A DNA stretch of 64,000 nt from an uncultured delta proteobacterium (GCA_963815115.1 CAWFFN010000008.1:32001-96000); one strand, 5' to 3'; shown: positions 1-64,000, numbered from the stretch's first letter. Program-made: numbers and translations. Notes: a model not told the origin generated them from the letters alone.

Positions 1-2
1 AG

Positions 3-1055
3 ACCGACGGGGCGCACGCCCTGAGCGAGACGCGCGCGGCCCTCGAGCGGCTGGCCCGCGACGACCCCGAGCAGCATGACCTTTACGTCGCGCGAAGCCG
101 CGCCATCGCCGCGTTGGCTCCGGCGGCAGGTGCTGCCGAGGAGGCCCCCCAAAAGCAGGGGCTGAGCACCGAGCGGCGGGCACTGGCCGCGGTGGAGCGA
201 GGTGACGCGGCGGAGCTCGCGCGGCTGGCCCAGACCATGCGGGCGGCCGCAGACCGGAAGCAGGCGGGTGCCGCCGCGCCCGGCGCCGCCCGGCGCCTGG
301 AGGCGCCGGCGGTGCTCTCGCAACCGTATCCCGAGGCGTGTATCGCTCCGGCGCGCGCGCTCGGGCTCGAGCAGGTCGAGTTTCGCGAGCCGTCCCGTGA
401 CTTCACGGCAAGGATCCGAGCGTTCCTCGAGACGTATGCGTGGGCCGCCTCGGCCGCGACGCTCGCGCTGGCACACGAGGGCGTCGCCCAGCTGCGCGCC
501 TCCATCGACGCCCTGCCGGCGATCGAGGATTCGAACGCCGACGTGCTGGCCGAGACGGTGTCGCTGTTCGCGCTCCACGTCTTCATCAACTCGGCGGGCA
601 TCCGGTACCTCCCCATGCTGAGCGAGCGCGAGTTCGTGCTCCTCGAGACCCACGCCGAAGGCGACGACGTCCCGTCCGGTCTCCTGCGTGCCCTGGGGCT
701 CGAGCGGAGGCACGCGCTGGCGCGGGACGAGATCGAGCTCGCTCTGCTCCGGCACGGCGGCGACGTCGTGGGACGCATGGGGCTCGATCCCCGCGCGGCC
801 CGCATCGTCTGTGTCCCGCCCGACGTCTACATGGGTGTGGGACCGAGCCGCGGGTGGGGGGCGCGGGAGGAGTGGACGCACTTCGACGGCTACCAGGTGC
901 GGGAGAAGGGGCGGCTCCTGGCGTTGGTCGGCGGCAACGCCCGCTTCGGCGGGATCGCCGACCTCTGCGGCATCAGCTCCTCGGACGCGCGTGACAACAC
1001 CGTGGTCCGGTTGGCGGTCGTCCGCCGCGAGCGGCTCGCGACCGGCCTCCTGTGA
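3..1055 (+). CDS. Hypothetical protein, 5'-truncated by window edge
   Basis: Frame is open from position 3 (TDGAHALSETRAAL...) to TGA at 1053-1055, with high-GC codon bias. No recognisable family motif. Confidence 0.7.
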   Translation, partial: TDGAHALSETRAALERLARDDPEQHDLYVARSRAIAALAPAAGAAEEAPQKQGLSTERRALAAVERGDAAELARLAQTMRAAADRKQAGAAAPGAARRLEAPAVLSQPYPEACIAPARALGLEQVEFREPSRDFTARIRAFLETYAWAASAATLALAHEGVAQLRASIDALPAIEDSNADVLAETVSLFALHVFINSAGIRYLPMLSEREFVLLETHAEGDDVPSGLLRALGLERRHALARDEIELALLRHGGDVVGRMGLDPRAARIVCVPPDVYMGVGPSRGWGAREEWTHFDGYQVREKGRLLALVGGNARFGGIADLCGISSSDARDNTVVRLAVVRRERLATGLL

Positions 1056-1076
1056 CTCGAACAGGCGGGGCGGCTG

Positions 1077-1204
1077 GCCATCCCGTTTCGCGTGCAGGCC
1101 TCGACGTCGTCTGGCGGCAGTTCGCCGTGCTGTTCGGGATCGGCGCGGCGCTGTTCGCATACGCGCTCGCGCGCTTCCGCGCGACGATCGGCACGATGGT
1201 GTGA
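1077..1204 (+). pseudogene. C-terminal fragment of ABC-2 type permease (YbhR/YbhS-like)
   Basis: Translates AGLDVVWRQFAVLFGIGAALFAYALARFRATIGTMV*, a typical C-terminus of these permeases. No upstream part. Confidence 0.65.
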
Positions 1205-1245
1205 GGCCGTGGCGTGACGCTCGCGGTGGTGCAAGGAGGTCATTC

Positions 1246-1335
1246 ATGGCGAAGACGATGGAGGCGGCCGTGGTCCGCGCATTCGGCACGCCGCTCACCA
1301 TCGAAGAGGTGCCGATTCCGACCCCGGGACCCGGC
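1246..1335 (+). pseudogene. N-terminal fragment of Zn-dependent alcohol dehydrogenase (AdhP-like)
   Basis: RBS AAGGAGG, then [30 protein letters not shown], after which similarity stops abruptly. Confidence 0.75.
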
Positions 1336-1502
1336 GCTCGAATTCGAGGATCGCTTGGGCGGACCCGCCGCCCATCCGACGGCTCGTCAGATCTGCCGAC
1401 GCCTCGGCACGGCGACCTCCGACGCGTGCCGGCCTCGGGCGCACGGTCGGTTACAAATATCGCGTATCCGTGCCGTCCTTCCGCTCTGCTCCGATTCGGC
1501 TA

Positions 1503-1518
1503 CGGCACGGCGATTGCG
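1503..1518 (+). promoter_or_regulatory. Putative sigma54 -24/-12 promoter for phosphoketolase
   Basis: CGGCACGGCGATTGCG, GG-N10-GC, about 125 bp upstream of the ATG. Confidence 0.65.
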
Positions 1519-1642
1519 AATGGTGGAGAGCACCGCTCGCGGCGGTCGCATACGACCAGCGAGACAAGCTGATCACCCGTTTCACGGATGTTCGTCGCGA
1601 ACGGCTGGCGACCCGACGGCCTCGATCTCGAAACGAGGAGGC

Positions 1643-4060
1643 ATGATGAGACCCAAAACAGATCCCCTGTCCGCTGATGAGCTGCGCAAGATGAACGCCT
1701 ACTGGCGTGCGGCCAACTACCTGTCGGTCGGCCAGATCTACCTCCTCGACAACCCCCTGCTGAAGGAGAAGCTCGAGCGGGCACACGTCAAGCCACGCCT
1801 CCTCGGCCACTGGGGGACTACGCCGGGGCTGAACCTCCTCTACGTCCACCTGAATCGGGTCATCAAGAAAAACGACCTGAACATGATCTACGTCATCGGT
1901 CCGGGACACGGTGGCCCGGCGCTGGTTGCCAACGCCTACCTCGAAGGCACCTACAGCGAGGTCTACCCCGGCATCAGCCAGGACGCGGACGGGATGAAGA
2001 AGCTGTTCAAGCAGTTCAGCTTCCCCGGCGGGATCCCGAGTCACGTTGCGCCTGAGACGCCCGGCTCAATCCACGAGGGCGGCGAGCTGGGCTACGCACT
2101 CTCGCACGCCCACGGCGCCGCCTTCGACAACCCGGACCTCATCGTCGCCTGCGTCGTCGGCGACGGAGAGGCCGAGACCGGCCCGCTGGCGACGGGCTGG
2201 CACTCGAACAAGTTCCTGAACCCGGCACGCGACGGCGCGGTGCTGCCGATCCTCCATCTCAACGGCTACAAGATCGCCAATCCGTGCTTCCTCGCCCGTA
2301 TTCCGCGGGACGAGCTGCAGAGCCTATTCGAGGGGTACGGCTACGCGCCGCATTTCGTCGAAGGCGACGAGCCGGAGAAGGTCCATCAGCAGCTGGCCGC
2401 CACGCTCGACGCGGTCGCGGCCGATATCAAGCGGATCCAGCTCGACGCGCGGACGAAAGGCGTCACGAAGCGGCCGGCCTGGCCGATGATCGTGCTCCGC
2501 ACGCCGAAGGGCTGGACCTGTCCGAAGGAGATCGACGGCAAGAAGTGCGAGGGCTACTGGCGGGCCCATCAGGTGCCGATGGCCGACATGGACACGCCGG
2601 GACACGTGCAGATCCTCGAGGGGTGGATGAAGAGCTACAAGCCGGAGGAGCTGTTCGACGCGGCAGGCCGGCTCGAGCCCGAGCTCGCCGAGCTCGCCCC
2701 CGGCGGCCACCGCCGCATGAGCGACAATCCGCACGCTAACGGGGGGCTCTTGCTGAAGGATCTCAAGCTTCCAGACTTCCGGAGCTATGCCGTCGAGGCG
2801 GAGACCCCCGGGGCCGCCACGGCCGAGGCCACGCGCGAGCAGGGGCGGTTCCTGCGCGACGTCATGAAGCTCAACCTCGACAGCAGGAACTTCCGCCTGT
2901 TCAGCCCTGACGAGAACAACTCGAACCGCTGGCAGGACGTCCTCGAGGTCACGAACCGCTGCTACATGGCCGAGATTTATCCCGACGACGACCACCTGAG
3001 CCCTGACGGGCGCGTGATGGAGGTGCTGAGCGAGCATCAGTGTCAGGGCTGGCTCGAGGGATACTTGCTGACGGGCCGCCACGGCTTCTTCAGCTGCTAC
3101 GAGGCGTTCATTCACATCATCGATTCGATGTTCAACCAGCACGCCAAGTGGCTGAAGGTGTGCCACAATATTCCCTGGCGCCGGTCGATCGCGTCGCTCA
3201 ACTACCTCCTGTCGTCCCACGTCTGGCGTCAAGATCACAACGGCTTCAGCCACCAGGATCCCGGCTTCATCGATCACGTCGTGAACAAGAAGGCCGAGGT
3301 CATTCGTGTCTACCTGCCGCCAGACGCTAACTGCCTCCTGAGCGTAACCGACCACTGCCTGCGCAGCCGCGACTACGTGAACGTGATCGTGGCTGGCAAG
3401 CAGCCCGCGCCGGTGTGGCTGACCATGCAGCAGGCGATCGCGCACTGCACCGCCGGCGTGGGCATCTGGGAGTGGGCGAGCAACGACAAGGGAGGTGAGC
3501 CCGATGTCGTGATGGCCTGCTGCGGCGACGTGCCGACGCTCGAGACGCTGGCCGCGGTCGACATCCTTCGCCAGCACGCGCCGGAGGTGAAGATTCGGGT
3601 GATCAACGTCGTCGACCTGATGAAGCTCCAGCCATCGAGCGAGCATCCGCACGGCCTGAGCGATCGCGATTTCGACGTGCTCTTCACGAAGGACAAGCCG
3701 GTCATCTTCGCCTTCCACGGCTACCCCTGGCTGATTCACCGGCTGACCTACCGCCGCACGAACCACGCCAACGTGCACGTGCGCGGGTACAAGGAGGAGG
3801 GTACGACCACCACCCCCTTCGACATGGCGGTGCGAAACGACCTGGATCGCTTCCACCTGGTCTCCGACGTCATCGACCGGCTGCCCCAGCTCGGGTCGCG
3901 AGCGGCGTACGCGAAGCAGGCGATCCGGGACAAGCTGATCGAGCACGAGCAGTACATCGCCGAGCACGGCGATGACATGCCCGAGATCACCGGCTGGAAA
4001 TGGGGTGACCAGGGAACCGCTGGTGCGAGGAGCTCATCGACCGAAGGGGACAACGTCTAA
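1643..4060 (+). CDS. xfp: Phosphoketolase (XFP family)
   Basis: [26 protein letters not shown] motif [41 protein letters not shown] before ATG 1643. Confidence 0.96.
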
Positions 4061-4092
4061 GAGGCGAACCGGAACGCAACTGAAGGTCAGCA

Positions 4093-4260
4093 ATGGACGC
4101 AACCCCGCCAAGCGACCGGATCCGGCCATCTCTGGGCCATCGGCTACGACGACATGGAACGTGCCGATCAGGTCAGAGACAAGATCACCACGCTCGGTTG
4201 GGGCGGACCGTACTTCCAGCTCTCGGACGTGTCGGTCGCTGTGAGACATTCCAGCGGAGA
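4093..4260 (+). pseudogene. DUF1269-like membrane protein N-terminal fragment (frameshifted, truncated)
   Basis: HLWAIGYDDMERADQVRDKITTLGWGGPYFQLSDVSVAVRH reads out of frame with ATG 4093. Confidence 0.5.
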
Positions 4261-4261
4261 A

Positions 4262-4953
4262 TGACCTGCCACTGTTCGCGCTGGCGGAGCTGGCCGTCGC
4301 CGCCCGGGACTCCGTTCCCGCCGCCGCCGACCGGTTGCGGCAGCCGGGCGCCGCCGGCGTCGCCGACTGGGTCCAGAGGCTGCTCGAACGAGGCGGCACG
4401 ATGCCGACGCCGCGCCGACTAGCCATCGCGCTCGGCACCGCCGACGACGGCACGCCGGCGGTTTTATCGGCGAACGGGAGAACCTGCTCGTCAGCGGCGA
4501 TCGCCCTCCGGTAAGTCGTGGGTCGCCGGGCTCGCCGCCGAATGCCTGCTGGAGGCGGGGTATCGCGTGTGCCTCTTCGATGCCGAGAGCGATCACCTCG
4601 CGGTCGGGCATCGGCCCGGTGCGATGAGTCCTCGGCAGGGAGATCAGCCTCCCGGCGGCCGACGACGTCGGGACGGTGCTCGCCGACGCCGGCCTGAGCA
4701 TCGTCCTCGAGCTCACGTCGCTGCCACTGCCGAACAAGCGCGAGTACGTCGCCCGCGCCTCCGCAGCCTCGCTGCCGAGCGGGGCCGGTCGGGCCTGCCA
4801 CACTGGATCGTGGTGGACGAGGCGTACTACTTCTTCGGCGCCGGCGGAGCGTCCTCTGCCGACGCAGTCGCCCAGACGGGCACCACCGTGCTCGTGACGT
4901 ATCGCGCGAGCCTCATCGCACCGGACCTGCTCGACTCCATCGACGCGTTCATC
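4262..4953 (+). pseudogene. Degraded HAD-hydrolase/P-loop ATPase fusion gene fragment
   Basis: Segments in different frames: Walker A-like SGKSWVAGL, YRVCLFDAE, SIVLELTSLP, Walker B-like GLPHWIVVDEAYYFF. Confidence 0.55.
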
Positions 4954-5095
4954 CATCACCGCGTCGATGCTCTTGTAGGCGGTCGGCCTCTCGTCCAGCA
5001 CGCCTCGGTCCTTGCGGCACTCGACACCGCGTAGCGCCTCGGTGTGCTCACCGAGGCTGATCGTCTCCTTCGCCTTCATGCGCGAGAGCCGCCGA
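4954..5095 (-). pseudogene. rtcB: RtcB RNA ligase C-terminal fragment
   Basis: SRMKAKETISLGEHTEALRGVECRKDRGVLDERPTAYKSIDAVM matches the RtcB GVECRKD..V.DE.P.AYK.I..VM motif. Confidence 0.75.
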
Positions 5096-5160
5096 CGAGG
5101 CTGCGTGCTGGGCGACCTGAACCTCCCGCTTCCCCAGTCCCCATCACACCGGGCGCCAAA

Positions 5161-5706
5161 CTAACTCGGTGATGACGAACGACTCGGGCGAGGGATTCCG
5201 AGAGCCTGAGCGATCTGCTCGAACCCCAGGTCGTCCCGAAACGGCGCGAGAACCTCTGGCAGCACGCCTCGTAAGCTTGCCTTCTGCCACCCGCCCACCT
5301 GGGCATGCCGCTCTCTCACGTACGTCGCCGGCAGAGTGTAGACCTCCGGGGCGGCGCTGCCCGTCGATCCGTCCTTCCCACGGAAGAACGCACCGATGTT
5401 CAGGAAGACGACCACAAGGAAGTCGAAGGCGTCGAGCGACTCGCGCTTCACCGGGAACCCGCGGTCGGAGTCGCTCTGGTAGCGACTCTTCACCTGGACC
5501 CGCACCTGACTCCGCTCGTCGCCCTTGGGTTGGTGCCTGGGGTCGGGATGAATGCAGATGAGGTCGTACCCTTCATTGTTTGGCGGCGCCTTGTAGGCGA
5601 GTATGTTCCGTCGCATCAGATTCCCCATCACGAGGTACTCGGCGCCGAGCGATACGACCGGAAGACGCAGGAAGGACCGTTTCTTCCCCTGGTTCGTGGC
5701 GCCCAA
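5161..5706 (-). CDS. Putative PD-(D/E)XK (restriction-endonuclease-fold) nuclease
   Basis: GAEYLVMGNL...NEGYDLICI...VRVQVKSR gives the E...D...QxK pattern. Start (TTG 5706) is uncertain. Confidence 0.6.
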   Translation of the reverse strand: MGATNQGKKRSFLRLPVVSLGAEYLVMGNLMRRNILAYKAPPNNEGYDLICIHPDPRHQPKGDERSQVRVQVKSRYQSDSDRGFPVKRESLDAFDFLVVVFLNIGAFFRGKDGSTGSAAPEVYTLPATYVRERHAQVGGWQKASLRGVLPEVLAPFRDDLGFEQIAQALGIPRPSRSSSPS

Positions 5707-5869
5707 GGGTACAGCGATGCAGGCGGTCTGGGCCACACATCCGACGGCGCGGGACACGACGTGCTGTCGAGGTGCTACACTGCGGTACAAACCAGCGCAG
5801 AGGTTCGTTGCCAACCGTGCCCGTCGATGGTCAGTTCCGCTGGCACTGCCAATCCCTACGGTTCCACCG

Positions 5870-6061
5870 CTAGGTGCGCCGTCTTGACGGTGGCCCTCCG
5901 CGACCGGCCGCCGCCGGCGGGATGTGCTGGAGGTAGACGCTCGTTGTGTGCAGCGTGCGGTGCCCGAGTAGCTGCTGGATCGCGTTCGGCGACGTGCCGC
6001 TCTGCGCTGGCGACCGTGCACCCGTGCGTGAACCCGCCACCCCGCGGCGCAACCTCGGCAC
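5870..6061 (-). pseudogene. Remnant of a second tyrosine recombinase C-terminus
   Basis: NAIQQLLGHRTLHTTSVYLQHI (box II LLGH...T..Y) without the rest of the gene. Confidence 0.6.
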
Positions 6062-6076
6062 CGACCAGGTGGCAGT

Positions 6077-7072
6077 TCATCCGACGCCCGAGTAGGGCAC
6101 ATGCACACGGGCAGCCGCCTGGCGCACGGCAGCCTCACCGCGACGATCGTATCTCGCCGTTGTCGCCGGGCTCGCGTGCCCCAGTAGCGCCTGCACCGTG
6201 GCGAGGTCCACGCCGGCGTCGAGGAGGTCGCCCGCGAGCGAGCGCCGGCAGTCATGCGGCGAGAAGGCTGCGACCCCAGCGCGCTCGGCGAGGTAACGGA
6301 GGCGGTCGTAGACGGTTTGCTCGGTGAGCCGCCGGGACAGCACGCGCCCGCGGCGGTCGACAGGCAACAGCAGCGGGCCGGGTTCTCGGCCGCGCACCCG
6401 TAGCCAGGCGTGCAGCGCGTCGCGCGCGCCGTTGCTGACGAACACAGCGCGTTCCTTGTTGCCCTTCCCGATGACGCGCAGGCGGCCTGCCTCGGCGTCG
6501 TAGTCGGCGAGGTCGAGCGCCACCAGCTCGGCGCGCCGAAAGCCGCCGGCGTAAGCGAGCGCGACCAAGGCGGCGTCCCGCTCGCGGATCGGCGACGGTG
6601 CGTGCCCGATCTCGCGGAAGAGGCGACGCCACTCCTCCGTCCCGACGGCACGCCCCCGGGGCAGCCGCGAGCCCCGCGCGCCGCGCACGGCGCGCGCCGC
6701 CTGGTAGCTGGCCGCGTCCATCAGCCCGGCTCGCCAGGCGGCGTGCAGCGTCCCCCGGAGCGCGGACACGACTCGGTTCACGGTCGCTGGGGCCGCCTGG
6801 TCGGCGAGCTGGGCGCGAAGGGCGTCGACCAGCTCGGGCGTCAACTTCCACCACGCCACCGCCCGCGGGTCATCCACTCCGAGCAGGCGGGCGAGCCGAA
6901 CCAGCGCTGCCGCCTGTGCCCGCCGGCTGCCCGGCGCGAGCCCGGCCACGTAGCGCTCGGCTGGCGACCGGGTGCCGCGCGGCAGCTTAGCGACCAGGTC
7001 GTCGGCACGTGCGCCTGGCACGAGCGCGCGGGGAGGGTTGATCGGACGATGGGGAGGTCGGAGCATCGTCAT
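6077..7072 (-). CDS. Tyrosine recombinase/integrase (XerC/D-like)
   Basis: GFRRAEL, GKGNKER, HDCRR, LLGH, TTARY: complete R-K-H-R-H-Y catalytic set. Confidence 0.93.
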   Translation of the reverse strand: MTMLRPPHRPINPPRALVPGARADDLVAKLPRGTRSPAERYVAGLAPGSRRAQAAALVRLARLLGVDDPRAVAWWKLTPELVDALRAQLADQAAPATVNRVVSALRGTLHAAWRAGLMDAASYQAARAVRGARGSRLPRGRAVGTEEWRRLFREIGHAPSPIRERDAALVALAYAGGFRRAELVALDLADYDAEAGRLRVIGKGNKERAVFVSNGARDALHAWLRVRGREPGPLLLPVDRRGRVLSRRLTEQTVYDRLRYLAERAGVAAFSPHDCRRSLAGDLLDAGVDLATVQALLGHASPATTARYDRRGEAAVRQAAARVHVPYSGVG

Positions 7073-7155
7073 TGAGAACGGCCATTCTCATAGACTTGCC
7101 ACGCTAGCGCGCCGCAGACCGGGCACCCGAGGCCTATGACGGGCGGGGGGCGGTG

Positions 7156-7581
7156 ATGTGGACATCAGACAAGACCAAGGCGGTCGTGTTCGAGGGAGTG
7201 GTGGAGGCGTTCACGCTGTGGTCGGCGGTGCCCACGGCCCGTCCCCGCCGTCGGGACGGCAAGCCGAACAAACCGCTCACCGCGTTCACGATCAGCATCG
7301 AAGACGCGTGACCCCCGCACTGGCCGAGCCGCTGCTCGTAACGGCTGACCCCAGAGTGCTGCGCCGATGCCCTAGGCGGCGGACACATCAACGTGCCCAC
7401 GCCGTGGCCGAACCGCCCGATGTTCATCGGCTTCAAGCCATTCCCGCCGGAACAGGAGTGGCGGGACTATACCGAGCTTGCCGCCGTGCGGACGCTGCCA
7501 CGCGACCAGCCGCTCACAGCCGCCGAACTCCGCGCGCACGGAGTGCGACTCCGCATGCTCCCCTTCGAGGGTTCATTGTGA
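7156..7581 (+). CDS. Small hypothetical ORFs (7156-7311, 7393-7581), possibly one broken gene
   Basis: Short ORFs divergent from the integrase; the second overlaps the next GTG (GTGA). No family recognised. Confidence 0.3.
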
Positions 7582-7970
7582 AGTCAGCCGCTCCATCCGC
7601 CCCTACGTCGCGAACCCCGGCAGGAAGGCTGGACCTGGTCAGCGCGGCGTCACGCAACGGCGTACCCGATGGCCGTGCAGCAGGCGCCGGTGGCGCGCTC
7701 CAGGGACAGAACCGCCGCGCCTTGCTCGCCGATCTCGCCATCATGCGTCGGCGGCTCTCGGATGACGAGCTACACGTGCTGCTCACGATCGCGCTCCGGG
7801 CCTGGGCCGGGCAGAGCCGCTATGGCTGTCTGCGACTCGCCGACGATCGGCGCGACTTCCGCCAGGAGGGGTTCGAGGAAGCGTGCGACGCGGCCTTCTA
7901 CCTCGCCGCGGGCCTCGTCGGGCCTCGGAAAGGCCGGGGGCGCGCCCGTGCGAGGGGCGCTGGTGGCTGA
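7578..7970 (+). CDS. Phage/ICE-type hypothetical protein
   Basis: RYGCLRLADDRRDFRQEGFEEACDAAFYLA; the EE..D helix is reminiscent of all-alpha NTP pyrophosphatase-like phage proteins. Confidence 0.45.
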   Translation: MKSAAPSAPTSRTPAGRLDLVSAASRNGVPDGRAAGAGGALQGQNRRALLADLAIMRRRLSDDELHVLLTIALRAWAGQSRYGCLRLADDRRDFRQEGFEEACDAAFYLAAGLVGPRKGRGRARARGAGG

Positions 7971-8437
7971 ACAGCGACATCCTGACCTCGATGCACTGTT
8001 CGCTGATGCTGGACGTGCAGCGGAGGTTCCGGGCCGGGGGCCGACAGGACCATGACCAACACGCCCACGCCCACCAGGAGCGGCCCCACGACGAGCGCCA
8101 TGACGCCGCTCACGTCCACCACCCCGGCCACCAGCATGTTGCTGCCGTTGGTGGTGGTAGGCGTCATGACCAGCAGCGCGACCGACCACAACGGCGACCA
8201 GTACCACCACAACCGCCCGCTACTCGTCGCCGAGCCCTGGGGTGCCAAGGGCGGCACGCTCGCGCAGGCGGTGGGGAACCCTCGGCGTGGTGAACAGACG
8301 GCTGGTAAAGGCGACGGCCAGCGGCGTCCTGGGACGCGCTGTTTACGGTCCGGCGATGCTCGGCCCCGGCGCGCTACCGATGCTCCTGGTGCGCTCCGCA
8401 CAGTGACCTGCCCGAAACCGGGGGGGACGGAGTAGCG

Positions 8438-8737
8438 GTGAGCGATCCTCCCGACCTCGCCGCTTCGGCCCCCAACGAGTGGCTAACAATTGCACAGGTC
8501 GGCCAGAAGCTCGGCTACGCGCCCCGGACGGTCCGCAAGAAGATGCACGACGGTACCTGGAACAGGGGGAAGCACTGGTTCAAGCGCGCCGGGAGTCGAC
8601 CTCTGTTCTGGTGGCCCGCGGTCGCGGCGTGGCTGATGGCGGACGACTCGGCTAGTGCCGCAGCCGATGGTGCGGCCTTCGGCCCTGACATTCCGCCTGC
8701 TCGGCGGGGTCGCCGGCACACCTTCAGTGCACCTTGA
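8438..8737 (+). CDS. Excisionase-like HTH protein
   Basis: EWLTIAQVGQKLGYAPRTVRKKM...GKHWFK...PLFWW; located upstream of an integrase. Confidence 0.7.
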   Translation: MSDPPDLAASAPNEWLTIAQVGQKLGYAPRTVRKKMHDGTWNRGKHWFKRAGSRPLFWWPAVAAWLMADDSASAAADGAAFGPDIPPARRGRRHTFSAP

Positions 8738-8783
8738 ACATTATTCAATAACAAAGTACGGTTCTGTCGCGACTGGGGTGCGG

Positions 8784-8975
8784 ATGGGACGGAAGAGGAT
8801 GGGGCGACCGCCCGAGTTCGTTAAGCGCAAGCCATTCGTGGTCCTGCTAGAGGCTACGGAACTGGCGGCTCTACATCGTCGAGCACGGGGCGAAGGTCAG
8901 TCGGCTTCGGCCTTCGTACGAGGGCTCATCTTGAAGGCACTAGCAAGGGCTACCAACAGGAAGGAGAGCGCCTAG
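8784..8975 (+). CDS. Ribbon-helix-helix (CopG-like) DNA-binding protein
   Basis: 63 aa with GRPP, a beta strand (FVVLL) and two helices (ELAALHRRARGEGQSASAFVRGLILKAL). Confidence 0.6.
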   Translation: MGRKRMGRPPEFVKRKPFVVLLEATELAALHRRARGEGQSASAFVRGLILKALARATNRKESA

Positions 8976-9570
8976 ATGGCGTGCATCGTGAAAGGAGCGG
9001 AACGGCCGGCTCGCGTACCGTCTGTTCTGGGACGGCTATCGAAGCTGGGAAGGCACTGGCGTCCGCGTCACAGACAAGCGCCGTGCTGCGATGACTGCGA
9101 AGGCCGCGGTCATGTCGCAGGAGATGGCCGAACACCGATTCGACTATCTGCACTGGTTCCCGCACGGCGCGAAGGCACACATCTTCACAGCGACGGCCGC
9201 GCCGAAGACGGCCCCGAAGACGCTCGCGGCCTACATCGAGAAGACATGGCTCGCGCGCAAGGTGCCGCCGCATGTTCGCGCATCGCTCGCGCAGACGTAC
9301 CGAAAGCATTGGCGCAAGCACATCAAGCCGGCATTCGGGGGCTGGCCGCTCACGGCCATCACCACGGCCGCGCTGGAGGACTTCAAGGTGAAGCTGACGG
9401 CGGCAGAGCCCGCGGGCAAGGCCCTCAAGATGAAGACGGCGCGGGACATCATCGACGGGACGTTCCGGGCGATGGTCCGGGACGCCCGGCGCGTGGACAA
9501 GTTCCTCACGGCGGACCCGTTCGCGGACCTGACCTGGCCCCAGAAGGTCGTGCCGACGCCCGACCCATTC
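8976..9570 (+). pseudogene. Phage integrase N-terminal half (arm-binding DUF3596-like + SAM-like domain), frameshifted and truncated
   Basis: MACIVK/ frameshift /RNGRLAYRLFWDGYRSWEGTG...FDYLHWFPHG...YRKHWRKHIKPAFG...PDPF; catalytic domain absent. Confidence 0.75.
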
Positions 9571-10113
9571 GCGGCCCTGATCCCGCTGGCCGGGTATCCG
9601 CTCCTGTACCTGCCCATTCACATCGTGTGGCTCGAGCTCGTCATGCATCCCACCGCGCTCCTGGTCTTCCAGGAGACGGCCCCCGCGGGCGACCCCGAGC
9701 CGCCGCGCCGCGAAGCGCAGGCACGCTTCTTCGACCGGCGCCAGTGGGTCGCGATCGTCGTCGGGGGCATGCTGCTGACGGCTGCCGTCACGGCGGGGTT
9801 CGTGCGTAGCGTGGGGATCCTGCACGACGTGGAGCACGGACGCGCGATGGCGCTCGCCACGCTGACGCTCGCTAGCGCGGCGCTCACCGCGACCCTGAGT
9901 CGCCTGACCACTCCTACCGCACGGCTGATGACGCTCGGGACCGTAGGGCTCTCGCTGGCACTGATCCAGTCCCGTGCGGCCGGGCTGCTGCACCTCCGAC
10001 CGCTCCACGCCGACGATTGGGCGCTGGCGGCTGCCGTGGCCGCTGGCGCCGCGCTGACCACACCCCTCTCGCGGACCGCCCGCCGCGTCGCGCTCGAGAC
10101 GCGGCCATCATGA
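9571..10113 (+). pseudogene. C-terminal membrane fragment of a cation-transporting P-type ATPase, fused in frame to the integrase remnant
   Basis: AALIPLAGYPLLYLPIHIVWLELVMHPTALLVFQE...LHLRPL resembles the Cation_ATPase_C region. Confidence 0.7.
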
Positions 10114-10138
10114 GCGACGCGTCCTCGGCCTCACCGCG

Positions 10139-10801
10139 TCAGTGCGGAAGGGCAGTGGCCGCTCGGAGGGACCGCCGGCGGATCCGGACGCGATGCAGCA
10201 GGAGCCCGCCCGTCACGGCGCCGGCGGACAGGTAGATCCCGCGCATCCACGGGACGCCGGCGTCGGTGCCTGCGAGGACGCCGTGCGCGGTGGCGAGCAG
10301 GAAGACGGCGAAGGTGAGGCGGTGCACACGCTGCCAGGTTCGCGCACCGAGGCGGCGTCGCAACGCGAAGCTCGCGTGCACGACGACGGCGAGGTAGGCT
10401 GCGAGCACGCCGAGCGCGACCGGGACGGGACGGTACGTCGCGAGCAGGGGGACGACGACGTCGAGGACGTCGAAGCGGACGAAGCCGTCGCCGAGCAGGA
10501 GCAGGACGTGCGTCGCGACCAGCAGCAGGGTCACGCTCGAGAGCCAGCGGTGTACGTCGACGCTCCGCGCGCGAGCGATCCACCGGTCCGCCGCGCCGGT
10601 GGAGAGGAACAGGCCGAAGGTCACGTCGAGCGCGAGTGCCCCGTACGCCGTCACGCCCGCCGCGCGGGATGCGAGCCACGGCCATGGACCGGCAGCCCGC
10701 GGGACGGCGCCCGCCACGAGAGCGGCCCGCGCGGCGAGCGCATCGAGGACCGCGAGGAGCCCGAGCCCGATCATGACACCCACGATGAGCGCTCTACGCA
10801 T
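10139..10801 (-). CDS. Ferric reductase-like transmembrane domain protein
   Basis: WLASRAAG, VHRWLS, HVLLL, WQRVHRL, HGVLAGTD: four heme-type His in about 6 TM helices. Confidence 0.85.
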   Translation of the reverse strand: MRRALIVGVMIGLGLLAVLDALAARAALVAGAVPRAAGPWPWLASRAAGVTAYGALALDVTFGLFLSTGAADRWIARARSVDVHRWLSSVTLLLVATHVLLLLGDGFVRFDVLDVVVPLLATYRPVPVALGVLAAYLAVVVHASFALRRRLGARTWQRVHRLTFAVFLLATAHGVLAGTDAGVPWMRGIYLSAGAVTGGLLLHRVRIRRRSLRAATALPH

Positions 10802-11693
10802 CGGCCACCTCCACGTCCCCGACCAGCTCGACGCGCCCATCCCGATGCACGAGCACCGCGCCGACAGCCGGCATGGGCTCGAGAAAGCGGCGCGCGGCGC
10901 GTGCACGGAGAATGAACGCCGTCTTGGCCAGCACGTCCGCCAGCTCGGTGCTGGCCGCGGCAACCGTCACCTGCGCGAGATCCGAGTCGGCGGAGTGCTG
11001 CGCGCGCGGATCGATCAGGTGGTGGGCCTGCGCGGCGCCGAGCCGCCACCGGCGGCGATTCGGCGCGCTGGTGGCGACGGCACCATCGCGCACGCGAAGC
11101 GTGACGACGACTCGGGTCGGATCCGCCGGATCCTCGACATCGATCAACCAGCCTCTGCCATCGAGTCCGTGGCCGCGCACGAAGGCGTCGCCGCCCGCAT
11201 CGATCACCCCCGGCGCGGGGAGCAGGGGGGCGGCGACGTCAACGGTGCGGCCCTTCATGAACCCGCCGAGGTCGATCTGGAGGCCTGGCGGACGGTGCAC
11301 CGAGCGCGTCGTCTCGTCGAGCACCACCTCGAGGAAGCTCGCCGGCCGGGGGGTTCCGGCAGGCAGGTCCCGGTCCATGCTGCCCGGAGAGAACGAACGC
11401 TCGTACCCGAGCGCCGCCAGCGCGGCGCTGATGGCGGGATCGAACACGCCCCTCGTGAACCGGGTGTGCTGCCGGGCCCGGCGAAGGACGTCGAACATCT
11501 CCGCGGAGACGGTCACGGGCCCGATGGCACGATTCAGCGTCGCCAGCTCGCTGTCTGGGCGGAAGCGACTGAACCTGCGCTCGCTCGCGGAGAACACGCC
11601 TGCAACCCGCCGTGCGACCGCCTCCTCGTCGGCCGGATCGAGTCCGGGCACCGCGATGGCGACGTCGGTGTTCATCGCACGGAACGTGACCAT
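10794..11693 (-). CDS. apbE: FAD:protein FMN transferase (ApbE family)
   Basis: FRAMNT, FSRFRPDSEL, DLGGFMKG, DAGGD, AVATS, HHLIDPR. TAATG coupling to the upstream gene. Confidence 0.92.
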   Translation of the reverse strand: MVTFRAMNTDVAIAVPGLDPADEEAVARRVAGVFSASERRFSRFRPDSELATLNRAIGPVTVSAEMFDVLRRARQHTRFTRGVFDPAISAALAALGYERSFSPGSMDRDLPAGTPRPASFLEVVLDETTRSVHRPPGLQIDLGGFMKGRTVDVAAPLLPAPGVIDAGGDAFVRGHGLDGRGWLIDVEDPADPTRVVVTLRVRDGAVATSAPNRRRWRLGAAQAHHLIDPRAQHSADSDLAQVTVAAASTELADVLAKTAFILRARAARRFLEPMPAVGAVLVHRDGRVELVGDVEVADA

Positions 11694-12046
11694 TACGAGC
11701 TCCGGGTTCTCACCCGCACCGGCCGCGTCGCCGACGCGCGCACCATGCGCGGCCGCGCTACGCGCGTGGGAAGTGCGGCATGCGTCCAGCCGGCCGGAAG
11801 GGTCACGACCGGTCGCCTCGAGAGAGAGAGGTCCGAGAGCCAGACGGGTCCCTGGCCGCGCTCGACACGCGTTCCCTGCCGCGCGATCGGTGGCGCGGTC
11901 GCCTGCGCCTCGGGAGGGAGCGATCTGCTCAACGCGAGCCAGACGACGAGGTAGGTGCTCGCGAGTACGCGGGTGAGCAGAAGCCGCCACTCGAGCGCCG
12001 ACAGCATGAGCACCGGCGGCCGCGCGGGCGTTGGCTCAGTCTTCAT
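11693..12046 (-). CDS. Small membrane-anchored protein ending in RTRSS
   Basis: One TM segment and a Pro/Arg-rich tail; translationally coupled to apbE. Confidence 0.7.
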   Translation of the reverse strand: MKTEPTPARPPVLMLSALEWRLLLTRVLASTYLVVWLALSRSLPPEAQATAPPIARQGTRVERGQGPVWLSDLSLSRRPVVTLPAGWTHAALPTRVARPRMVRASATRPVRVRTRSS

Positions 12047-12404
12047 CGTGGTCCTCGTGGTCGTCGTCCTCGCGATCGACCACTCGCCGCCGGGTGCCGG
12101 CAGACGCGAGCTGAGGGGTTCCGTGCCTGGTCGACGGACGTCTGGGCATGGTGGTGGCAGGGGTGGGAGGCTCGGGTTGGACCGGTACGAGGACCACCTG
12201 AGGCACCTGGTGTGGCTCCTGGCCGCGGGGCGCCGAGTCGGCCGCTGTCGAAGCCGCGACCGCTGTCTCGGACGGTGCTGGCGGCCGCAATGGCTGGAGG
12301 TAGCCGAGGAGCGTGCCTGCCGTCACCCCTACGGCCAGCGTCACGGACGCCGTCGCGGCCGCGATCATCAACCCTACTCGCCCACTCATCGAATCCTGCG
12401 TCAT
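12036..12404 (-). CDS. Small membrane-anchored protein with acidic/His C-terminus
   Basis: N-terminal TM; tail DREDDDHEDHDED; RBS AGGAGG-like; overlaps the next gene. Confidence 0.65.
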   Translation of the reverse strand: MTQDSMSGRVGLMIAAATASVTLAVGVTAGTLLGYLQPLRPPAPSETAVAASTAADSAPRGQEPHQVPQVVLVPVQPEPPTPATTMPRRPSTRHGTPQLASAGTRRRVVDREDDDHEDHDED

Positions 12405-12480
12405 CGAGAGCCTCCTTCCGATCAGGCGACCTCGTGGTCGTCCTGCTTGCGGTGGATTCAACCAATCCGCCGCCGCCTCG

Positions 12481-12500
12481 TCCATGCGACGGATGTGATA
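12481..12500. promoter_or_regulatory. Putative operator/promoter of membrane-anchored LuxR regulator (copy 1)
   Basis: TCCATGCGACGGATGTGATA, 18/20 identical to 18756-18775 upstream of the paralog. Core palindrome TCCRT-N3-AYGGA. Confidence 0.55.
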
Positions 12501-12528
12501 CACGAGTGAGTCCGGAGGGTTGGCACGC

Positions 12529-13116
12529 GTGACTGACACGGATGACGGAGACGACAAGGGGCTGACGGCGGCGCTGCTCGCGGTCTTCACCCTGATCGCG
12601 GTGCTCGCTGTGGTGGACCTGGTGGCCGACGCGCGCGGCGGGACGTGGTGGCACCACCTCGTGGCCGAAGGCGCGGTCGCCGTCGTCGGGCTGTGCGGGC
12701 TCGTCTGGATGGCCGTCCGCTTCCGCGCCATCTCCGTCCGCGCTCGCCGCTACGCCGAACACGCGGAGTCCCTGCAGCAGTCCCTTGACGCCTCTCGTCG
12801 CGAGTCTGAACGGTGGCGCGGGGAGGCGGCCGACCTCATCGCCGGACTGAGCATGGCCATCGATCGTCAGCTCGACCGCTGGGGGCTCACGCCTGCCGAG
12901 AAAGAAGTCGCCCTGCTGCTCCTGAAGGGGCTCAGCCACAAGGAAATCGCCGGGGTGCGGGAGGTAAGCGAGGCGACCGTCCGCCAGCAGGCGACGGCTC
13001 TCTACCGCAAGGCGGGGCTCGCGGGGCGCCACGATCTCGCGGCGTTCTTCCTCGAAGATCTGCTGGGCCCCCGATCACCCGATCCGGAGAGCGTGTTCTC
13101 GACGGTCACGAGCTGA
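12529..13116 (+). CDS. Membrane-anchored LuxR/CsgD-type HTH regulator
   Basis: Two TMs, a coiled coil, then WGLTPAEKEVALLLLKGLSHKEIA...TVRQQATALYRKAG. Confidence 0.9.
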   Translation: MTDTDDGDDKGLTAALLAVFTLIAVLAVVDLVADARGGTWWHHLVAEGAVAVVGLCGLVWMAVRFRAISVRARRYAEHAESLQQSLDASRRESERWRGEAADLIAGLSMAIDRQLDRWGLTPAEKEVALLLLKGLSHKEIAGVREVSEATVRQQATALYRKAGLAGRHDLAAFFLEDLLGPRSPDPESVFSTVTS

Positions 13117-13176
13117 GCGCTTCCGACTGCTCGTGGCCATGACGAGAGGGGCCAGCGACCATGCCCCGCTGCCTAC

Positions 13177-13872
13177 TCACGCAACGGTGCCGAATATGGC
13201 ACCGACGGCCGCTGTGAGCGCCATGGCCAAGGCTCCCCAGAACGTCACTCGTGCAGCCCCAACCGCGACATTCGCGCCGCCTACGCGTGCAGCCAAGACG
13301 CCCATGATCGCCAAGAACACCAGAGAGCTTCCCGCCACGAACGGGATCATGACCGACGACGGACTGATCACCACCATCACGAGAGGCATGCCCGCGCCCG
13401 TGGCGAAGGTGGCCGCTGAAGCCCATGCCGCCTGAATCGGTCGCGCGCTGTGCGTCTCCGACAACCCCAGCTCATCGCGGACATGGGCCGCAAGCGCGTC
13501 GTGTCTCATGAGCTGATCCGCGACTTGCTCTGCCAGGGACGGATCAAGCCCCCTCTGGACGTAGATCCTTGCAAGTTCGTGGCGCTCATACGCTTCGTCC
13601 CGCTCGAGTTCGCCGCGTTCACGTTCGAGATCGGCTCTTTCGGTGTCTGCCTGCGAGCTGACCGAGACATATTCCCCGGCCGCCATCGACATCGCACCGG
13701 CCACGAGTCCTGCGGTCCCGGCGACCAGCACGTCGGCGCGCGAGGCGTGCGCGGCGGCCACTCCCACCACCAGGCTTGCGGTTGAAACGATGCCATCGTT
13801 CGCGCCCAGTACCGCTGCACGCAACCAGCCTATCCGCTCGGCAAAGTGTCGCTCAGAATGGCGTCTTGGCAT
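13177..13872 (-). CDS. VIT1/CCC1 family Fe2+/Mn2+ transporter
   Basis: WLRAAVLGANDGIVS, GAMSMAAGEYVSVSSQ. Confidence 0.93.
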   Translation of the reverse strand: MPRRHSERHFAERIGWLRAAVLGANDGIVSTASLVVGVAAAHASRADVLVAGTAGLVAGAMSMAAGEYVSVSSQADTERADLERERGELERDEAYERHELARIYVQRGLDPSLAEQVADQLMRHDALAAHVRDELGLSETHSARPIQAAWASAATFATGAGMPLVMVVISPSSVMIPFVAGSSLVFLAIMGVLAARVGGANVAVGAARVTFWGALAMALTAAVGAIFGTVA

Positions 13873-14011
13873 TCCTATGCCCGGATACTGCAGCAAAATG
13901 TTGCGTTATTGAAGACGAGACCACCTGCCTCGAAGCTCGTCGCGGTCGGTCGGCGGGACGTACGGGCGAAGACAGGAGGGAGCGGGTCGTTCCCGTCCAC
14001 TCGGTACGGAA

Positions 14012-14065
14012 GGGCAGCGGGCTGGTGGGAGCCGCGAGGGCAAAATCGGGCGTTTGAAAGCTCCT
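14012..14065 (+). repeat. Dispersed ~55-bp repeat copy A (IS91/ISCR oriIS-end-like)
   Basis: GGGCAGCGGGCTGGTGGG...GAGGGCAAAATCGGGCGTTTGAAAGCTCCT, similar to 15339-15392 and 22356-22410. Confidence 0.55.
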
Positions 14066-14142
14066 CGACGCGTTCGTCGACGACGTCGCCAGCGACCTGG
14101 TGCCGTAGCGGCGCGCAGCAAGAAAATCCGTGGCGCACGGGC

Positions 14143-14244
14143 GGGGTGATTTGACCCAGGTGGGTCGAATCACCCGGCGCACCTGGCGGGTGCGCGGGAG
14201 ATCGCGGGCGCCGGCGGGCCGCCGCTCTCGGCACGCGACGTGCA
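14143..14244 (+). promoter_or_regulatory. Paired upstream activator sites plus sigma54 promoter of Cys-repeat gene 1
   Basis: Inverted pair GGGGTGATTTGACCCA (14143-14158) / TGGGTCGAATCACCCG (14161-14176); CGGCACGCGACGTGCA (14229-14244, GG-N10-GC). Confidence 0.6.
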
Positions 14245-14271
14245 CAGTCCATTCGCGGAGGATCTGCACCA

Positions 14272-15333
14272 ATGCTTCGATGTACATGTTCCGCGCGCCG
14301 CGCGCGGCTCGCCATTGTCGGGCCTACGATCGCTCTCCTGCTGGTCGGAATGGCGGCCGGGGCAAGCGTGGCGGCACCGATCGTCGTCCGGCAGACGCTT
14401 CGTGCGACCGGCGACGATGCCGACGCACGCGGCAAGGCCATCTTCAAGGTCCGTGGCAAGGGAAGCCGCCGCAGCGGGACGCTCGTGGTGACCGCCGCGA
14501 AGCTCGAGCGCAGGTCGTCCCTCGAGGTCACGATCGACGGCGTGCGCATCGGCACCCTGCCGACGTCCGGGCGGGGCGCCGGTCGCGCTCGCTTCCGTAC
14601 CGTGCCCCGCGGCGATGACCAGCTGCTCGGCATCGATCCGCGCGGCCGCACGATTGCGCTGGTAGGGACGGGCGGTGCGGCGGTTCTCGCGGCCGGCCTG
14701 CCGTCGAAGGGGCTCGATCCGGGCGACGTGCGGTGCTGTGTGCCGGACGACTCGGGGCCCGAGTGCGAGGATCGCACCGTGGCGGAGTGCGCGGCCCAGG
14801 GCGGCGTCGACCTCGGCCCGGGTTCGTGTCTCCCCAATCCCTGCGGGAGCAGCCCGACCGATCCCGGCGGCGACATCCGCTGCTGCCTCCCAGACGACTC
14901 GGGGCCCGAATGCGAGGATCGCACCGTGGCGGAGTGCGCGGCCCAGGGCGGCGTCAACATCGGCGCGGGGTCGTGCGCGCCGAATCCGTGCGGAACGGCG
15001 ACGCCGCCGGTCGGTGGCACGGCGACCGTCGAGATCACGTGCGAGCGGCGCGCGGACCGTTCGAAGATCTCCGTGAACGGAAAGGGCCTCGCGAGCGGGA
15101 GCTATCGCGCGCGGGTGACGTCGGGCGCCAATACGGCCACTGCCGGCCCCAGGTCGACGGTCGGCGACGAGGTCGAGTTCGACTTCGATAGCGCGCCGGA
15201 CGACGTCGCCGCCGGAGCGACCGCCATCGCGGGTACGTTCGTGCAAGGGGTTCCCCCGCGGGTCGCGGGTACCATCGAAACCGCGGCGGGCGCCGTCGTC
15301 GCGGAAGCGATGGCAACCTGCGCAGAGCGCTAG
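14272..15333 (+). CDS. Secreted Cys-rich repeat protein, paralog 1 (2 repeats)
   Basis: RBS GGAGGA, signal peptide, basic N-domain (LLGIDPRGR), repeats at 14734-14844 and 14881-14991, C-domain CERRADRSKISV...GDEVEFDFDS. Confidence 0.85.
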   Translation: MLRCTCSARRARLAIVGPTIALLLVGMAAGASVAAPIVVRQTLRATGDDADARGKAIFKVRGKGSRRSGTLVVTAAKLERRSSLEVTIDGVRIGTLPTSGRGAGRARFRTVPRGDDQLLGIDPRGRTIALVGTGGAAVLAAGLPSKGLDPGDVRCCVPDDSGPECEDRTVAECAAQGGVDLGPGSCLPNPCGSSPTDPGGDIRCCLPDDSGPECEDRTVAECAAQGGVNIGAGSCAPNPCGTATPPVGGTATVEITCERRADRSKISVNGKGLASGSYRARVTSGANTATAGPRSTVGDEVEFDFDSAPDDVAAGATAIAGTFVQGVPPRVAGTIETAAGAVVAEAMATCAER

Positions 15334-15338
15334 AGACT

Positions 15339-15392
15339 CGCCGGGCAGAGGGCTGGTAGGGGTGAAGGGCAATTCGCCGTTTGAAGCTCCTT
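15339..15392 (+). repeat. Dispersed ~55-bp repeat copy B
   Basis: CGCCGGGCAGAGGGCTGGTAGGGGTGAAGGGCAATTCGCCGTTTGAAGCTCCT. Confidence 0.6.
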
Positions 15393-15398
15393 TGAAGC

Positions 15399-16851
15399 CA
15401 ATGCCGGTCACTTAACGCGGGATCCCAGCGGTGCGGGACGTTTCCGGAGATAGCGACTGATCTTGAGCTTGACGGCGCGCGGGTAGCGGCGGGCGCGGCG
15501 GTCGGGGAGCACGAAGAGCGCGAGGTCGTCGAGGAGCGCCTCGATGCGGCGGGGCAACACGCCGGGTGGCGTGAGCCACGCGGTGTGCCAGAAGGCGCGC
15601 AGCGCCAGGAGCGCGTGGCGATAGCTCAAGCGCACGGGTGGCACGCCGGCACGCGGGGCGGCGCGGCTCATGACGAGGCGAACGAGGTTGTAGGCGAGTA
15701 GCAGCCCCCACACTTCCTGCTCCACGCGGGCGGGCGCTTTGCTCCGCAACGCCTCGGCGCGCTCAAGCGTGTGGGTCTTGAGTTCGTCGAAGGCGAGTTC
15801 GAGTTCCCAGCGGTCGTGGTAGAGCGCGGCCAGCTCGGCGGCCGGCGCGGTGGCGGGGTTGAGTAGTGAGGTGAAGAGCCAATAGGGGCAAAAGCCGCGA
15901 CGCTGGACGCGCACGGCGCGCACCCGCAGCGTGGGGGGCAGGTCGGGATGTTTGGCGCAGGTGATGCTGGTCGGTTGCAGCTCCACCAGGGTATCGCCCG
16001 GCGCGAAGCGCTGGACGACCTGGCGCTGCAGCGCGGTGCGCCCGTCGCGGGCACGCACGAGCCAGTGGCGGTCGCGGGTCGGGTCGCTCAGGGCGTGGAA
16101 CAGGGCGTAGCTGCAGAAGCCGCGGTCCAGGATGACCACCGCGTGGTCGGGGAGCGCGTTCCACACCCCGTGCGCCAGCGCGAGTTCGCCGGTGCGAGAA
16201 GAGCCCACAGCTACGGCCGCCAGCAGATGATGGCGCAGGTTGAGGAGCGCGACCACGCGTACCTGCGGATAGCCCGCGCCCGCCCCGTCGGGGCTCGCCG
16301 GGCGGCCGAACGTCGTGACATTCTCGAGCGTATCGGGCACGCGCAGCGTAGTGCCGTCGAGGCCGTAGACGGCGAGCCCCCGCCAGCGCTCGATGGCCGC
16401 CGCCTCGGTGCTCCACACCGTCGCCGTGTGCGAAAACAGCGCGGCCAGCGGGGCGGCGCCGAGCTGATCGCGGGCCTGGACGATGGCCGCATTGCTGACG
16501 CGCCCGCGCTCGCCGCGCCGTGCCGGCACCAGCAGGTCGAGATGGTGCACGACCTCGGTGATGCTGCGATCGCGGAACAGGCCCATGCCGATGACGAGCC
16601 ACACCACATGCTCGGCCAGGAGCTTGCGACGCCGCACCGACGCGGTGCCGGTCGCCGCCAACACCTCGGCGATCCACTGCTTGTCGATCGCCGCGCTGAA
16701 CTGCGCGAAACTCGCCGGGCGCTCGCCCGCGCCCACCGCGAGGATGGCCTCCCCCACCTCCTCGCCCCACCTCCCGTGGGGGAGACCAGTTACTACCTTG
16801 TGGACAAAGGATCCAGAACCCGACCACTTGCGCGCTAACCGACCGGCATTG
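15399..16851 (-). mobile_element. Complete IS4-family insertion sequence (1453 bp)
   Basis: TIRs CAATGCCGGTCACTTA (15399-15414) and TAACCGACCGGCATTG (16836-16851), 14/16 match. 10-bp TSD CCTTTGAAGC at 15389-15398 and 16852-16861. Confidence 0.95.
15408..16757 (-). CDS. IS4-family DDE transposase
   Basis: GLDGTT, LDRGF, YHDRWELELAFDELK (Y-R-E-K motif). The start must lie inside the TIR; GTG 16757 chosen. Confidence 0.92.
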   Translation of the reverse strand: MGEAILAVGAGERPASFAQFSAAIDKQWIAEVLAATGTASVRRRKLLAEHVVWLVIGMGLFRDRSITEVVHHLDLLVPARRGERGRVSNAAIVQARDQLGAAPLAALFSHTATVWSTEAAAIERWRGLAVYGLDGTTLRVPDTLENVTTFGRPASPDGAGAGYPQVRVVALLNLRHHLLAAVAVGSSRTGELALAHGVWNALPDHAVVILDRGFCSYALFHALSDPTRDRHWLVRARDGRTALQRQVVQRFAPGDTLVELQPTSITCAKHPDLPPTLRVRAVRVQRRGFCPYWLFTSLLNPATAPAAELAALYHDRWELELAFDELKTHTLERAEALRSKAPARVEQEVWGLLLAYNLVRLVMSRAAPRAGVPPVRLSYRHALLALRAFWHTAWLTPPGVLPRRIEALLDDLALFVLPDRRARRYPRAVKLKISRYLRKRPAPLGSRVK

Positions 16852-16929
16852 CCTTTGAAGCCTCTATCCGTCAAACCGCTCTGGCACCGATTCCGCCGAA
16901 TCACGCTTTGTCAGCAACCTTGCTATGGT

Positions 16930-17230
16930 GCAACCAGCGTCCGTGGCAGCCGGCGGTCGTCGTCGAACCCAGTTGCTGCTTCGGTGGATCCTTGAACCTG
17001 TCGCCCGTCCTTATGACCGCCCTCACCGTCCTCGCAGCTCGCGTGCACCAAGACTCTGCGCTCGCACCCGAGCTTCGTGCCGGCCACCGCCGACGCTTGT
17101 ACGCCAGGGGGTGGCGTTCTTCGTGCTGCTGTACAGCTTCCCGGCCGCTATGGTGCTCTACTGGACCGCGAACAATCTGTGGCACGTCTTGAAGGTCGTC
17201 GCGGGCCGCTCGGTCGCCCACCCTCGCTGA
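16930..17230 (+). pseudogene. YidC/Oxa1 membrane insertase C-terminal fragment
   Basis: LNLSPVLMTALT.../frameshift/ FFVLLYSFPAAMVLYWTANNLW. Confidence 0.65.
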
Positions 17231-17279
17231 CGCGATCCGCGGCGCGCCGGCTCGAGCCGGACCCGGTGCTCCACGATCC

Positions 17280-17530
17280 CGGCTCGAGCTGCCAGAGGCG
17301 GCGGACCGGGATCGCCGCCCGGAGCCTCGCCCGCCATGTCCTCCGGCCACCGATCGCGCAGCACCGGCTGACGCGTACCGCCGACGGCCGGGTGACGAAC
17401 GGGGTCTTCGATGGCGGCCACCACGCGCATGCGGTCGCCCCATCGCGCACAGGCCAGCATCTCCACGCGCCCGACGTGCGTCCGCCGCCCGCCCTGGCGC
17501 CGGGCCCGGCCAGCGAACTCGGGGCCCGAC
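17280..17530. pseudogene. IS91-family (Y2) transposase remnants, head-to-head
   Basis: Plus strand LARHVLRPPIAQHRLTRTADGRV (cf. LCRY..RPP.A..RL....DG.V). Minus strand EMLACARWGDRMRVVAAIEDP (cf. C..CGG.MR..A.IEDP). Confidence 0.65.
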
Positions 17531-17709
17531 TCGTCTCAGGGCAGGGCATGGTTCGGCCGGTGGCGTGCGTCGCCAGCGTCAAGGTGACCCATGGCCCGGG
17601 CGGGAAAGCGATGAAGAGATCGCGGCGACGTGTGGCCAGCCACGCTGTCCGATCCGGAGCGATGAGGGACTCGAGCACGTTGGAGGGGCGGACCCGATCG
17701 TACGCTACG

Positions 17710-18184
17710 CCCGCACGCTCGAGCACGTAGCCGCGGCGTTCGAGTTCCCATGGCCGCGCGGGCGCGGACGACGAGGATGCGCCCCGCCGGTGGCGCCTCG
17801 AGGGCCGTCGCGCCAAGCTCAGGCAGCAGCAGGCGGCCACCGGCGGCCAACCGAAGCTCGGCCGCCGTGTTTTCGGGGAGGGCGATTCCGAGTGCATGCT
17901 CACCCGCGGGGCCGAGCGACAGCAGACGTTGCGCCGTAAGTGGTTCAGCAGCCGGCGCAAAGACTGGATGGATGAAGCTTTCCGCCGTTCCAAACAGCAT
18001 CAGGGCGAGACCGGCAAACCCGAGCGGCGTCCCCCGGACGCTCACTCCACCGTCGGTCGCGGCGCAGGCCCACGCGGCGAGAGTGCCACCCGTGATCCAG
18101 GTGACTCCGGTCAGCACGAGTGACCGACGCCGATGCGACGACCAGCAAGAGGCCGTGACGGGTGTGGGTAGTGTCTGCCTGCAT
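17710..18184 (-). pseudogene. Frameshifted hypothetical membrane protein
   Basis: RBS GAGGAG + MQADTTHTRHGLLLVV, continuing in another frame as VLTGVTWITGG...; the 3' part runs into the IS91 remnant region. Confidence 0.4.
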
Positions 18185-18215
18185 GACTATTCGCTCCTCG
18201 TGGTTGGGGTTGGAG

Positions 18216-18692
18216 TCACTGGTCTCGCGGCGCAGGGACGAAGTAGGCGTTGGCAGCGCCATGCTGGTACACGAGCCGCCCGCCCGTCTCCCCGGTGCGA
18301 TAGCCGAGGAAGAGCACCAGCAGCGTGCCGAGGGTGGTCGCGATCGCGAGCTGGCGTGCATGTCGCTCATCACGGAATGCGGCTGCCGCGATGGCGAGCA
18401 GGAACACCGCGCCCGTGCCCCAGACGAACCGTTCGGCGGCCGCCTCGTGAGACTCGATCAGCCGTTCGGCGACCACACGCTCGACGCGATCCTCCTCCGT
18501 TTCGCCGGTACGCAGGCCGGCGACCCCACTGGCGAGCAACATCCCCTGAAGCAGCACGGCGATGATCCAGGTGCGCCGTGGCAGGACGTCGGCCCACCAC
18601 GCCGCCAGCAGACCGGCGGACATCAGCGGCATCAGCACGGCGAGCGCGATCGGGAGGTGAACGATCTTCGGATGCAGCGGCAGCAGATCCAT
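18216..18692 (-). CDS. DUF2231-like membrane protein
   Basis: LHPKIVHLPIAL, HE...A, GETGGRLVYQHGA; RBS AGGAGG. Confidence 0.8.
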   Translation of the reverse strand: MDLLPLHPKIVHLPIALAVLMPLMSAGLLAAWWADVLPRRTWIIAVLLQGMLLASGVAGLRTGETEEDRVERVVAERLIESHEAAAERFVWGTGAVFLLAIAAAAFRDERHARQLAIATTLGTLLVLFLGYRTGETGGRLVYQHGAANAYFVPAPRDQ

Positions 18693-18755
18693 GGCGAGCC
18701 TCCTTGTGCGTATTCGAGGGTTCGACTCCAAGACTGCGCGCCGGCTTCGCGCGCA

Positions 18756-18775
18756 TCCATCCGACGGACGTGATA
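18756..18775. promoter_or_regulatory. Putative operator/promoter of membrane-anchored LuxR regulator (copy 2)
   Basis: TCCATCCGACGGACGTGATA, 18/20 identical to 12481-12500. Confidence 0.55.
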
Positions 18776-18788
18776 GGCACCGGATTTC

Positions 18789-19113
18789 ATGGAGTTAGAC
18801 GACCGGCCTGCGACGGATGACGGACGCGACCGACGGCTCGCGAGCGGGCTAGCGGCGGTGTTTGCGGGGATCGCGATCCTCGCGGGGGCCGACCTCGCCG
18901 CGGACCTCCGCGACACCACCGACCGTTCGCCACGTGCTCCTCGAGGACGTCGTCGGCGTGCTTGGCCTGGGTGGCTTCGTATGGATGAGCGCGCGCCAGC
19001 GAGCTCTTCTCCGTGAGACCCGCCACCTCACCGACCGCGCCGAGGATCTTGCCCAGCGTCTGGCCATCTCCACCCGGGAGGCCGAGCGCTGGCGACAGGA
19101 AGCGGGCGATCTG
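18789..19113 (+). pseudogene. Truncated, frameshifted paralog of the membrane-anchored LuxR regulator
   Basis: LAAVFAGIAILAGADLAADLR.../HVLLE...REAERWRQEAGDL aligns to the 12529 protein (RESERWRGEAADL). HTH missing. Confidence 0.75.
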
Positions 19114-19116
19114 ACG

Positions 19117-19280
19117 CTCGCCTGGCTCCGCCAACTTCGGCGCCGCGCCGCGGGCCGTCCACGTCGTGCACGGCGAGCCGCCCGCCGCCGATGCGCTCGC
19201 CGCCGCGATCCGCACCCGTCTTGGCTGGCCGTCCGTCGGCGTCGCGGCCGACGGCGCGACCGTCTCGCTCCGTTCCTCAG
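19117..19280 (+). pseudogene. C-terminal fragment of MBL/beta-CASP hydrolase
   Basis: LAWLR../PRAVHVVHGEPPAADALAAAIRTRLGW motif. Confidence 0.6.
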
Positions 19281-19296
19281 CCGCCGGCGGGGCGAT

Positions 19297-22050
19297 TCAC
19301 CCGGCGAGGAGGGCCCGGCGCCGCTCGCGCCGGCGTACGACGAGCTTGCGAGCCTCCTCGACCCACAGGACCAGGCTTCCCACCAGCCCGAGCTGCACGA
19401 CCTCCGCGAGGCTGAACGGGACCGTGTGGAACACGCGCCCGAGCGGCGCCCAGAACACGACCGCCACCTGCAGGAGATTGCCGGCGACCAGCCCGCCGAG
19501 CAGCCACGGGTTCCTGAGGACGCTCAGGTTCAGGGCCGACTTCCATTCGGAGCGGCAGTTGAGCACGTTGAACCACTCGCAGATCGCGAGCAGCGTGAAC
19601 GTCTCCGTGCGCACCTGGGCCTCCGGCACGCCCGCCGCCAGCCGGCCGATGAACCACCCCAGGCTGGAGACGACGATCGCCGGCACCATGACCGCCATCC
19701 GCGTCAGCAGGATGCGGGTGAGGAGCGGCTCGTCCGGCGAGATGGGTGGCCGCCGCATCTCGTCGCCCTCCGCCGGCTCCATGATGAGGTTGACGGTGAT
19801 GAGTCCCTCGGTGACGAGGTTGTTCCAGAGGATCTGCACCGCGGCGAACGGCGGCGGATGGCCGAGCAGCATCGCCAGCAGGAGGACGAGAACCTCCGCG
19901 GCCGAGGTCGAGAACAGCAGCAGCACGGCCTTCTTGATGTTCCGGTAGACGAGACGCCCCTCCTCCACCGCCGCGACGATCGTGGCGAAGTTGTCGTCGC
20001 CGATGACGATCTTGGCGGAGTCTTTGGCAACCTCGGTGCCCGTGATGCCCATCGCGATGCCGACGTCGGCCTTGACGAGCGCGGGCGCGTCGTTCACCCC
20101 GTCGCCGGTCATCGCCACGACCTCGCGCCGGCGCTGGTAGGCATCGACGATGCGGAGCTTCTGCGCCGGGTGGACGCGCGCGAAGACGGAGATCCCGTCG
20201 ATGCGCTCCGTCAGCTCGGCGTCGGACATCTTCTCGAGCTCCTGGCCGTCGACGACGCCGTCTCCGTCGCGCGCGATGCCCAGCGCCCTGGCGATGGCGT
20301 GCCCCGTCGCCTTGTGGTCGCCGGTCACCATGACCGGCCGGATGCCGGCCGCGCGGCAGCGCTCGACCGCGTCCTTCACCTCCGGCCGGGGCGGGTCGAT
20401 CTGGCCGAGGAGTCCGAGCAGCGTCACCCGACCGGCGAAGGCGGCGAACCCGGCGCGACGGTCGATGTCGGCGTCGGCGACGACGCCGATCGCGAGCACG
20501 CGCAGCGCCCGCTCGGCCATGCGCTCCGCCGCGTCGTGCATCGCGCGCCGCGCCTCGTCGTCCAGCGCGACCTCGTCGCCGTTCCGTCGCGCCGCCCGGC
20601 ACAGCCCGAGCACGACCTCGGGAGCCCCCTTGACGACGACCAACGAAGCCGCGGGCGTCTCGTGCTGGGTCGCCATCATCTTCGCGGCCGGGTCGAAGGG
20701 GATCTCCGCGCGCCGCGGCCAGCGCTCCCGCAGCGCGGACGGCACGATGCCGCCCTTGATCCCGAGCGCGACGAGCGCGACCTCCGTCGGATCGCCGAGG
20801 GCCTTCCATCGCGGCTCCGACTCGCCCGGCCCCTGCAGCTGGGCGTCGTTGCACAGAACGCCCGCCTCGAGCAGCGCGCGGATCCCTTCCGTCGCCAGCG
20901 GATCGATCGCGCGTCCGTCCTGCAGGAACGCGCCTTCCGGCTCGTAGCCGGCTCCCGTGACCGTCACCTCTCGTCCGTCCGGTAGGCAGAGCGCGGTCAC
21001 GGTCATCTCGTTTTTCGTGAGCGTGCCCGTCTTGTCCGTACAGACGACGGTGGTCGAGCCCAGCGTCTCGACGGCGGCCAGCCGGCGGACGACGGCGTTC
21101 CGGCGCGCCATGCGCTGGACGCCGACCGCGAGCGCGATGGTCATCGCGACGGGGAGGCCCTCGGGAATCATCCCGACGACCTGACTGATGCCGACCATGA
21201 CGATCTGCCCGAACGGCATTCCGCGGAGCACGCCGATGAGGTTGATGGCGAAGAACATCGCGATCGCCCCGACGATGACGTAGCGTCCGAACTGGGCGAC
21301 CCGCCGTTCCAGCGGCGTCTGCGGCTGCTCGGCGGCCTCGGCGAGCGCGGCGATGTGACCGATCTCGGTGGCGAGTCCGGTCGCGACGACCACGGCCCGC
21401 GCGCGCCCGGCCGTCACGTGCGTGCCGGCGTAGACCATGTTGCGGCGATCGGCGAGCGGGGTGTCCGGCGCCACGGGACGCAGGTTCTTCGGCACCGGGA
21501 CCGACTCGCCCGTCAGCGCGGCCTCGGCGATCTGCAGGGCGGCGTGGTCGAGGAGCCGCGCGTCGGCGGCGATGGCGTCTCCCGCCTCGAGCACGAGGAG
21601 GTCTCCGGGGACGACTTCGCGCGCCTCGACGAGCGCTTCCCGTCCTCCCCGCACCACGCGCGCCGTATGGGTCGCGAGCTTGCGGAGCGCCCCGAGCGAT
21701 CGCTCCGCCCGCCCCTCCTGGAAGGCGCCGATGACGGCGTTCAGGAGGACGACGATGGAGATGACCACGGCATCGCTCGCGTGGCCGAGCGCCAGCGCAA
21801 TGCCGGCGGCGCCGAAGAGGAGGTAGATGAGCGGGCTCTTGAACTGGCCGAGGAAGACCGAGGCGAGGGAGCGGCGGCTGGGCTCCGGCAGCGCGTTCGG
21901 CCCGAAGCGGTCGAGCCTGCGGGCGGCCTCCTCGGCCGAGACGCCGGCGTGGCCGTCCGACTCGACGGCCGCCACGGCCTCTTCCGCGTGCAGCGCGTGC
22001 CAGCGACGGTGTCGATCGTCGCGCGCCCGGTCGGGGGACCCTCCGTGCAC
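19297..22050 (-). CDS. Cation-transporting P-type ATPase (type IIA-like)
   Basis: TGES, IPEGLP, DKTGTLT, KGAPE, TGD, TGDGVNDAPAL. Start approximate. Confidence 0.93.
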   Translation of the reverse strand: MHGGSPDRARDDRHRRWHALHAEEAVAAVESDGHAGVSAEEAARRLDRFGPNALPEPSRRSLASVFLGQFKSPLIYLLFGAAGIALALGHASDAVVISIVVLLNAVIGAFQEGRAERSLGALRKLATHTARVVRGGREALVEAREVVPGDLLVLEAGDAIAADARLLDHAALQIAEAALTGESVPVPKNLRPVAPDTPLADRRNMVYAGTHVTAGRARAVVVATGLATEIGHIAALAEAAEQPQTPLERRVAQFGRYVIVGAIAMFFAINLIGVLRGMPFGQIVMVGISQVVGMIPEGLPVAMTIALAVGVQRMARRNAVVRRLAAVETLGSTTVVCTDKTGTLTKNEMTVTALCLPDGREVTVTGAGYEPEGAFLQDGRAIDPLATEGIRALLEAGVLCNDAQLQGPGESEPRWKALGDPTEVALVALGIKGGIVPSALRERWPRRAEIPFDPAAKMMATQHETPAASLVVVKGAPEVVLGLCRAARRNGDEVALDDEARRAMHDAAERMAERALRVLAIGVVADADIDRRAGFAAFAGRVTLLGLLGQIDPPRPEVKDAVERCRAAGIRPVMVTGDHKATGHAIARALGIARDGDGVVDGQELEKMSDAELTERIDGISVFARVHPAQKLRIVDAYQRRREVVAMTGDGVNDAPALVKADVGIAMGITGTEVAKDSAKIVIGDDNFATIVAAVEEGRLVYRNIKKAVLLLFSTSAAEVLVLLLAMLLGHPPPFAAVQILWNNLVTEGLITVNLIMEPAEGDEMRRPPISPDEPLLTRILLTRMAVMVPAIVVSSLGWFIGRLAAGVPEAQVRTETFTLLAICEWFNVLNCRSEWKSALNLSVLRNPWLLGGLVAGNLLQVAVVFWAPLGRVFHTVPFSLAEVVQLGLVGSLVLWVEEARKLVVRRRERRRALLAG

Positions 22051-22355
22051 TCGACAGTCTCGTAGTCGACGGCGACGCGGGAGTCGAGCGCGGGGCGTAC
22101 GTCGCGTCCCCCGGTTCTGCCAGCGTGACGTCCCTGGGGGTGTCAGTCTACCAAGCGTGCTCGCGGACCGCAGGGTCCGCGGCGACAATCACGGGTGCGC
22201 ACGGGACGTCGGGTCCAACTTGTTAGCGGGCTTCGCGCACCATGCAATGCTCGACCTCGGTGCCGGCAGCGGCGCCGTACCAGTTTCCTCCCTCGCGGGT
22301 CGACCCCACGGGTCGGTGGGAACTTGTTACGGAAGGGTGGCTGGCCTCGTAGACG

Positions 22356-22410
22356 CGCCGGGCAGCCGGCTGGCAGGCGCGAAGGGCGAATACCCGTTTC
22401 GTGCGTCCTT
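22356..22410 (+). repeat. Dispersed ~55-bp repeat copy C
   Basis: CGCCGGGCAGCCGGCTGGCAGGCGCGAAGGGCGAATACCCGTTTCGTGCGTCCT, directly preceding a 5'-truncated gene. Confidence 0.55.
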
Positions 22411-22419
22411 CATCCGGTC

Positions 22420-23120
22420 CTCTCGGACTTCGGCATGCAACCGCTCTCGGGCACCGAGTACGGCGGCATGCTCGCCGAGCTCGTCCGCGTGCCGCACGCC
22501 GACGCGATGCTCGCACCGATCTCCTCGACGCTCGACCCGGTCGCGCTCGCGAGTGTCTCCGACAACGTGCTCGACGGCTATCGCGCCGTCGCACCGCATC
22601 TCGCGCACCGCCCCGGCTCCGAGATCCTGATCGTGACGCACGGCCTGAAGAGCGTCCCGCTCTACGCCGCCCTCACGGCCATCGCGCTCGGCGCCGAGCG
22701 GGTCAATTTCGCGAGCAACGACGACGAGGTGCTCGAGGTCGCCCGGCGCCTCGGTGCGCGACCGATCCGCTCGGACTTCGGAAAGCCGGAACGCCGCTAC
22801 CCGATCGTCGTCGATGCCGGTCTCACCGCCGAGGGCCTCCGGTACGCCATTCGATCGACCGAGCCCGAGGGCATCCTCCAGAGCGTCAGCTTCTATGCCG
22901 GTGGCGACATGCCGGTGCCGCTGGGTCGCCTCTACACGCTCGGCATTCGCTTCTTCACGGGCCGCGCGCACTCCGTGGCGCTGCTCCCCGAGGTCCTTCC
23001 CCTGATCGAGCAGCGACGATTGCAGCCCGAGAAGGTGACCACCCGCGTCGCGTCGACTGGGACGATGCGCCGCAGGCCTTCGTCGAGCCCGCGATCAAGC
23101 TGATCGTGCGTCGCGACTGA
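22420..23120 (+). pseudogene. Zn-binding (MDR) alcohol dehydrogenase, 5'-truncated and frameshifted near 23050
   Basis: YGGMLAELVRVPHADAML, ASVSDNVLDG; C-terminus DWDDAPQAFVEPAIKLIVRRD lies in a shifted frame. Confidence 0.7.
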
Positions 23121-23183
23121 CGCCCGAAAGGAAGGCCGCCGCCGGCGAAGGCGACGCCGGCGACGGCCCAGGCATTCGTGTGC

Positions 23184-24251
23184 CTACTTGCTCTCGCAGG
23201 TCACTGTCGCTTGCGCGACCACGGCGCCGCTCGTGTCGACGATCTGACCGGTCACCTCGGGCGGTGCGCCCTGGATGAAGCCGGCGGCGATCGCGGTGGC
23301 TCCGGCCTGGACATCGTCCCGCTCGCTGTCGAAATCGAACTCGACCTCGTCGCCCATCGTGCTCTGGACGCCGCTCGTCGCCGTGTTCGCTCCCGACGTG
23401 ATCCGGGCGCTGTAGCTGCCAGCGGCGAGATCGTTGCCATCGACCGACACCTTCGAACGATCCGACCGCCGCTCGCAGCGGACGCGAACGACGCCCCCGC
23501 CGGCGCCCGGCAGCGTCGTGGTGGTGGTCGCCCCCGGCAGGCACGGGTTGGGATCGCAGGCTCCCGCACCGATGTTCACGCCGCCCTGTGCGCTGCACTC
23601 GGCGGGCGCGCGGTCCTCGCACTCCGGTCCGGAATCGTCGGGCAGGCAGCAGCGGATGTCGTCGTCGTTGGCGGGCGGCGTCGGGCCGCTGCACGGGTTC
23701 GGCAGGCAGGAGCCGGGGCCCAGGTCCACTCCGCCCTGGGCCTCGCACTCCGCCGCGGTGCGATCCTCGCACTCGGGTCCGGAGTCGTCCGGCAGGCAGC
23801 AGCGTACGTCGTTCGGATCGATGGTGCGGTCGGAGATTGCGGCCTGCAGCACGACCGCGCCCTCGTCGTTCACGACCGCGACCGTCTTGCCGCGCGGATC
23901 GACGCCGAGCAGCTGCCCATCACCGCGCGGGCGGGTATCGAACTTCGCCTTCCCCGTGCCGCCGCGACGGGTCGCGAAGGAGCCGATGCGCACGCCGTCG
24001 ACCGTGACATCGAAGCTGCTCAGGGGATCGAGCTTGCGTGCTCGCACCTCGAGCCTGCCGCGCAGGCCGTTGCTGCGGTCGCGGACGTCGACCCGTGCCT
24101 GGCCTGCGGCATCCGGGTCCACACCTGTCGCGACCAGGTCCTGCCGGATCGATGCCCCCTTGGCCTCGACGGTCGCCGGAGCGAGCCCGATCATCCCACC
24201 GAACGCGATCACGCCGAGTGCGGCGTTCCATAGTGTCTGCGTCTTCTGCAT
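23184..24251 (-). CDS. Secreted Cys-rich repeat protein, paralog 2 (2 repeats)
   Basis: RBS GGAGGAGG, signal peptide (TVEA|K), repeats at 23691-23801 and 23541-23651, TTTTTLP linker, same C-domain. Confidence 0.88.
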   Translation of the reverse strand: MQKTQTLWNAALGVIAFGGMIGLAPATVEAKGASIRQDLVATGVDPDAAGQARVDVRDRSNGLRGRLEVRARKLDPLSSFDVTVDGVRIGSFATRRGGTGKAKFDTRPRGDGQLLGVDPRGKTVAVVNDEGAVVLQAAISDRTIDPNDVRCCLPDDSGPECEDRTAAECEAQGGVDLGPGSCLPNPCSGPTPPANDDDIRCCLPDDSGPECEDRAPAECSAQGGVNIGAGACDPNPCLPGATTTTTLPGAGGGVVRVRCERRSDRSKVSVDGNDLAAGSYSARITSGANTATSGVQSTMGDEVEFDFDSERDDVQAGATAIAAGFIQGAPPEVTGQIVDTSGAVVAQATVTCESK

Positions 24252-24301
24252 GGTTCCTCCTCCGTTGGATCGCGGGCGCCGATCGCCCATCGCACCACAA
24301 C

Positions 24302-24409
24302 AGCAGGCCGCGTGCCAGCGAAATGCTCGTCGATTCGCGGTGTCGTCGGCCCGTACCGGGGGCAATTCCCCCACGCGGTGCGTGCCCACCCCCAGGGCGG
24401 CTGACCCCA
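24302..24409 (-). promoter_or_regulatory. sigma54 promoter and upstream activator sites of Cys-repeat gene 2
   Basis: Minus-strand TGGCACGCGGCCTGCT (24317-24302); 16-bp sites at 24358-24373, 24379-24394 and 24394-24409. Confidence 0.7.
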
Positions 24410-24475
24410 TCCGGGACCGCACAATGGGCCTTGCGCTCGGTCCGCTCCCGGCCATAGCGTCGCGGCGAACCCGGA

Positions 24476-25864
24476 ATGCCAACCCTCCTCATCGTGGAAG
24501 ACGAGGCCGTCCTGGCGCGCACCCTGTCGCGCGCCTTCGCGTCGCATGGCTGGACGGTGCACCAGGCGTCCACGGCGGCGGAAGCTCGCCGTGTCGCCGG
24601 CGCCCTGCCGGCGGATGTCGCGCTCCTCGACCTGCGTCTGCCCGATGGGAGCGGCCTCGACGTCCTCGCCGACATCGGGACATCCGCTCCCGACCTGGCA
24701 GTCGTCATGATGACGGGACACGGGTCGGTCGCCGAGGCGGTGGAGGCGATGAAACGCGGCGCACGCGACTTCGTACAGAAGCCGTTCGAGCTCGACGAGA
24801 TCCGGCTGAAGGTCGAGCGCGCGCTGGGTGTGACCCGCGCGCGACGCGAGATCGCGTACTATCGCGAGCGCGAGCGCATGGCCGGGACCATCCTCGGCGA
24901 GTCCGCCGCCGTCCAGAAGCTGCAACGCATGGTGGAGCGCCTCGCCCACGTCACCGCCGGGCCCGGAGGCCCCGCGCCCACCGTGCTGCTGCTCGGCGAA
25001 ACCGGGACGGGCAAGGGCCACGTCGCGCGGGCGCTGCACGCTGCGGGTGGCCGCCGCGACGGCCCGTTCGTCGAGGTGAATTGTACCGCGCTCCCGGAAA
25101 ACCTGGTGGAGGCGGAGCTGTTCGGGCACGAGAAGGGCGCCTTCACCGACGCCAGGACGGCGCGCGCGGGCCTGTTCGAGACTGCCGACGGGGGGACCAT
25201 CTTCCTCGACGAGATCGGCCACATCTCCCCGCTGCTGCAGTCGAAGTTCCTGAAGGCGATCGAGGAGAAGACCATCCGCCGCCTCGGCGCCACGTCGGCG
25301 CGGGCGGTCGACGTGCAGGTGGTGGCTGCGACCAGCCGCGATCTCGAGGCCGCGGTCCGACTCGGCGAGTTTCGCGAGGACCTGCACCAGCGGCTCGCGG
25401 TCGCGGTCATTCGCATTCCGCCGCTCCGCGAGCGCGGTCGTGACATCCTCCTCCTGGCGCGCCACTTCCTGGACGAAGCCCGCCGCCGGTACGCGAGCGA
25501 ACCGCGGTCGCTGTCGCCTGCCGCGGATGCCGTCCTCCTCGCGCACGCCTGGCCGGGCAACGTACGCGAGCTGGCCAACGTCATGGAACGGACCGTGCTC
25601 TTCAGCGACAGGGAGGAGCTGGGACCCGACGACCTCGGGCTCGGGGCCACGCCCGCAGCGGCCGGCCGGGTCGCCGCGGGTCCATCGGGGGAGGTGCGTG
25701 TCGAATTTCCCGACTCCGGACTCTCGCTCGAGGCCGTCGAGCGCGCCTTGCTGGTCGCGGCGCTCGAGAAGGCGGGAGGCAACCAGAGCGCCGCGGCGCG
25801 GCTGCTGGGCGTCTCGCGCGACACCTTGCGCTATCGCATGGACAAATTCGGCCTCGAACAGTAG
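24476..25864 (+). CDS. sigma54-dependent response regulator (NtrC/AtoC/ZraR type)
   Basis: Receiver (EDE, LLDLRLPD, KPF), [28 protein letters not shown], Fis HTH. Confidence 0.95.
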   Translation: MPTLLIVEDEAVLARTLSRAFASHGWTVHQASTAAEARRVAGALPADVALLDLRLPDGSGLDVLADIGTSAPDLAVVMMTGHGSVAEAVEAMKRGARDFVQKPFELDEIRLKVERALGVTRARREIAYYRERERMAGTILGESAAVQKLQRMVERLAHVTAGPGGPAPTVLLLGETGTGKGHVARALHAAGGRRDGPFVEVNCTALPENLVEAELFGHEKGAFTDARTARAGLFETADGGTIFLDEIGHISPLLQSKFLKAIEEKTIRRLGATSARAVDVQVVAATSRDLEAAVRLGEFREDLHQRLAVAVIRIPPLRERGRDILLLARHFLDEARRRYASEPRSLSPAADAVLLAHAWPGNVRELANVMERTVLFSDREELGPDDLGLGATPAAAGRVAAGPSGEVRVEFPDSGLSLEAVERALLVAALEKAGGNQSAAARLLGVSRDTLRYRMDKFGLEQ

Positions 25865-25871
25865 CCGTTCG

Positions 25872-25965
25872 TGCGCGAGATGACCCATCCTCCCGGAGCA
25901 TGACTGCCGTGAACGCTGCTCCTTCCGGCACTTGGAACGAGCCGTGCACCGGCACGCGGCTTGCG
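25872..25965 (+). promoter_or_regulatory. Activator site and sigma54 promoter(s) for the secreted-protein operon
   Basis: TGCGCGAGATGACCCA (25872-25887); CGGCACGCGGCTTGCG (25950-25965); second GG-N10-GC box TGGAACGAGCCGTGCA (25933-25948). Confidence 0.7.
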
Positions 25966-25983
25966 ACGTGATGGCCACGTTCA

Positions 25984-26468
25984 TGCGTCCCCGTGCAGCC
26001 GCCGCAATCCTGGCGGCGCTGGTCGTGCTCGCCACCACCACCGCCCGCCCGAGCGCCACGAGCCCGACGCTCGTCGTGTCGGCCGCGAGCGGCATGCGTG
26101 CCGACGGACGGGTCGCGGTGACCGTGGAGGGGGCCTTCGACTTCCCGAACGCCATCCAGGTCGGCTACCCGCTCCAGCTCGTCGTCTTCCAGGACACCAC
26201 CTTCGTCCGCTTCCCGATCGCGGGAGCACCCCAGGTGGGCCAGTCGAGCCTGCTCGCTGACGGCCGGCTCGATTCCGACGACGTCCCCGGACTGCTCGCC
26301 GCCGGCAGCCCGGCGCCGGCCGACGTGCGCATCGTGTCGCTGTCCTCCACGCACGCGGTCCTCGCGCTTCCCGCCGGTTTCCACGCCGGCGCCGCCACGG
26401 TCCAGGCGTTCGCCGTGCTGTCCGACGGGCGCGTGCTGTCGAATCCCCTCGTGCTGGTGCTGCCGTGA
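25984..26468 (+). CDS. Secreted hypothetical protein
   Basis: Signal peptide MRPRAAAAILAALVVLA, beta-rich; GTGA overlap with the next gene. Confidence 0.75.
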
Positions 26469-28516
26469 GGACGGTGCCCGCGATCGCACTGGTGGCGCTC
26501 GCGCTCACGAGCGCGCGCGCGGCGACCATCTTCGACGGCGATCCGGTCGATCCCGGCACTCAGCGCGCGTACGCGATCCTGCCGGGCGTTCCCCTGATCC
26601 TCCCGCAGCCGGACGGGAAGTTCGACCCGCCGATCGTCGACCCGAGCATCGTCGGCGACGTCGACCTAGTCGTGCGTGCCGCCAGCCTCGGGATCGGTCC
26701 GGCGATGCCGCCGCCGGTGGCGAGCCCGCCGGTCGTCACCGCGGGCGGCCTGCACGTCGCGGCGGGCAGCGAGATCCCCTTCACCGTGATCGCCTCAACG
26801 GGAGGTCCGGGCGCAGGCGCGCCGCTCGGCGGCTCGAGCCTCGACGGCATCCCGGTGGTGGTCGCCGCGTTCGCCGATCTCGACGGCGACGGCGTCATCG
26901 GCCCGACGCGTGCCGACGGCGCGGCCGACGATGCGCGTGAGGCCCAGGAAGCGGCGTTCGTCGTCGGCCGACAGGTCGCACTCTTCAGCGGCGGCGTCGC
27001 CGAAGGCACGCTCGCGGTCTGGAAGGGTGCGCCCGCTTCGGCCGGCGGTCTCACGGTCATCCTCACCGCGATGGCCTACGTCGGCCCGTTCAGCCCGGGC
27101 TTCTTCGCCGGCAACGTGCCGGACGGCCCGGGCGTCGCAACGTCCCTGCCGCTCTTCCCGCGCCTCGATCCCGACCGGGTGATCGAGGGAAACGGACGCG
27201 GCGGACCGGCCGATCCCGACGAGCGCCTGGGCTTCGAGTGGGAGGCCGCCTTCGACGCCCCGGCAGACGACCCGGTGCTCGGCCCGCTGTTCGCGCTGCC
27301 CACCAACGGGAGCAATGTCACCATCGACCGCGCCGTCGTGGTCGGCGGCGCCGTGTCGCGCGCGCGCTTTCTCGACCCGGCAGGCCTCACGGGCTTCTCG
27401 AACGAGAGCGAGGCGTCGCTCTACCCAGGCGCCGGCGGGACGCTCCTCGAGCCGCGCTCCGCCATCGCGCTCGCCGACGACGGGCCGGGAGGTGGCGTGC
27501 CGGTCCAGCTGGTCCCGGTCGACGGCCTCGACAACGTCACCGACCCGACGCCCGGGACGGCGGCGACGCTGGTAGCTGGTCCGGGACTCGTCATCGCCGC
27601 GCCCGACACGGACGGCGATCCGGGCCGGGAGACGGTGGTACTTGGCTCGGCCGCGGGCGTCTCCGTCACCGTCGACGACGACGGCGGGACGAACGACTCG
27701 GGCACGTCCTCGTCGGTCGTCGTCGTCATGGGCGGCGCGCCGGTCGAGTCGCTCGCCGTCCAGCTCACGCCCGGAAGCGGCGGCTCGACGACCACCACCG
27801 TGCTGCCGACGACCACCACCGTGTTGCCGACGACGACCACGACGGTGCCTGCCATCCCCACCGTCCGCGGCGCGGCCATCGTCGGGGAGCCGGCGGCCCT
27901 GTCACGTGCCTGTCCCGCGCAGAAGACGATCGCCGCCGTCGTGGACGCCGGCACCGGCGGCGCCTCCGAGGTGTCGGTGACGCTCTCGGTGAACGGCACG
28001 ATCGCGCGCACGCTGTCGCTCTCCCCCGCGACGCTTCCCCCAGACCTCACCGTGCCGCCGGGCCCCGGCTATGCCGGCGACTTCTCGCTCGACAGCCCCG
28101 ACCTGGGGACGCTCCAGATCACCATCGAGGCGCGGAACGCGGCGGGAAGCGCACCGCCGCTGTCCTTCTCGTTGCCCATCGTCCGCGCGCTGCCGCCCAC
28201 GGTGCTCGCGCCCGTGCTGACGCCCTCGTCGCTGCCGGCCGGGGTGCGCTCGGTCGTCACCGTCACGGCCCGGGTCGGCAGCGACTGTCGCGTTCGCAAG
28301 GTGCGCGCCGCGGCCGACCTCGGGCGAGGCTTCCGCGGCATCGGCGCCTTGCGAGACGGGGGCAAGAAGGGCGATGCGATCGCCGGTGACGGGCTCTTCA
28401 CGGGCAAGCTCAAGCTGAGGCCCAGGCGCACCGGCACCTTCCCCGTGCGTGTCACCGCGCGCAATCGACAGAAGCTCACGGGCACGAGCCCCTCGACGCC
28501 CCTGGTCGTGCAGTAG
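26465..28516 (+). CDS. Secreted/surface protein with Thr-rich linker and C-terminal choice-of-anchor-X-like domain
   Basis: Signal peptide, DLDGDG and DTDGD Ca-binding-like loops, (TTTTVLP)n linker, LRDGGKKGDAIAGDGLFTG. Confidence 0.8.
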   Translation: MRTVPAIALVALALTSARAATIFDGDPVDPGTQRAYAILPGVPLILPQPDGKFDPPIVDPSIVGDVDLVVRAASLGIGPAMPPPVASPPVVTAGGLHVAAGSEIPFTVIASTGGPGAGAPLGGSSLDGIPVVVAAFADLDGDGVIGPTRADGAADDAREAQEAAFVVGRQVALFSGGVAEGTLAVWKGAPASAGGLTVILTAMAYVGPFSPGFFAGNVPDGPGVATSLPLFPRLDPDRVIEGNGRGGPADPDERLGFEWEAAFDAPADDPVLGPLFALPTNGSNVTIDRAVVVGGAVSRARFLDPAGLTGFSNESEASLYPGAGGTLLEPRSAIALADDGPGGGVPVQLVPVDGLDNVTDPTPGTAATLVAGPGLVIAAPDTDGDPGRETVVLGSAAGVSVTVDDDGGTNDSGTSSSVVVVMGGAPVESLAVQLTPGSGGSTTTTVLPTTTTVLPTTTTTVPAIPTVRGAAIVGEPAALSRACPAQKTIAAVVDAGTGGASEVSVTLSVNGTIARTLSLSPATLPPDLTVPPGPGYAGDFSLDSPDLGTLQITIEARNAAGSAPPLSFSLPIVRALPPTVLAPVLTPSSLPAGVRSVVTVTARVGSDCRVRKVRAAADLGRGFRGIGALRDGGKKGDAIAGDGLFTGKLKLRPRRTGTFPVRVTARNRQKLTGTSPSTPLVVQ

Positions 28517-28599
28517 GACGAGCGGGCGTCCCGGGACGCCGTTGCAGAACGCCCGTCCCGCGCCGCATGAGGCTGCCGGTTCAGGTGACGAGCTCGCCG

Positions 28600-29085
28600 C
28601 TACTGCGCGACCAGCGCGACTGTCGGGCTCGTCCCCGAGAGCCATGCGCGGTTACGTACCGTGGCGCGCACCGGGAAAGCGCCCGGCTGCGCGGGCCTCA
28701 CGCGGAGGGTGCCGGTGAAGAGACCGTCGCCCGCCGCGGGGTCGCCCTTCCTGCCGTCGTCGCGCAGCGAGCCGGCGCGGCGGAAGCCGCGGCCGAGGTC
28801 TGCCTCGAGCTTCACCTTGCGGGCGCCGCAGGCGTCGAACACGCGGACGGTGGCGGCCACGGTCGAGCGGACGCCGGCGGGCACCACAGCCGGGCTCAGG
28901 CTCGGCGCCAGCAGCGTTGGCGGCATCGCGGTCACGATCGGTAGCGAGAACGAGAATGGCGCGGCGGCGCCGGCGGCGTTGCGCGCGTCGACGGTGACCT
29001 GCAGGACGCCCGCGTCGGGATTTTGGAGCGAGAAGCGCTCGTCCCAACCGGGGCCCGCGGGCAGCGGCAGAACCGGCGGCGAGCG
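28600..29085 (-). pseudogene. 5'-truncated inverted paralog of the choice-of-anchor-X-like gene
   Basis: PAGPGWDERFSLQNPDAGVLQVTVDARNAAG...LRDDGRKGDPAAGDGLFTG aligns to the last ~155 aa of 26465-28516. Confidence 0.8.
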
Positions 29086-29111
29086 TGGTGGGCCTCAGCG
29101 CGAGGGCCGGG

Positions 29112-29204
29112 TGGGGCTTCTCACGCTGGTCGCGTCATGTCCCCCAGCCCGAGTGGCGAAGGCATGCCGTTTTCCGGGGCCGAGCGGGTGGCATGCGCGG
29201 TGCT
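29112..29204 (+). promoter_or_regulatory. Activator sites and sigma54 promoter of Cys-repeat gene 3
   Basis: TGGGGCTTCTCACGCT (29112-29127), CGCGTCATGTCCCCCA (29131-29146); TGGCATGCGCGGTGCT (29189-29204). Confidence 0.62.
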
Positions 29205-29255
29205 CTTGGAGCCCGTCGGGCACGCAGCCCGCAATCAAGGAGGAGGAAGACATCA

Positions 29256-30452
29256 ATGCAAACGATCACGAGATGGAGCATCGCGCTGAGCATGCTCGCG
29301 CTCGGTGGACTCGCCGTCCTGGTCCCGGCCGCGGAGGCCAAGGGAGTCAAGGTCCGCCAGAGTCTGGGCGTCACCGGAGCCGACCCCGACGGAACCGGGG
29401 AGCTGAAGGCCGACATCCGCGCCTCTGCCGCCGGGTTGCGCGGCAAGCTCGAGGTGAAGGTGCACGGGCTCGCCCCCGAGTCCACCTTCGACATCACCCT
29501 CGACGGGGTGCGGATCGGCTCCTTCACCACGCGGCGGAACGGCTCGGGCAAGGCGAAGTTCGACACCCGACCCAGCCGATCCAAGCAGCTCCTCGGCGTC
29601 GACCCGCGCGGAAGGCTGGCGGCGGTGGTGGCCGGCGATGGCTCCGTGGTACTCCAGACCGCGGTGTCCGCCAGCACGCTCGACCCCAACGACGTGCGCT
29701 GCTGCCTGCCCGACGATTCCGGTCCCGAGTGCGAGGACCGCACCGCCGCCGAGTGCGCCGCCGCCGGCGGGGTCGACCTGGGGCCGGGCTCCTGCCTGCC
29801 GAACCCATGCAGTGGCGGGACGCCAATCGGTGGCGACGTTCTCTGCTGTCTGCCCGACGATTCCGGTCCCGAGTGCGAGGACCGCACCGCCGCCGAGTGC
29901 AGCGCCCAGGGCGGCATCAACATCGGCGTGGGCACCTGCCTGCCGAACCCGTGCAGCGGTCCGACACCGCCGCCGGACGACGACATCCGCTGCTGCCTGC
30001 CCGATGACTCGGGTCCCCAGTGCGAGGACCGCACGGTGGCCGAGTGCGACGCGGCGGGTGGTATCAACATCGGGGCCGGCGCCTGCACGGCGGACGCTTG
30101 TCACGCAGGGGCGACCACCACCACCACGCTGCCGCCGAACGCGGCCGTGCTGGTGACCTGTGAGCGGCGCTCGGACCGCTCGAAGGTGTCTGTGAACGGC
30201 AACAATCTCGCCTCCGGCACCTACAGCGCACGCATCACGTCGGGCGCGAACGCGGCCGCGAGCGGCGCGCAGCCCACGGTGGGCGACGAGGCGGAGTTCG
30301 ACTTCGCCAGCGAGCCCGACGACATCGCGGCCGGCGCGACGCCGATCGCAGCGGGCTTCATCCAGGGTACGCCGCCGCTGGTGACGGGCGAGATCCTGAA
30401 CGCCGGCGGCGTGGTGGTGGTGTCGGCAACGGCGACCTGTCTCGACCGGTAG
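29256..30452 (+). CDS. Secreted Cys-rich repeat protein, paralog 3 (3 repeats)
   Basis: RBS AGGAGGAGG, signal peptide (AAEA|K), repeats at 29700-29810, 29844-29954 and 29991-30101. Confidence 0.88.
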   Translation: MQTITRWSIALSMLALGGLAVLVPAAEAKGVKVRQSLGVTGADPDGTGELKADIRASAAGLRGKLEVKVHGLAPESTFDITLDGVRIGSFTTRRNGSGKAKFDTRPSRSKQLLGVDPRGRLAAVVAGDGSVVLQTAVSASTLDPNDVRCCLPDDSGPECEDRTAAECAAAGGVDLGPGSCLPNPCSGGTPIGGDVLCCLPDDSGPECEDRTAAECSAQGGINIGVGTCLPNPCSGPTPPPDDDIRCCLPDDSGPQCEDRTVAECDAAGGINIGAGACTADACHAGATTTTTLPPNAAVLVTCERRSDRSKVSVNGNNLASGTYSARITSGANAAASGAQPTVGDEAEFDFASEPDDIAAGATPIAAGFIQGTPPLVTGEILNAGGVVVVSATATCLDR

Positions 30453-30480
30453 CGGCGCCCGACTCCGTCGCGCTGGTGAG

Positions 30481-30514
30481 CGATGCCCGGGGGGCCTCGG
30501 CCCTCCGGGCATCG
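30481..30514. terminator. GC-rich hairpin between convergent genes
   Basis: CGATGCCCGGGGGGCC-TC-GGCCCTCCGGGCATCG; no U-tract. Confidence 0.5.
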
Positions 30515-30557
30515 TCGCGTTCGCGCACCTCTCAGTCATCGTCGTCGCCCTCCCCGC

Positions 30558-32960
30558 TCAGTAGCCCGCGGCGGGCAGCTCCAACACGAAGCGCGCACCG
30601 CGGGCGACGCTCGGGTCCAGCGTCACCCGACCGCCGTGACGCTCCATGATCTTCCGGACGACCGCCAGCCCCACGCCCGTGCCGCGCGATTTCGTGGTCA
30701 TGAAGAGCTGGAAGATGCGGTCTCGGACCTCGGGTGGAACGCCGGGGCCCTCGTCCTGCACGCCGATGCGGACCACGCCCGGGTTGCCGCCGCCGACGCG
30801 AGCATCGATGGTCACCCGGCCGCCCTGCGGCATCGCGTCGATTGCGTTGCCGAGCAACTCCTGCATCGCCTGGGTCAGGTGCGCGGGGTCGGCGAGGACA
30901 CGCGGGAGCGAGGGTGGCAGGTCGAGCGCCACGGTGACGCCCGAGGCCTCGAGCCGCGCCGCGACAGCGTCGAGGACCGAGCGCGCCAGCGCCGGCAGCT
31001 CCAGCGGCTCGAGGTGCGGCTCGAACGGCCGCGCGAAGTCGAGGATGCCCCGCACCTGCGCTTCGAGTTTGTCCACCGCGCCGAGGACGTCCTCGAAGCT
31101 CTCGCGCACCGGGTCGGTGCCGGTCGTGGCCTCCAGGCCGAGCTGCGCGGCCAGGCGAATGCCGGCCAGTGGGTTGCGGATGCCGTGCGCCACCGCCGCC
31201 GACAGCTCGCCGATCTCGGCCAGTCGCTCGCTCCGCGCGAGCTGGACGCGCGCCTCCGCGAGCTGCTCGATGGCGGTCGCATTGGCGAGCGCGGCGGCCG
31301 TCTCGTTGGCCAGCGTGCGCAGCACATCGAGGTCGTCCGACGACAGCGTCGCCCCCGTGGCCTTGCCACGCACGGCGAGGCACCCGGTCACGCGGCCCTC
31401 GCGCAGCATCGGCACGACGAGCACCGCCTCGAGCGCACGGAACAGACGCCGCAGCACGTCGCGCCGGTCCGCCAGGACGCGCGACTGCTCGACCTCATCG
31501 AGCGACAGCGGGCGGCCGATGGCGACCAGTTCCGCGAGCTCCGGGGCCTCCGGCGGGATGCGGCCCGGGTCGCCGCCTCGCCGCACCAGGCCCGCGGCCT
31601 CGCATTCCCACACCGACGGCGCGTCCAGGTGGAGCGAGTCGCGCATCGTCGCCAGGACGTACCGCACGACGGCGGTCCGATCGAGCAGCGTGGTCATGTG
31701 CTCGCTGGCCCGCGCGATGGTGCCCTTGTAGTCGATGCGCCCGCGATGGAAGAGATCGTCGACCGCACGCTGCACGCGGTCGCGCAGCGGCACGATCGTC
31801 GCCAGGACGACGAGCACGAAGGCGATCGGGAAGAGCGCCGACTGGCGCAGGTCGAGCCCCGCCGCCACCCGGTCCGCGACGACCACGCTCGCCGCGTAGG
31901 CGAACGCGACCAGCGCCGTCAGCGCCGCGTAGACCAGCGACTGGCGCACCAGGCGATCGGCCTCGAACAGGTCGTGGCGGATCACCGCGTAGCCGATCGC
32001 GAGCGGGAAGATGAATCCGGTGAGCGTGAGCAGGCTGAACGACACCGGCAGGCCGGCGAGGAAGAAGGCGAGGAGCGCGAGCATCGGCAGGCCGAACGCG
32101 ACGATGGCACCCGCCAGCACGACGCGCGCACGGCGCCGGCCGAGCGGCGTGGTGCGCGCCCCGAAGGCGGCCGCCGCGATCGATGCCATGGCCACCAGCC
32201 CCGCCGCCGCGAGGGCGAGATAGACGGCGTCGTTGACGGCGAGCAGGATCGGGTACGAGCGCCAGAACGCCCACACCTGGATGAGCCCGACGGCCAGGCC
32301 GGCGAGGTACAGCAGCACGAGCGGCCGGGTCGAGCGGATCCTGGGCTCGGGGAAGGTGCACGCGAGGTGCAGGACCGCCGCCGGTGTGAGCGACTCCAGC
32401 ACGAGTCCGAGCGGCTCGAGCCACCCCGCCGTGAAGGCGTCCACCGCAAGCAGGAGCGCCAGCCCCCAGATGGCGCCGAACGCGAGCAGGGCGCGGCTCT
32501 GGATCGACTCCGGCTTGAGATAGAACGCCGCGAGCGCGGCGACCAGGAACGCCATGCCGTTGAGCACGTAGACGCCCATCGTCGCCGCCCAGTCGTGAAA
32601 TTTGAGCCGCATGGCGGTCACGGTGCGCGTCGTCGGCTCGGCTCGGCCCTGGAAATCATAGCGATGTGGCGTTCCCGGGGGCTCCGCAGCGACCATCCGG
32701 TCGACGTCCGCACGCGTGTGCACCGGGACCCCGTCCACGGCGGCGACGCGATCGCGGTAGGGGACTTCCGCCGCCACGCCGCTCCAGCCCGCGCGCCCGA
32801 GCGCCACCACGACGAGATTCTTCCACACCACGAATCCCGGAAAGGTCCGACCGACGTGCGACAACGAACCGAGCGTCGCCGCGCCGCCGAGCAGCGTGGT
32901 GACCAGCCCGACGGCCAGGAACAGCCGGGCGTCAGCGGGACGCCGGAAGCGGGCGAGCAT
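30558..32960 (-). CDS. Sensor histidine kinase (extracytoplasmic PDZ-like + multi-TM + GAF + HisKA/HATPase)
   Basis: DRVAAVDGVPV (PDZ-like), about 8-9 TMs, GAF (LVVPM...DDLDVLRTLA), H-box AHGIRNPL, NAIDA, DEGPG, GTGVGL. Confidence 0.9.
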   Translation of the reverse strand: MLARFRRPADARLFLAVGLVTTLLGGAATLGSLSHVGRTFPGFVVWKNLVVVALGRAGWSGVAAEVPYRDRVAAVDGVPVHTRADVDRMVAAEPPGTPHRYDFQGRAEPTTRTVTAMRLKFHDWAATMGVYVLNGMAFLVAALAAFYLKPESIQSRALLAFGAIWGLALLLAVDAFTAGWLEPLGLVLESLTPAAVLHLACTFPEPRIRSTRPLVLLYLAGLAVGLIQVWAFWRSYPILLAVNDAVYLALAAAGLVAMASIAAAAFGARTTPLGRRRARVVLAGAIVAFGLPMLALLAFFLAGLPVSFSLLTLTGFIFPLAIGYAVIRHDLFEADRLVRQSLVYAALTALVAFAYAASVVVADRVAAGLDLRQSALFPIAFVLVVLATIVPLRDRVQRAVDDLFHRGRIDYKGTIARASEHMTTLLDRTAVVRYVLATMRDSLHLDAPSVWECEAAGLVRRGGDPGRIPPEAPELAELVAIGRPLSLDEVEQSRVLADRRDVLRRLFRALEAVLVVPMLREGRVTGCLAVRGKATGATLSSDDLDVLRTLANETAAALANATAIEQLAEARVQLARSERLAEIGELSAAVAHGIRNPLAGIRLAAQLGLEATTGTDPVRESFEDVLGAVDKLEAQVRGILDFARPFEPHLEPLELPALARSVLDAVAARLEASGVTVALDLPPSLPRVLADPAHLTQAMQELLGNAIDAMPQGGRVTIDARVGGGNPGVVRIGVQDEGPGVPPEVRDRIFQLFMTTKSRGTGVGLAVVRKIMERHGGRVTLDPSVARGARFVLELPAAGY

Positions 32961-34281
32961 GCGGCAGCGTGCCGGTGTTGATCGCGAGCCCGCGGCGGCG
33001 CCGGCGCAGGCTCGAGAAGTATTGCAGGTTCACCGTCGCGTAGAGGACCAGGTTCGCGGGCCGGAGCAGCCGCGGGTAGTGCCGCAGCCGCGCCGTGCGG
33101 CGCGCGAACGCCGGCCAGCTGTAGTAACGCTCCTCGAGGTCTCGCACCCCCGCCTCGAGGGCGTCGGGCGCCCATCCGGGCAGATCGAACACCTGGTGCT
33201 GGAGATCGTACAGGCGCCAGTCGCGCGTCCGGATGCGTCCGGCGGCCGCGAGCTTCTCGAACGTCGGCGTGCCCGGGAACGGCGTCAGGATCCCGAACGA
33301 GGCGCCAAACACGTCGGCCTCCTCGCAAAACGCCAGGGTGCGGTCGAACACGTCCGGCCCGTCCTCGTCGAAGCCGAACGTGAACATCGCGAGCACGCCG
33401 ACGCCGTGCGACTGGAGCGCGTCGATCTGCTGGCGGTAGCGCTCGGCGCGGTTCGTACGGTGCTTGTTCATCTCGCGGAGGGATCCCGGGACGACCGACT
33501 CGAAGCCGACCAGCAGCCCCGTCATGCCGCTCGCCACGGCCAGCTCCAGCAGCTCGGGGTCGTCTGCGAGATCGATGGACGCCTCCCCGACCCAGCGCCG
33601 GCCGAGCGGCGCGAGCGCGCGGAACAGGTCGCGGGTGTACCCGCGGTGGATGAAGAGGTTGTCGTCGATGAAGAAGAGCGTCCGACCGTCGAGCTTGGCG
33701 ATCTCCGCCGCGACGTCCGCGACCGGCCGCCGGCGATACTTGGGGTTGATGGTGGACACGGAGCAGAAGCTGCACCGGTACGGACAGCCACGCGTCGCCT
33801 GCACCAGGTTGCGCGTGAAGTAGCGCCGGCCGTCGAGCAGGTCGCGGCGCACGCGGGGATAGCGCGCGAGGTCGGTGTCGTTCCGGCTCACGTAGCGCGC
33901 CCGCAGGGTGCCGCGCTCGACATCGGCCAGCACATCGGCCCACACGTCGTCCGCCTCGCCCACCACGACCGCGTCCGCGTGCGCGGCCGCCTCGTCCGGG
34001 CAGAAGGTCACGTGCCAGCCGCCGAGTACGACCGGGACACCGCGGCTGCGGAAGCGATCCGCCAGCAGGTACGCGCGGTGCGCCGACATCGTGTTCACGC
34101 TGATCGCCACCAGGTCGGGGGTGGCGCTTTCGTCGACCTCGCCGTAGTTGTCGTCCGCGAAGCGCACCGTCCAGTGCGCCGGTGTCAGCCCCGCGATGTA
34201 GGGCATGGTGAGCGTCGGGATCAGGCGCTCGTAGATCGGCGCGTCACGCGTACGCGGCCAGATGAGGAGGAGGTTGGGCAT
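32932..34281 (-). CDS. B12-binding-domain radical SAM enzyme
   Basis: VVLGGWHVT..P.E, VVVGEA, TRGCPYRCSFC, FIDDN, GFES, TPFPGT. Overlaps the kinase start by 29 bp. Confidence 0.92.
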   Translation of the reverse strand: MPNLLLIWPRTRDAPIYERLIPTLTMPYIAGLTPAHWTVRFADDNYGEVDESATPDLVAISVNTMSAHRAYLLADRFRSRGVPVVLGGWHVTFCPDEAAAHADAVVVGEADDVWADVLADVERGTLRARYVSRNDTDLARYPRVRRDLLDGRRYFTRNLVQATRGCPYRCSFCSVSTINPKYRRRPVADVAAEIAKLDGRTLFFIDDNLFIHRGYTRDLFRALAPLGRRWVGEASIDLADDPELLELAVASGMTGLLVGFESVVPGSLREMNKHRTNRAERYRQQIDALQSHGVGVLAMFTFGFDEDGPDVFDRTLAFCEEADVFGASFGILTPFPGTPTFEKLAAAGRIRTRDWRLYDLQHQVFDLPGWAPDALEAGVRDLEERYYSWPAFARRTARLRHYPRLLRPANLVLYATVNLQYFSSLRRRRRGLAINTGTLPHARPLPASR

Positions 34282-34297
34282 CCGCTGGCACCGAGGT

Positions 34298-34313
34298 AAC
34301 AAGAGCCGTGCCA
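34298..34313 (-). promoter_or_regulatory. Possible sigma54 promoter for the radical SAM-kinase operon
   Basis: TGGCACGGCTCTTGTT: perfect -24 element, -12 reads TTGT instead of TTGC. Confidence 0.5.
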
Positions 34314-35828
34314 GGGAGACAAGGGACCACGCGCGGCGTCCTGCTCGCTATCCTGGCCGGCGTCCTCCACGGGCTGTGCTTCGCCCCCGCCGGGCTGTGG
34401 CTCCTGGCCCTGGTCGCGCCGGCGCCGCTCCTGGTGGCAGTGCGCGGAGCGACGGCCGGTCGGGCCGCGCTCCTCGGCTGGATCGCGGGCACGGTCGCGT
34501 CGGGGATCGCCGTCACGCCGTGGATGACGACGGCCCTGCTCGACTACTTCCGCCAGGGACCGGCGATCGCGATCGCCTTCGCCACCCTGGTGGGCCAGGT
34601 TTTCCACGCCTTCCCGACGGCGCTGTTCGCGATCGGGGCGAGCCGCCTCGACCGGCTGCCGAGCGCGGTTGCCCGCATCGTCTGCGTCGCGAGCCTGTGG
34701 ACCGCGCTCGAGCTGCTGCGCTCGAAGCTGCTCGTCGGCGCGCCGTGGGACCTCCTCGGCCACGCCCTGTACGCACACCCGCTGTGGCTACAGATCGCCG
34801 ACCTCGCCGGTGTCTACGGCGTGTCGTTCGCGTGCGTCGCGATCGCTGCCGCGCTCGCCGAGCTGCCGCGCGCGCCCCGCCCAGCGCTCGCCACGACTCT
34901 CGTCGTCGCCGGACTCTGGGCGGGCTACGGCGCGGCGCGGCTCGCGCGGGAGCGCGACGACGGTGAGACGGTACGCATCGCGCTGGTGCAGGGGAACGTG
35001 CCGAACGCATGGCGTGCGGACCCGCGTGGCGCCGACGAGGCGTTCCGTGCCTTCGCCGACGCGACCGCCGGCGTCCTGCCCGACCGGCCAGCACTGGTCG
35101 TGTGGTCCGAGAACGCGATCAGCTTCCTGCTCGAGCCGAACGCGCGCTTCGGCGGCGCGATCGCCAGCCTGCTCGGACCCGCCGGCCCCTTGCTGCTCGT
35201 CGGCGGACCGCGCTTCGCGCAGCGCCAGCCTGGCCGTGCCGACTTCTTCAACTCGGCGTACCTGCTCGGCTCGGACGGCGCCGCGCTCGGCACGTACGAC
35301 AAGCGGCGCCTGGTGCCATTCAGCGAGTATGCGCCCTTCCCGAACGTCCCGGTCCTCGGCTGGCGGTTCGATGCTCCGGGCGATTACACGCCGGGACGCG
35401 AGCCGACGGTCTTCCAGGAGCCGGTGCCCTTCGGCGTCCTCATCTGCTTCGAGGCGATCTATCCCGACCTCGCGCGCGATCTCGCCGCGAACGGCGCGGA
35501 GGTCCTGCTCAACCTCTCGAACGACGCCTGGTTCGGCACCAGCGCCGGCCTCGAGCAGCACTTCGCGATCGCTGTCTTCCGTGCGGTCGAGCAGCGCCGC
35601 GCACTGGGCCGGGCGACCAACACCGGCGTGACGGCGCTGGTGGGACCGTCCGGGCGCGTCCTGGCGCGCTTTCCGGCCCGGGAGCGTGGCGCGTGGACGG
35701 TCGAGGCGCCGCGCCGCCATGGGCTCACGGCGTACGCCCGTATCGGCGACGTCTTTGCATGGCTGACGGCGCTCGTAGCCATGGCTGGCGTCGCGGCCAG
35801 TGCCCGCCTCCGGCGAGGTGCGCGATGA
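34308..35828 (+). CDS. lnt: Apolipoprotein N-acyltransferase (Lnt) family protein
   Basis: N-terminal TMs, LVQGN, catalytic triad VVWSE / YDKRRLVPFSEY / LICFE, NLSNDAWF, RATNTG. Start uncertain. Confidence 0.88.
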   Translation: MPGRQGTTRGVLLAILAGVLHGLCFAPAGLWLLALVAPAPLLVAVRGATAGRAALLGWIAGTVASGIAVTPWMTTALLDYFRQGPAIAIAFATLVGQVFHAFPTALFAIGASRLDRLPSAVARIVCVASLWTALELLRSKLLVGAPWDLLGHALYAHPLWLQIADLAGVYGVSFACVAIAAALAELPRAPRPALATTLVVAGLWAGYGAARLARERDDGETVRIALVQGNVPNAWRADPRGADEAFRAFADATAGVLPDRPALVVWSENAISFLLEPNARFGGAIASLLGPAGPLLLVGGPRFAQRQPGRADFFNSAYLLGSDGAALGTYDKRRLVPFSEYAPFPNVPVLGWRFDAPGDYTPGREPTVFQEPVPFGVLICFEAIYPDLARDLAANGAEVLLNLSNDAWFGTSAGLEQHFAIAVFRAVEQRRALGRATNTGVTALVGPSGRVLARFPARERGAWTVEAPRRHGLTAYARIGDVFAWLTALVAMAGVAASARLRRGAR

Positions 35829-35911
35829 GCCGCAGCGCCTGCGCCAAAGCACCCAAGTCGCGGGCGCGGCGCGCGCGGAAGCACCGGCGCCGGGCTGGCA
35901 CCGTGATTGCT
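35819..35911 (+). promoter_or_regulatory. Paired activator sites plus consensus sigma54 promoter
   Basis: TGCGCGATGAGCCGCA (35819-35834), TGCGCCAAAGCACCCA (35840-35855); TGGCACCGTGATTGCT (35896-35911). Confidence 0.78.
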
Positions 35912-35921
35912 GATCGAGGGC

Positions 35922-36287
35922 ATGGGTCGCAGGATCCTCATCGTCGAGGACGACGACCTGCTGCGCGTGCAGCTGTCCCGTCTCTTCACCGGCCGCGGCT
36001 ACGAGGTCGAGACGGCCGCGTCGATCTCCGCGTTCGTCACCGCGGTGACCGGCAGCCGCTTCGACGCCTGCCTGTTCGACCTCTCGCTGCCGGACGGTGA
36101 CGGCCTCGAGGCCTGGGCAGCCGCCAGCGAGCACCAGCGCGAGGCGACCGCGGTGCTGATGACCGCGTACGGCACCGACCAGGTCGTCCGGCGCGCGGCG
36201 CGACTCGGCGTGCGCACGATCCTCGGCAAGCCGCTCGACCTGCCGACCCTGCTGGCGGCGGTCGGCGGCGTGGGTGTAGCGGGCTAG
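35922..36287 (+). CDS. Single-domain response regulator
   Basis: ILIVEDD, LFDLSLPDGDG, LMTAY, GKP. Confidence 0.9.
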   Translation: MGRRILIVEDDDLLRVQLSRLFTGRGYEVETAASISAFVTAVTGSRFDACLFDLSLPDGDGLEAWAAASEHQREATAVLMTAYGTDQVVRRAARLGVRTILGKPLDLPTLLAAVGGVGVAG

Positions 36288-36318
36288 CTGCCGAGGTCCT
36301 TCGTTAAGTGTCTGCCCG

Positions 36319-36470
36319 TCAGAACGTTCCCTCGACCGACGCGAGCGGACTCCAGTCGGCCGGGCGCACGCCCGAGGCGTTGAGCGACTTGAAGACGCCC
36401 AGGCTCAGCACGATCGACTCGACCAGGTGCACGCGCACGCCGAGCGTCGCGTCGGCGTATCGCGCCGGCG
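36319..36470 (-). pseudogene. C-terminal fragment of a possible outer-membrane beta-barrel protein
   Basis: ADATLGVRVHLVESIVLSLGVFKSLNASGVRPADWSPLASVEGTF*: alternating strands and terminal Phe. Confidence 0.35.
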
Positions 36471-36539
36471 CGACGGGAAGCCGAGGTATGGCCGGTCGGC
36501 GATTCCGCCAGCCGTGACGTGCGACCCGGAGACCGACGT

Positions 36540-36719
36540 CGGCTCACGCAGGAGCTTGATCAGGCGCACTCGCTCCACGTCCTCCGGTCCGAAGACGTCG
36601 CCCCGCTGTCCGATCAGGGCCAGCGACCGCCAACCTCGCAGGTCGCCTGGGGATTCGCCGGTGCGCTCCGCTAGCTCTTCGATCGACAGCTCGCGCGCCC
36701 CGTGGCTCGGCGTCGTCAT
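36540..36719 (-). pseudogene. MerR-like HTH N-terminal fragment
   Basis: ELSIEELAERTG....LRGWRSLALI....FGPEDVERVRLIKLL, then truncated. Confidence 0.5.
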
Positions 36720-36787
36720 CGCCCGCCGGAGGGCCGTTGCACAGGACTCCGGTCCTGCGGGGAAGCGGCCACCTGTCGCCTGATCGC

Positions 36788-37552
36788 TCACGGTTGCTCC
36801 GCTGGCAGCATTCCCTCAGCCTTCATGCTCGAGATCATGCGGGTTAGGCTCTCCTCGGCGTGATAGGCGAAGTCGACCGGCTTGTGAGCACCCAGGCGTA
36901 GGAGTGTGCGGCGCGGTATCTTCTTCCCGCGCGCTTCGTAGTCAGCCACGTACTTGCGGACCTCGTACGCGATGATGTCCGCAGCCTGGAGGGGCGGGAA
37001 CTCCTCATTTACGCTTGAGGTCACGCTCGCAACTACGTTCCCCCACTTTGGGGCGGTGACCTGTAGACTCTCAATATATCGGTGGGCTAGCGCGGCACTG
37101 TGACATCCCTTGTCGAGAATCAACGCGACGGGTCTCCGCGGTATGCGACCGCGGCTTTGAGCGCGAGCCAGTGTTTCGACGAGACACTTGATGATCCAAA
37201 TGTACGGCTCATGGAGCGGGTGCTGCTCGGAGATGTACGGAAGAACAATGCGCTCAAAGTCTGCCTTGACCACCGCGAACCCGATCCCGAAGCGCACGTG
37301 CTTATCAATGAGTCGCGCAAAACGGTTGAACACACGTACCCGTCGCTTCTCGTCCCAGGAAGCGAACTCACGGACGCGCTGGGCAAAATCGACCATGTGA
37401 AAGCGTGTCAGACCAAATGCCCGTAAGGTCTCTCTCCACTCCGCGCTGAACCGCTCCCAGCGCTGCACGGTCGAGATGTATCCGGCGACCGTGACGTAAG
37501 GGGCCTCCGCATCAGTGCCGCTCTCGTCAAAGACGGCCTGGATCACGAGCAC
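36788..37552 (-). CDS. DUF3800-like protein
   Basis: FDESG near the N-terminus, FHMVD, LQAADIIAY; visibly lower GC than its flanks. Confidence 0.75.
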   Translation of the reverse strand: MLVIQAVFDESGTDAEAPYVTVAGYISTVQRWERFSAEWRETLRAFGLTRFHMVDFAQRVREFASWDEKRRVRVFNRFARLIDKHVRFGIGFAVVKADFERIVLPYISEQHPLHEPYIWIIKCLVETLARAQSRGRIPRRPVALILDKGCHSAALAHRYIESLQVTAPKWGNVVASVTSSVNEEFPPLQAADIIAYEVRKYVADYEARGKKIPRRTLLRLGAHKPVDFAYHAEESLTRMISSMKAEGMLPAEQP

Positions 37553-38218
37553 GCTCCCTGGGGGACCGGCGGGAACGGCTGAATGAAGGACACGCTTTGC
37601 ATACCATCCGGCTCAGGAGGCCATCGTTCAAAGCACTCCCGGGTGCGGCCATGCCTCTATCAGATTCGCGCGCGGGTGTTGATTTTCAACAGAATCGCCC
37701 TTCTCCATGCCCGAGGCTCGTCTCTTTCGACCGCCCTCAACCGAAGTCCGTGTTCTCGCGCCGAACTCTGGAGGTGCCAGCGCGAGTCGCCCAACCCGTT
37801 CGTCGCCGAACAGATCGAGCAACTGGCGGCCTCGCTGTTCACGCGAACCACTCCATCGGCCGCGGTTCGCGACCGCGTGATGTGGTGGACATTCCTTCGG
37901 CTTCTGACGGTATCGAACCTCCCTCATGCGGAAGTCGGAGATCAAGATCAGCGAAGAGCGCCGACTCGCGCACCGAGGCACATCGCTCTCGGAGAAACAT
38001 TCCAAGAACAACGGGGCGGGGCCAACCACCCCCCCAACCACCGCGCGCCAGGGACCCCTTTGACATCCCCGGTCGTCTTCCGCCACGTCCGTAGACGGTG
38101 ACGCCAGGGAGCATAGTTTGATCGAGAGAGGCGAGAAGCGCCACGAATGGACGGCCCGCAAACGAGCAGCCGGCTGGCGCGGGTGGAGTTCCGGGCCGTG
38201 CGCCGCTAGGTAGGGCGG

Positions 38219-38503
38219 ATGGACCCGAAGCTCTTCGCCACCGTGTTTGCCAGCGTGTTTCTCGCTGAGCTCGGCGACAAAACCCAGCTCGCGACCCTGC
38301 TCTTCGCAGCCGACGGCGAAAACCCGAAGCTGACGGTTTTCACTGCCTCAGCGCTGGCTCTCGTGATGACCTCGGGGATCGGCGTACTGGCGGGCGCGGC
38401 CCTGTCCCAGATCGTGAGCCCGCGCACGCTCTCGATCGTCGCCGGGCTGGGATTCGTCGCGATCGGCCTTTGGACCATGTCGCGGGCCTGGTCCGGCGCC
38501 TGA
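38219..38503 (+). CDS. TMEM165/GDT1 (UPF0016) family half-size protein
   Basis: FLAELGDKTQLAT motif. Confidence 0.88.
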   Translation: MDPKLFATVFASVFLAELGDKTQLATLLFAADGENPKLTVFTASALALVMTSGIGVLAGAALSQIVSPRTLSIVAGLGFVAIGLWTMSRAWSGA

Positions 38504-38544
38504 GCTTCACCGCCCGCGAGTGCGCTGGCGACGCGATCGCCGTG

Positions 38545-38856
38545 CAGGTGCGCGAGGTATCCGTACGCCAGGTCGAGGGCGACGATGCCGAGGACGAACC
38601 GTGCGACCGCCGGCAAGCCGGCCGCGGCCATGAAGCCCGGGGACGCCAGCGGCAAGTACACGGCCGCGACGGCCACGGCGGACGTCAGCACGAAGGCGAA
38701 CAGCAGCGTCTGAACGGTCATGGCCAGGTTCGCCGTCCGCCGGCCCGGCAGCGTCATGGGCCGGGCAAAGAGTGGAACCATGGCTTCGAGAAGCGCGCCC
38801 ACGGCCATGACCGCCAGGACGAACACGACGCTCCCGAGATACTCCCGTGCGCTCAT
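38545..38856 (-). pseudogene. Sterol desaturase/fatty acid hydroxylase N-terminal fragment
   Basis: LEAMVPL...RRTANL...LDLAYGYLAH; ends at the first His box. Confidence 0.6.
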
Positions 38857-38886
38857 GGCCGATGAACACACCGGGGCGCGGTTTCG

Positions 38887-39834
38887 TTACAGGGCCGCCG
38901 GCGTCGGGTCGCCGAACCGGACCGCGGTGAGCTTCCGCGGATTCAGGATGGTGTGGAGCTCGCGGATGCGGCCGTCGGCGTGCACCTCGCAGCGCAGCAC
39001 GAGCCGCGGCGCCATCCGGGGCCGCAGCGGTCGGGTCACGATGACGAGGGCTGGGATCCCGTTGATCCAGCGAAGCTCCGTACGGGAGATGGGTGCACGT
39101 CGGCGGGCGGTCTCGAGATGAAAGCGGATGACAGCGGCCCGTCCGGTCAGCGGCTCGGCCAGTGCCGTGTAGCGGCCGCCGCCGTCCGTCAGCGAGCGCA
39201 CGTCGTCGGTGAGCAGGGCCTCCATCCCCGCGGCATCCTGATTCACCATGCAGAGCAGCAACTTCTCGAGTGCCGCTCGCTGGCGCTCGCGCACGGCCGG
39301 CGACGCGACGACCTCGACGTCGAAGCGCTCGAGCGTGCGGCGCGCGCGGTGGTGCAGCACCCGCACGTTGCCTTCGCTGGCCTCGAGGATCCGGGCCACC
39401 TCGGCCACCGGGTAGTCCAGCACGTCGACGAGCAGCAGCACCGCTCGCGCGCGCGGGGGGAGCGCTTCGAGGGCGACCAGGAACGCGTAGGACACCTGCT
39501 CCGCACACTCGACGGTCCGTGCGGTGTCCGCCGTGGTCGTGTCGGGGACGTCGGGAACCTCCGCCGTTTCCAGCGGTGATGGCAACCAGGGCCCGTGGTA
39601 GCGGCGACGCCTGCGCCGCCGGAGGCAATCAAGGCTCAGGTTGGTCGCAACCCGTACGAGCCAGCGTTCGAGGTCGCCGTCCTGCAGGGAGACGGGAGCC
39701 TCGACCGCACGCGCGAAGGCCTCCTGGACGAGATCGTCGGCATCCGCCGCGACACCGGTCATGCGGTAGCAGAGGCCCAACAACCGGCATTCGCTCGCTC
39801 GGAAGACGGACTCGATCGCCGAAAGCTCCGACAC
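38887..39834 (-). CDS. ECF41-type (SigJ-like) sigma factor with SnoaL-like extension
   Basis: DADDLVQEAF, GPWLPSP, TDGGG, NPRKL motifs. Confidence 0.9.
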   Translation of the reverse strand: MSELSAIESVFRASECRLLGLCYRMTGVAADADDLVQEAFARAVEAPVSLQDGDLERWLVRVATNLSLDCLRRRRRRRYHGPWLPSPLETAEVPDVPDTTTADTARTVECAEQVSYAFLVALEALPPRARAVLLLVDVLDYPVAEVARILEASEGNVRVLHHRARRTLERFDVEVVASPAVRERQRAALEKLLLCMVNQDAAGMEALLTDDVRSLTDGGGRYTALAEPLTGRAAVIRFHLETARRRAPISRTELRWINGIPALVIVTRPLRPRMAPRLVLRCEVHADGRIRELHTILNPRKLTAVRFGDPTPAAL

Positions 39835-39947
39835 GGTGGAACTATAACGCGCGAGCCTGCCGAAGCGTTACAGCCGGGGGCCTCGCACACTGCCCTGCGA
39901 GGCAAGCCCAAAATGCCGCATCCCGTTCGGGATCTCGGCCTGGGTGG

Positions 39948-39967
39948 GATGAAACACTTGTTGCATC
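39948..39967. promoter_or_regulatory. Putative ChrB operator palindrome
   Basis: GATGAAACACTTGTTGCATC, 16/20 self-complementary, 30 bp upstream of chrB. Confidence 0.5.
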
Positions 39968-39996
39968 GCCAACTCCTGTGTTACAGGCACCCCCCC

Positions 39997-40959
39997 GTGC
40001 CGGGCGAGGACACCGCCAACCGCTGGCTGCTGCTGATCCACCAGCTGCCCCCGAAGCCGAGTAATCTCCGCGTGCGCGTCTGGCGCCGGCTCCAAGACCT
40101 GGGCGCCGTGCCCATCAAGAACTCCGTCTACGTGCTTCCGAACCGGCCCGAGACCCGTGAGGACTTCGAGTGGCTGCGGCGCGAGCTGTCGCAGGACGGC
40201 GGCGAGGCGTCGATCTGCGAGGCGCGCTTCGTGGACGGCCTGCGCGACGACGAGGTCGAGGTGCTCTTCAACACGGCGCGCGAGGCGGACTACCGCGAGC
40301 TGACCGCGGCGGCGCGAGCATTGGTCCAGGTCCGGCCCGCCGGCAGGAAGCGGCGGCCCGACCCGGGAGCGCTCGCCGCCGACGTGGCCCGCCTCCGCCG
40401 CCGTCTCGGCGAGGTCGTCGCGCGGGATTTCTTCGGCGCGCCGGGTCGCGAGGCGCTCGAGGGATTCCTCACCCGCCTCGGGCCCGAGGCGTCGCGGACC
40501 GCCGAGGCAACACCGCTCGACCCGACCGAGCTGCGCGGTCGCACCTGGGTCACCCGCACGGGGGTCCACATCGACCGCATCGCCACCGCCTGGCTTGTGC
40601 GGCGGTTCGTCGATCCGGACGCCGCGTTCAAGTTCGTCCCGGCGAAGGGCTACCGTCCGGAGACCGGCGAGATCCGTTTCGACATGTTCGACGCCGAGTT
40701 CACGCACGACGGCGACCGCTGCACCTTCGAGGTCGTCGTCGGACGGATCGGGCTCGACGATCGGGCGCTGCGGGCCATCGGCGAGATCGTGCACGACATC
40801 GACTTAAAGGAGACCAAGTTCGGGCGCGCGGAAACCGCGGGCGTCGACCATCTGGTGGTCGGCCTCTGCATGGCCCTCCCCCGCGACGAGGACCGCCTCG
40901 CGCGCGGCGGTGCGCTCTTCGACGACCTCTACGAGTACTTCCGAAGGAAGCGTTCATGA
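39997..40959 (+). CDS. chrB: Chromate-responsive regulator ChrB
   Basis: WLLLIHQLPPKP..LRVRVWRRL; WVTR....IDRIATAWLVRRFVDP; FTHDGDRCTFE. Confidence 0.9.
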   Translation: MPGEDTANRWLLLIHQLPPKPSNLRVRVWRRLQDLGAVPIKNSVYVLPNRPETREDFEWLRRELSQDGGEASICEARFVDGLRDDEVEVLFNTAREADYRELTAAARALVQVRPAGRKRRPDPGALAADVARLRRRLGEVVARDFFGAPGREALEGFLTRLGPEASRTAEATPLDPTELRGRTWVTRTGVHIDRIATAWLVRRFVDPDAAFKFVPAKGYRPETGEIRFDMFDAEFTHDGDRCTFEVVVGRIGLDDRALRAIGEIVHDIDLKETKFGRAETAGVDHLVVGLCMALPRDEDRLARGGALFDDLYEYFRRKRS

Positions 40960-42143
40960 CCACGACGTCCGCTCATCTCGCCGGCGAAGCTACTCCGGTC
41001 CCCAGCTCGCTCCGCGACGTCGCCCTGTATTTCCTCCGCCTCGGCACCTTTGGCTTCGGCGGTCCGATCGCGCTGGTCGGCTACATGCAGCGCGACCTCG
41101 TGGAGCACCGGCGCTGGTTCTCGAAGCAGGACTACGGCGAGGGCCTGGCCCTCGCGCAGCTGGCCCCCGGGCCGCTCGCCGCCCAGCTCGCCATCTACCT
41201 CGGCTGGCTCCGCGGGGGCTCGCTCGGCGCCACGCTGGTCGCCGTCGCCTTCGTCCTCCCCTCGTTCCTGATGGTGCTCGCGCTGTCATGGCTCTACCTG
41301 CGCTACGAGGGCCTGTCGTGGATGCAGGGGGCGTTCTACGGCATCGGCGCCGCCGTCATCGCGATCATCGGGCGGAGCGCGTACAAGCTCACGCGCAGCA
41401 CCCTCGGCGCCGATCGCCTGCTCTGGACGATCTTCCTGGTGAGTGCGCTCGTCACCGCGTGGACCGAGTCGGAGATCGCCTGGCTCTTCGTCCTCGCCGG
41501 CGTGATCGGCCTCGCCGCACATCTGCTGCGCCGGGGGGCCGCCACGACGGCCTCGCTCGCGCTCGTGCCCTGGCTGGTCACCGGGCTGCACGGACCGGCG
41601 CCGGAGGGCGTGCTCTGGATGATACTCTGGTACTTCGCCGAGGCGGGCGCCTTCGTCTTCGGCAGCGGGCTCGCCATCGTGCCGTTCCTGCACGGTGGCG
41701 TCGTGAACGAGTTCGGCTGGCTCACCGAGCGGCAGTTCCTCGACGCCGTGGCGGTCGCCATGATCACCCCCGGACCGGTGGTGATCACGGTGGCGTTCAT
41801 CGGCTACCTGGTGGCCGGGCCGCTGGGCGCCACCCTCGCCGCCATCGGCGTCTTCCTGCCCTGCTACCTGCTGGTAATCATTCCGGCGACGTACTTCCGG
41901 CGCTCGGTGGGCGACCCGCGCGTTAAGGCGTTCGTCGACGGCGTGACGGCGGCCGCCACCGGCGCCATCGCCGGCGCGGCCTTCGTGCTCGGGCGCCGCG
42001 CGGTGTTCGACGTCCCGACCGCGCTCATCTGTCTGGCGACCCTCGCCGCCTTGACGAAGCTGCGGGGCGTGCCCGAGCCCCTGGTCATCGTCGCCGCCGG
42101 CGTGCTGGGGGTGGTCCTGTCGTCGCTCGGGGTCGGGTCATGA
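40956..42143 (+). CDS. chrA: Chromate efflux transporter ChrA
   Basis: GFGGP, AQLAPGP, FGSG, MITPGP duplicated halves; ATGA coupling. Confidence 0.93.
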   Translation: MTTTSAHLAGEATPVPSSLRDVALYFLRLGTFGFGGPIALVGYMQRDLVEHRRWFSKQDYGEGLALAQLAPGPLAAQLAIYLGWLRGGSLGATLVAVAFVLPSFLMVLALSWLYLRYEGLSWMQGAFYGIGAAVIAIIGRSAYKLTRSTLGADRLLWTIFLVSALVTAWTESEIAWLFVLAGVIGLAAHLLRRGAATTASLALVPWLVTGLHGPAPEGVLWMILWYFAEAGAFVFGSGLAIVPFLHGGVVNEFGWLTERQFLDAVAVAMITPGPVVITVAFIGYLVAGPLGATLAAIGVFLPCYLLVIIPATYFRRSVGDPRVKAFVDGVTAAATGAIAGAAFVLGRRAVFDVPTALICLATLAALTKLRGVPEPLVIVAAGVLGVVLSSLGVGS

Positions 42144-42853
42144 CGCTCACGCGGCGCGACACCCTGCGGCTGACCGCGGGGCTCCTCGTGGTCGCCAACT
42201 GGAAAGGAGGCCGCACGATGGCCGAGACACCAAGCGCAGAGCTACCGGCCGCCTATCGCGGGGGGCACGAGCCGAAGCCGCTGCCCTTCGACCCGGCGAA
42301 GCTCACGGGCCTGTCGGAGCGGCTGATCCGGTCCCACCACGAGAACAACTACACCGGGGCCGTGAAGCGGCTGAACCTCATCGAGCAGCAGCTCGGTCGC
42401 GTGCCGAAGGACGCGCCGCCCTATCAGGTGGGCGCGCTCAAGCGCGAGGAGCTGGTCGCGGCGAACTCGATGATCCTCCACGAGCTGTACTTCGGGAACC
42501 TTGGCGGAGACGGGAAACCTAGCGGCGCCGGCGTCGACATGCTGAAGGGCGCCTATGGATCCCTGGATGCCTGGGAGCACGAGTTTCGCCAGACGGGCAT
42601 GTCGCTCGCGGGGGGCTCGGGATGGGTACTCCTGACGTACGATCCGCACGAGCAGGCCGTCCGCACGGTCTGGGCCTCCGACCGCACCCAGGGGCTCGCC
42701 GGCGGAAGCCCCGTGTTGGTCATGGACATGTACGAGCACTCGTACCACATCGACTACGGCGCCAACGCACGCGGCTACATCGATGCGTTCTTCAAGAATA
42801 TCAACTGGGACGAGGTCGACCGGCGCGTCGTGGCGCGGAAGCCGCGGGGGTGA
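42140..42853 (+). CDS. chrC: Fe/Mn superoxide dismutase (ChrC-like)
   Basis: HHENNY, LHELYF, DMYEHSY; N-terminal TRR leader. Confidence 0.88.
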   Translation: MTLTRRDTLRLTAGLLVVANWKGGRTMAETPSAELPAAYRGGHEPKPLPFDPAKLTGLSERLIRSHHENNYTGAVKRLNLIEQQLGRVPKDAPPYQVGALKREELVAANSMILHELYFGNLGGDGKPSGAGVDMLKGAYGSLDAWEHEFRQTGMSLAGGSGWVLLTYDPHEQAVRTVWASDRTQGLAGGSPVLVMDMYEHSYHIDYGANARGYIDAFFKNINWDEVDRRVVARKPRG

Positions 42854-42856
42854 CCC

Positions 42857-43536
42857 ATGGGCACTCGCCGGCTCGCTGCCATCGCCGTGACGTTGCTGGT
42901 GTTCGCCCTTCGCCAGCCGGCAGCCGCACAGTCGACAAGCGCCGCACGCGCCTGGGGGTTCGAGCAGGACACCGTGGACGCGCCACCCGCCGGCTTCACG
43001 TTCACCAAGACGAACGGGGGCCGCATGGGGCGGTGGCTCGTCCGTGCGATGCCCGGCGGCGAGAAGGTCCTCGTCCAGATCGACGATGACCCGACGCGCG
43101 ATCGCTATCCACTGGCGCTCGCCGACGGGCCGCTCGTACGTGATCTCCGCCTCTCCGTTCGCTGCAAACCCCTCTCGGGGCGGGTCGACCAGGCATGCGG
43201 CCTCGTCTTCCGCTACCGCGACGAGAACGACTACTACCTCACGCGGGCGAACGCGCTGGAAGACAACGTCCGACTCTACGCGGTCAAGGATGGCGCGCGG
43301 CAACAGGTCGCCAGCTGGAGCGGTGACTGCCCGATGATCGCTGGAGCGAGCTGCGAGCGGAAGCACGGGGCGATCAGCTGACCGTCTTCTGGAACGGGGC
43401 GCAGGTACTCGACGCGCGCGATGCGACGTTCGGCGACGCGGGTCGCGTCGGGCTGTGGACGAAGGCCGACTCGGTGACCGCGTTCGACGACTTCACGGTC
43501 GTCCCGGTCGAGTCGCGGGAAGGAGCTCCACGATGA
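42857..43536 (+). pseudogene. Secreted ConA-like/DUF1080-like protein, frameshift near 43325
   Basis: DQACGLVFRYRDENDYY.RANALEDNV continues in another frame to GRVGLWTKADSVTAFDD. May be a sequencing indel. Confidence 0.7.
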
Positions 43537-43979
43537 TCTGGGTGACGAAGAGGCGCATCAAGGTGAACCGCGCCGCGACGGCCTGGCTGATCCGGCGCTG
43601 CATCGACCCCACGGGCAGGATCCTGTTCGTCGCGCCCGAGGATGTCGCCGAGGTCCAGCGGCGCGAGGGCGCGACGGGGTTCGACGCACCGGGCGCGACG
43701 TACCCGCACGCCGATGCGGCCGGCCGGTGCTCGTTCGAAGCGCTCGTGGAGGAGCATTGCCCGCACGACGCAGCTCTGGTCGCGCTCGCCCGGATCGTGC
43801 GCGGTGCCGACTTTCGCGACCAGATCGGCCTCACCCCCGAATCCGCCGGCCTGCGGGCGATCTCCGACGGCTTTCCGCTCGTCACCGCCAGCGACGACGA
43901 GACGGTCGAGCGGGCCGGCTTCCTGTACGACGCGCTCCTGGCCTCCCTGCGGGAGCGCATGGCCGGAGGCGCATCATGA
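43533..43979 (+). CDS. chrF: ChrF-like protein (stand-alone ChrB C-terminal domain)
   Basis: MIWVTKRRIKVNRAATAWLIRRCIDP...CSFE...IVRGAD. Confidence 0.8.
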   Translation: MIWVTKRRIKVNRAATAWLIRRCIDPTGRILFVAPEDVAEVQRREGATGFDAPGATYPHADAAGRCSFEALVEEHCPHDAALVALARIVRGADFRDQIGLTPESAGLRAISDGFPLVTASDDETVERAGFLYDALLASLRERMAGGAS

Positions 43980-45001
43980 CCCGGCGCATCCTCGCTGCCC
44001 TTGTCCTGGTGCTCGCCGGGAAGAGCCTCGCGGCCGACGCGCCCACCGGGACCGCCCAAGATCAGCCGCGTGAGGTGTTCGTCGTCAACACCCAGGATGC
44101 GTCGGTCTCGCGGGTGGACCTCCCCGCCATGAAGGAGGTCGGCCGCTTTCCGGTGGGCCCGCGCCCCTACGGCATCGCGGTCACGAAAGACGGACGGTCG
44201 GTCGCCGTCGGCGTGGAGGACGAGGAGAAGGTAAAGTTCTTCGACGCGAAGGACTTCACCCTGCGCGGCGAGACGCACGTCGGCCCGATGTACAACGACC
44301 ACATCGTCCTCACGCCGGACGGAAGGCACGTGCTGGTCGCGAACTTCCACAGCGACGACGTGGTCGGGATCGACGTGGCGACGATGAAGGAGGGGTTCCG
44401 CATCGAGGGCGCCAGCGCGCCCCACGTCATCAAGTACGGGCCGACGAAGGAGCGCGCCTACGTGACCTGCAAGAAGGTGACCGGCATCGCCATCATCGAC
44501 CCGGCCGCGCGGCGGCTCGTCAAGTTCCACCAGCTCAACGTGAATCCGCGCAGCCTGACCTTCTCGCCCGACGAGTCGCGACTCTACTTCGCTTCCTTCT
44601 GGGTGGACGGCTTCTTCGAGATGGACCCGGCGTCGGGCAAGGTGGCCCGCCTCTTCCAGCTCTCCCCGCCGCCCGACGCCGCCCCCCAGGAGGTGACCTA
44701 CCACGGCGTGGAGGCGGTGGCGCCGAACCTCGTGCTCGCCGCGAACGAGGGGCGCTCGTACGTCGACGCCGTGGACGTCCGCGCCGGCAAGCTCCTCGAC
44801 CGTCTCACCGGGGTCGCCAAGCCGTGCTGCGTCGAGCGCGTTCCCGAGACGACGCCGGTGCGTGTCCTGGTGAGCAACATCGGCGACGGCACGCTGCAGC
44901 TCGTCGAGGTGTCCGCCGAGGGGCAACTGCGGGCGCTCGGGAAGGCGAGCGTCGGCCAAGCCGCGAAGCGCGTCGCCTTCGTTCCTCCTGGCACCTCATG
45001 A
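43976..45001 (+). CDS. Secreted YVTN/YncE-type beta-propeller protein
   Basis: Signal peptide; repeated P.GIAVT.DG, TPDGR.VLVAN and FSPDE blades. Confidence 0.85.
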   Translation: MTRRILAALVLVLAGKSLAADAPTGTAQDQPREVFVVNTQDASVSRVDLPAMKEVGRFPVGPRPYGIAVTKDGRSVAVGVEDEEKVKFFDAKDFTLRGETHVGPMYNDHIVLTPDGRHVLVANFHSDDVVGIDVATMKEGFRIEGASAPHVIKYGPTKERAYVTCKKVTGIAIIDPAARRLVKFHQLNVNPRSLTFSPDESRLYFASFWVDGFFEMDPASGKVARLFQLSPPPDAAPQEVTYHGVEAVAPNLVLAANEGRSYVDAVDVRAGKLLDRLTGVAKPCCVERVPETTPVRVLVSNIGDGTLQLVEVSAEGQLRALGKASVGQAAKRVAFVPPGTS

Positions 45002-45635
45002 GGGTTGGCCGGCGTGCTCCCGATGGAACACGCCGTGACGCCAGCGCAGCCCTCTCGCAGCGCCATCGCCGGGCTTGAGATGGCGCGCTCGTGCGGTGGC
45101 CTCATCGAGCAGACGGCCTGCTCCCTCGATGTGTCCGAGCCCTTCCTCGGCCTCGGCCTGGTTGGCGAGTGCCGGAGGAAGGTGCGCAGCGGCCCCGGGC
45201 ACGACCAGCCACGTCGCAACGCGAAGCGTCCGGACGTCCCACGCCACCAGACGCGCCGCCGCGCGCCACTCACCGCGGTGCAGCGGCCCCAACGCGATCA
45301 GCTCCAGTGCGCGATCAGCGGTCGTCAACGTCGCGGCGACTGCGAGCCATGCAACGGCGAACCAACAAACCGCCGCGCCCGCACGTCCTCGGATGGCGGC
45401 CACATCGTGCCGTGTGCCACGGATCGCAGCCTTCGAGAAGGGCCCAGGCGGCTGGTGACGTTTCACCAGCTGGAACAGCTCTCCCTCACCGTGTCGCGCT
45501 TGGCGCGCCGGAGGGTTGGGTGTGTTGTGCCCTGTTGTGCCCTGAACCCAGCCGCACAAGCCGCTGGAGCGTCGCGCCAGCCGGCGAAAGGCCCGTGTTT
45601 TCGCGGCTGGCGCGGCTTCAGTGGGGTACTCTGGG

Positions 45636-45690
45636 GGATTCAGGATCCTGTGGGCTAAGCACCCGTGGGAGTCCAAGTCCCCCTTTCGCA
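45636..45690 (+). other. 3' half of tRNA-Leu(CAG): att-site remnant
   Basis: GGATTCAGGATCCTGTGGGCTAAGCACCCGTGGGAGTCCAAGTCCCCCTTTCGCA contains the anticodon loop, long variable arm and T-arm; the 5' half is absent. Confidence 0.7.
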
Positions 45691-46060
45691 TTTTGGCGGG
45701 GCCCGCGGATCGTCGCAGGGGGGGCAAGACTGATAGCCAGGACGGGCACGCCAGGACCATGCGCTCGACTACGAGACGGCTCGCTCCCCTACCCCGCCCG
45801 GCCATAGCCGGCTCACGCCGGGGATCGATTCCTCGTGATGCTTTTGACAGCGAGCGACGACCCTCGGCGGGTCGAGCGGTCACGGTCAGCGACTGCCACC
45901 CGCCTCGGAGCCGCGCTCGCGGGCATCTCGTCGCGCTTCAGCCTGACCCCGGCCGATGCAGACGCCCTGCTTTGGGTCCTATAGACCCGTTAAGCGATCA
46001 TCTCCGGATACCAGCGGACGCTAACCCCCGAAAAATCCACGCGTGGTGCGTGCCGCCATC

Positions 46061-46083
46061 GGGTTCAAGTCCCCCTCCTCGCA
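46061..46083 (+). other. Second tRNA 3'-end remnant (Leu-like att core)
   Basis: GGGTTCAAGTCCCCCTCCTCGCA: T-arm plus acceptor 3' strand only. Confidence 0.55.
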
Positions 46084-46273
46084 TTGAATTTGTACACCAA
46101 GTTCCCGTCCGGAAGCTCAGATCACCGATTCCGCGTTTTGGGCTACACGTCTCGGCCGTCGCCGGGCTCGCCGGCCGGTGAGGAATGCGCCGACGGCTGC
46201 GGTCGGGCATCCATCGCTTGGGGATGTCGAGCGCCGCAACAATCGATGCAGCCCGCCGTTGATGTGGCTGCGG

Positions 46274-46723
46274 CTATTTGCGGACCTCCGGTGGAAGCAT
46301 CCGCCACTTGCCGCGACGTTCCGGCACACGACTCTCAAGCACCATGAATCGGACGCTGTCCGTGTCCACCTTCCGCGCGGCCTCCCCCGTCAGGCGCTGC
46401 GCCTTGTCCAGCTCTTTGATGTGTTCAAGCAGCCTGGCCTCTGCTTCGGGACTCGGAGGCTTGCGACCCAGGTGATCGCGCCACTTCGGCAAGAAGCGGT
46501 CCCACAACCGCGCCGTGAGAAAGTCACCGTCGGTCGAGCCCCCGACGACGTGCTAGGGTGCCCGCCGCTTGACGTCGATCTTGTCCAAGTCGGCGAGTGT
46601 CTCCAGGAAGAACAGTGGCGTGATGATATTGGTGAGGTAGAAGGTGTCGAGCCACACCGCCTCGTCGAGGCTCAACGCCTGCAACGCGGACTTGTCGAAG
46701 ATCGTGATGGGTCCGAGGCTCAT
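46274..46723 (-). pseudogene. Internally deleted hypothetical (PIN-like N-terminus) gene
   Basis: MSLGPITIFDKSALQALSLDEAVWLD...FFLETLADL, in-frame TAG near 46555, then a C-terminal segment ending RGKWRMLPPEVRK. Confidence 0.45.
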
Positions 46724-46789
46724 GTCAAAATGGGGACGTTGATGGGGACGCTAGCGATCTAGCCACCGTAACTCCGCGAAATCGTAAAG

Positions 46790-46876
46790 CGGAGGGGGGG
46801 AGATTCGAACTCCCGAGGGCTTGCGCCCTGGCGGTTTTCAAGACCGCTGCCTTAAACCTGGCTCGGCCACCCCTCC
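46790..46876 (-). tRNA. tRNA-Ser(TGA)
   Basis: GGAGGGG acceptor stem, anticodon arm GCGGT-CTTGAAA-ACCGC, long variable arm, GTTCGAATC; CCA not encoded. Confidence 0.95.
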
Positions 46877-47044
46877 AGAGGTCACGAACTCCCGAGCGGC
46901 GCGATCAGCCGGGACTAGCAGCTCGGAATTTGATTGCAAACGAAGCGCTCTCCGCCGGACGGTGCCCGCCCATGGCATGAGCACCGAGCGCGACGACCCA
47001 TCGAAGTACCACCCCCCGCATCCGGGAGTGGTCGCTGCCAACCC

Positions 47045-47190
47045 TCACACATGCTCGGCGGCGTGCCGGCGAAATTCCCGCGGCGGCGGTCCCGTCGACC
47101 GCGTGAACGAGCGCGTGAACTGCGCAGGGTCCGAGTAGCCGAGGTCGAACGCGACGTCGATCACCTTTCGGTGGGTCGCCCTGGGCCGGA
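47045..47190 (-). pseudogene. AraC HTH C-terminal fragment
   Basis: KVIDVAFDLGYSDPAQFTRSFTRSTG.PPREFR. Confidence 0.65.
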
Positions 47191-47340
47191 CCCGCAGAGC
47201 CGGGGCGCCGCTCGTCCCGAGCTCGTGTCGCCGATGCAGCGCGGCGTGGAATGGCAAGACGCGGGCCGCCAGGATCCGCGATGTGGTGCGCGGAGAGGGA
47301 GCACGATGAGAACGTCGCCGTTACACGCTGCAGGCATTCG

Positions 47341-47685
47341 ATGAACGCTGATGCCGGCCGGGACTTCGGCAGCCAGGTGCTGGAGGTCGTCGCCAGGCTG
47401 CTCGCGGAGGGCGCACCGGACATCCGGACCGTCGCCAGCGCGGTGAGCACCAGCGCGCGGACGTTGCAACGCCGGCTGCACGGCGCCGGCCTCACCTATG
47501 CGGGGCTGGTACAGCGGGCTCGCTGCGAGGCGGCGCGTCGACTGCTGGCGAAGTCCGACCAGACCGTCGGTGACGTCGCACGCATGCTCGGCTACTCGGA
47601 CCCGGCCCACTTCGCGCGAGCATTTCAGCGCTGGACCGGCCTCACACCGCGCGAATTCCGTCGCCGCGGATCGGCCGGCTCCTAG
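47341..47685 (+). CDS. Stand-alone AraC-family HTH protein
   Basis: SARTLQRRL...VARMLGYSDPAHFARAFQRWTGLTPREFR. Confidence 0.85.
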   Translation: MNADAGRDFGSQVLEVVARLLAEGAPDIRTVASAVSTSARTLQRRLHGAGLTYAGLVQRARCEAARRLLAKSDQTVGDVARMLGYSDPAHFARAFQRWTGLTPREFRRRGSAGS

Positions 47686-47753
47686 GTCGCCCTCCCGCGC
47701 GGCGCGCCCGATCCCTGACGAGAGAGCGAGGCCGCACGCGCGATCAGTTCGGC

Positions 47754-48002
47754 TCAGTTTCCGCCGTCGTCGTCCCCGTCATCGTCACCGTCGTCCCCGG
47801 AATCCGAGCCATCGTCCCGGGGAGCGACCAGCATGCTCGCCAGATCTCGACTGGAAGCGACGACCAGCGGCTGCTGCTCACCGCCCGAGCCGATCGTCCA
47901 AAGCGCCGGCACGGAGGCTGCGGCGGTGCTCGCCGCCGGAGCGATCCGGGGGATCACGAGCATCAGGGCAAGGGTACAGGCGGCAAGAAGGTACTTCGTC
48001 AT
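47754..48002 (-). CDS. Small secreted protein with Asp/Gly tail
   Basis: RBS AAGGGAG, signal peptide, tail DDGSDSGDDGDDDGDDDGGN. Confidence 0.6.
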   Translation of the reverse strand: MTKYLLAACTLALMLVIPRIAPAASTAAASVPALWTIGSGGEQQPLVVASSRDLASMLVAPRDDGSDSGDDGDDDGDDDGGN

Positions 48003-48128
48003 GGGTGTCTCCCTTCGTCTGTCCAGGGCAGGAGGCCTCGGCTCGGTTGACCTGCTGTCGCATCGGCCTGCCACGCGCAGCGAAATCCCGCAAGCGCGGT
48101 CGATGCGCTGGCGCTCCGTGGCGCACCG

Positions 48129-48878
48129 TTACCGGTTCGCCGCCGATCGAGCGGCCCCGACGACCCCTTCGGCATAGCTCACGACGAGGCCGAGGGCATC
48201 GCCGCACTGATCGTGCTTGGCGAGACGTTGCGCGGCGCTGTGAGCGGCGGCGAGCCTGCGCAGCGCCTGCTTGAGTGGCCGCGGGCGGCTCGGATCGGCC
48301 GCGAATGCCCTGACCAGCTCGCGAGCGCGCATGAATGGCAGTCGCACCCCGGCGGGGATCCTGCGCGCGGGACAGCCGCTCACCTTCAGGTCCACGGCGA
48401 GTGCACAGCGGGCCGCATCGACCGGCGTCGCCTCTCCCGATACGCAGCAGAGCTGGAGATAGTCGACGTCGCGCAGCTCGTTGCCATCGCGGCCGAGAAC
48501 GGTCGTGCCCGACGGGGCTCCCACCGCAACCTCCACGTCGGCCGTGGGACCGCAGGTCCCGTCGGGCGCCGGAACGTGCGGCGGGGCGAGGTGCATCCCC
48601 GCGACGTCGATCGACGAGAAGGTGGCGGTGTCGCACCCGGACGTGGACGTGCCGGTACAGATCCTGACCGAGAAGTGACAGGCGCCGTCCGCGGCACTGT
48701 CGGCGTCGCAGCCCGGGTCACCGTCGGTGCACACGACGCCGCTGTTGGCGTTGGTGGCCGTCACCCCCCGGAACACGAGGCGGCAGTCCGTGTTCGCAAG
48801 GCCGCCCCCCAGAACCTCGGCCCGGGAGACCTGTACGATCGCAAGGAGGAGAGCAGCTGCAACCAGCGAGCGAATCAC
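48129..48878 (-). CDS. Secreted Cys-rich hypothetical protein
   Basis: Signal peptide, CTDGDPGCDADSAADGAC motif, helical C-terminus. Confidence 0.75.
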   Translation of the reverse strand: MIRSLVAAALLLAIVQVSRAEVLGGGLANTDCRLVFRGVTATNANSGVVCTDGDPGCDADSAADGACHFSVRICTGTSTSGCDTATFSSIDVAGMHLAPPHVPAPDGTCGPTADVEVAVGAPSGTTVLGRDGNELRDVDYLQLCCVSGEATPVDAARCALAVDLKVSGCPARRIPAGVRLPFMRARELVRAFAADPSRPRPLKQALRRLAAAHSAAQRLAKHDQCGDALGLVVSYAEGVVGAARSAANR

Positions 48879-48920
48879 GGCGGAAACCCTACGGGACTCC
48901 GGCCGCCCGTCAAGTCGTGG

Positions 48921-51005
48921 TCAGCTGGCCGCCGCATCTCCGGAACGCCGGGGCTCGATCCGGTAGAGCCGGACCCAGATGTCAGGCTCGTTCGAGCCGG
49001 GCTTCTTCACGTTGGTCGCGCCCGCCGGACCGGTGACGCCGGGGGCGGGCGGGATGAGGCTGGCATGGTAACGCGTCGGCCCCGACTCGAGCGCCTGCCG
49101 GAACTCCTCCGTCGCCCAGATCTCGCCAGCCGTGACGTGCGGCTCGATGCGGGCCGCCCGCCGCAGCGGCTCCCCGCCGACCACCATCATTCGCCCGTCC
49201 GGCCCCTCGCCGAGACGCACCGGGCCATGATCGAGGGCGATGCGCAGCTGCGGATTGCCGGGCGCCTCGAAGAGATCCTCGCTCATGCGCAGCGCGGCGT
49301 TGATCACCGCGTTGGGATCGTCGTGCGCGATCGTGACGGCGTCGCCCTCGCTGACCTCGTACCAGAGGCAATGCGCGGCGTGGTGCGCCACGGCCTTGCG
49401 CAGCGTCTCGCCCACAGCGTGGCCGGTGTCCGCCGATTCCATGAAGCGGCTGAACTCCTTGATGTCGGCCTTGAGGACGCACAGCGCGCGCTCCCGGGCG
49501 TCGCCGGTCTCGCCGTGCTCCCGCCACGGCCGCCCGTCGCCCACGACGTTCACCGGATCGATGTTGCGGGCGTACTCGGGGTTGAACTCCGCGACGAGCT
49601 CCGCGAGCACCGGGTGCACGAGGTAGTGCGATGACGACGGCAGATCGCTGCCGCGGTCGAGGGCCTCGTCACCCGGGCGCAGGAACCGCTGCACGCGGGT
49701 GCCGCTCACCAGGTCCTGGTGAATGCAGCCGAGCAGCCCGGCTCGGTACAGGATGCCGAAGACGTGCCCGTCGCTGCCGCCGGCGGCGGCGGTGACCGCC
49801 TCGTACTGCTCGCGGATCGCCTCGACCTGGTCGCCCGGCAGGATGTGGCGCGGCAGCATCGCGAACACGCGCACCAGGTCGACGTCGCCGATGTAGGGCG
49901 AGATCTCGTTGAGGTATTCCTCGGCGATCTCGGTGGCGGCCTGGTTCACGGCCACCTTCAGCCGTGCCTCGCTCCGCCGCTCCTCGGGGGGCAGGTCCGA
50001 GAGCTTCTGGCCGATCGTCATCAGGTCGCGCGGGCGCTGGAGCGTGTGCCGGTAGATGTAGTCGAAGACGTCCTCCTGCTCGCCGGTGTAGCTGTGGGTC
50101 ACCCAGTCGCGCCCCGCGAAGGCGGCGATGGGATCGCTCCGCAGCTGCGCCGGCATGCACAGGTTGCGCTCCTTCTCGCGGCGGATGTTGTTGACGAAGA
50201 TCTCGCGCAGGCTGGGTTTCGAGTAGCTCAGGTCGATCGCGCTGCCCCGGTATTGCTGCACCATCGACGTCTCGCCGGTGAACTTGGCGAATGCCTCCTT
50301 GCGCACCGATGCGAAGACCTTCAGGTGGTGGCTGACCCGTCGCAGCTCGTAGGCGACCTGCACCAGCCCCATCTGCGAGTAGTACCAGATGCTGGGCGAG
50401 ACCACTCCGGTGTCGCTGGCCCGCGACGACCGCGCCTTGATGTGCTTGTTGAAGTACTCGTCGACGCTGTCGATGAAGATCGCGACCGGCGCCGCGATGG
50501 TGCGGAGCCGCGGCACGAGCCGGTTGTTGGTGTCGTTGACGCACCGGAAGAGCTCGCTGCGCGGCAGGTCGAGGAGGTTCACGAAGTGGTCGATGACGCT
50601 GTGCAGGCTGCCGTCCTCCACGATCGCGTGCAGCCGGCCGCTGACCCGCAGGTCGTCCACCATGTCGAGTCGCTTCAGCGTCGCGGCCGCGATCGCCATC
50701 AACCAGACGTTCGACCACGCCTCCACGTTGCCGTAGAGCGCGACCATGTCGGAGCTGAAGATCTTGTCGCCGACGGGCTTGTCGAGCAGGCTGTCCTGCG
50801 GCAGGCACACGGCACGTTCCTGGAGGGCGACCCGCTTCGCCTTCAGCAGGAGGGTCTTGCCGAAGCCCTTGGTGGCGACGACGATGAACTTGTCGCTGCG
50901 CTGGGGGCTCAGAAAGGCGTCGATGCCGGGCGTCAGGTGCAGCTCGCGGGCGGTCAGGTCGTCGGCGACCTGAATGTCGTCGGCGTCCACCGTCCAGGCC
51001 CGCAT
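48921..51005 (-). CDS. P-loop ATPase fused to C-terminal class III nucleotide-cyclase-like domain
   Basis: Walker A ATKGFGKT, Walker B IFIDSVDE, RPRD; cyclase-like LKADIKEFS, EGDAV, LRIALDHGPV, RAARIE. Confidence 0.78.
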   Translation of the reverse strand: MRAWTVDADDIQVADDLTARELHLTPGIDAFLSPQRSDKFIVVATKGFGKTLLLKAKRVALQERAVCLPQDSLLDKPVGDKIFSSDMVALYGNVEAWSNVWLMAIAAATLKRLDMVDDLRVSGRLHAIVEDGSLHSVIDHFVNLLDLPRSELFRCVNDTNNRLVPRLRTIAAPVAIFIDSVDEYFNKHIKARSSRASDTGVVSPSIWYYSQMGLVQVAYELRRVSHHLKVFASVRKEAFAKFTGETSMVQQYRGSAIDLSYSKPSLREIFVNNIRREKERNLCMPAQLRSDPIAAFAGRDWVTHSYTGEQEDVFDYIYRHTLQRPRDLMTIGQKLSDLPPEERRSEARLKVAVNQAATEIAEEYLNEISPYIGDVDLVRVFAMLPRHILPGDQVEAIREQYEAVTAAAGGSDGHVFGILYRAGLLGCIHQDLVSGTRVQRFLRPGDEALDRGSDLPSSSHYLVHPVLAELVAEFNPEYARNIDPVNVVGDGRPWREHGETGDARERALCVLKADIKEFSRFMESADTGHAVGETLRKAVAHHAAHCLWYEVSEGDAVTIAHDDPNAVINAALRMSEDLFEAPGNPQLRIALDHGPVRLGEGPDGRMMVVGGEPLRRAARIEPHVTAGEIWATEEFRQALESGPTRYHASLIPPAPGVTGPAGATNVKKPGSNEPDIWVRLYRIEPRRSGDAAAS

Positions 51006-51151
51006 GGCCCTCTGCTTACGTCAGCCCCCCGCCGACTTCCACCGCCTGCCGGCGTCGACCAGGCCGCGCGCCAGCGCGTTGACTTGCGCCGGCGCGCGGG
51101 AGAAGCCGTGGCACGCCCCGCGCCGCCACGACCGGAGACGGGGCGCCGCGC

Positions 51152-53320
51152 ATGGAGACCCACAAGTCCTTCTGCCGATTCTGCCACGCGATCTGCGGCA
51201 TCGAGGTGGACGTCGAGGACGGCCGCGCCGTCGCCGTGCGCGGCGATCGCGACCACGCCATCTCGCGCGGCTATCTCTGTCCGAAGGGCCGGGCTCTCCT
51301 CGAGCAGCACGACCATCCCGGCCGCTTGCGCGGCAGCCGCCGTCGCCTGCCCGACGGCAGCTTCGGCGACATCTCCAGCGCGGCGGCGATGGACGAAGTC
51401 GCCGCCGGGCTCACCGCCATCCTCGCGCGCCACGGCCCGTCCGCGGTCGCCCTGTACTCCGGGACGCACGGGCTCTTCGGCAGCGGCAAGGCGCTCGCCA
51501 TCGCCTGGGTTCGGGCGATCGGTACGCCCTGGTACTTCACGCCCAACACCATCGATCAGCCCTCCCAGTCCACCGGCTGGGCGCGCCACGGCTCGTGGGA
51601 CGCCGGCGTGCAGCGCTTCGCCGACGCGGACGTCCTGCTGTTCGTCGGCAACAACCCCGGTGTGTCGGCGTTCTCGCGCGAAGGCGGCCCACCCTACGCC
51701 GACGGATTCCGGTATCTCCGCGAGGCGCGGGAGCGCGGCACGCGCATCGTCGCGATCGACCCGCGCCGCACCGAGCTGACCCGCATCGCGGACGTTCACC
51801 TGCAGGTGAAGCCGGGCGAGGACCCGACGTTGCTCGCCGGCATGGTGCGCCTGGTGCTCGAGGAAGAGCTGCACGACCGCGCCTTCGTCGCGGCGCACGT
51901 CGGCGGCGTGCAGACGCTGCGCGACGCGGTCGCGCGGTTCACGCCCGACTACGTCGAGCGGCGCACGGGCGTTCCCCGGACCCGCATGCAGGCTGCCGCG
52001 CGGCTCTTCGCCGCGGGTCCGCGCGGCACGGCGATGACCTGCACCGGCGTCAACATGGCGCCGCGGCCCGACGTCACCCAGCACCTCGTGATCGCGCTCA
52101 ACAGCCTCTGCGGCCGCTTCCGGCGGGCCGGCCAGGTCATCACTAACCCGGGGGTCCTGAATCCGCCCCGGCCGCGCCATGCCGACGTGGAGCCGCCGCG
52201 GGCGCTCTGGGGATCCGGCATGCGCTCGCGCTTCCGCGGCCTCGGCCGGTTCATGGACGAGATGCCCATCAACGTGTTCGCCGACGAGGTCCTGACGCCG
52301 GGCGAGGGGCAGATCAGGGCGCTCGTGTGCGTCGGGGGCAATCCCGCCGTCGCCTTCCCCGATCAGCGCAGGGTGCTGGCGGCGCTGCGCGCGCTCGAGC
52401 TCTCGGTCGTCCTCGACGTCAAGGCGACGGCGACGGCCGCCCTCGCCCATTACGTCATCGGCTGCAAGCTCTCGCTCGAGAAGCCGGGAACGTCGCGCAC
52501 GGCGGAGATCCAGCTCGACGTGCCGTTCGCGCAGTACACGCCGGCGCTCGTCCATCCCGCCTTCGACGTGATCGAGGAGTGGGAGTTCTTCTGGGGTCTG
52601 GCGCACCGGATGCGAACCCCGCTGCGGCTCGACTCGGGCGCCGAGCTGGACATCGACCGCAAGCCCACCAGCGACGACTACCTCGACCTCCTCCACGCCA
52701 CCGCGCGCGTCCCGCTCGACGAGGTGCGCCGCCACCCGGACGGGCGCGTGTTCGAGCCGGCCGAGACCGTGCGCGTGCTGCCCGGACGCCCCGAGCGCGC
52801 GACCGCGCGCATGGACGCGGCGCCTCCCGCAGTCGTCGAGCAGCTGCACGCGATCGCCGCGGAACCCTTTTCCGCCGCCGGCGGCTACCGCGGCGACGAC
52901 CGCTTCAGCCACCGCCTGATCAGTCGCCGCATGTACGACGTCTACAATTCGACGGGCGACCACCTGCCCCGCCTGCGCCGGCGATTTGCCTACAACCCGG
53001 CCTTCATGCACCCGCACGACCTGGAGCGCATCGGCGTGGCGCCGGGCGAGCCGGTGCGCATCGACTCCGACCACGACTTCATCTACGGCGTCGCCGAGGC
53101 GTCGAACGACGTGCGCCCCGGCGTGATCTCGCTGGCGCACGCGCGGGGCGACGCGCCCGAGCGCGACGGCGAGCTGCGCCGCATCGGCAGCACCACCGGT
53201 CGGCTGGTGAGCGTCGAGCGGGACTTCGAGCCGCTCTCGGGCATTCCGCGGCAGAGCGCGATCCCGGTGAACGTGCGGGCGCTCACGCCCGCGGAGCGGG
53301 CGTCCATCGCCACCGCCTGA
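51152..53320 (+). CDS. Molybdopterin-dependent oxidoreductase (DMSO reductase superfamily)
   Basis: CRFCHAICG...LCPKG Fe-S motif, IDPRRTE, GGNP, C-terminal HPHDL..GV..G binding domain. Confidence 0.92.
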   Translation: METHKSFCRFCHAICGIEVDVEDGRAVAVRGDRDHAISRGYLCPKGRALLEQHDHPGRLRGSRRRLPDGSFGDISSAAAMDEVAAGLTAILARHGPSAVALYSGTHGLFGSGKALAIAWVRAIGTPWYFTPNTIDQPSQSTGWARHGSWDAGVQRFADADVLLFVGNNPGVSAFSREGGPPYADGFRYLREARERGTRIVAIDPRRTELTRIADVHLQVKPGEDPTLLAGMVRLVLEEELHDRAFVAAHVGGVQTLRDAVARFTPDYVERRTGVPRTRMQAAARLFAAGPRGTAMTCTGVNMAPRPDVTQHLVIALNSLCGRFRRAGQVITNPGVLNPPRPRHADVEPPRALWGSGMRSRFRGLGRFMDEMPINVFADEVLTPGEGQIRALVCVGGNPAVAFPDQRRVLAALRALELSVVLDVKATATAALAHYVIGCKLSLEKPGTSRTAEIQLDVPFAQYTPALVHPAFDVIEEWEFFWGLAHRMRTPLRLDSGAELDIDRKPTSDDYLDLLHATARVPLDEVRRHPDGRVFEPAETVRVLPGRPERATARMDAAPPAVVEQLHAIAAEPFSAAGGYRGDDRFSHRLISRRMYDVYNSTGDHLPRLRRRFAYNPAFMHPHDLERIGVAPGEPVRIDSDHDFIYGVAEASNDVRPGVISLAHARGDAPERDGELRRIGSTTGRLVSVERDFEPLSGIPRQSAIPVNVRALTPAERASIATA

Positions 53321-53328
53321 GCGCGCCG

Positions 53329-54381
53329 CTACTGCGGGCGCAGCATCCCGATCGCGTGGTGCGCGGCCGCCGCGTAGGCAGGCGACGGATCGATCGCGTC
53401 CTCGCGCAGACACGCCTCGGTGAACTTGATGGCGTGCTCGTCGCCGTTCGCGATGGCCATGTCGATCAGGGTCTCGCGGGACCTGGCAGGCGGCTCGATC
53501 TCGCCGGCCGCCGGCGCGGCGCTGCCGAACGCCGCATAGAGGGCGCTGCTCGACTGCCACGCGTGGCGCAGCACGTCGCGCGTCGTGACCTCGGAGAGGT
53601 GCGGCACGATCGACCGCAGCGCCGCCACGCTGGTGACGCCGTGAATGAAGACGATCGTGCCGAGCACATCGCGCGCGTTGGCGAGGTACACGCGGGCGAA
53701 GGTCTCGGTCATGTCGGAGAGCACGCGGCCCGGCGCGCGCTCGACGTCCAGCAATCCGATCACCGGCGCGAACTCCGGGACCTCGTCGAGCGCGACCAGG
53801 GACGACACGATCGTCCCGCTGAACTTGCGCCGCGCGGGAGGAACGACGGGCACGCGTGCGATGGCCTCGCGCGCGGGAGCGGGCCTGGCGGATCCGTCCG
53901 GCGCGGTCGGGAGGACCTGGTACGCTGCCGCCCAGTAGGCCAGGCCGTCGCCGAGCTCGCGGATGCGTGCCGGCGTCTCGGCATCGTCGAGGCTGCGGGC
54001 GGCGTGCCCCACCCGGATCACGCCGTGCGTCGCCGAAGCGCAGATGCCCGGCGCCAGGCGCGCGGCCCAGCGGGCCAGGACCGAGCGCCAGGGCGCCTCC
54101 TCCAGCTCGGCGGCGAAGAACGCGTTCCAGTCGCCGACCCGATCCTCCCGGCCCAGCGCGGCCCGCCAGTCGTCGCGCCCGATGCGCTCGTGCCCGACCG
54201 GCCGCGGCAGGATGCCCTTCACGTACCCCTCGAGCCACGGCATCACCGAGTCGGCGCGCCCCAGCGCGGCCAGCGCCTCGACCGCCATCGGCGCATGGCT
54301 GGTCATCCCGTTGCGCAGGTCCGGGCCGCAGGCAGCGAGCGCCGCCAGCGCCGGCTCCATCATCGAATAGTCCTTCGTCAT
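53329..54381 (-). CDS. Questin oxidase/DUF4243-like protein
   Basis: SHAPMAVEAL, ATHGVIR, FIHGVTS, GDEHAIKF. Confidence 0.75.
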   Translation of the reverse strand: MTKDYSMMEPALAALAACGPDLRNGMTSHAPMAVEALAALGRADSVMPWLEGYVKGILPRPVGHERIGRDDWRAALGREDRVGDWNAFFAAELEEAPWRSVLARWAARLAPGICASATHGVIRVGHAARSLDDAETPARIRELGDGLAYWAAAYQVLPTAPDGSARPAPAREAIARVPVVPPARRKFSGTIVSSLVALDEVPEFAPVIGLLDVERAPGRVLSDMTETFARVYLANARDVLGTIVFIHGVTSVAALRSIVPHLSEVTTRDVLRHAWQSSSALYAAFGSAAPAAGEIEPPARSRETLIDMAIANGDEHAIKFTEACLREDAIDPSPAYAAAAHHAIGMLRPQ

Positions 54382-54442
54382 CGCTGGAACAGGCGATACG
54401 CCACGCCGCCAGCTGAGCCAATCGTCGGGCCGCCGCCGCTGC

Positions 54443-54952
54443 TCAGGTGGCCGCCCGTGACGGCGTGGCGCCGGGCGGGACGTGCCCGGCGGCGAGACGC
54501 CGGCCGCCGCGCGTGAGGAGCCAGTCGAGCGACAGGGGGCCAGGCCCGTCCGTGGCGAGCCACACGAGGAGCGCGATGTAGGCGAACTCGGTGAGCCCGA
54601 CGAGGCTCGAGATGCCATCGACCTGATCCCACAGCGCGGTGCGGATCGCGACGCACATGGTGATGATCAGCGGCAGCGCGGCGAAGCGCGTCGCGAGGCC
54701 GAGAAGGAGCAGGCCGCCGCACACGAACTCGGCCGTCGAGGCCAGGCGCGCCTGGAAGGCTGCCGCTGGCAGGCCGAGCTCGGTGAAGTAGTCGGTGACC
54801 TTCGCCAGGTCGTGGAGCTTCGCCCAGCCCGACTGGAAGAACACCAGGCCGACCGTGAGCCGGGCGATGGCGGGCGCGAGCCAGCCGAGCGCGTTGCCGA
54901 TGCGGGCCGCGAGCGTCGCGGCGGCGGTCACCAGTGCAAGTACTCGATTCAT
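54443..54952 (-). CDS. DoxX family membrane protein
   Basis: ARLTVGLVFFQSGWAKL, EFVCGGLLLLGLATR, GPGPLSLD. Confidence 0.9.
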   Translation of the reverse strand: MNRVLALVTAAATLAARIGNALGWLAPAIARLTVGLVFFQSGWAKLHDLAKVTDYFTELGLPAAAFQARLASTAEFVCGGLLLLGLATRFAALPLIITMCVAIRTALWDQVDGISSLVGLTEFAYIALLVWLATDGPGPLSLDWLLTRGGRRLAAGHVPPGATPSRAAT

Positions 54953-55090
54953 CCTGCCCCCTCGGGGCGCCGGCCTGGCGCCGGCGGGTCGGTCGTTCCA
55001 GGCTTGGATGCCACGAGGACGGCCAACGGTACGGGAGCGCCGGCCGCTGCGCCGGTGCCGCGACCCTCGTGCGATTGAGGCCGCATCGCC

Positions 55091-55610
55091 ATGGGAGTAG
55101 GCGTCACCTTCACGAATCCCTACCAGCCGTTCCAGCCTGGAGCCGTCAAGGTCTTCCGCGGCCGCAAGAGCGGGGCGCCGAGCGTCATCGTCGACCTCTA
55201 CCTCACCGGCACGCGCACCTTCCGCGTCGGCACCGCGGACGTGCCGACCCGCATCCTCCAGGAGACCGAGTTCGAGGACGGCGATGTGGCGGAGATATCG
55301 GGCGATCCGGCGGACGCTGGCAACGCGGCGCTGCCTGCCGTCTTCATGCCCGAGAACCCGCAGGTCGGCAGCACGTTCAAGCCCGAGGACCTGTTCCCGA
55401 TCGTGGACGAGACGGACGAGGTGAAGGCGGTCGGCCTCCGCGTCGGCGTCCCGGCGGGGCGCTTCGCCGGCTCGATCCGGGTCGTCGAGACGACGCGGCT
55501 GGGGGACAAGCCCGAGACGAAAATGGTACGGCGCCGGCGTGGGCGTCGTGAAGGGCAAGACGCAAGGCGAGTCGTTCGCCCTGGTCTCCTCGACGATTCG
55601 CCCGCATTAG
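55091..55610 (+). pseudogene. Hypothetical protein fragment, frameshift at ~55520
   Basis: TNPYQPFQPG, VPAGRF, ETK/WYGAGVGVVK split across an A-run. Confidence 0.5.
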
Positions 55611-55914
55611 GCAGGCATCGAGGAAGGGGAGCACGCGGTCGAGCCGACCCGGCTCGCCCGCACCCCCGCCCTGCCCGAAGCCATCGCCCCCCAAGTTGAC
55701 CGAGGCCGCCATGACGCGCCGGCAGTTTGCCGGCTCGAAAGATTGCAGGAACGATAAATCTCCCTTGCCAAGTGAATCCCAGGAGAGGTATGGAGCCATC
55801 CTGAGTGGGATCGCGCCGTTCATCTGGGAAGCGTAGGTTCATGCCCCCTATCTTCCCGTGGGTATTCAGCTTGTCCGCTCATCCACCAACACATCCCACT
55901 CGGAGGAGAATGAA

Positions 55915-56913
55915 ATGGGAGCACGAAGGTGTCGGCTTGGTACCGGGCTGGGTCTGGTTCCCCTCTTGGTCGCTCTGGCGGTTGCCGGCCCGGTGATCGC
56001 CCAGGACGGGGGCGACCCCCAGTCCTTCCGGGCGCAGTATGACGCAATGATGTCGAATTTCGAGCGTATCTTCGCAGCACGGGGTGACGTCGCGGGTCAG
56101 GAGCGGGCTCAGCAGGGGCTCGAAGCCATGCAGGGTCTTTCGGATCAGCAGTTGGCCGCCCTGGTCGCGAAGACTGGCGTGATGGACCTTTCGGAAGCGG
56201 TGCTCGCGACCGAGTCTCTCGCCGCCCGCATGGAGTCGGAGGCGCCTCCGGCGAACCGATTGGAGCCGAGGTCACTCCCCCTTCCCGAACCAATCGCCCT
56301 CATCAGCCAGTGCAGCACGGACGATGTTGACGTCAACGTGCGGTACACACGGCTCATTGCGAAGGAGGTGACGTCATCGATTCTGGCCGCGGCGACGTTT
56401 GTCTGCACGCAGGACATTCTCGGTGAAAACGGCTCGGCCGCCTGCATTCCCCTCGCCATCGCGGCCGATATCGCGAACGGGTTCTTCGACCAAGGGGTAT
56501 TTTGCGCGGGAGAGGTGACCGCGAACCAGGTAGACGCCAACTTCAGACGACTCGAGCACATACACACTGATCTCGCGGACGGCATTACCCTCCTCGGAGG
56601 CAAGATCGATGCGCTGGCGGGACAAGTCGACATGATGAAGCGCGCGATGATCGAGGAGCAGCTCAACACCTCGTCCGGCAGCCGCTTCGCGTCCTATTTC
56701 CTGCCGGCGGCGAACGGCGGGATGCTCGAGGCCGTCCGCAGCCTGGTCGGGGGCTTCGTCGCCACCTTCAAGGCGGCCGGCTACGACACCAGCGGCGCTG
56801 AGCGCGCGCTCGCCAAAGCCGACGCCGCCTTCGCCGCCGGGGATTTCCGGGGGTCCTTCGAGAGCCTGCGCCAGGCGTACCGCGTCGCAACCGTGAAGGC
56901 ACGGCAGCCGTAG
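55915..56913 (+). CDS. Secreted hypothetical protein
   Basis: RBS GGAGG, signal peptide (VIA|Q), helical, 4 Cys in the mature part. Confidence 0.75.
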   Translation: MGARRCRLGTGLGLVPLLVALAVAGPVIAQDGGDPQSFRAQYDAMMSNFERIFAARGDVAGQERAQQGLEAMQGLSDQQLAALVAKTGVMDLSEAVLATESLAARMESEAPPANRLEPRSLPLPEPIALISQCSTDDVDVNVRYTRLIAKEVTSSILAAATFVCTQDILGENGSAACIPLAIAADIANGFFDQGVFCAGEVTANQVDANFRRLEHIHTDLADGITLLGGKIDALAGQVDMMKRAMIEEQLNTSSGSRFASYFLPAANGGMLEAVRSLVGGFVATFKAAGYDTSGAERALAKADAAFAAGDFRGSFESLRQAYRVATVKARQP

Positions 56914-56924
56914 TACGCGTGGCC

Positions 56925-56964
56925 GGATCGGGGACGGCGCGCACGGGTCCGCCGTCCCCGATCC
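56925..56964. terminator. Hairpin between convergent genes
   Basis: GGATCGGGGACGGCG...CGCCGTCCCCGATCC, 15-bp perfect stem. Confidence 0.55.
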
Positions 56965-57015
56965 CGTGCGCTGCGAGGCCGCCGGACGTGCGTGCGGAAT
57001 TCCGACTCACGGCCA

Positions 57016-58401
57016 TCAGCGCTCGGCGAGCACGTACGCCAGCAACGCCACCGCCGCCGCATTCCGCCGGAGATCTTCCGGTCTGATCTTGTCGAGCGTG
57101 TCCGCCTCGGTGTGGTGGATGTCGAAGTAGTGATGGCCGTCCGGCTCGAGGTCGAAGGGCATGGCGCCGGTGTCGACGATCGGCTTCACGTCGGCCCCGA
57201 AGGCGTGGGGCCGAAAGAGGCGGATGCCGAAGCGCTGGAACTCGGGCAGCAGCGGCGCCATCGTGCGCGCCATGTCCTCGCTGCCGACGCCGATCGCATC
57301 CGGGGCGGCCATGCCGAAATCCGATTCGAAGGCGGCGACGTGATGCTCCTCGCCGTGCGCCCGGCGATAGGCCTCCGCGCCGGCGAGGGTGTACTCCTCG
57401 CTGGTGAACAGCACCACCCGGATCGTTCGCCGCGGCGTCAGGCCGGACTGCCGGAGCAGGCGCACCGCCTCCATCACCGCCACACATCCCGCCCCGTCGT
57501 CCGACGCGCCGGTGCCCACGTCCCAGGAATCGATGTGCGCGCCGAGCAGCACGATCTCCTCGGGGCGCTCCCGACCGCGCAGCTCGCCGACGACGTTCGC
57601 GCTGGGCGCGTCCGGGAGCATGCGCGCTCCCAGGAAGAGCTCGACCTCGACCGGACCGCCGCGCGCCAGCCGCGCCAGCAGGTCGGCGTCCTCGATCGAG
57701 ATGGCGGCCGCGGGGATCTTGCGCACGCCCTCGTCGTAGCGCAGCGCGCCGGTGTGCGGCGTGCGCAGGCTCACGGCCGTCACCGAGCGCACCAGGGCCG
57801 CCACGGCGCCACGCCGGGCAGCCTCCGAGGCGCCATGGAGCCGCGCCTGGACGCCCTCGCCGTAGCCGGGGTCGGCCCGCTGCTCGTCGTAGGGCGGCAT
57901 GCGGTGGTTGATGAAGGCGATCATCCCGTCGAGCGGGGCGCTGCTCGAGCGCAGGTCGTCGAGACTCTCGAACCACGCGATCGGCGCCCGGATCGTGCCG
58001 CGCGTTCCCACGCTGCCGCCGAGGCCGAGCAGCGCCATCGGCCGGTCCACCGGTCGCACGATGCGGGCACGCTCCGTGCCGCGGACCCAGTGCGGCACGG
58101 CCACCGGCTCGAGGCGGACGTCGTCGAGGCCGTCGTCACGCATCCGCCCGGCCGCCCACGCGAGGGCTCCGGTCAGCTGCGTCGATCCCGTGATCCGGGC
58201 GCCGTAGCCGTCGGCCAGCTCCGTGAGCCGCTGCCAGCCGACGTCGGAGGAGCGGGCAGACGTCTCGGCGATGCGCCCGGCCGCGTCCCGGACCCCGGAG
58301 AGCAGCGCCGGATCGATCGCCGTGGCGGAGCCGGCCGGGGCATGGTGGACGCACGCCGGCAGCAGGACCGACAGGGCGAGCGTGCCCAGGCGCGCGCTCA
58401 C
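57016..58401 (-). CDS. M28 family metallopeptidase (carboxypeptidase Q-like) lipoprotein
   Basis: Lipobox-like LLPAC, GAHIDSWDVGTGASDDGAG, SEE, HHTEADT. Confidence 0.9.
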   Translation of the reverse strand: MSARLGTLALSVLLPACVHHAPAGSATAIDPALLSGVRDAAGRIAETSARSSDVGWQRLTELADGYGARITGSTQLTGALAWAAGRMRDDGLDDVRLEPVAVPHWVRGTERARIVRPVDRPMALLGLGGSVGTRGTIRAPIAWFESLDDLRSSSAPLDGMIAFINHRMPPYDEQRADPGYGEGVQARLHGASEAARRGAVAALVRSVTAVSLRTPHTGALRYDEGVRKIPAAAISIEDADLLARLARGGPVEVELFLGARMLPDAPSANVVGELRGRERPEEIVLLGAHIDSWDVGTGASDDGAGCVAVMEAVRLLRQSGLTPRRTIRVVLFTSEEYTLAGAEAYRRAHGEEHHVAAFESDFGMAAPDAIGVGSEDMARTMAPLLPEFQRFGIRLFRPHAFGADVKPIVDTGAMPFDLEPDGHHYFDIHHTEADTLDKIRPEDLRRNAAAVALLAYVLAER

Positions 58402-59549
58402 AGGTAGCTCAGCCACGTCGCATCGCTCCGGCGTTTCACCGCCGCGAACCACCGGCACGCCGGGTAGAGCGCCAGCACGACGGCGGCCCACACCGCGTAG
58501 ACGGCCGGCAAGGAGTAGCCGAGTCCCCCGCTGGTCACGAAGTGACCGATCGCGGCGACGGCGCCCAGGGCGGGCCAGGCAAGGGCGATCGCCACGGCGT
58601 GGATCACGAAGATGTGCGCGATGTAGTAGAAGAGCGGCACCCGGCCGTAGACCGCCACGCGCGAGGCCCAGGGTCCCAGCGGCCGATCCATCCACGCCAG
58701 CAGGCAGAGAGCGGGACCGATCGTCATGGCGAGGAACAGGAGCGACGGCGGGTACTTCTCGCAGTCGAGGAAGGACAGCACCGCCCGCGTCGGCCCGCTC
58801 CCGGCGGTCCACGCGTGCGGGTCGCCGTAGAGATTCGTCGCGCGGAGCAGGACGAAGCCGACGCTCAGCAGCGCGCCCGCAGCGAGGAATCTCGAGCGCC
58901 GCTGCTCGCGCGGCAGGAGCGCCCACGGTCCGATGACGTAGCCGGCGGCCATCACCGCGACCCACGGCACCAGCGGGTAGAGGACGATCCAGGTCGCGCC
59001 GCCGAAGGGCGCGAGCCTGCCCTCCTCGTGCAGCAGGAGCCAGAGCCAGCGCAGCGAGCCGAGCTGCTCTGCCTGCACGACGTCGAGGAGGTTGTGTCCC
59101 ACGATGAGCGTGACCGCGAACGCGGCGATGGCGGGGCGCGGGAGCCACACCAGCCCGGCCAGGACGACCATCGACGCCCCGATCGCCCAGATCACCTGCA
59201 GCACCAGGATCTCGGGGCCGATGTACGCCATCCAGACGGCGCGGATGACGGTGACCTCGAGGAACGCGAGCCAGAGGCCGCGCGTGAAGAGGTAGCCCGA
59301 CAGGGCGCGCGTCGACGCCAGCCGCCGGCCGTGCAGGTACGCCGCGACGCCGGCCAGCAGCACGAAGACCGGCGCGCAGAAGTGGGTGATCCAGCGCGTG
59401 AAGAAGAGCGCCGGCGCGGCGGTGCGGAGGTCGACCGCGGGACCGACGAACATGCGCGTGTGATCGAGTGCCATCAGGATCATCACCACGCCCCGCAGCC
59501 AGTCGATGGCCTGGTTTCGCGCGGGGCGGGGATCGTCCACGGCGCCCAC
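58398..59549 (-). CDS. DUF1624/HGSNAT-like membrane acyltransferase
   Basis: IDWLRGVVMILMALDH, TRWITHFCAPVF, KYPPSL. Confidence 0.88.
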   Translation of the reverse strand: MGAVDDPRPARNQAIDWLRGVVMILMALDHTRMFVGPAVDLRTAAPALFFTRWITHFCAPVFVLLAGVAAYLHGRRLASTRALSGYLFTRGLWLAFLEVTVIRAVWMAYIGPEILVLQVIWAIGASMVVLAGLVWLPRPAIAAFAVTLIVGHNLLDVVQAEQLGSLRWLWLLLHEEGRLAPFGGATWIVLYPLVPWVAVMAAGYVIGPWALLPREQRRSRFLAAGALLSVGFVLLRATNLYGDPHAWTAGSGPTRAVLSFLDCEKYPPSLLFLAMTIGPALCLLAWMDRPLGPWASRVAVYGRVPLFYYIAHIFVIHAVAIALAWPALGAVAAIGHFVTSGGLGYSLPAVYAVWAAVVLALYPACRWFAAVKRRSDATWLSYL

Positions 59550-59583
59550 CTAACGCGAGCGTCCCGGCTGATGCCACCAACCC

Positions 59584-59835
59584 TCAGGTCGGTCGATGCG
59601 ACCGCGCCGCGAGGATGGCCCGCACCAGCTCGTCGGGAACGGCGGCGGGCTCCGGCTCGTCGCGACCGCTCTCGCGCGCGAGCCGGATCGTCTCCGCATA
59701 GCCGCGGAGGTAGGCGACGCACTCGGCGCACTCGGCGAGATGCTTCTCGAACAGCGTGCGCTGCGGCGCACCGAGCGTTCCCTCGAGGTAGTCGGCGAGG
59801 AAGTCGACCACCTCGCGGCACGCGAGCGTCGTCAC
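59584..59835 (-). CDS. zf-HC2 (ZAS) anti-sigma factor
   Basis: CREVVDFLADYLEG...HLAECAEC (HxxxCxxC). Confidence 0.88.
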   Translation of the reverse strand: MTTLACREVVDFLADYLEGTLGAPQRTLFEKHLAECAECVAYLRGYAETIRLARESGRDEPEPAAVPDELVRAILAARSHRPT

Positions 59836-60220
59836 CCCGCACCCCCCGCGGCGTGGGGCCGCTCGATGGGCGAGGGACCGGGGAAACGGGGTAGTCGGGG
59901 CGTCCGGTCTGTCGGCGCGCGGCATCGGTCCCTCCGGGTTCACGTCGTGGGCACTCCTGGCTGCTTCGATGCCCGGATCGCAGCGGCGTTTCTTTTCGGC
60001 TCGCCGCCGGGCCGGCGCATGGACGGCCCGGCGGGGTCGCCCATGGCTCGAGGTCGCCCACGCCGCGCCGCACCCCGACACCCCCGGGACGTGCCGAAGC
60101 GCCGAGGATTCGGCATGGATCCGCGAAATACCGCGACCTCGGCGCCGCCACAGGGGTCCGATCCCGTTCGCACGTACTGTTTTTTCAGCGCTTTCGCCTC
60201 CGAGTGGACCCGGACCTGCT

Positions 60221-60236
60221 CGGCACATCCCTTGCG
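60221..60236 (+). promoter_or_regulatory. Putative sigma54 promoter
   Basis: CGGCACATCCCTTGCG, 13 bp upstream of ATG 60250. Confidence 0.65.
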
Positions 60237-60249
60237 CTGTGACCGGCCC

Positions 60250-61158
60250 ATGATGCGAGTCACACGGATCGGAAGCGGAGACGCGGGGGAGACGCTGGGA
60301 GTCGAGGGTCGCCTCACACGGGAGAGCGCACACGAGCTGCGCGCGGCTTGCGAGGCTGCGCTCGCCGAGCACGACGCGCTCGAGCTCGACGTGTCCGGCC
60401 TTCGCTTCGTCGATGCGACGGGCGTTGCCCTCCTCCACGACCTCGGAGCGCGCGGGATCCGACTCGCAGGGTGCTCCGGGTTCATCGCCGAGCTGCTGCG
60501 AGACCCGCCCTCCGCCTCCGCGGCCGATCGGCCCGCGACCGAGCGCGCGCTCGTCGCACGCCTGCGCGACGGGGATCCGGACGCCTTCGACACGGTCGTC
60601 AGGCAGTACGGCGGCCGCATGCTCTCCACCGCGCGGCGGTTCGTCGGCAACGAGGACGAGGCGCACGACGTGGTCCAGGAATCGTTCCTCGCGGCGTTTC
60701 GCGCGATCGGCTCGTTCGCCGGCTCCTCGCGCTTGTCGACGTGGCTGCACCGCATCGTCGTGAACGCAGCCCTCATGCGGCTCCGGAGCCGGCGCCGGCG
60801 CCGAGAGGATCCCATCGACTCCCTGCTGCCGCGCTTCGCGGACGACGGACGCTGGGCGGAGTCTCCGGCACAGTGGAGCACGCCGGCCGACCGGTTACTC
60901 GAGCGCCGCGAAACCAGGGCGATGGTGCGGAGCGCCATCGATCGGCTGCCGGCGAGCTACCGTACCATCCTCCTGCTGCGCGACATCGAGGAGCTGGACA
61001 CGGTAGAGACCGCAGCGTCCCTCGGCATCACGGTCAACGCGGCCAAGATCCGCCTGCACCGTTCCCGCCAGGCCTTGAAGACCCTCCTCGAGCGAGCCTT
61101 GCTCTCGCAGGAGCAGCCCGTCGCGTCCTGCGACGCCTCGCGCGCGGTCTCCGCGTAG
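60250..61158 (+). CDS. STAS-domain-ECF sigma factor fusion
   Basis: N-terminal LGVEGRL...LDVSGLRFVDATGVALL (STAS); then EAHDVVQESF, STWLHRIVVN, region 4 KIRLHRSR. Confidence 0.85.
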   Translation: MMRVTRIGSGDAGETLGVEGRLTRESAHELRAACEAALAEHDALELDVSGLRFVDATGVALLHDLGARGIRLAGCSGFIAELLRDPPSASAADRPATERALVARLRDGDPDAFDTVVRQYGGRMLSTARRFVGNEDEAHDVVQESFLAAFRAIGSFAGSSRLSTWLHRIVVNAALMRLRSRRRRREDPIDSLLPRFADDGRWAESPAQWSTPADRLLERRETRAMVRSAIDRLPASYRTILLLRDIEELDTVETAASLGITVNAAKIRLHRSRQALKTLLERALLSQEQPVASCDASRAVSA

Positions 61159-61233
61159 CACCCGGATCGGCCTCGACTGGGGGCCGACCGGAATGGTACG
61201 CCCTCGTTCGAGGAGCATCCCGCGGGAAACGGC

Positions 61234-63933
61234 GTGAGTGATCAGGACGAACGGCGGGCGCCTCTCCCCGAGGATGTCGCCCTGCGCGCGATCGTCGAGG
61301 GCGTCGAGGCGGAGCTCGGTGACCGGTTCTTCGCCTTGCTGGTGCAGCACCTCGCCTCCGCCCTCGACGTGCAGTATGCGTTCGTGTCCGAGATCGCTCC
61401 GGACCGGCGATCCTTTCGGACGCGGGCGCTGTGGGGTCGCGGACGCCTCCGCGACAACCTCACCGTACCGCTTGCCGGAACGCCGTGCGAGGCGGTGCTC
61501 GGCGGCGAGAGCGCGCATCATCCCGAGAACCTCCAGGCGCTCTTCCCGAGAGATGCCGGACTGGTCGAGTGGAACGCGGTGAGCTACTGCGGTGTCCCGC
61601 TGCTCGATCGCTCGGGTGTCGTCACCGGCCATCTCGCCATCGTCGACGACCGGCCGATGCGAGACGGTCCGCGCGGCCTGTCCATCCTGCGCATCTTCGC
61701 AGCGCGGGCCCGCGCCGAGATCGAGCGCGTGCACGCCGAGACGGCGCTGCGCGCGAGCGAGCTGCACTACCGGGCGCTCTACGAGAACGCGCCTCTCGCC
61801 TACATTGCCTACGATGCGGAGCGCCGCATTCGCCACGTCAATCCCGCCTTCGTGGAGCTCTCCGGATTCGACGAGGCGGAGGTGCAGGGGCTGTCGTACT
61901 CGACGTTCTCGCCCGGTCCGGACTGGGAGGCACGCTTCCGCGAGGTCTTCGACGTCGCGGAGCAGGGACGCATCGGGCTGTTCGACGTCCAGGCCCGCCA
62001 TCGGGACGGGGCGCCGCGCTGGGTGCGCGTGACGGCGCGTGCGATTCGCGGCGTCGCCGGCCGCCTCGAGGGCTTCTTCACCCTCGCCGCCGACATCACG
62101 ACCCTCAAGGATGCCGAGCGCAAGCTGCGCGAGAGCGAGACGCTCTATCGCGAGCTCTACGAGCACGCGCCGCTCGCGTACTTCACGTTCGGGACCGATG
62201 GCACCCTGCAGCGCTGGAACGAGCGCGGCCCCGAGATCACCGGATACGGCGACGACGAGCTGCGCGGCATGCGGACGGCCGACTTCCACACCGACGCGCC
62301 CGCGAACCGGGAGGCCTTTGCCCGTCTCGAGCGCGAGGTCTTCCAGGAGGGACGCGACCTGGTGGCGGAGGTGGAGGGCCGCCGCAAGGACGCCAGCACG
62401 TACTGGGCGCGCGTCTCGCTGAGCCCGCTGCGCGACGAGACGGGCCGGATCACGGGAGCGCGCTCGATCGCGCAGGACATCACCGAGCTCCACCTGGCGC
62501 AGGAGGCCGTGCGGGAGAGCGCGGCACAGCTCTCCGCGATCATCCAGACCGCGCTCGACGCGATCCTGGTGATCGAGGACGACCGGCGGATCGTGCTCAT
62601 CAATCCGGCGGCGGAGCGGGTCTTCCGCTGCACCGCCGCGGACGTGATCGGCACGTCCGTGATGCGCCTCGCCACCCCGGCGGCCGCCGAGTCGTTCGCC
62701 CGGGCCATGGACGACATCCGCGCGGGACGGAAGGCCTTCAGCCTGACCGAGCCCGGGCTCAGATCGCGCCGCCTCGACGGCGAGGAGTTCGAGTTCGAAG
62801 GCGCGGTCTCCGCCGCCCGGATCGGCGGCCGCCTGCGCTACACCATCTACCTGCGCGACCTCGGCGAGCGTCGCCGGCTCGAGGCCGACCAGCAGCGTCT
62901 CGAGCTCCAGACCGCCTACCTGCAGGAAGAGATCAAGGCCGTCCACAACTTCGAGGAGATCGTCGGCAGCAGCGCGGTCCTGCAACGGGTGCTGGCCCAG
63001 GTCGGTCTGGTCGCGGCGACCGACTCCTCGGTCCTCATCTGCGGGGAGACGGGGACCGGCAAGGAGCTCGTGGCGCGCGCGATCCACGCCCAGAGCGCCC
63101 GGCGCAGCCGCCCGCTGGTCAAGGTGAACTGCGCCGCGCTTCCGAGTGGGCTCGTCGAGAGCGAGCTCCTGGGCCACGAGAAGGGGGCCTTCACGGGCGC
63201 CACGGAGCGCCGGACCGGTCGCTTCGAGCTCGCGCACCGCGGCACGATCTTCCTGGACGAGGTCGGCGAGCTGCCCCTCGACGTCCAGGTGAAGCTGCTC
63301 CGCGTGCTCCAGGAGCGGGAGTTCGAGCGCGTGGGCGGCAGCCAGACCGTGAAGGTGGACGTGCGGGTCATCGCGGCGACCAACCGCGACCTCCCCGGGG
63401 CGGTCGCCGCGGGAACCTTCCGCCAGGACCTCTACTACCGGCTGAACGTGTTCCCGGTGACGCTGCCGCCGCTGCGCGAGCGCACGGACGACATTCCCCC
63501 GCTCATCCACTACTTCGTCGCGCGCTACGCGGCGAAGATCGGCCGCAAGGTCACCCGGGTGCCCCAGGAGACCATGCAGCGCCTCGTGGCATACTCCTGG
63601 CCAGGCAACGTCCGGGAGCTCGAGAACGTCATCGAGCGCGCCGTCATCCTCTCTCGCGGGCCGGAGCTGACCGTCGCACCGGACGTGCTCCCGGAGCCCG
63701 CGCCGTCCCCCGCTCCAACCGGCGCGGAGCCCGCGCGGAGCGCTCGCGCGCCCTCCGCTCCGGCGGCGCTCCGCGACGTCGAGCGCCAGCACATCGTGAC
63801 GATCCTCAAGCAGACCGGCTGGCGGATCGACGGACCGCAGGGCGCCGCGCGCCTGCTCAGCATGAACCCCAGCACGCTCCGCAGCCGGATGCAGAAGCTC
63901 GGCATCCGGCGGAGCGCCGCGGAGCTCTCGTAG
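61234..63933 (+). CDS. sigma54 enhancer-binding protein, GAF + 3 PAS + AAA+ + HTH (FhlA-like)
   Basis: GAF, three PAS repeats, [34 protein letters not shown]. Confidence 0.93.
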
Positions 63934-64000
63934 GTCAGCGCGCGGGGCGGCACGCGCGCGTCCCCGATGCGCGATCAGCACGCCATGGTCGTCAGACGGA

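Follow-up and report, generated by a model that had tools for sequence, protein, structure and literature searches.

Candidate two-component sigma-54 regulon for secreted six-cysteine-repeat proteins in an uncultured delta proteobacterium

Introduction

Do -24/-12 boxes in front of several genes for secreted proteins mark a regulon of their own, and if so, which activator would drive it? The question is raised by a block (14143-36287) of DNA from an uncultured delta proteobacterium, in which five candidate sigma-54 target promoters lie within 22 kb of a 64,000-nt window (the whole stretch analyzed). The original prediction read the block as a sigma-54 regulon built around secreted six-Cys-repeat proteins, analogous to PrsK/PrsR control of PEP-CTERM genes. 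According to Haft et al. 2006 (PMC1569441), a transmembrane kinase and an NtrC-type activator control PEP-CTERM genes in the PrsK/PrsR/PrsT system, an assignment based on phylogenetic profile. As given there, the system controls numerous operons that encode secreted proteins, most of them with one gene each; in 99 of 167 genes an activator motif is found upstream, followed after a spacer by a -24/-12 box, and the distance from box end to gene start averages 71 nt.

Results and Discussion

A secreted repeat-protein family

The three paralogous genes of the block, paralogue 1 (14272..15333, plus strand, 353 aa), paralogue 2 (23184..24251, minus strand, 355 aa), and paralogue 3 (29256..30452, plus strand, 398 aa), encode proteins with signal-peptide-like N termini, as judged by a simple in-house rule and not a trained predictor. 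As predicted, all three carry the six-Cys repeat, a 37-residue unit of the form CC-x8-C-x7-C-x12-C-x4-C that is present in 2, 2, and 3 copies, respectively (in paralogue 1 at 14734-14844 and 14881-14991). Family members have a Cu,Zn-SOD-like barrel at the N terminus, lacking metal ligands, and after it 2 to 7 such repeats with many Asp, Glu, and Cys residues; the three paralogues also have a C-terminal sandwich. The C termini of the paralogues end in C-x-x-R/K without a hydrophobic tail, and no lipobox was evident in the proteins of the regulon. A fourth paralogue elsewhere in the genome (G000:C9:415507-416670) has no signal peptide, box, or upstream site. In line with the original description of the regulon as undescribed, no Pfam or NCBIfam model matched the family, its relatives are named only "hypothetical protein," and literature searches found no publications on it.

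The barrel assignment comes from the AF2 model of paralogue 3 (pLDDT 83.7), in which residues 30-141 match the Greek-key beta-barrel fold of Cu,Zn SOD (e.g., 4BD4, a loop-deleted monomeric SOD1) with a Z score of 12.6 and an rmsd of 2.0 Å over 96 aligned residues (Foldseek probability 1.00). Identity to Cu,Zn SOD is 14-18%, however, and the metal-binding loops are missing. In the SOD-like domain of the family we found no conserved His/Asp metal ligands, no invariant His, and no conserved Cys (paralogues 1 and 2 have 0 His), and no Pfam Sod_Cu match was found. The domain is a scaffold, not an enzyme.

Sigma-54 boxes

Sigma-54 promoters have the consensus GG-N10-GC, extended to TGGCAC-N5-TTGCW and expected 20-120 nt upstream of the gene, and the genome contains one rpoN gene (448.6 bits; cut-off, 277.35). 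Besides the paralogues, the candidate targets are an operon encoding a 164-aa small secreted protein (25974..26468, plus strand) and a 683-aa secreted protein (26465..28516, plus strand), and a lone gene for a single-domain response-regulator receiver of 121 aa (35922..36287, plus strand; Pfam Response_reg, 73.9 bits). All five have a GG-N10-GC box that matches at least 9 of 11 consensus positions and lies 24-67 nt 5' of the start codon. The boxes of paralogues 1, 2, and 3 are CGGCACGCGACGTGCA (14229..14244, plus strand; 9/11 positions; 43 nt 5' of the ATG), TGGCACGCGGCCTGCT (24302..24317, minus strand; 10/11 positions; 66 nt 5' of the ATG at 24251), and TGGCATGCGCGGTGCT (29189..29204, plus strand; 9/11 positions; 67 nt 5' of the ATG). 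The operon has two overlapping candidates, TGGAACGAGCCGTGCA and CGGCACGCGGCTTGCG (25933..25965, plus strand; 9/11 positions each), and the receiver gene has a perfect box, TGGCACCGTGATTGCT (35896..35911, plus strand; 0 mismatches), one of 12 perfect boxes in the genome. Among family promoters, positions that were not scored also match the sigma-54 consensus (T at -14 in 44/44; G after GGCAC in 39/44), and the median distance from box start to gene start is 69.5 nt. Boxes with at most 2 mismatches were not enriched across the window (22 found versus 17.2 expected), and support for the five boxes therefore comes from their position, their conservation, and a linked upstream site.

Five of the six promoters originally claimed thus stand up. 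The sixth, the near-consensus box TGGCACGGCTCTTGTT (34313-34298) of the radical SAM-kinase operon, does not: it reads TTGT at -12, with GT in place of the expected GC, has no upstream site, and is not conserved, with the GG lost in one related locus (L046) and the box absent from another (L079). Its last position is 17 nt upstream of the conserved ATG at 34281, and it overlaps the start of the neighboring gene, an apolipoprotein N-acyltransferase (Lnt) paralogue. A scan with the site model described below found no upstream site at Lnt or at the radical SAM operon. By these criteria, neither the radical SAM-kinase operon nor Lnt is a regulon target.

A shared upstream activator site

A palindrome, cTGsGkGAnnTCmCsCAg, is found ~60-80 nt 5' of each of the five boxes, in tandem at four promoters and singly at the operon. 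Paralogue 1 has its two upstream activator sites (UASs) at 14142-14159 and 14160-14177 (15.8 + 13.5 bits), the best-scoring tandem pair in the genome under a model trained without this genome. The pairs of paralogue 2 (24357..24395; 13.9 + 11.6 bits) and paralogue 3 (29111..29147; 10.6 + 14.2 bits) were likewise found with the other-genome model. At the operon, the single strong UAS (25871..25888) scores 15.9 bits, or 16.1 bits with the other-genome model, and is also present in orthologous promoters. The receiver gene has a pair at 35818-35835 and 35839-35856 (13.3 + 13.3 bits) that overlaps the Lnt stop codon and is an independent match, having been in no training set; in another locus (L060), Lnt and a receiver gene are arranged in the same way, again with UAS and box.

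The motif search left the position and spacing of the UAS unconstrained. Tandem pairs of at least 20 bits were found in 28 of 44 distinct family promoters, with a spacing of 17-24 nt (mode, 19) and the downstream UAS a median of 60 nt before the box. These loci contain 1083 other boxes, of which just 15 had a comparable pair, a count that includes the other regulon promoters. The promoters described by the UAS model were also those used to seed and refine it, but it has independent support from the receiver, operon, and activator promoters and from a scan with this genome left out of training. For that scan, the training set consisted of 41 promoters, all from other genomes; in the 6.9-Mb genome the resulting model found 9 tandem pairs, compared with 0, 0, and 2 in three simulated genomes. 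Four of the 9 have a box of at least 9/11 at the right distance, and all four lie in this block, to which the composite of box and tandem UAS is confined. Of the 1228 boxes genome-wide, 8 promoters had one suitably spaced UAS scoring 12 bits or more, 5 of them in the block, whereas ~2 would be expected by chance.

These results bear on whether the boxes and palindromes simply arose by chance or as generic repeats in a genome of 70% G+C, with no regulatory role. Such an explanation could draw on the lack of box enrichment in the window and on the 1228 boxes of at least 9/11 in the genome, but it is exceedingly improbable in view of the excess of tandem pairs over the simulations, the confinement of the composite to the block, and the conservation of position, orientation, and distance across genera.

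Conservation in related genomes

The sequence-based tests put forward with the original prediction all came out in its favor. As to synteny, linkage of a repeat-protein gene with both secreted-protein genes of the operon, the activator, the kinase, and Lnt was seen in 6 of 20 loci around the family genes of relatives and in ~20 of 58 loci from a species-level genome collection, counts that overstate independence because the related genomes are kin. Loci with this gene set are mostly filed as Candidatus Binatia. Lnt adjoins the kinase in 13 of the 14 loci with enough flank; the radical SAM gene is present only in the closest genera.

Family genes elsewhere also have -24/-12 boxes, as anticipated, together with the common UAS. 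A box lies within 200 nt upstream in 37 of 61 family-gene rows (36 of 60 once the promoter of locus L098, counted twice, is corrected for), where ~1.3 would be expected from a background of 1.08e-4 per position; a good box is missing in 24 of 61. The 683-aa protein is present in 16 of 41 relatives, all 16 of which also have the repeat family. Four genomes that are 92-99% complete (G009, G012, G014, and G017) are without it; their best activator matches have 43-49% identity, versus 70% in a control genome (G005), and their family genes have boxes of just 5-7/11. In these genomes, which lack the activator ortholog, the family genes are without boxes as well.

The activator and its assignment

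As the original prediction held, an NtrC-type activator and a multi-TM/GAF kinase sit in the same block, with domains found by Pfam. The activator (24476..25864, plus strand) consists of a REC domain, an AAA+ sigma-54 interaction domain, and HTH_8 (PF00072, PF00158, and PF02954, all above cut-offs; Sigma54_activat, 198.9 bits), with the Walker A motif GETGTGK. Its sigma-54-contact loop reads GAFTDA, versus the canonical GAFTGA. Among 24 related matches examined, the motif was located in 22, and 18 of these have GAFTDA; this genome has 4 occurrences of GAFTDA versus 19 of GAFTGA. The variant, though conserved, is a point against the regulon proposed below.

Because the genome holds ~38 activator genes, we considered whether the promoters are sigma-54 dependent but controlled by another activator, with the adjacent pair serving another purpose, e.g., control of Lnt or of the radical SAM enzyme. 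The many activator paralogues, and the three further genomic copies of this kinase type, each beside an activator, would allow for this arrangement. It is nonetheless a very improbable one: the UAS of paralogue 2 sits in the divergent intergenic region common to the activator gene, the activator gene has its own UAS and box in four related loci (L056, L061, L064, and L066), genomes without an activator ortholog have box-less family genes, the box-UAS composite is found only in this block, and no UAS precedes Lnt or the radical SAM operon. The assignment of the activator to the promoters is based on linkage, co-occurrence, and this own promoter in four loci.

We therefore favor, as a probable though not certain explanation, a self-contained two-component sigma-54 regulon in which the adjoining activator drives five promoters via palindromes, tandem at most of them, restricted to Candidatus Binatia as far as searched. 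The regulon itself is well supported: its genes, its cis-elements, their conservation, and their genome-wide specificity are shown by sequence and comparison. In the proposed mechanism, the membrane kinase would use its periplasmic HtrA-type PDZ sensor and phosphorylate the adjacent activator, whose dimers would bind palindromes centered ~80 and ~60 nt 5' of the start of the -24/-12 box and drive sigma-54 RNA polymerase at the promoters of the three paralogues, the operon (the small secreted protein and the 683-aa multi-beta-sandwich protein), and the lone receiver. The receiver probably exerts feedback on phosphotransfer. The Lnt paralogue, dedicated to the system, is conserved beside the kinase without being a target itself. 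Kinase, activator, and sigma-54 promoters with a common site would then form a compact, conserved gene switch of a soil bacterium for a family of secreted Cys-rich proteins without described function.

The kinase sensor and an envelope-stress alternative

The sensor histidine kinase (30558..32960, minus strand) is predicted from Pfam, profile, and hydropathy analyses to comprise TM1, a periplasmic HtrA-type PDZ domain, ~8-10 TM segments, GAF, HisKA, and HATPase. A profile of 15 kinase N termini matched the PDZ domains of DegQ, DegP, DegS, and RseP with E values from 1.6e-7 (8KIC and 4A8A) to 1e-2, and the best 33 listed chains were PDZ-bearing HtrA-family proteases, RseP-type metalloproteases, or YlbL. 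Pfam PDZ_6 and PDZ_2 matched 5 and 4 of the 15 N termini, all below the gathering score. The profile evidence identifies the periplasmic sensor as a PDZ domain of the HtrA type.

In DegQ, DegP, DegS, and RseP, the PDZ domains are stress sensing, and in enterobacteria ZraS, ZraR, and ZraP form a two-component system in which a sigma-54 activator induces a periplasmic protein, with feedback. The block might accordingly encode a ZraSR/ZraP-like envelope- or metal-stress response, in which the PDZ domain would sense exposed C termini of misfolded periplasmic or outer-membrane proteins and the Cys-rich acidic proteins would be chaperones or metal buffers, not matrix. Pointing this way, in addition to the sensor profile, are the best named models (AtoS and ZraS for the kinase core; ZraR among those for the activator), the Asp-, Glu-, and Cys-rich repeats, and a P-type cation ATPase in the block. 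Yet the matches to the ZraS and ZraR models (NF007688 and NF007689) are far below cut-offs (155.8 versus 479 and 324.7 versus 760), neither His nor Cys is conserved in the SOD-like domain, the ATPase does not accompany the system in other genomes, and sensor domain, targets, and accessory genes all differ from those of ZraS/ZraR/ZraP. In other genomes, further regulon members are large proteins of beta-helix, beta-propeller, and multi-sandwich type, a better match for surface structures. We consider a stress response of this kind unlikely; the folds and signal peptides suggest a place for the products in the envelope or the extracellular matrix.

Comparison with PrsK/PrsR

The preferred two-component regulon resembles PrsK/PrsR, as described by Haft et al. 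2006, in combining a membrane kinase with an activator, in having a motif and box before secreted-protein genes (37/61 rows here, or 36/60 corrected, versus 99/167), in a similar box-to-start distance (median 69.5 nt from box start here versus 71 nt from box end), and in its assignment by phylogenetic profile. It differs in its UAS, which is another tandem palindrome, in its PDZ sensor, and in the Lnt paralogue as a conserved accessory gene. The activator scores 354.3 bits against the PrsR model TIGR02915 (cut-off, 502.6), and the kinase scores 118.7 bits against the PrsK model TIGR02916 (cut-off, 300), aligning only at model positions 264-679, the cytoplasmic half. Because these scores are below the cut-offs, the system is not PrsK/PrsR, though it works like it; since the UAS motif is different, the promoter likeness supports only this similarity in working. 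The proposed analogy therefore holds for the way of working, through motif, box, and matching profile, and not for membership. The paralogues have no PEP-CTERM tail or NCBIfam match, and the locus has no exosortase, TPR lipoprotein, or exopolysaccharide genes, as had been noted for the tail and exosortase; the genome's only PF09721 (exosortase-family) match, at G000:C9:1114930, lies on a different contig.

Lnt and the remaining genes

The Lnt paralogue (34308..35828, plus strand; TIGR00546, 290.2 bits; cut-off, 132.9) is divergent from the kinase operon. It aligns over its full length with Lnt 5N6M (also 5N6H and others) and keeps the Glu, Lys, and Cys positions of the catalytic triad. Its setting differs from that of known Lnt: it is one of five copies above cut-off in the genome and is conserved beside the kinase. 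It is conceivable, but quite a long shot, that the kinase with its PDZ sensor, the sigma-54 activator, and the dedicated Lnt paralogue, a conserved trio, make up a new envelope protein-handling pathway in which Lnt acylates a non-lipobox substrate. One candidate substrate would be the invariant mature N terminus xVFxGDP of the 683-aa protein or family proteins, anchoring them to the cell surface, and the PDZ domain would read unprocessed or unassembled products and tune their synthesis. Such a pathway would be a lipidation-based counterpart of exosortase/PEP-CTERM sorting.

The B12-binding radical SAM gene (32932..34281, minus strand; Pfam) overlaps the kinase start, forming an operon with it; its product has a conserved MPNLLLIWPR start and no NCBIfam equivalog. 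Also within the span, and not conserved with the system, are an IS4 transposase (15408-16904), DUF2231, the P-type cation ATPase (19297-22188), and a 302-aa ORF.

In the secreted-protein operon, the stop of the first gene overlaps the start of the second. The small secreted protein gave no family match. The 683-aa protein is modeled as tandem beta-sandwich domains (AF2 pLDDT 76.8), with fold matches to generic multi-Ig/MG-domain proteins alone (TM 0.1-0.2), and has a conserved DxDxDG motif in which D138, D140, D142, and G143 are invariant. Its C terminus carries a weak choice-of-anchor X motif (NF041940, 23.2 bits; cut-off, 25). An inverted partial duplicate of its gene (28603..29106, minus strand), covering the 3'-most 168 codons, has 59% identity to residues 516-683 and one in-frame TGA and is likely a remnant; the ORF 28600-28935 matches choice_anch_X at 32.7 bits.

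Gene content of the regulon block

Sequence comparison argues that the genes described here form a real, conserved and undescribed sigma-54 regulon, in which a family of secreted six-Cys-repeat proteins is predicted to be expressed in an all-or-none, signal-dependent manner. The regulatory biology of Binatia, an uncultured group widespread in soils and sediments, is almost undocumented. The analysis gives a cis-regulatory model from sequence alone, comprising a sensor, an activator, a predicted binding site, promoters and a target list, and defines a large protein superfamily that had no family model.

Because the window is ~70% G+C, genes were called from third-position G+C and then by family searches. 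Paralogue 1 of the family (14272-15333, +) is separated from paralogue 2 (24251-23184, -) by, in order, an IS4 transposase (15408-16904, -), a DUF2231 protein, a P-type cation ATPase (19297-22188, -) and a 302-aa ORF without assignment; since none of these four recurs in related loci, we dropped them as regulon members. An NtrC-type activator (24476-25864, +) and an operon encoding 164-aa and 683-aa secreted proteins (25974-28516, +) follow, then an inverted remnant of the 3' end of the 683-aa gene (28603-29106, -) and paralogue 3 (29256-30452, +). Beyond it, a B12-radical SAM gene (34281-32932, -) precedes the kinase gene (32960-30558, -) in the same operon, and an Lnt gene (34308-35828, +) and a lone receiver gene (35922-36287, +) lie at the end of the block.

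The remnant between the 683-aa gene and paralogue 3 copies the last 168 codons of that gene at 59% identity, with one in-frame TGA. In two related genomes (G002 and G003) the kinase gene directly follows the 683-aa gene, so paralogue 3 seems to have been inserted at its present place together with a local duplication. Paralogue 1 is surrounded by the IS4 element, a phage-type integrase (6077-7072, -) and an ORF (9091-10113, +) that joins an integrase SAM-like N-terminus to a C-terminal fragment of a P-type ATPase. Mobile elements seem to have rearranged this region.

Sigma-54 boxes at family promoters

The consensus of the sigma-54 -24/-12 box is TGGCAC-N5-TTGCW, and we considered a box good if it matched at least 9 of the 11 positions. 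All three paralogues, the operon and the receiver have a good box 24-67 nt upstream of their start, and that of the receiver matches the consensus perfectly. The original prediction had assigned boxes to these promoters and to that of the radical SAM-kinase operon, and only the last assignment, described as near-consensus, failed. That candidate reads TTGT at -12, lacks an upstream site, stops 17 nt short of the conserved ATG at 34281 and overlaps the Lnt start; it is not conserved, its GG being gone in one related locus (L046) and the whole box absent in another (L079). It stems from an imperfect inverted repeat, TGGCAC-N16-GTGCCA (34286-34313), that bridges the 26 nt separating the divergent start codons of Lnt and the radical SAM gene.

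Boxes of this quality were not enriched across the window (22 found, 17.2 expected), and the case therefore rests on position and comparison. As predicted, family genes elsewhere are preceded by boxes: 37 of 61 family-gene entries have one of at least 9/11 within 200 nt upstream (36 of 60 once an L098 promoter counted twice is corrected for), versus ~1.3 expected from a background of 1.08e-4 per position. Nearly all of these boxes lie 42-117 nt before the start. Unscored positions also fit the sigma-54 consensus: all 44 promoters have T at -14, and in 39 of them GGCAC is followed by G.

At the receiver promoter (35896-35924), the C of the -12 GC is at 35910, so that transcription would be expected to start at ~35922, the A of the ATG, implying a leaderless mRNA. 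The spacing in L060 is equally tight, the box lying 13 nt before the receiver match.

A palindromic upstream site

Aligned family promoters contain a recurring palindrome, which was refined on those promoters into a symmetric 18-nt model of a predicted upstream activator site (UAS), cTGsGkGAnnTCmCsCAg. In a search left free over 250 nt, most promoters had their two best sites ~80 and ~60 nt upstream of where the box begins, with a spacing of 18-21 nt. A UAS pair totalling at least 20 bits was present at 28 of 44 family promoters; among the 1083 remaining boxes of those loci, 15 had one, and these include the operon, receiver and activator promoters. UAS and box occur together in 51 entries from ~1.03 Mb of related loci. 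Family genes follow in 35 of these, and the 164-aa gene (L047, L087), the lone receiver (L060) or the gene of the activator itself (L056, L061, L064, L066) in 9; the other 7 precede other or unassigned ORFs, among them proteins built entirely from tandem SOD-like domains (L045:9452, L064:299), a beta-helix protein (L066:8916) and an 1104-aa beta-propeller protein (L093, L097). Orthologous operon promoters carry UAS and box in L047 and L046; those of L063 and L090, and more weakly that of L079, have TTGA as the -12 element, and in L055 and L058 the operon is placed straight after a family gene.

For the 6.9 Mb genome of the window (G000), the UAS model was retrained on 41 promoters drawn exclusively from other genomes. 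It returned 9 tandem pairs, versus 0, 0 and 2 in three simulated second-order Markov genomes. Only four of these pairs have a good box at the right distance, and they belong to the promoters of paralogues 1, 2 and 3 and the receiver. The pair at G000:C9:814426, which lies inside an ORF and has no good box, was treated as a chance match. When we asked for one site of 12 bits or more upstream of a box of at least 9/11, 8 promoters were recovered among 1228 boxes genome-wide; five are in the block, the operon now included, with ~2 expected by chance.

Distribution and synteny

The family is present in 23 of 41 related genomes. Relatives are encoded at 58 loci of a species-level genome collection, most of them labelled Candidatus Binatia or older 'Deltaproteobacteria', and in a 201-genome phylum sample (window's genome included, at most 10 candidates per genome scored) the family turned up in the window's genome and in a single other one, of the same class. 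At least 474 metagenome relatives were found, named at most 'hypothetical protein', and at 50% identity the superfamily forms 1411 clusters. The family matched no Pfam or NCBIfam model, consistent with the expectation that it has no described function. Conserved synteny had also been anticipated, and in tblastn searches with the window proteins the activator/164-aa/683-aa/kinase/Lnt set adjoined a family gene in 6 of 20 fetched loci; the same set is linked to the family in roughly 20 of the 58 collection loci. Of the 14 loci with sufficient flanking sequence, 13 have Lnt next to the kinase start and one has it 9 kb away; the radical SAM gene is restricted to the closest genera.

The two closest genomes carry a second paralogous Lnt/kinase/activator set, 30-38% identical, just past the cluster's Lnt (L105, G003:C22:198000-206600; L106, G002:C6:251000-258000). 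A ketoacyl synthase lies beside this set in G003, and the window has MerR and DUF3800 genes there. A 1340-aa 'Lnt-kinase fusion' in L105 was rejected as an artefact of extending the ORF: the Lnt match is in one frame and the kinase match in another, Pfam finds no Lnt domain in the ORF, and the locus actually contains the tandem second set. A fourth paralogue in the window's genome (G000:C9:415507-416670, -) has 3 six-Cys repeats and no signal-peptide-like start, box or UAS; the frame of a membrane protein upstream seems to continue into it, and this copy may be decaying or under different control.

The stretch is contained in 12 DNA sequencing runs, from soil or bog metagenomes, with no RNA run among those listed. 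Literature searches on Binatia and sigma-54, on Lnt/sigma-54/kinase paralogues and on PDZ/periplasmic sensor kinases with sigma-54 found nothing, and reports on Binatota two-component systems did not mention this locus in their titles or abstract openings.

Activator and sensor kinase

Because the genome encodes ~38 activators, alongside one rpoN gene, control of the UAS promoters is assigned to the block activator (24476-25864) by inference. Paralogue 2 and the activator gene share the region in which the paralogue 2 UAS is located, and in four loci the activator gene has a UAS and box of its own. Four genomes that are 92-99% complete (G009, G012, G014 and G017) lack the 683-aa protein; their best activator matches are 43-49% identical, versus 70% in the control genome G005, and their family genes have boxes of only 5-7/11. 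The activator's predicted sigma-54-contacting loop is GAFTDA, a variant shared by 18 of the 22 related activators whose motif could be located, out of 24 examined.

The kinase begins with one TM segment, followed by a periplasmic domain and ~8-10 further TM segments, and a profile built from the periplasmic domain matches PDZ domains of DegQ, DegP, DegS and RseP (E 1.6e-7). A complex prediction for this domain with mature paralogue 3 scored 0.00, which counts neither for nor against an interaction. The Lnt, one of five copies in the genome, aligned full-length to 5N6M and retains the Glu, Lys and Cys positions. A PDZ-sensor kinase and a kinase-linked Lnt paralogue are unusual pairings, and both may reveal how Binatia monitor or build their envelope.

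Three more kinases of this genome (G000:C12:253738, C5:1053710 and C9:448176) share the N-terminal sensor and membrane region at 29-35% identity; each has a sigma-54 activator gene no more than a few kb away, and no Lnt copy is near any of them. Elsewhere in the window, a gene for a STAS domain fused to sigma-70 regions 2 and 4 (59596-61158, +) precedes that of a second sigma-54 activator, which has three PAS domains (61234-63933, +), and no UAS of the regulon type was found near these genes.

In the passages of Haft et al. (2006) that deal with the regulation of PEP-CTERM proteins, a motif 1, a spacer and a sigma-54 motif are described, with a kinase and an activator found by profile. As far as those passages go, the block follows the same regulatory logic as PrsK/PrsR. 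However, its proteins score below the PrsK and PrsR model cut-offs, and the locus has no PEP-CTERM tail and no exosortase, as first noted; the system thus works like PrsK/PrsR but is not a member, which agrees with the 'analogous but distinct' of the original prediction. ZraSR is a second functional analogue, and the block proteins are below its model cut-offs too.

Structure of the secreted proteins

The paralogues share a signal-peptide-like N-terminus, a ~110-residue domain, 37-residue six-Cys repeats (2, 2 and 3 copies in paralogues 1, 2 and 3) and a C-terminal domain. A profile of the family found nothing in the PDB below E 0.5. In an AlphaFold2 model of paralogue 3 (51-sequence alignment, pLDDT 83.7), residues 30-141 form a Cu,Zn-SOD-like barrel whose best structural match is loop-deleted SOD1 (Z 12.6, rmsd 2.0 A over 96 residues), each repeat is modelled as a hairpin plus helix, and another sandwich forms the C-terminus. 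No His is conserved in the family's SOD-like domain, which is therefore a scaffold and not an enzyme. The 683-aa protein is modelled as a string of beta-sandwiches (pLDDT 76.8) with an invariant DxDxDG motif; Foldseek returned only generic multi-domain sandwich matches, and the ESM Atlas no usable match. A second architecture in the superfamily has 4-6 tandem SOD-like barrels without six-Cys repeats (L064:299-1747, L045:9452-11272, P0193, P0222 and others); genes of this type are also preceded by UAS and box, and they adjoin the cluster in two genomes.
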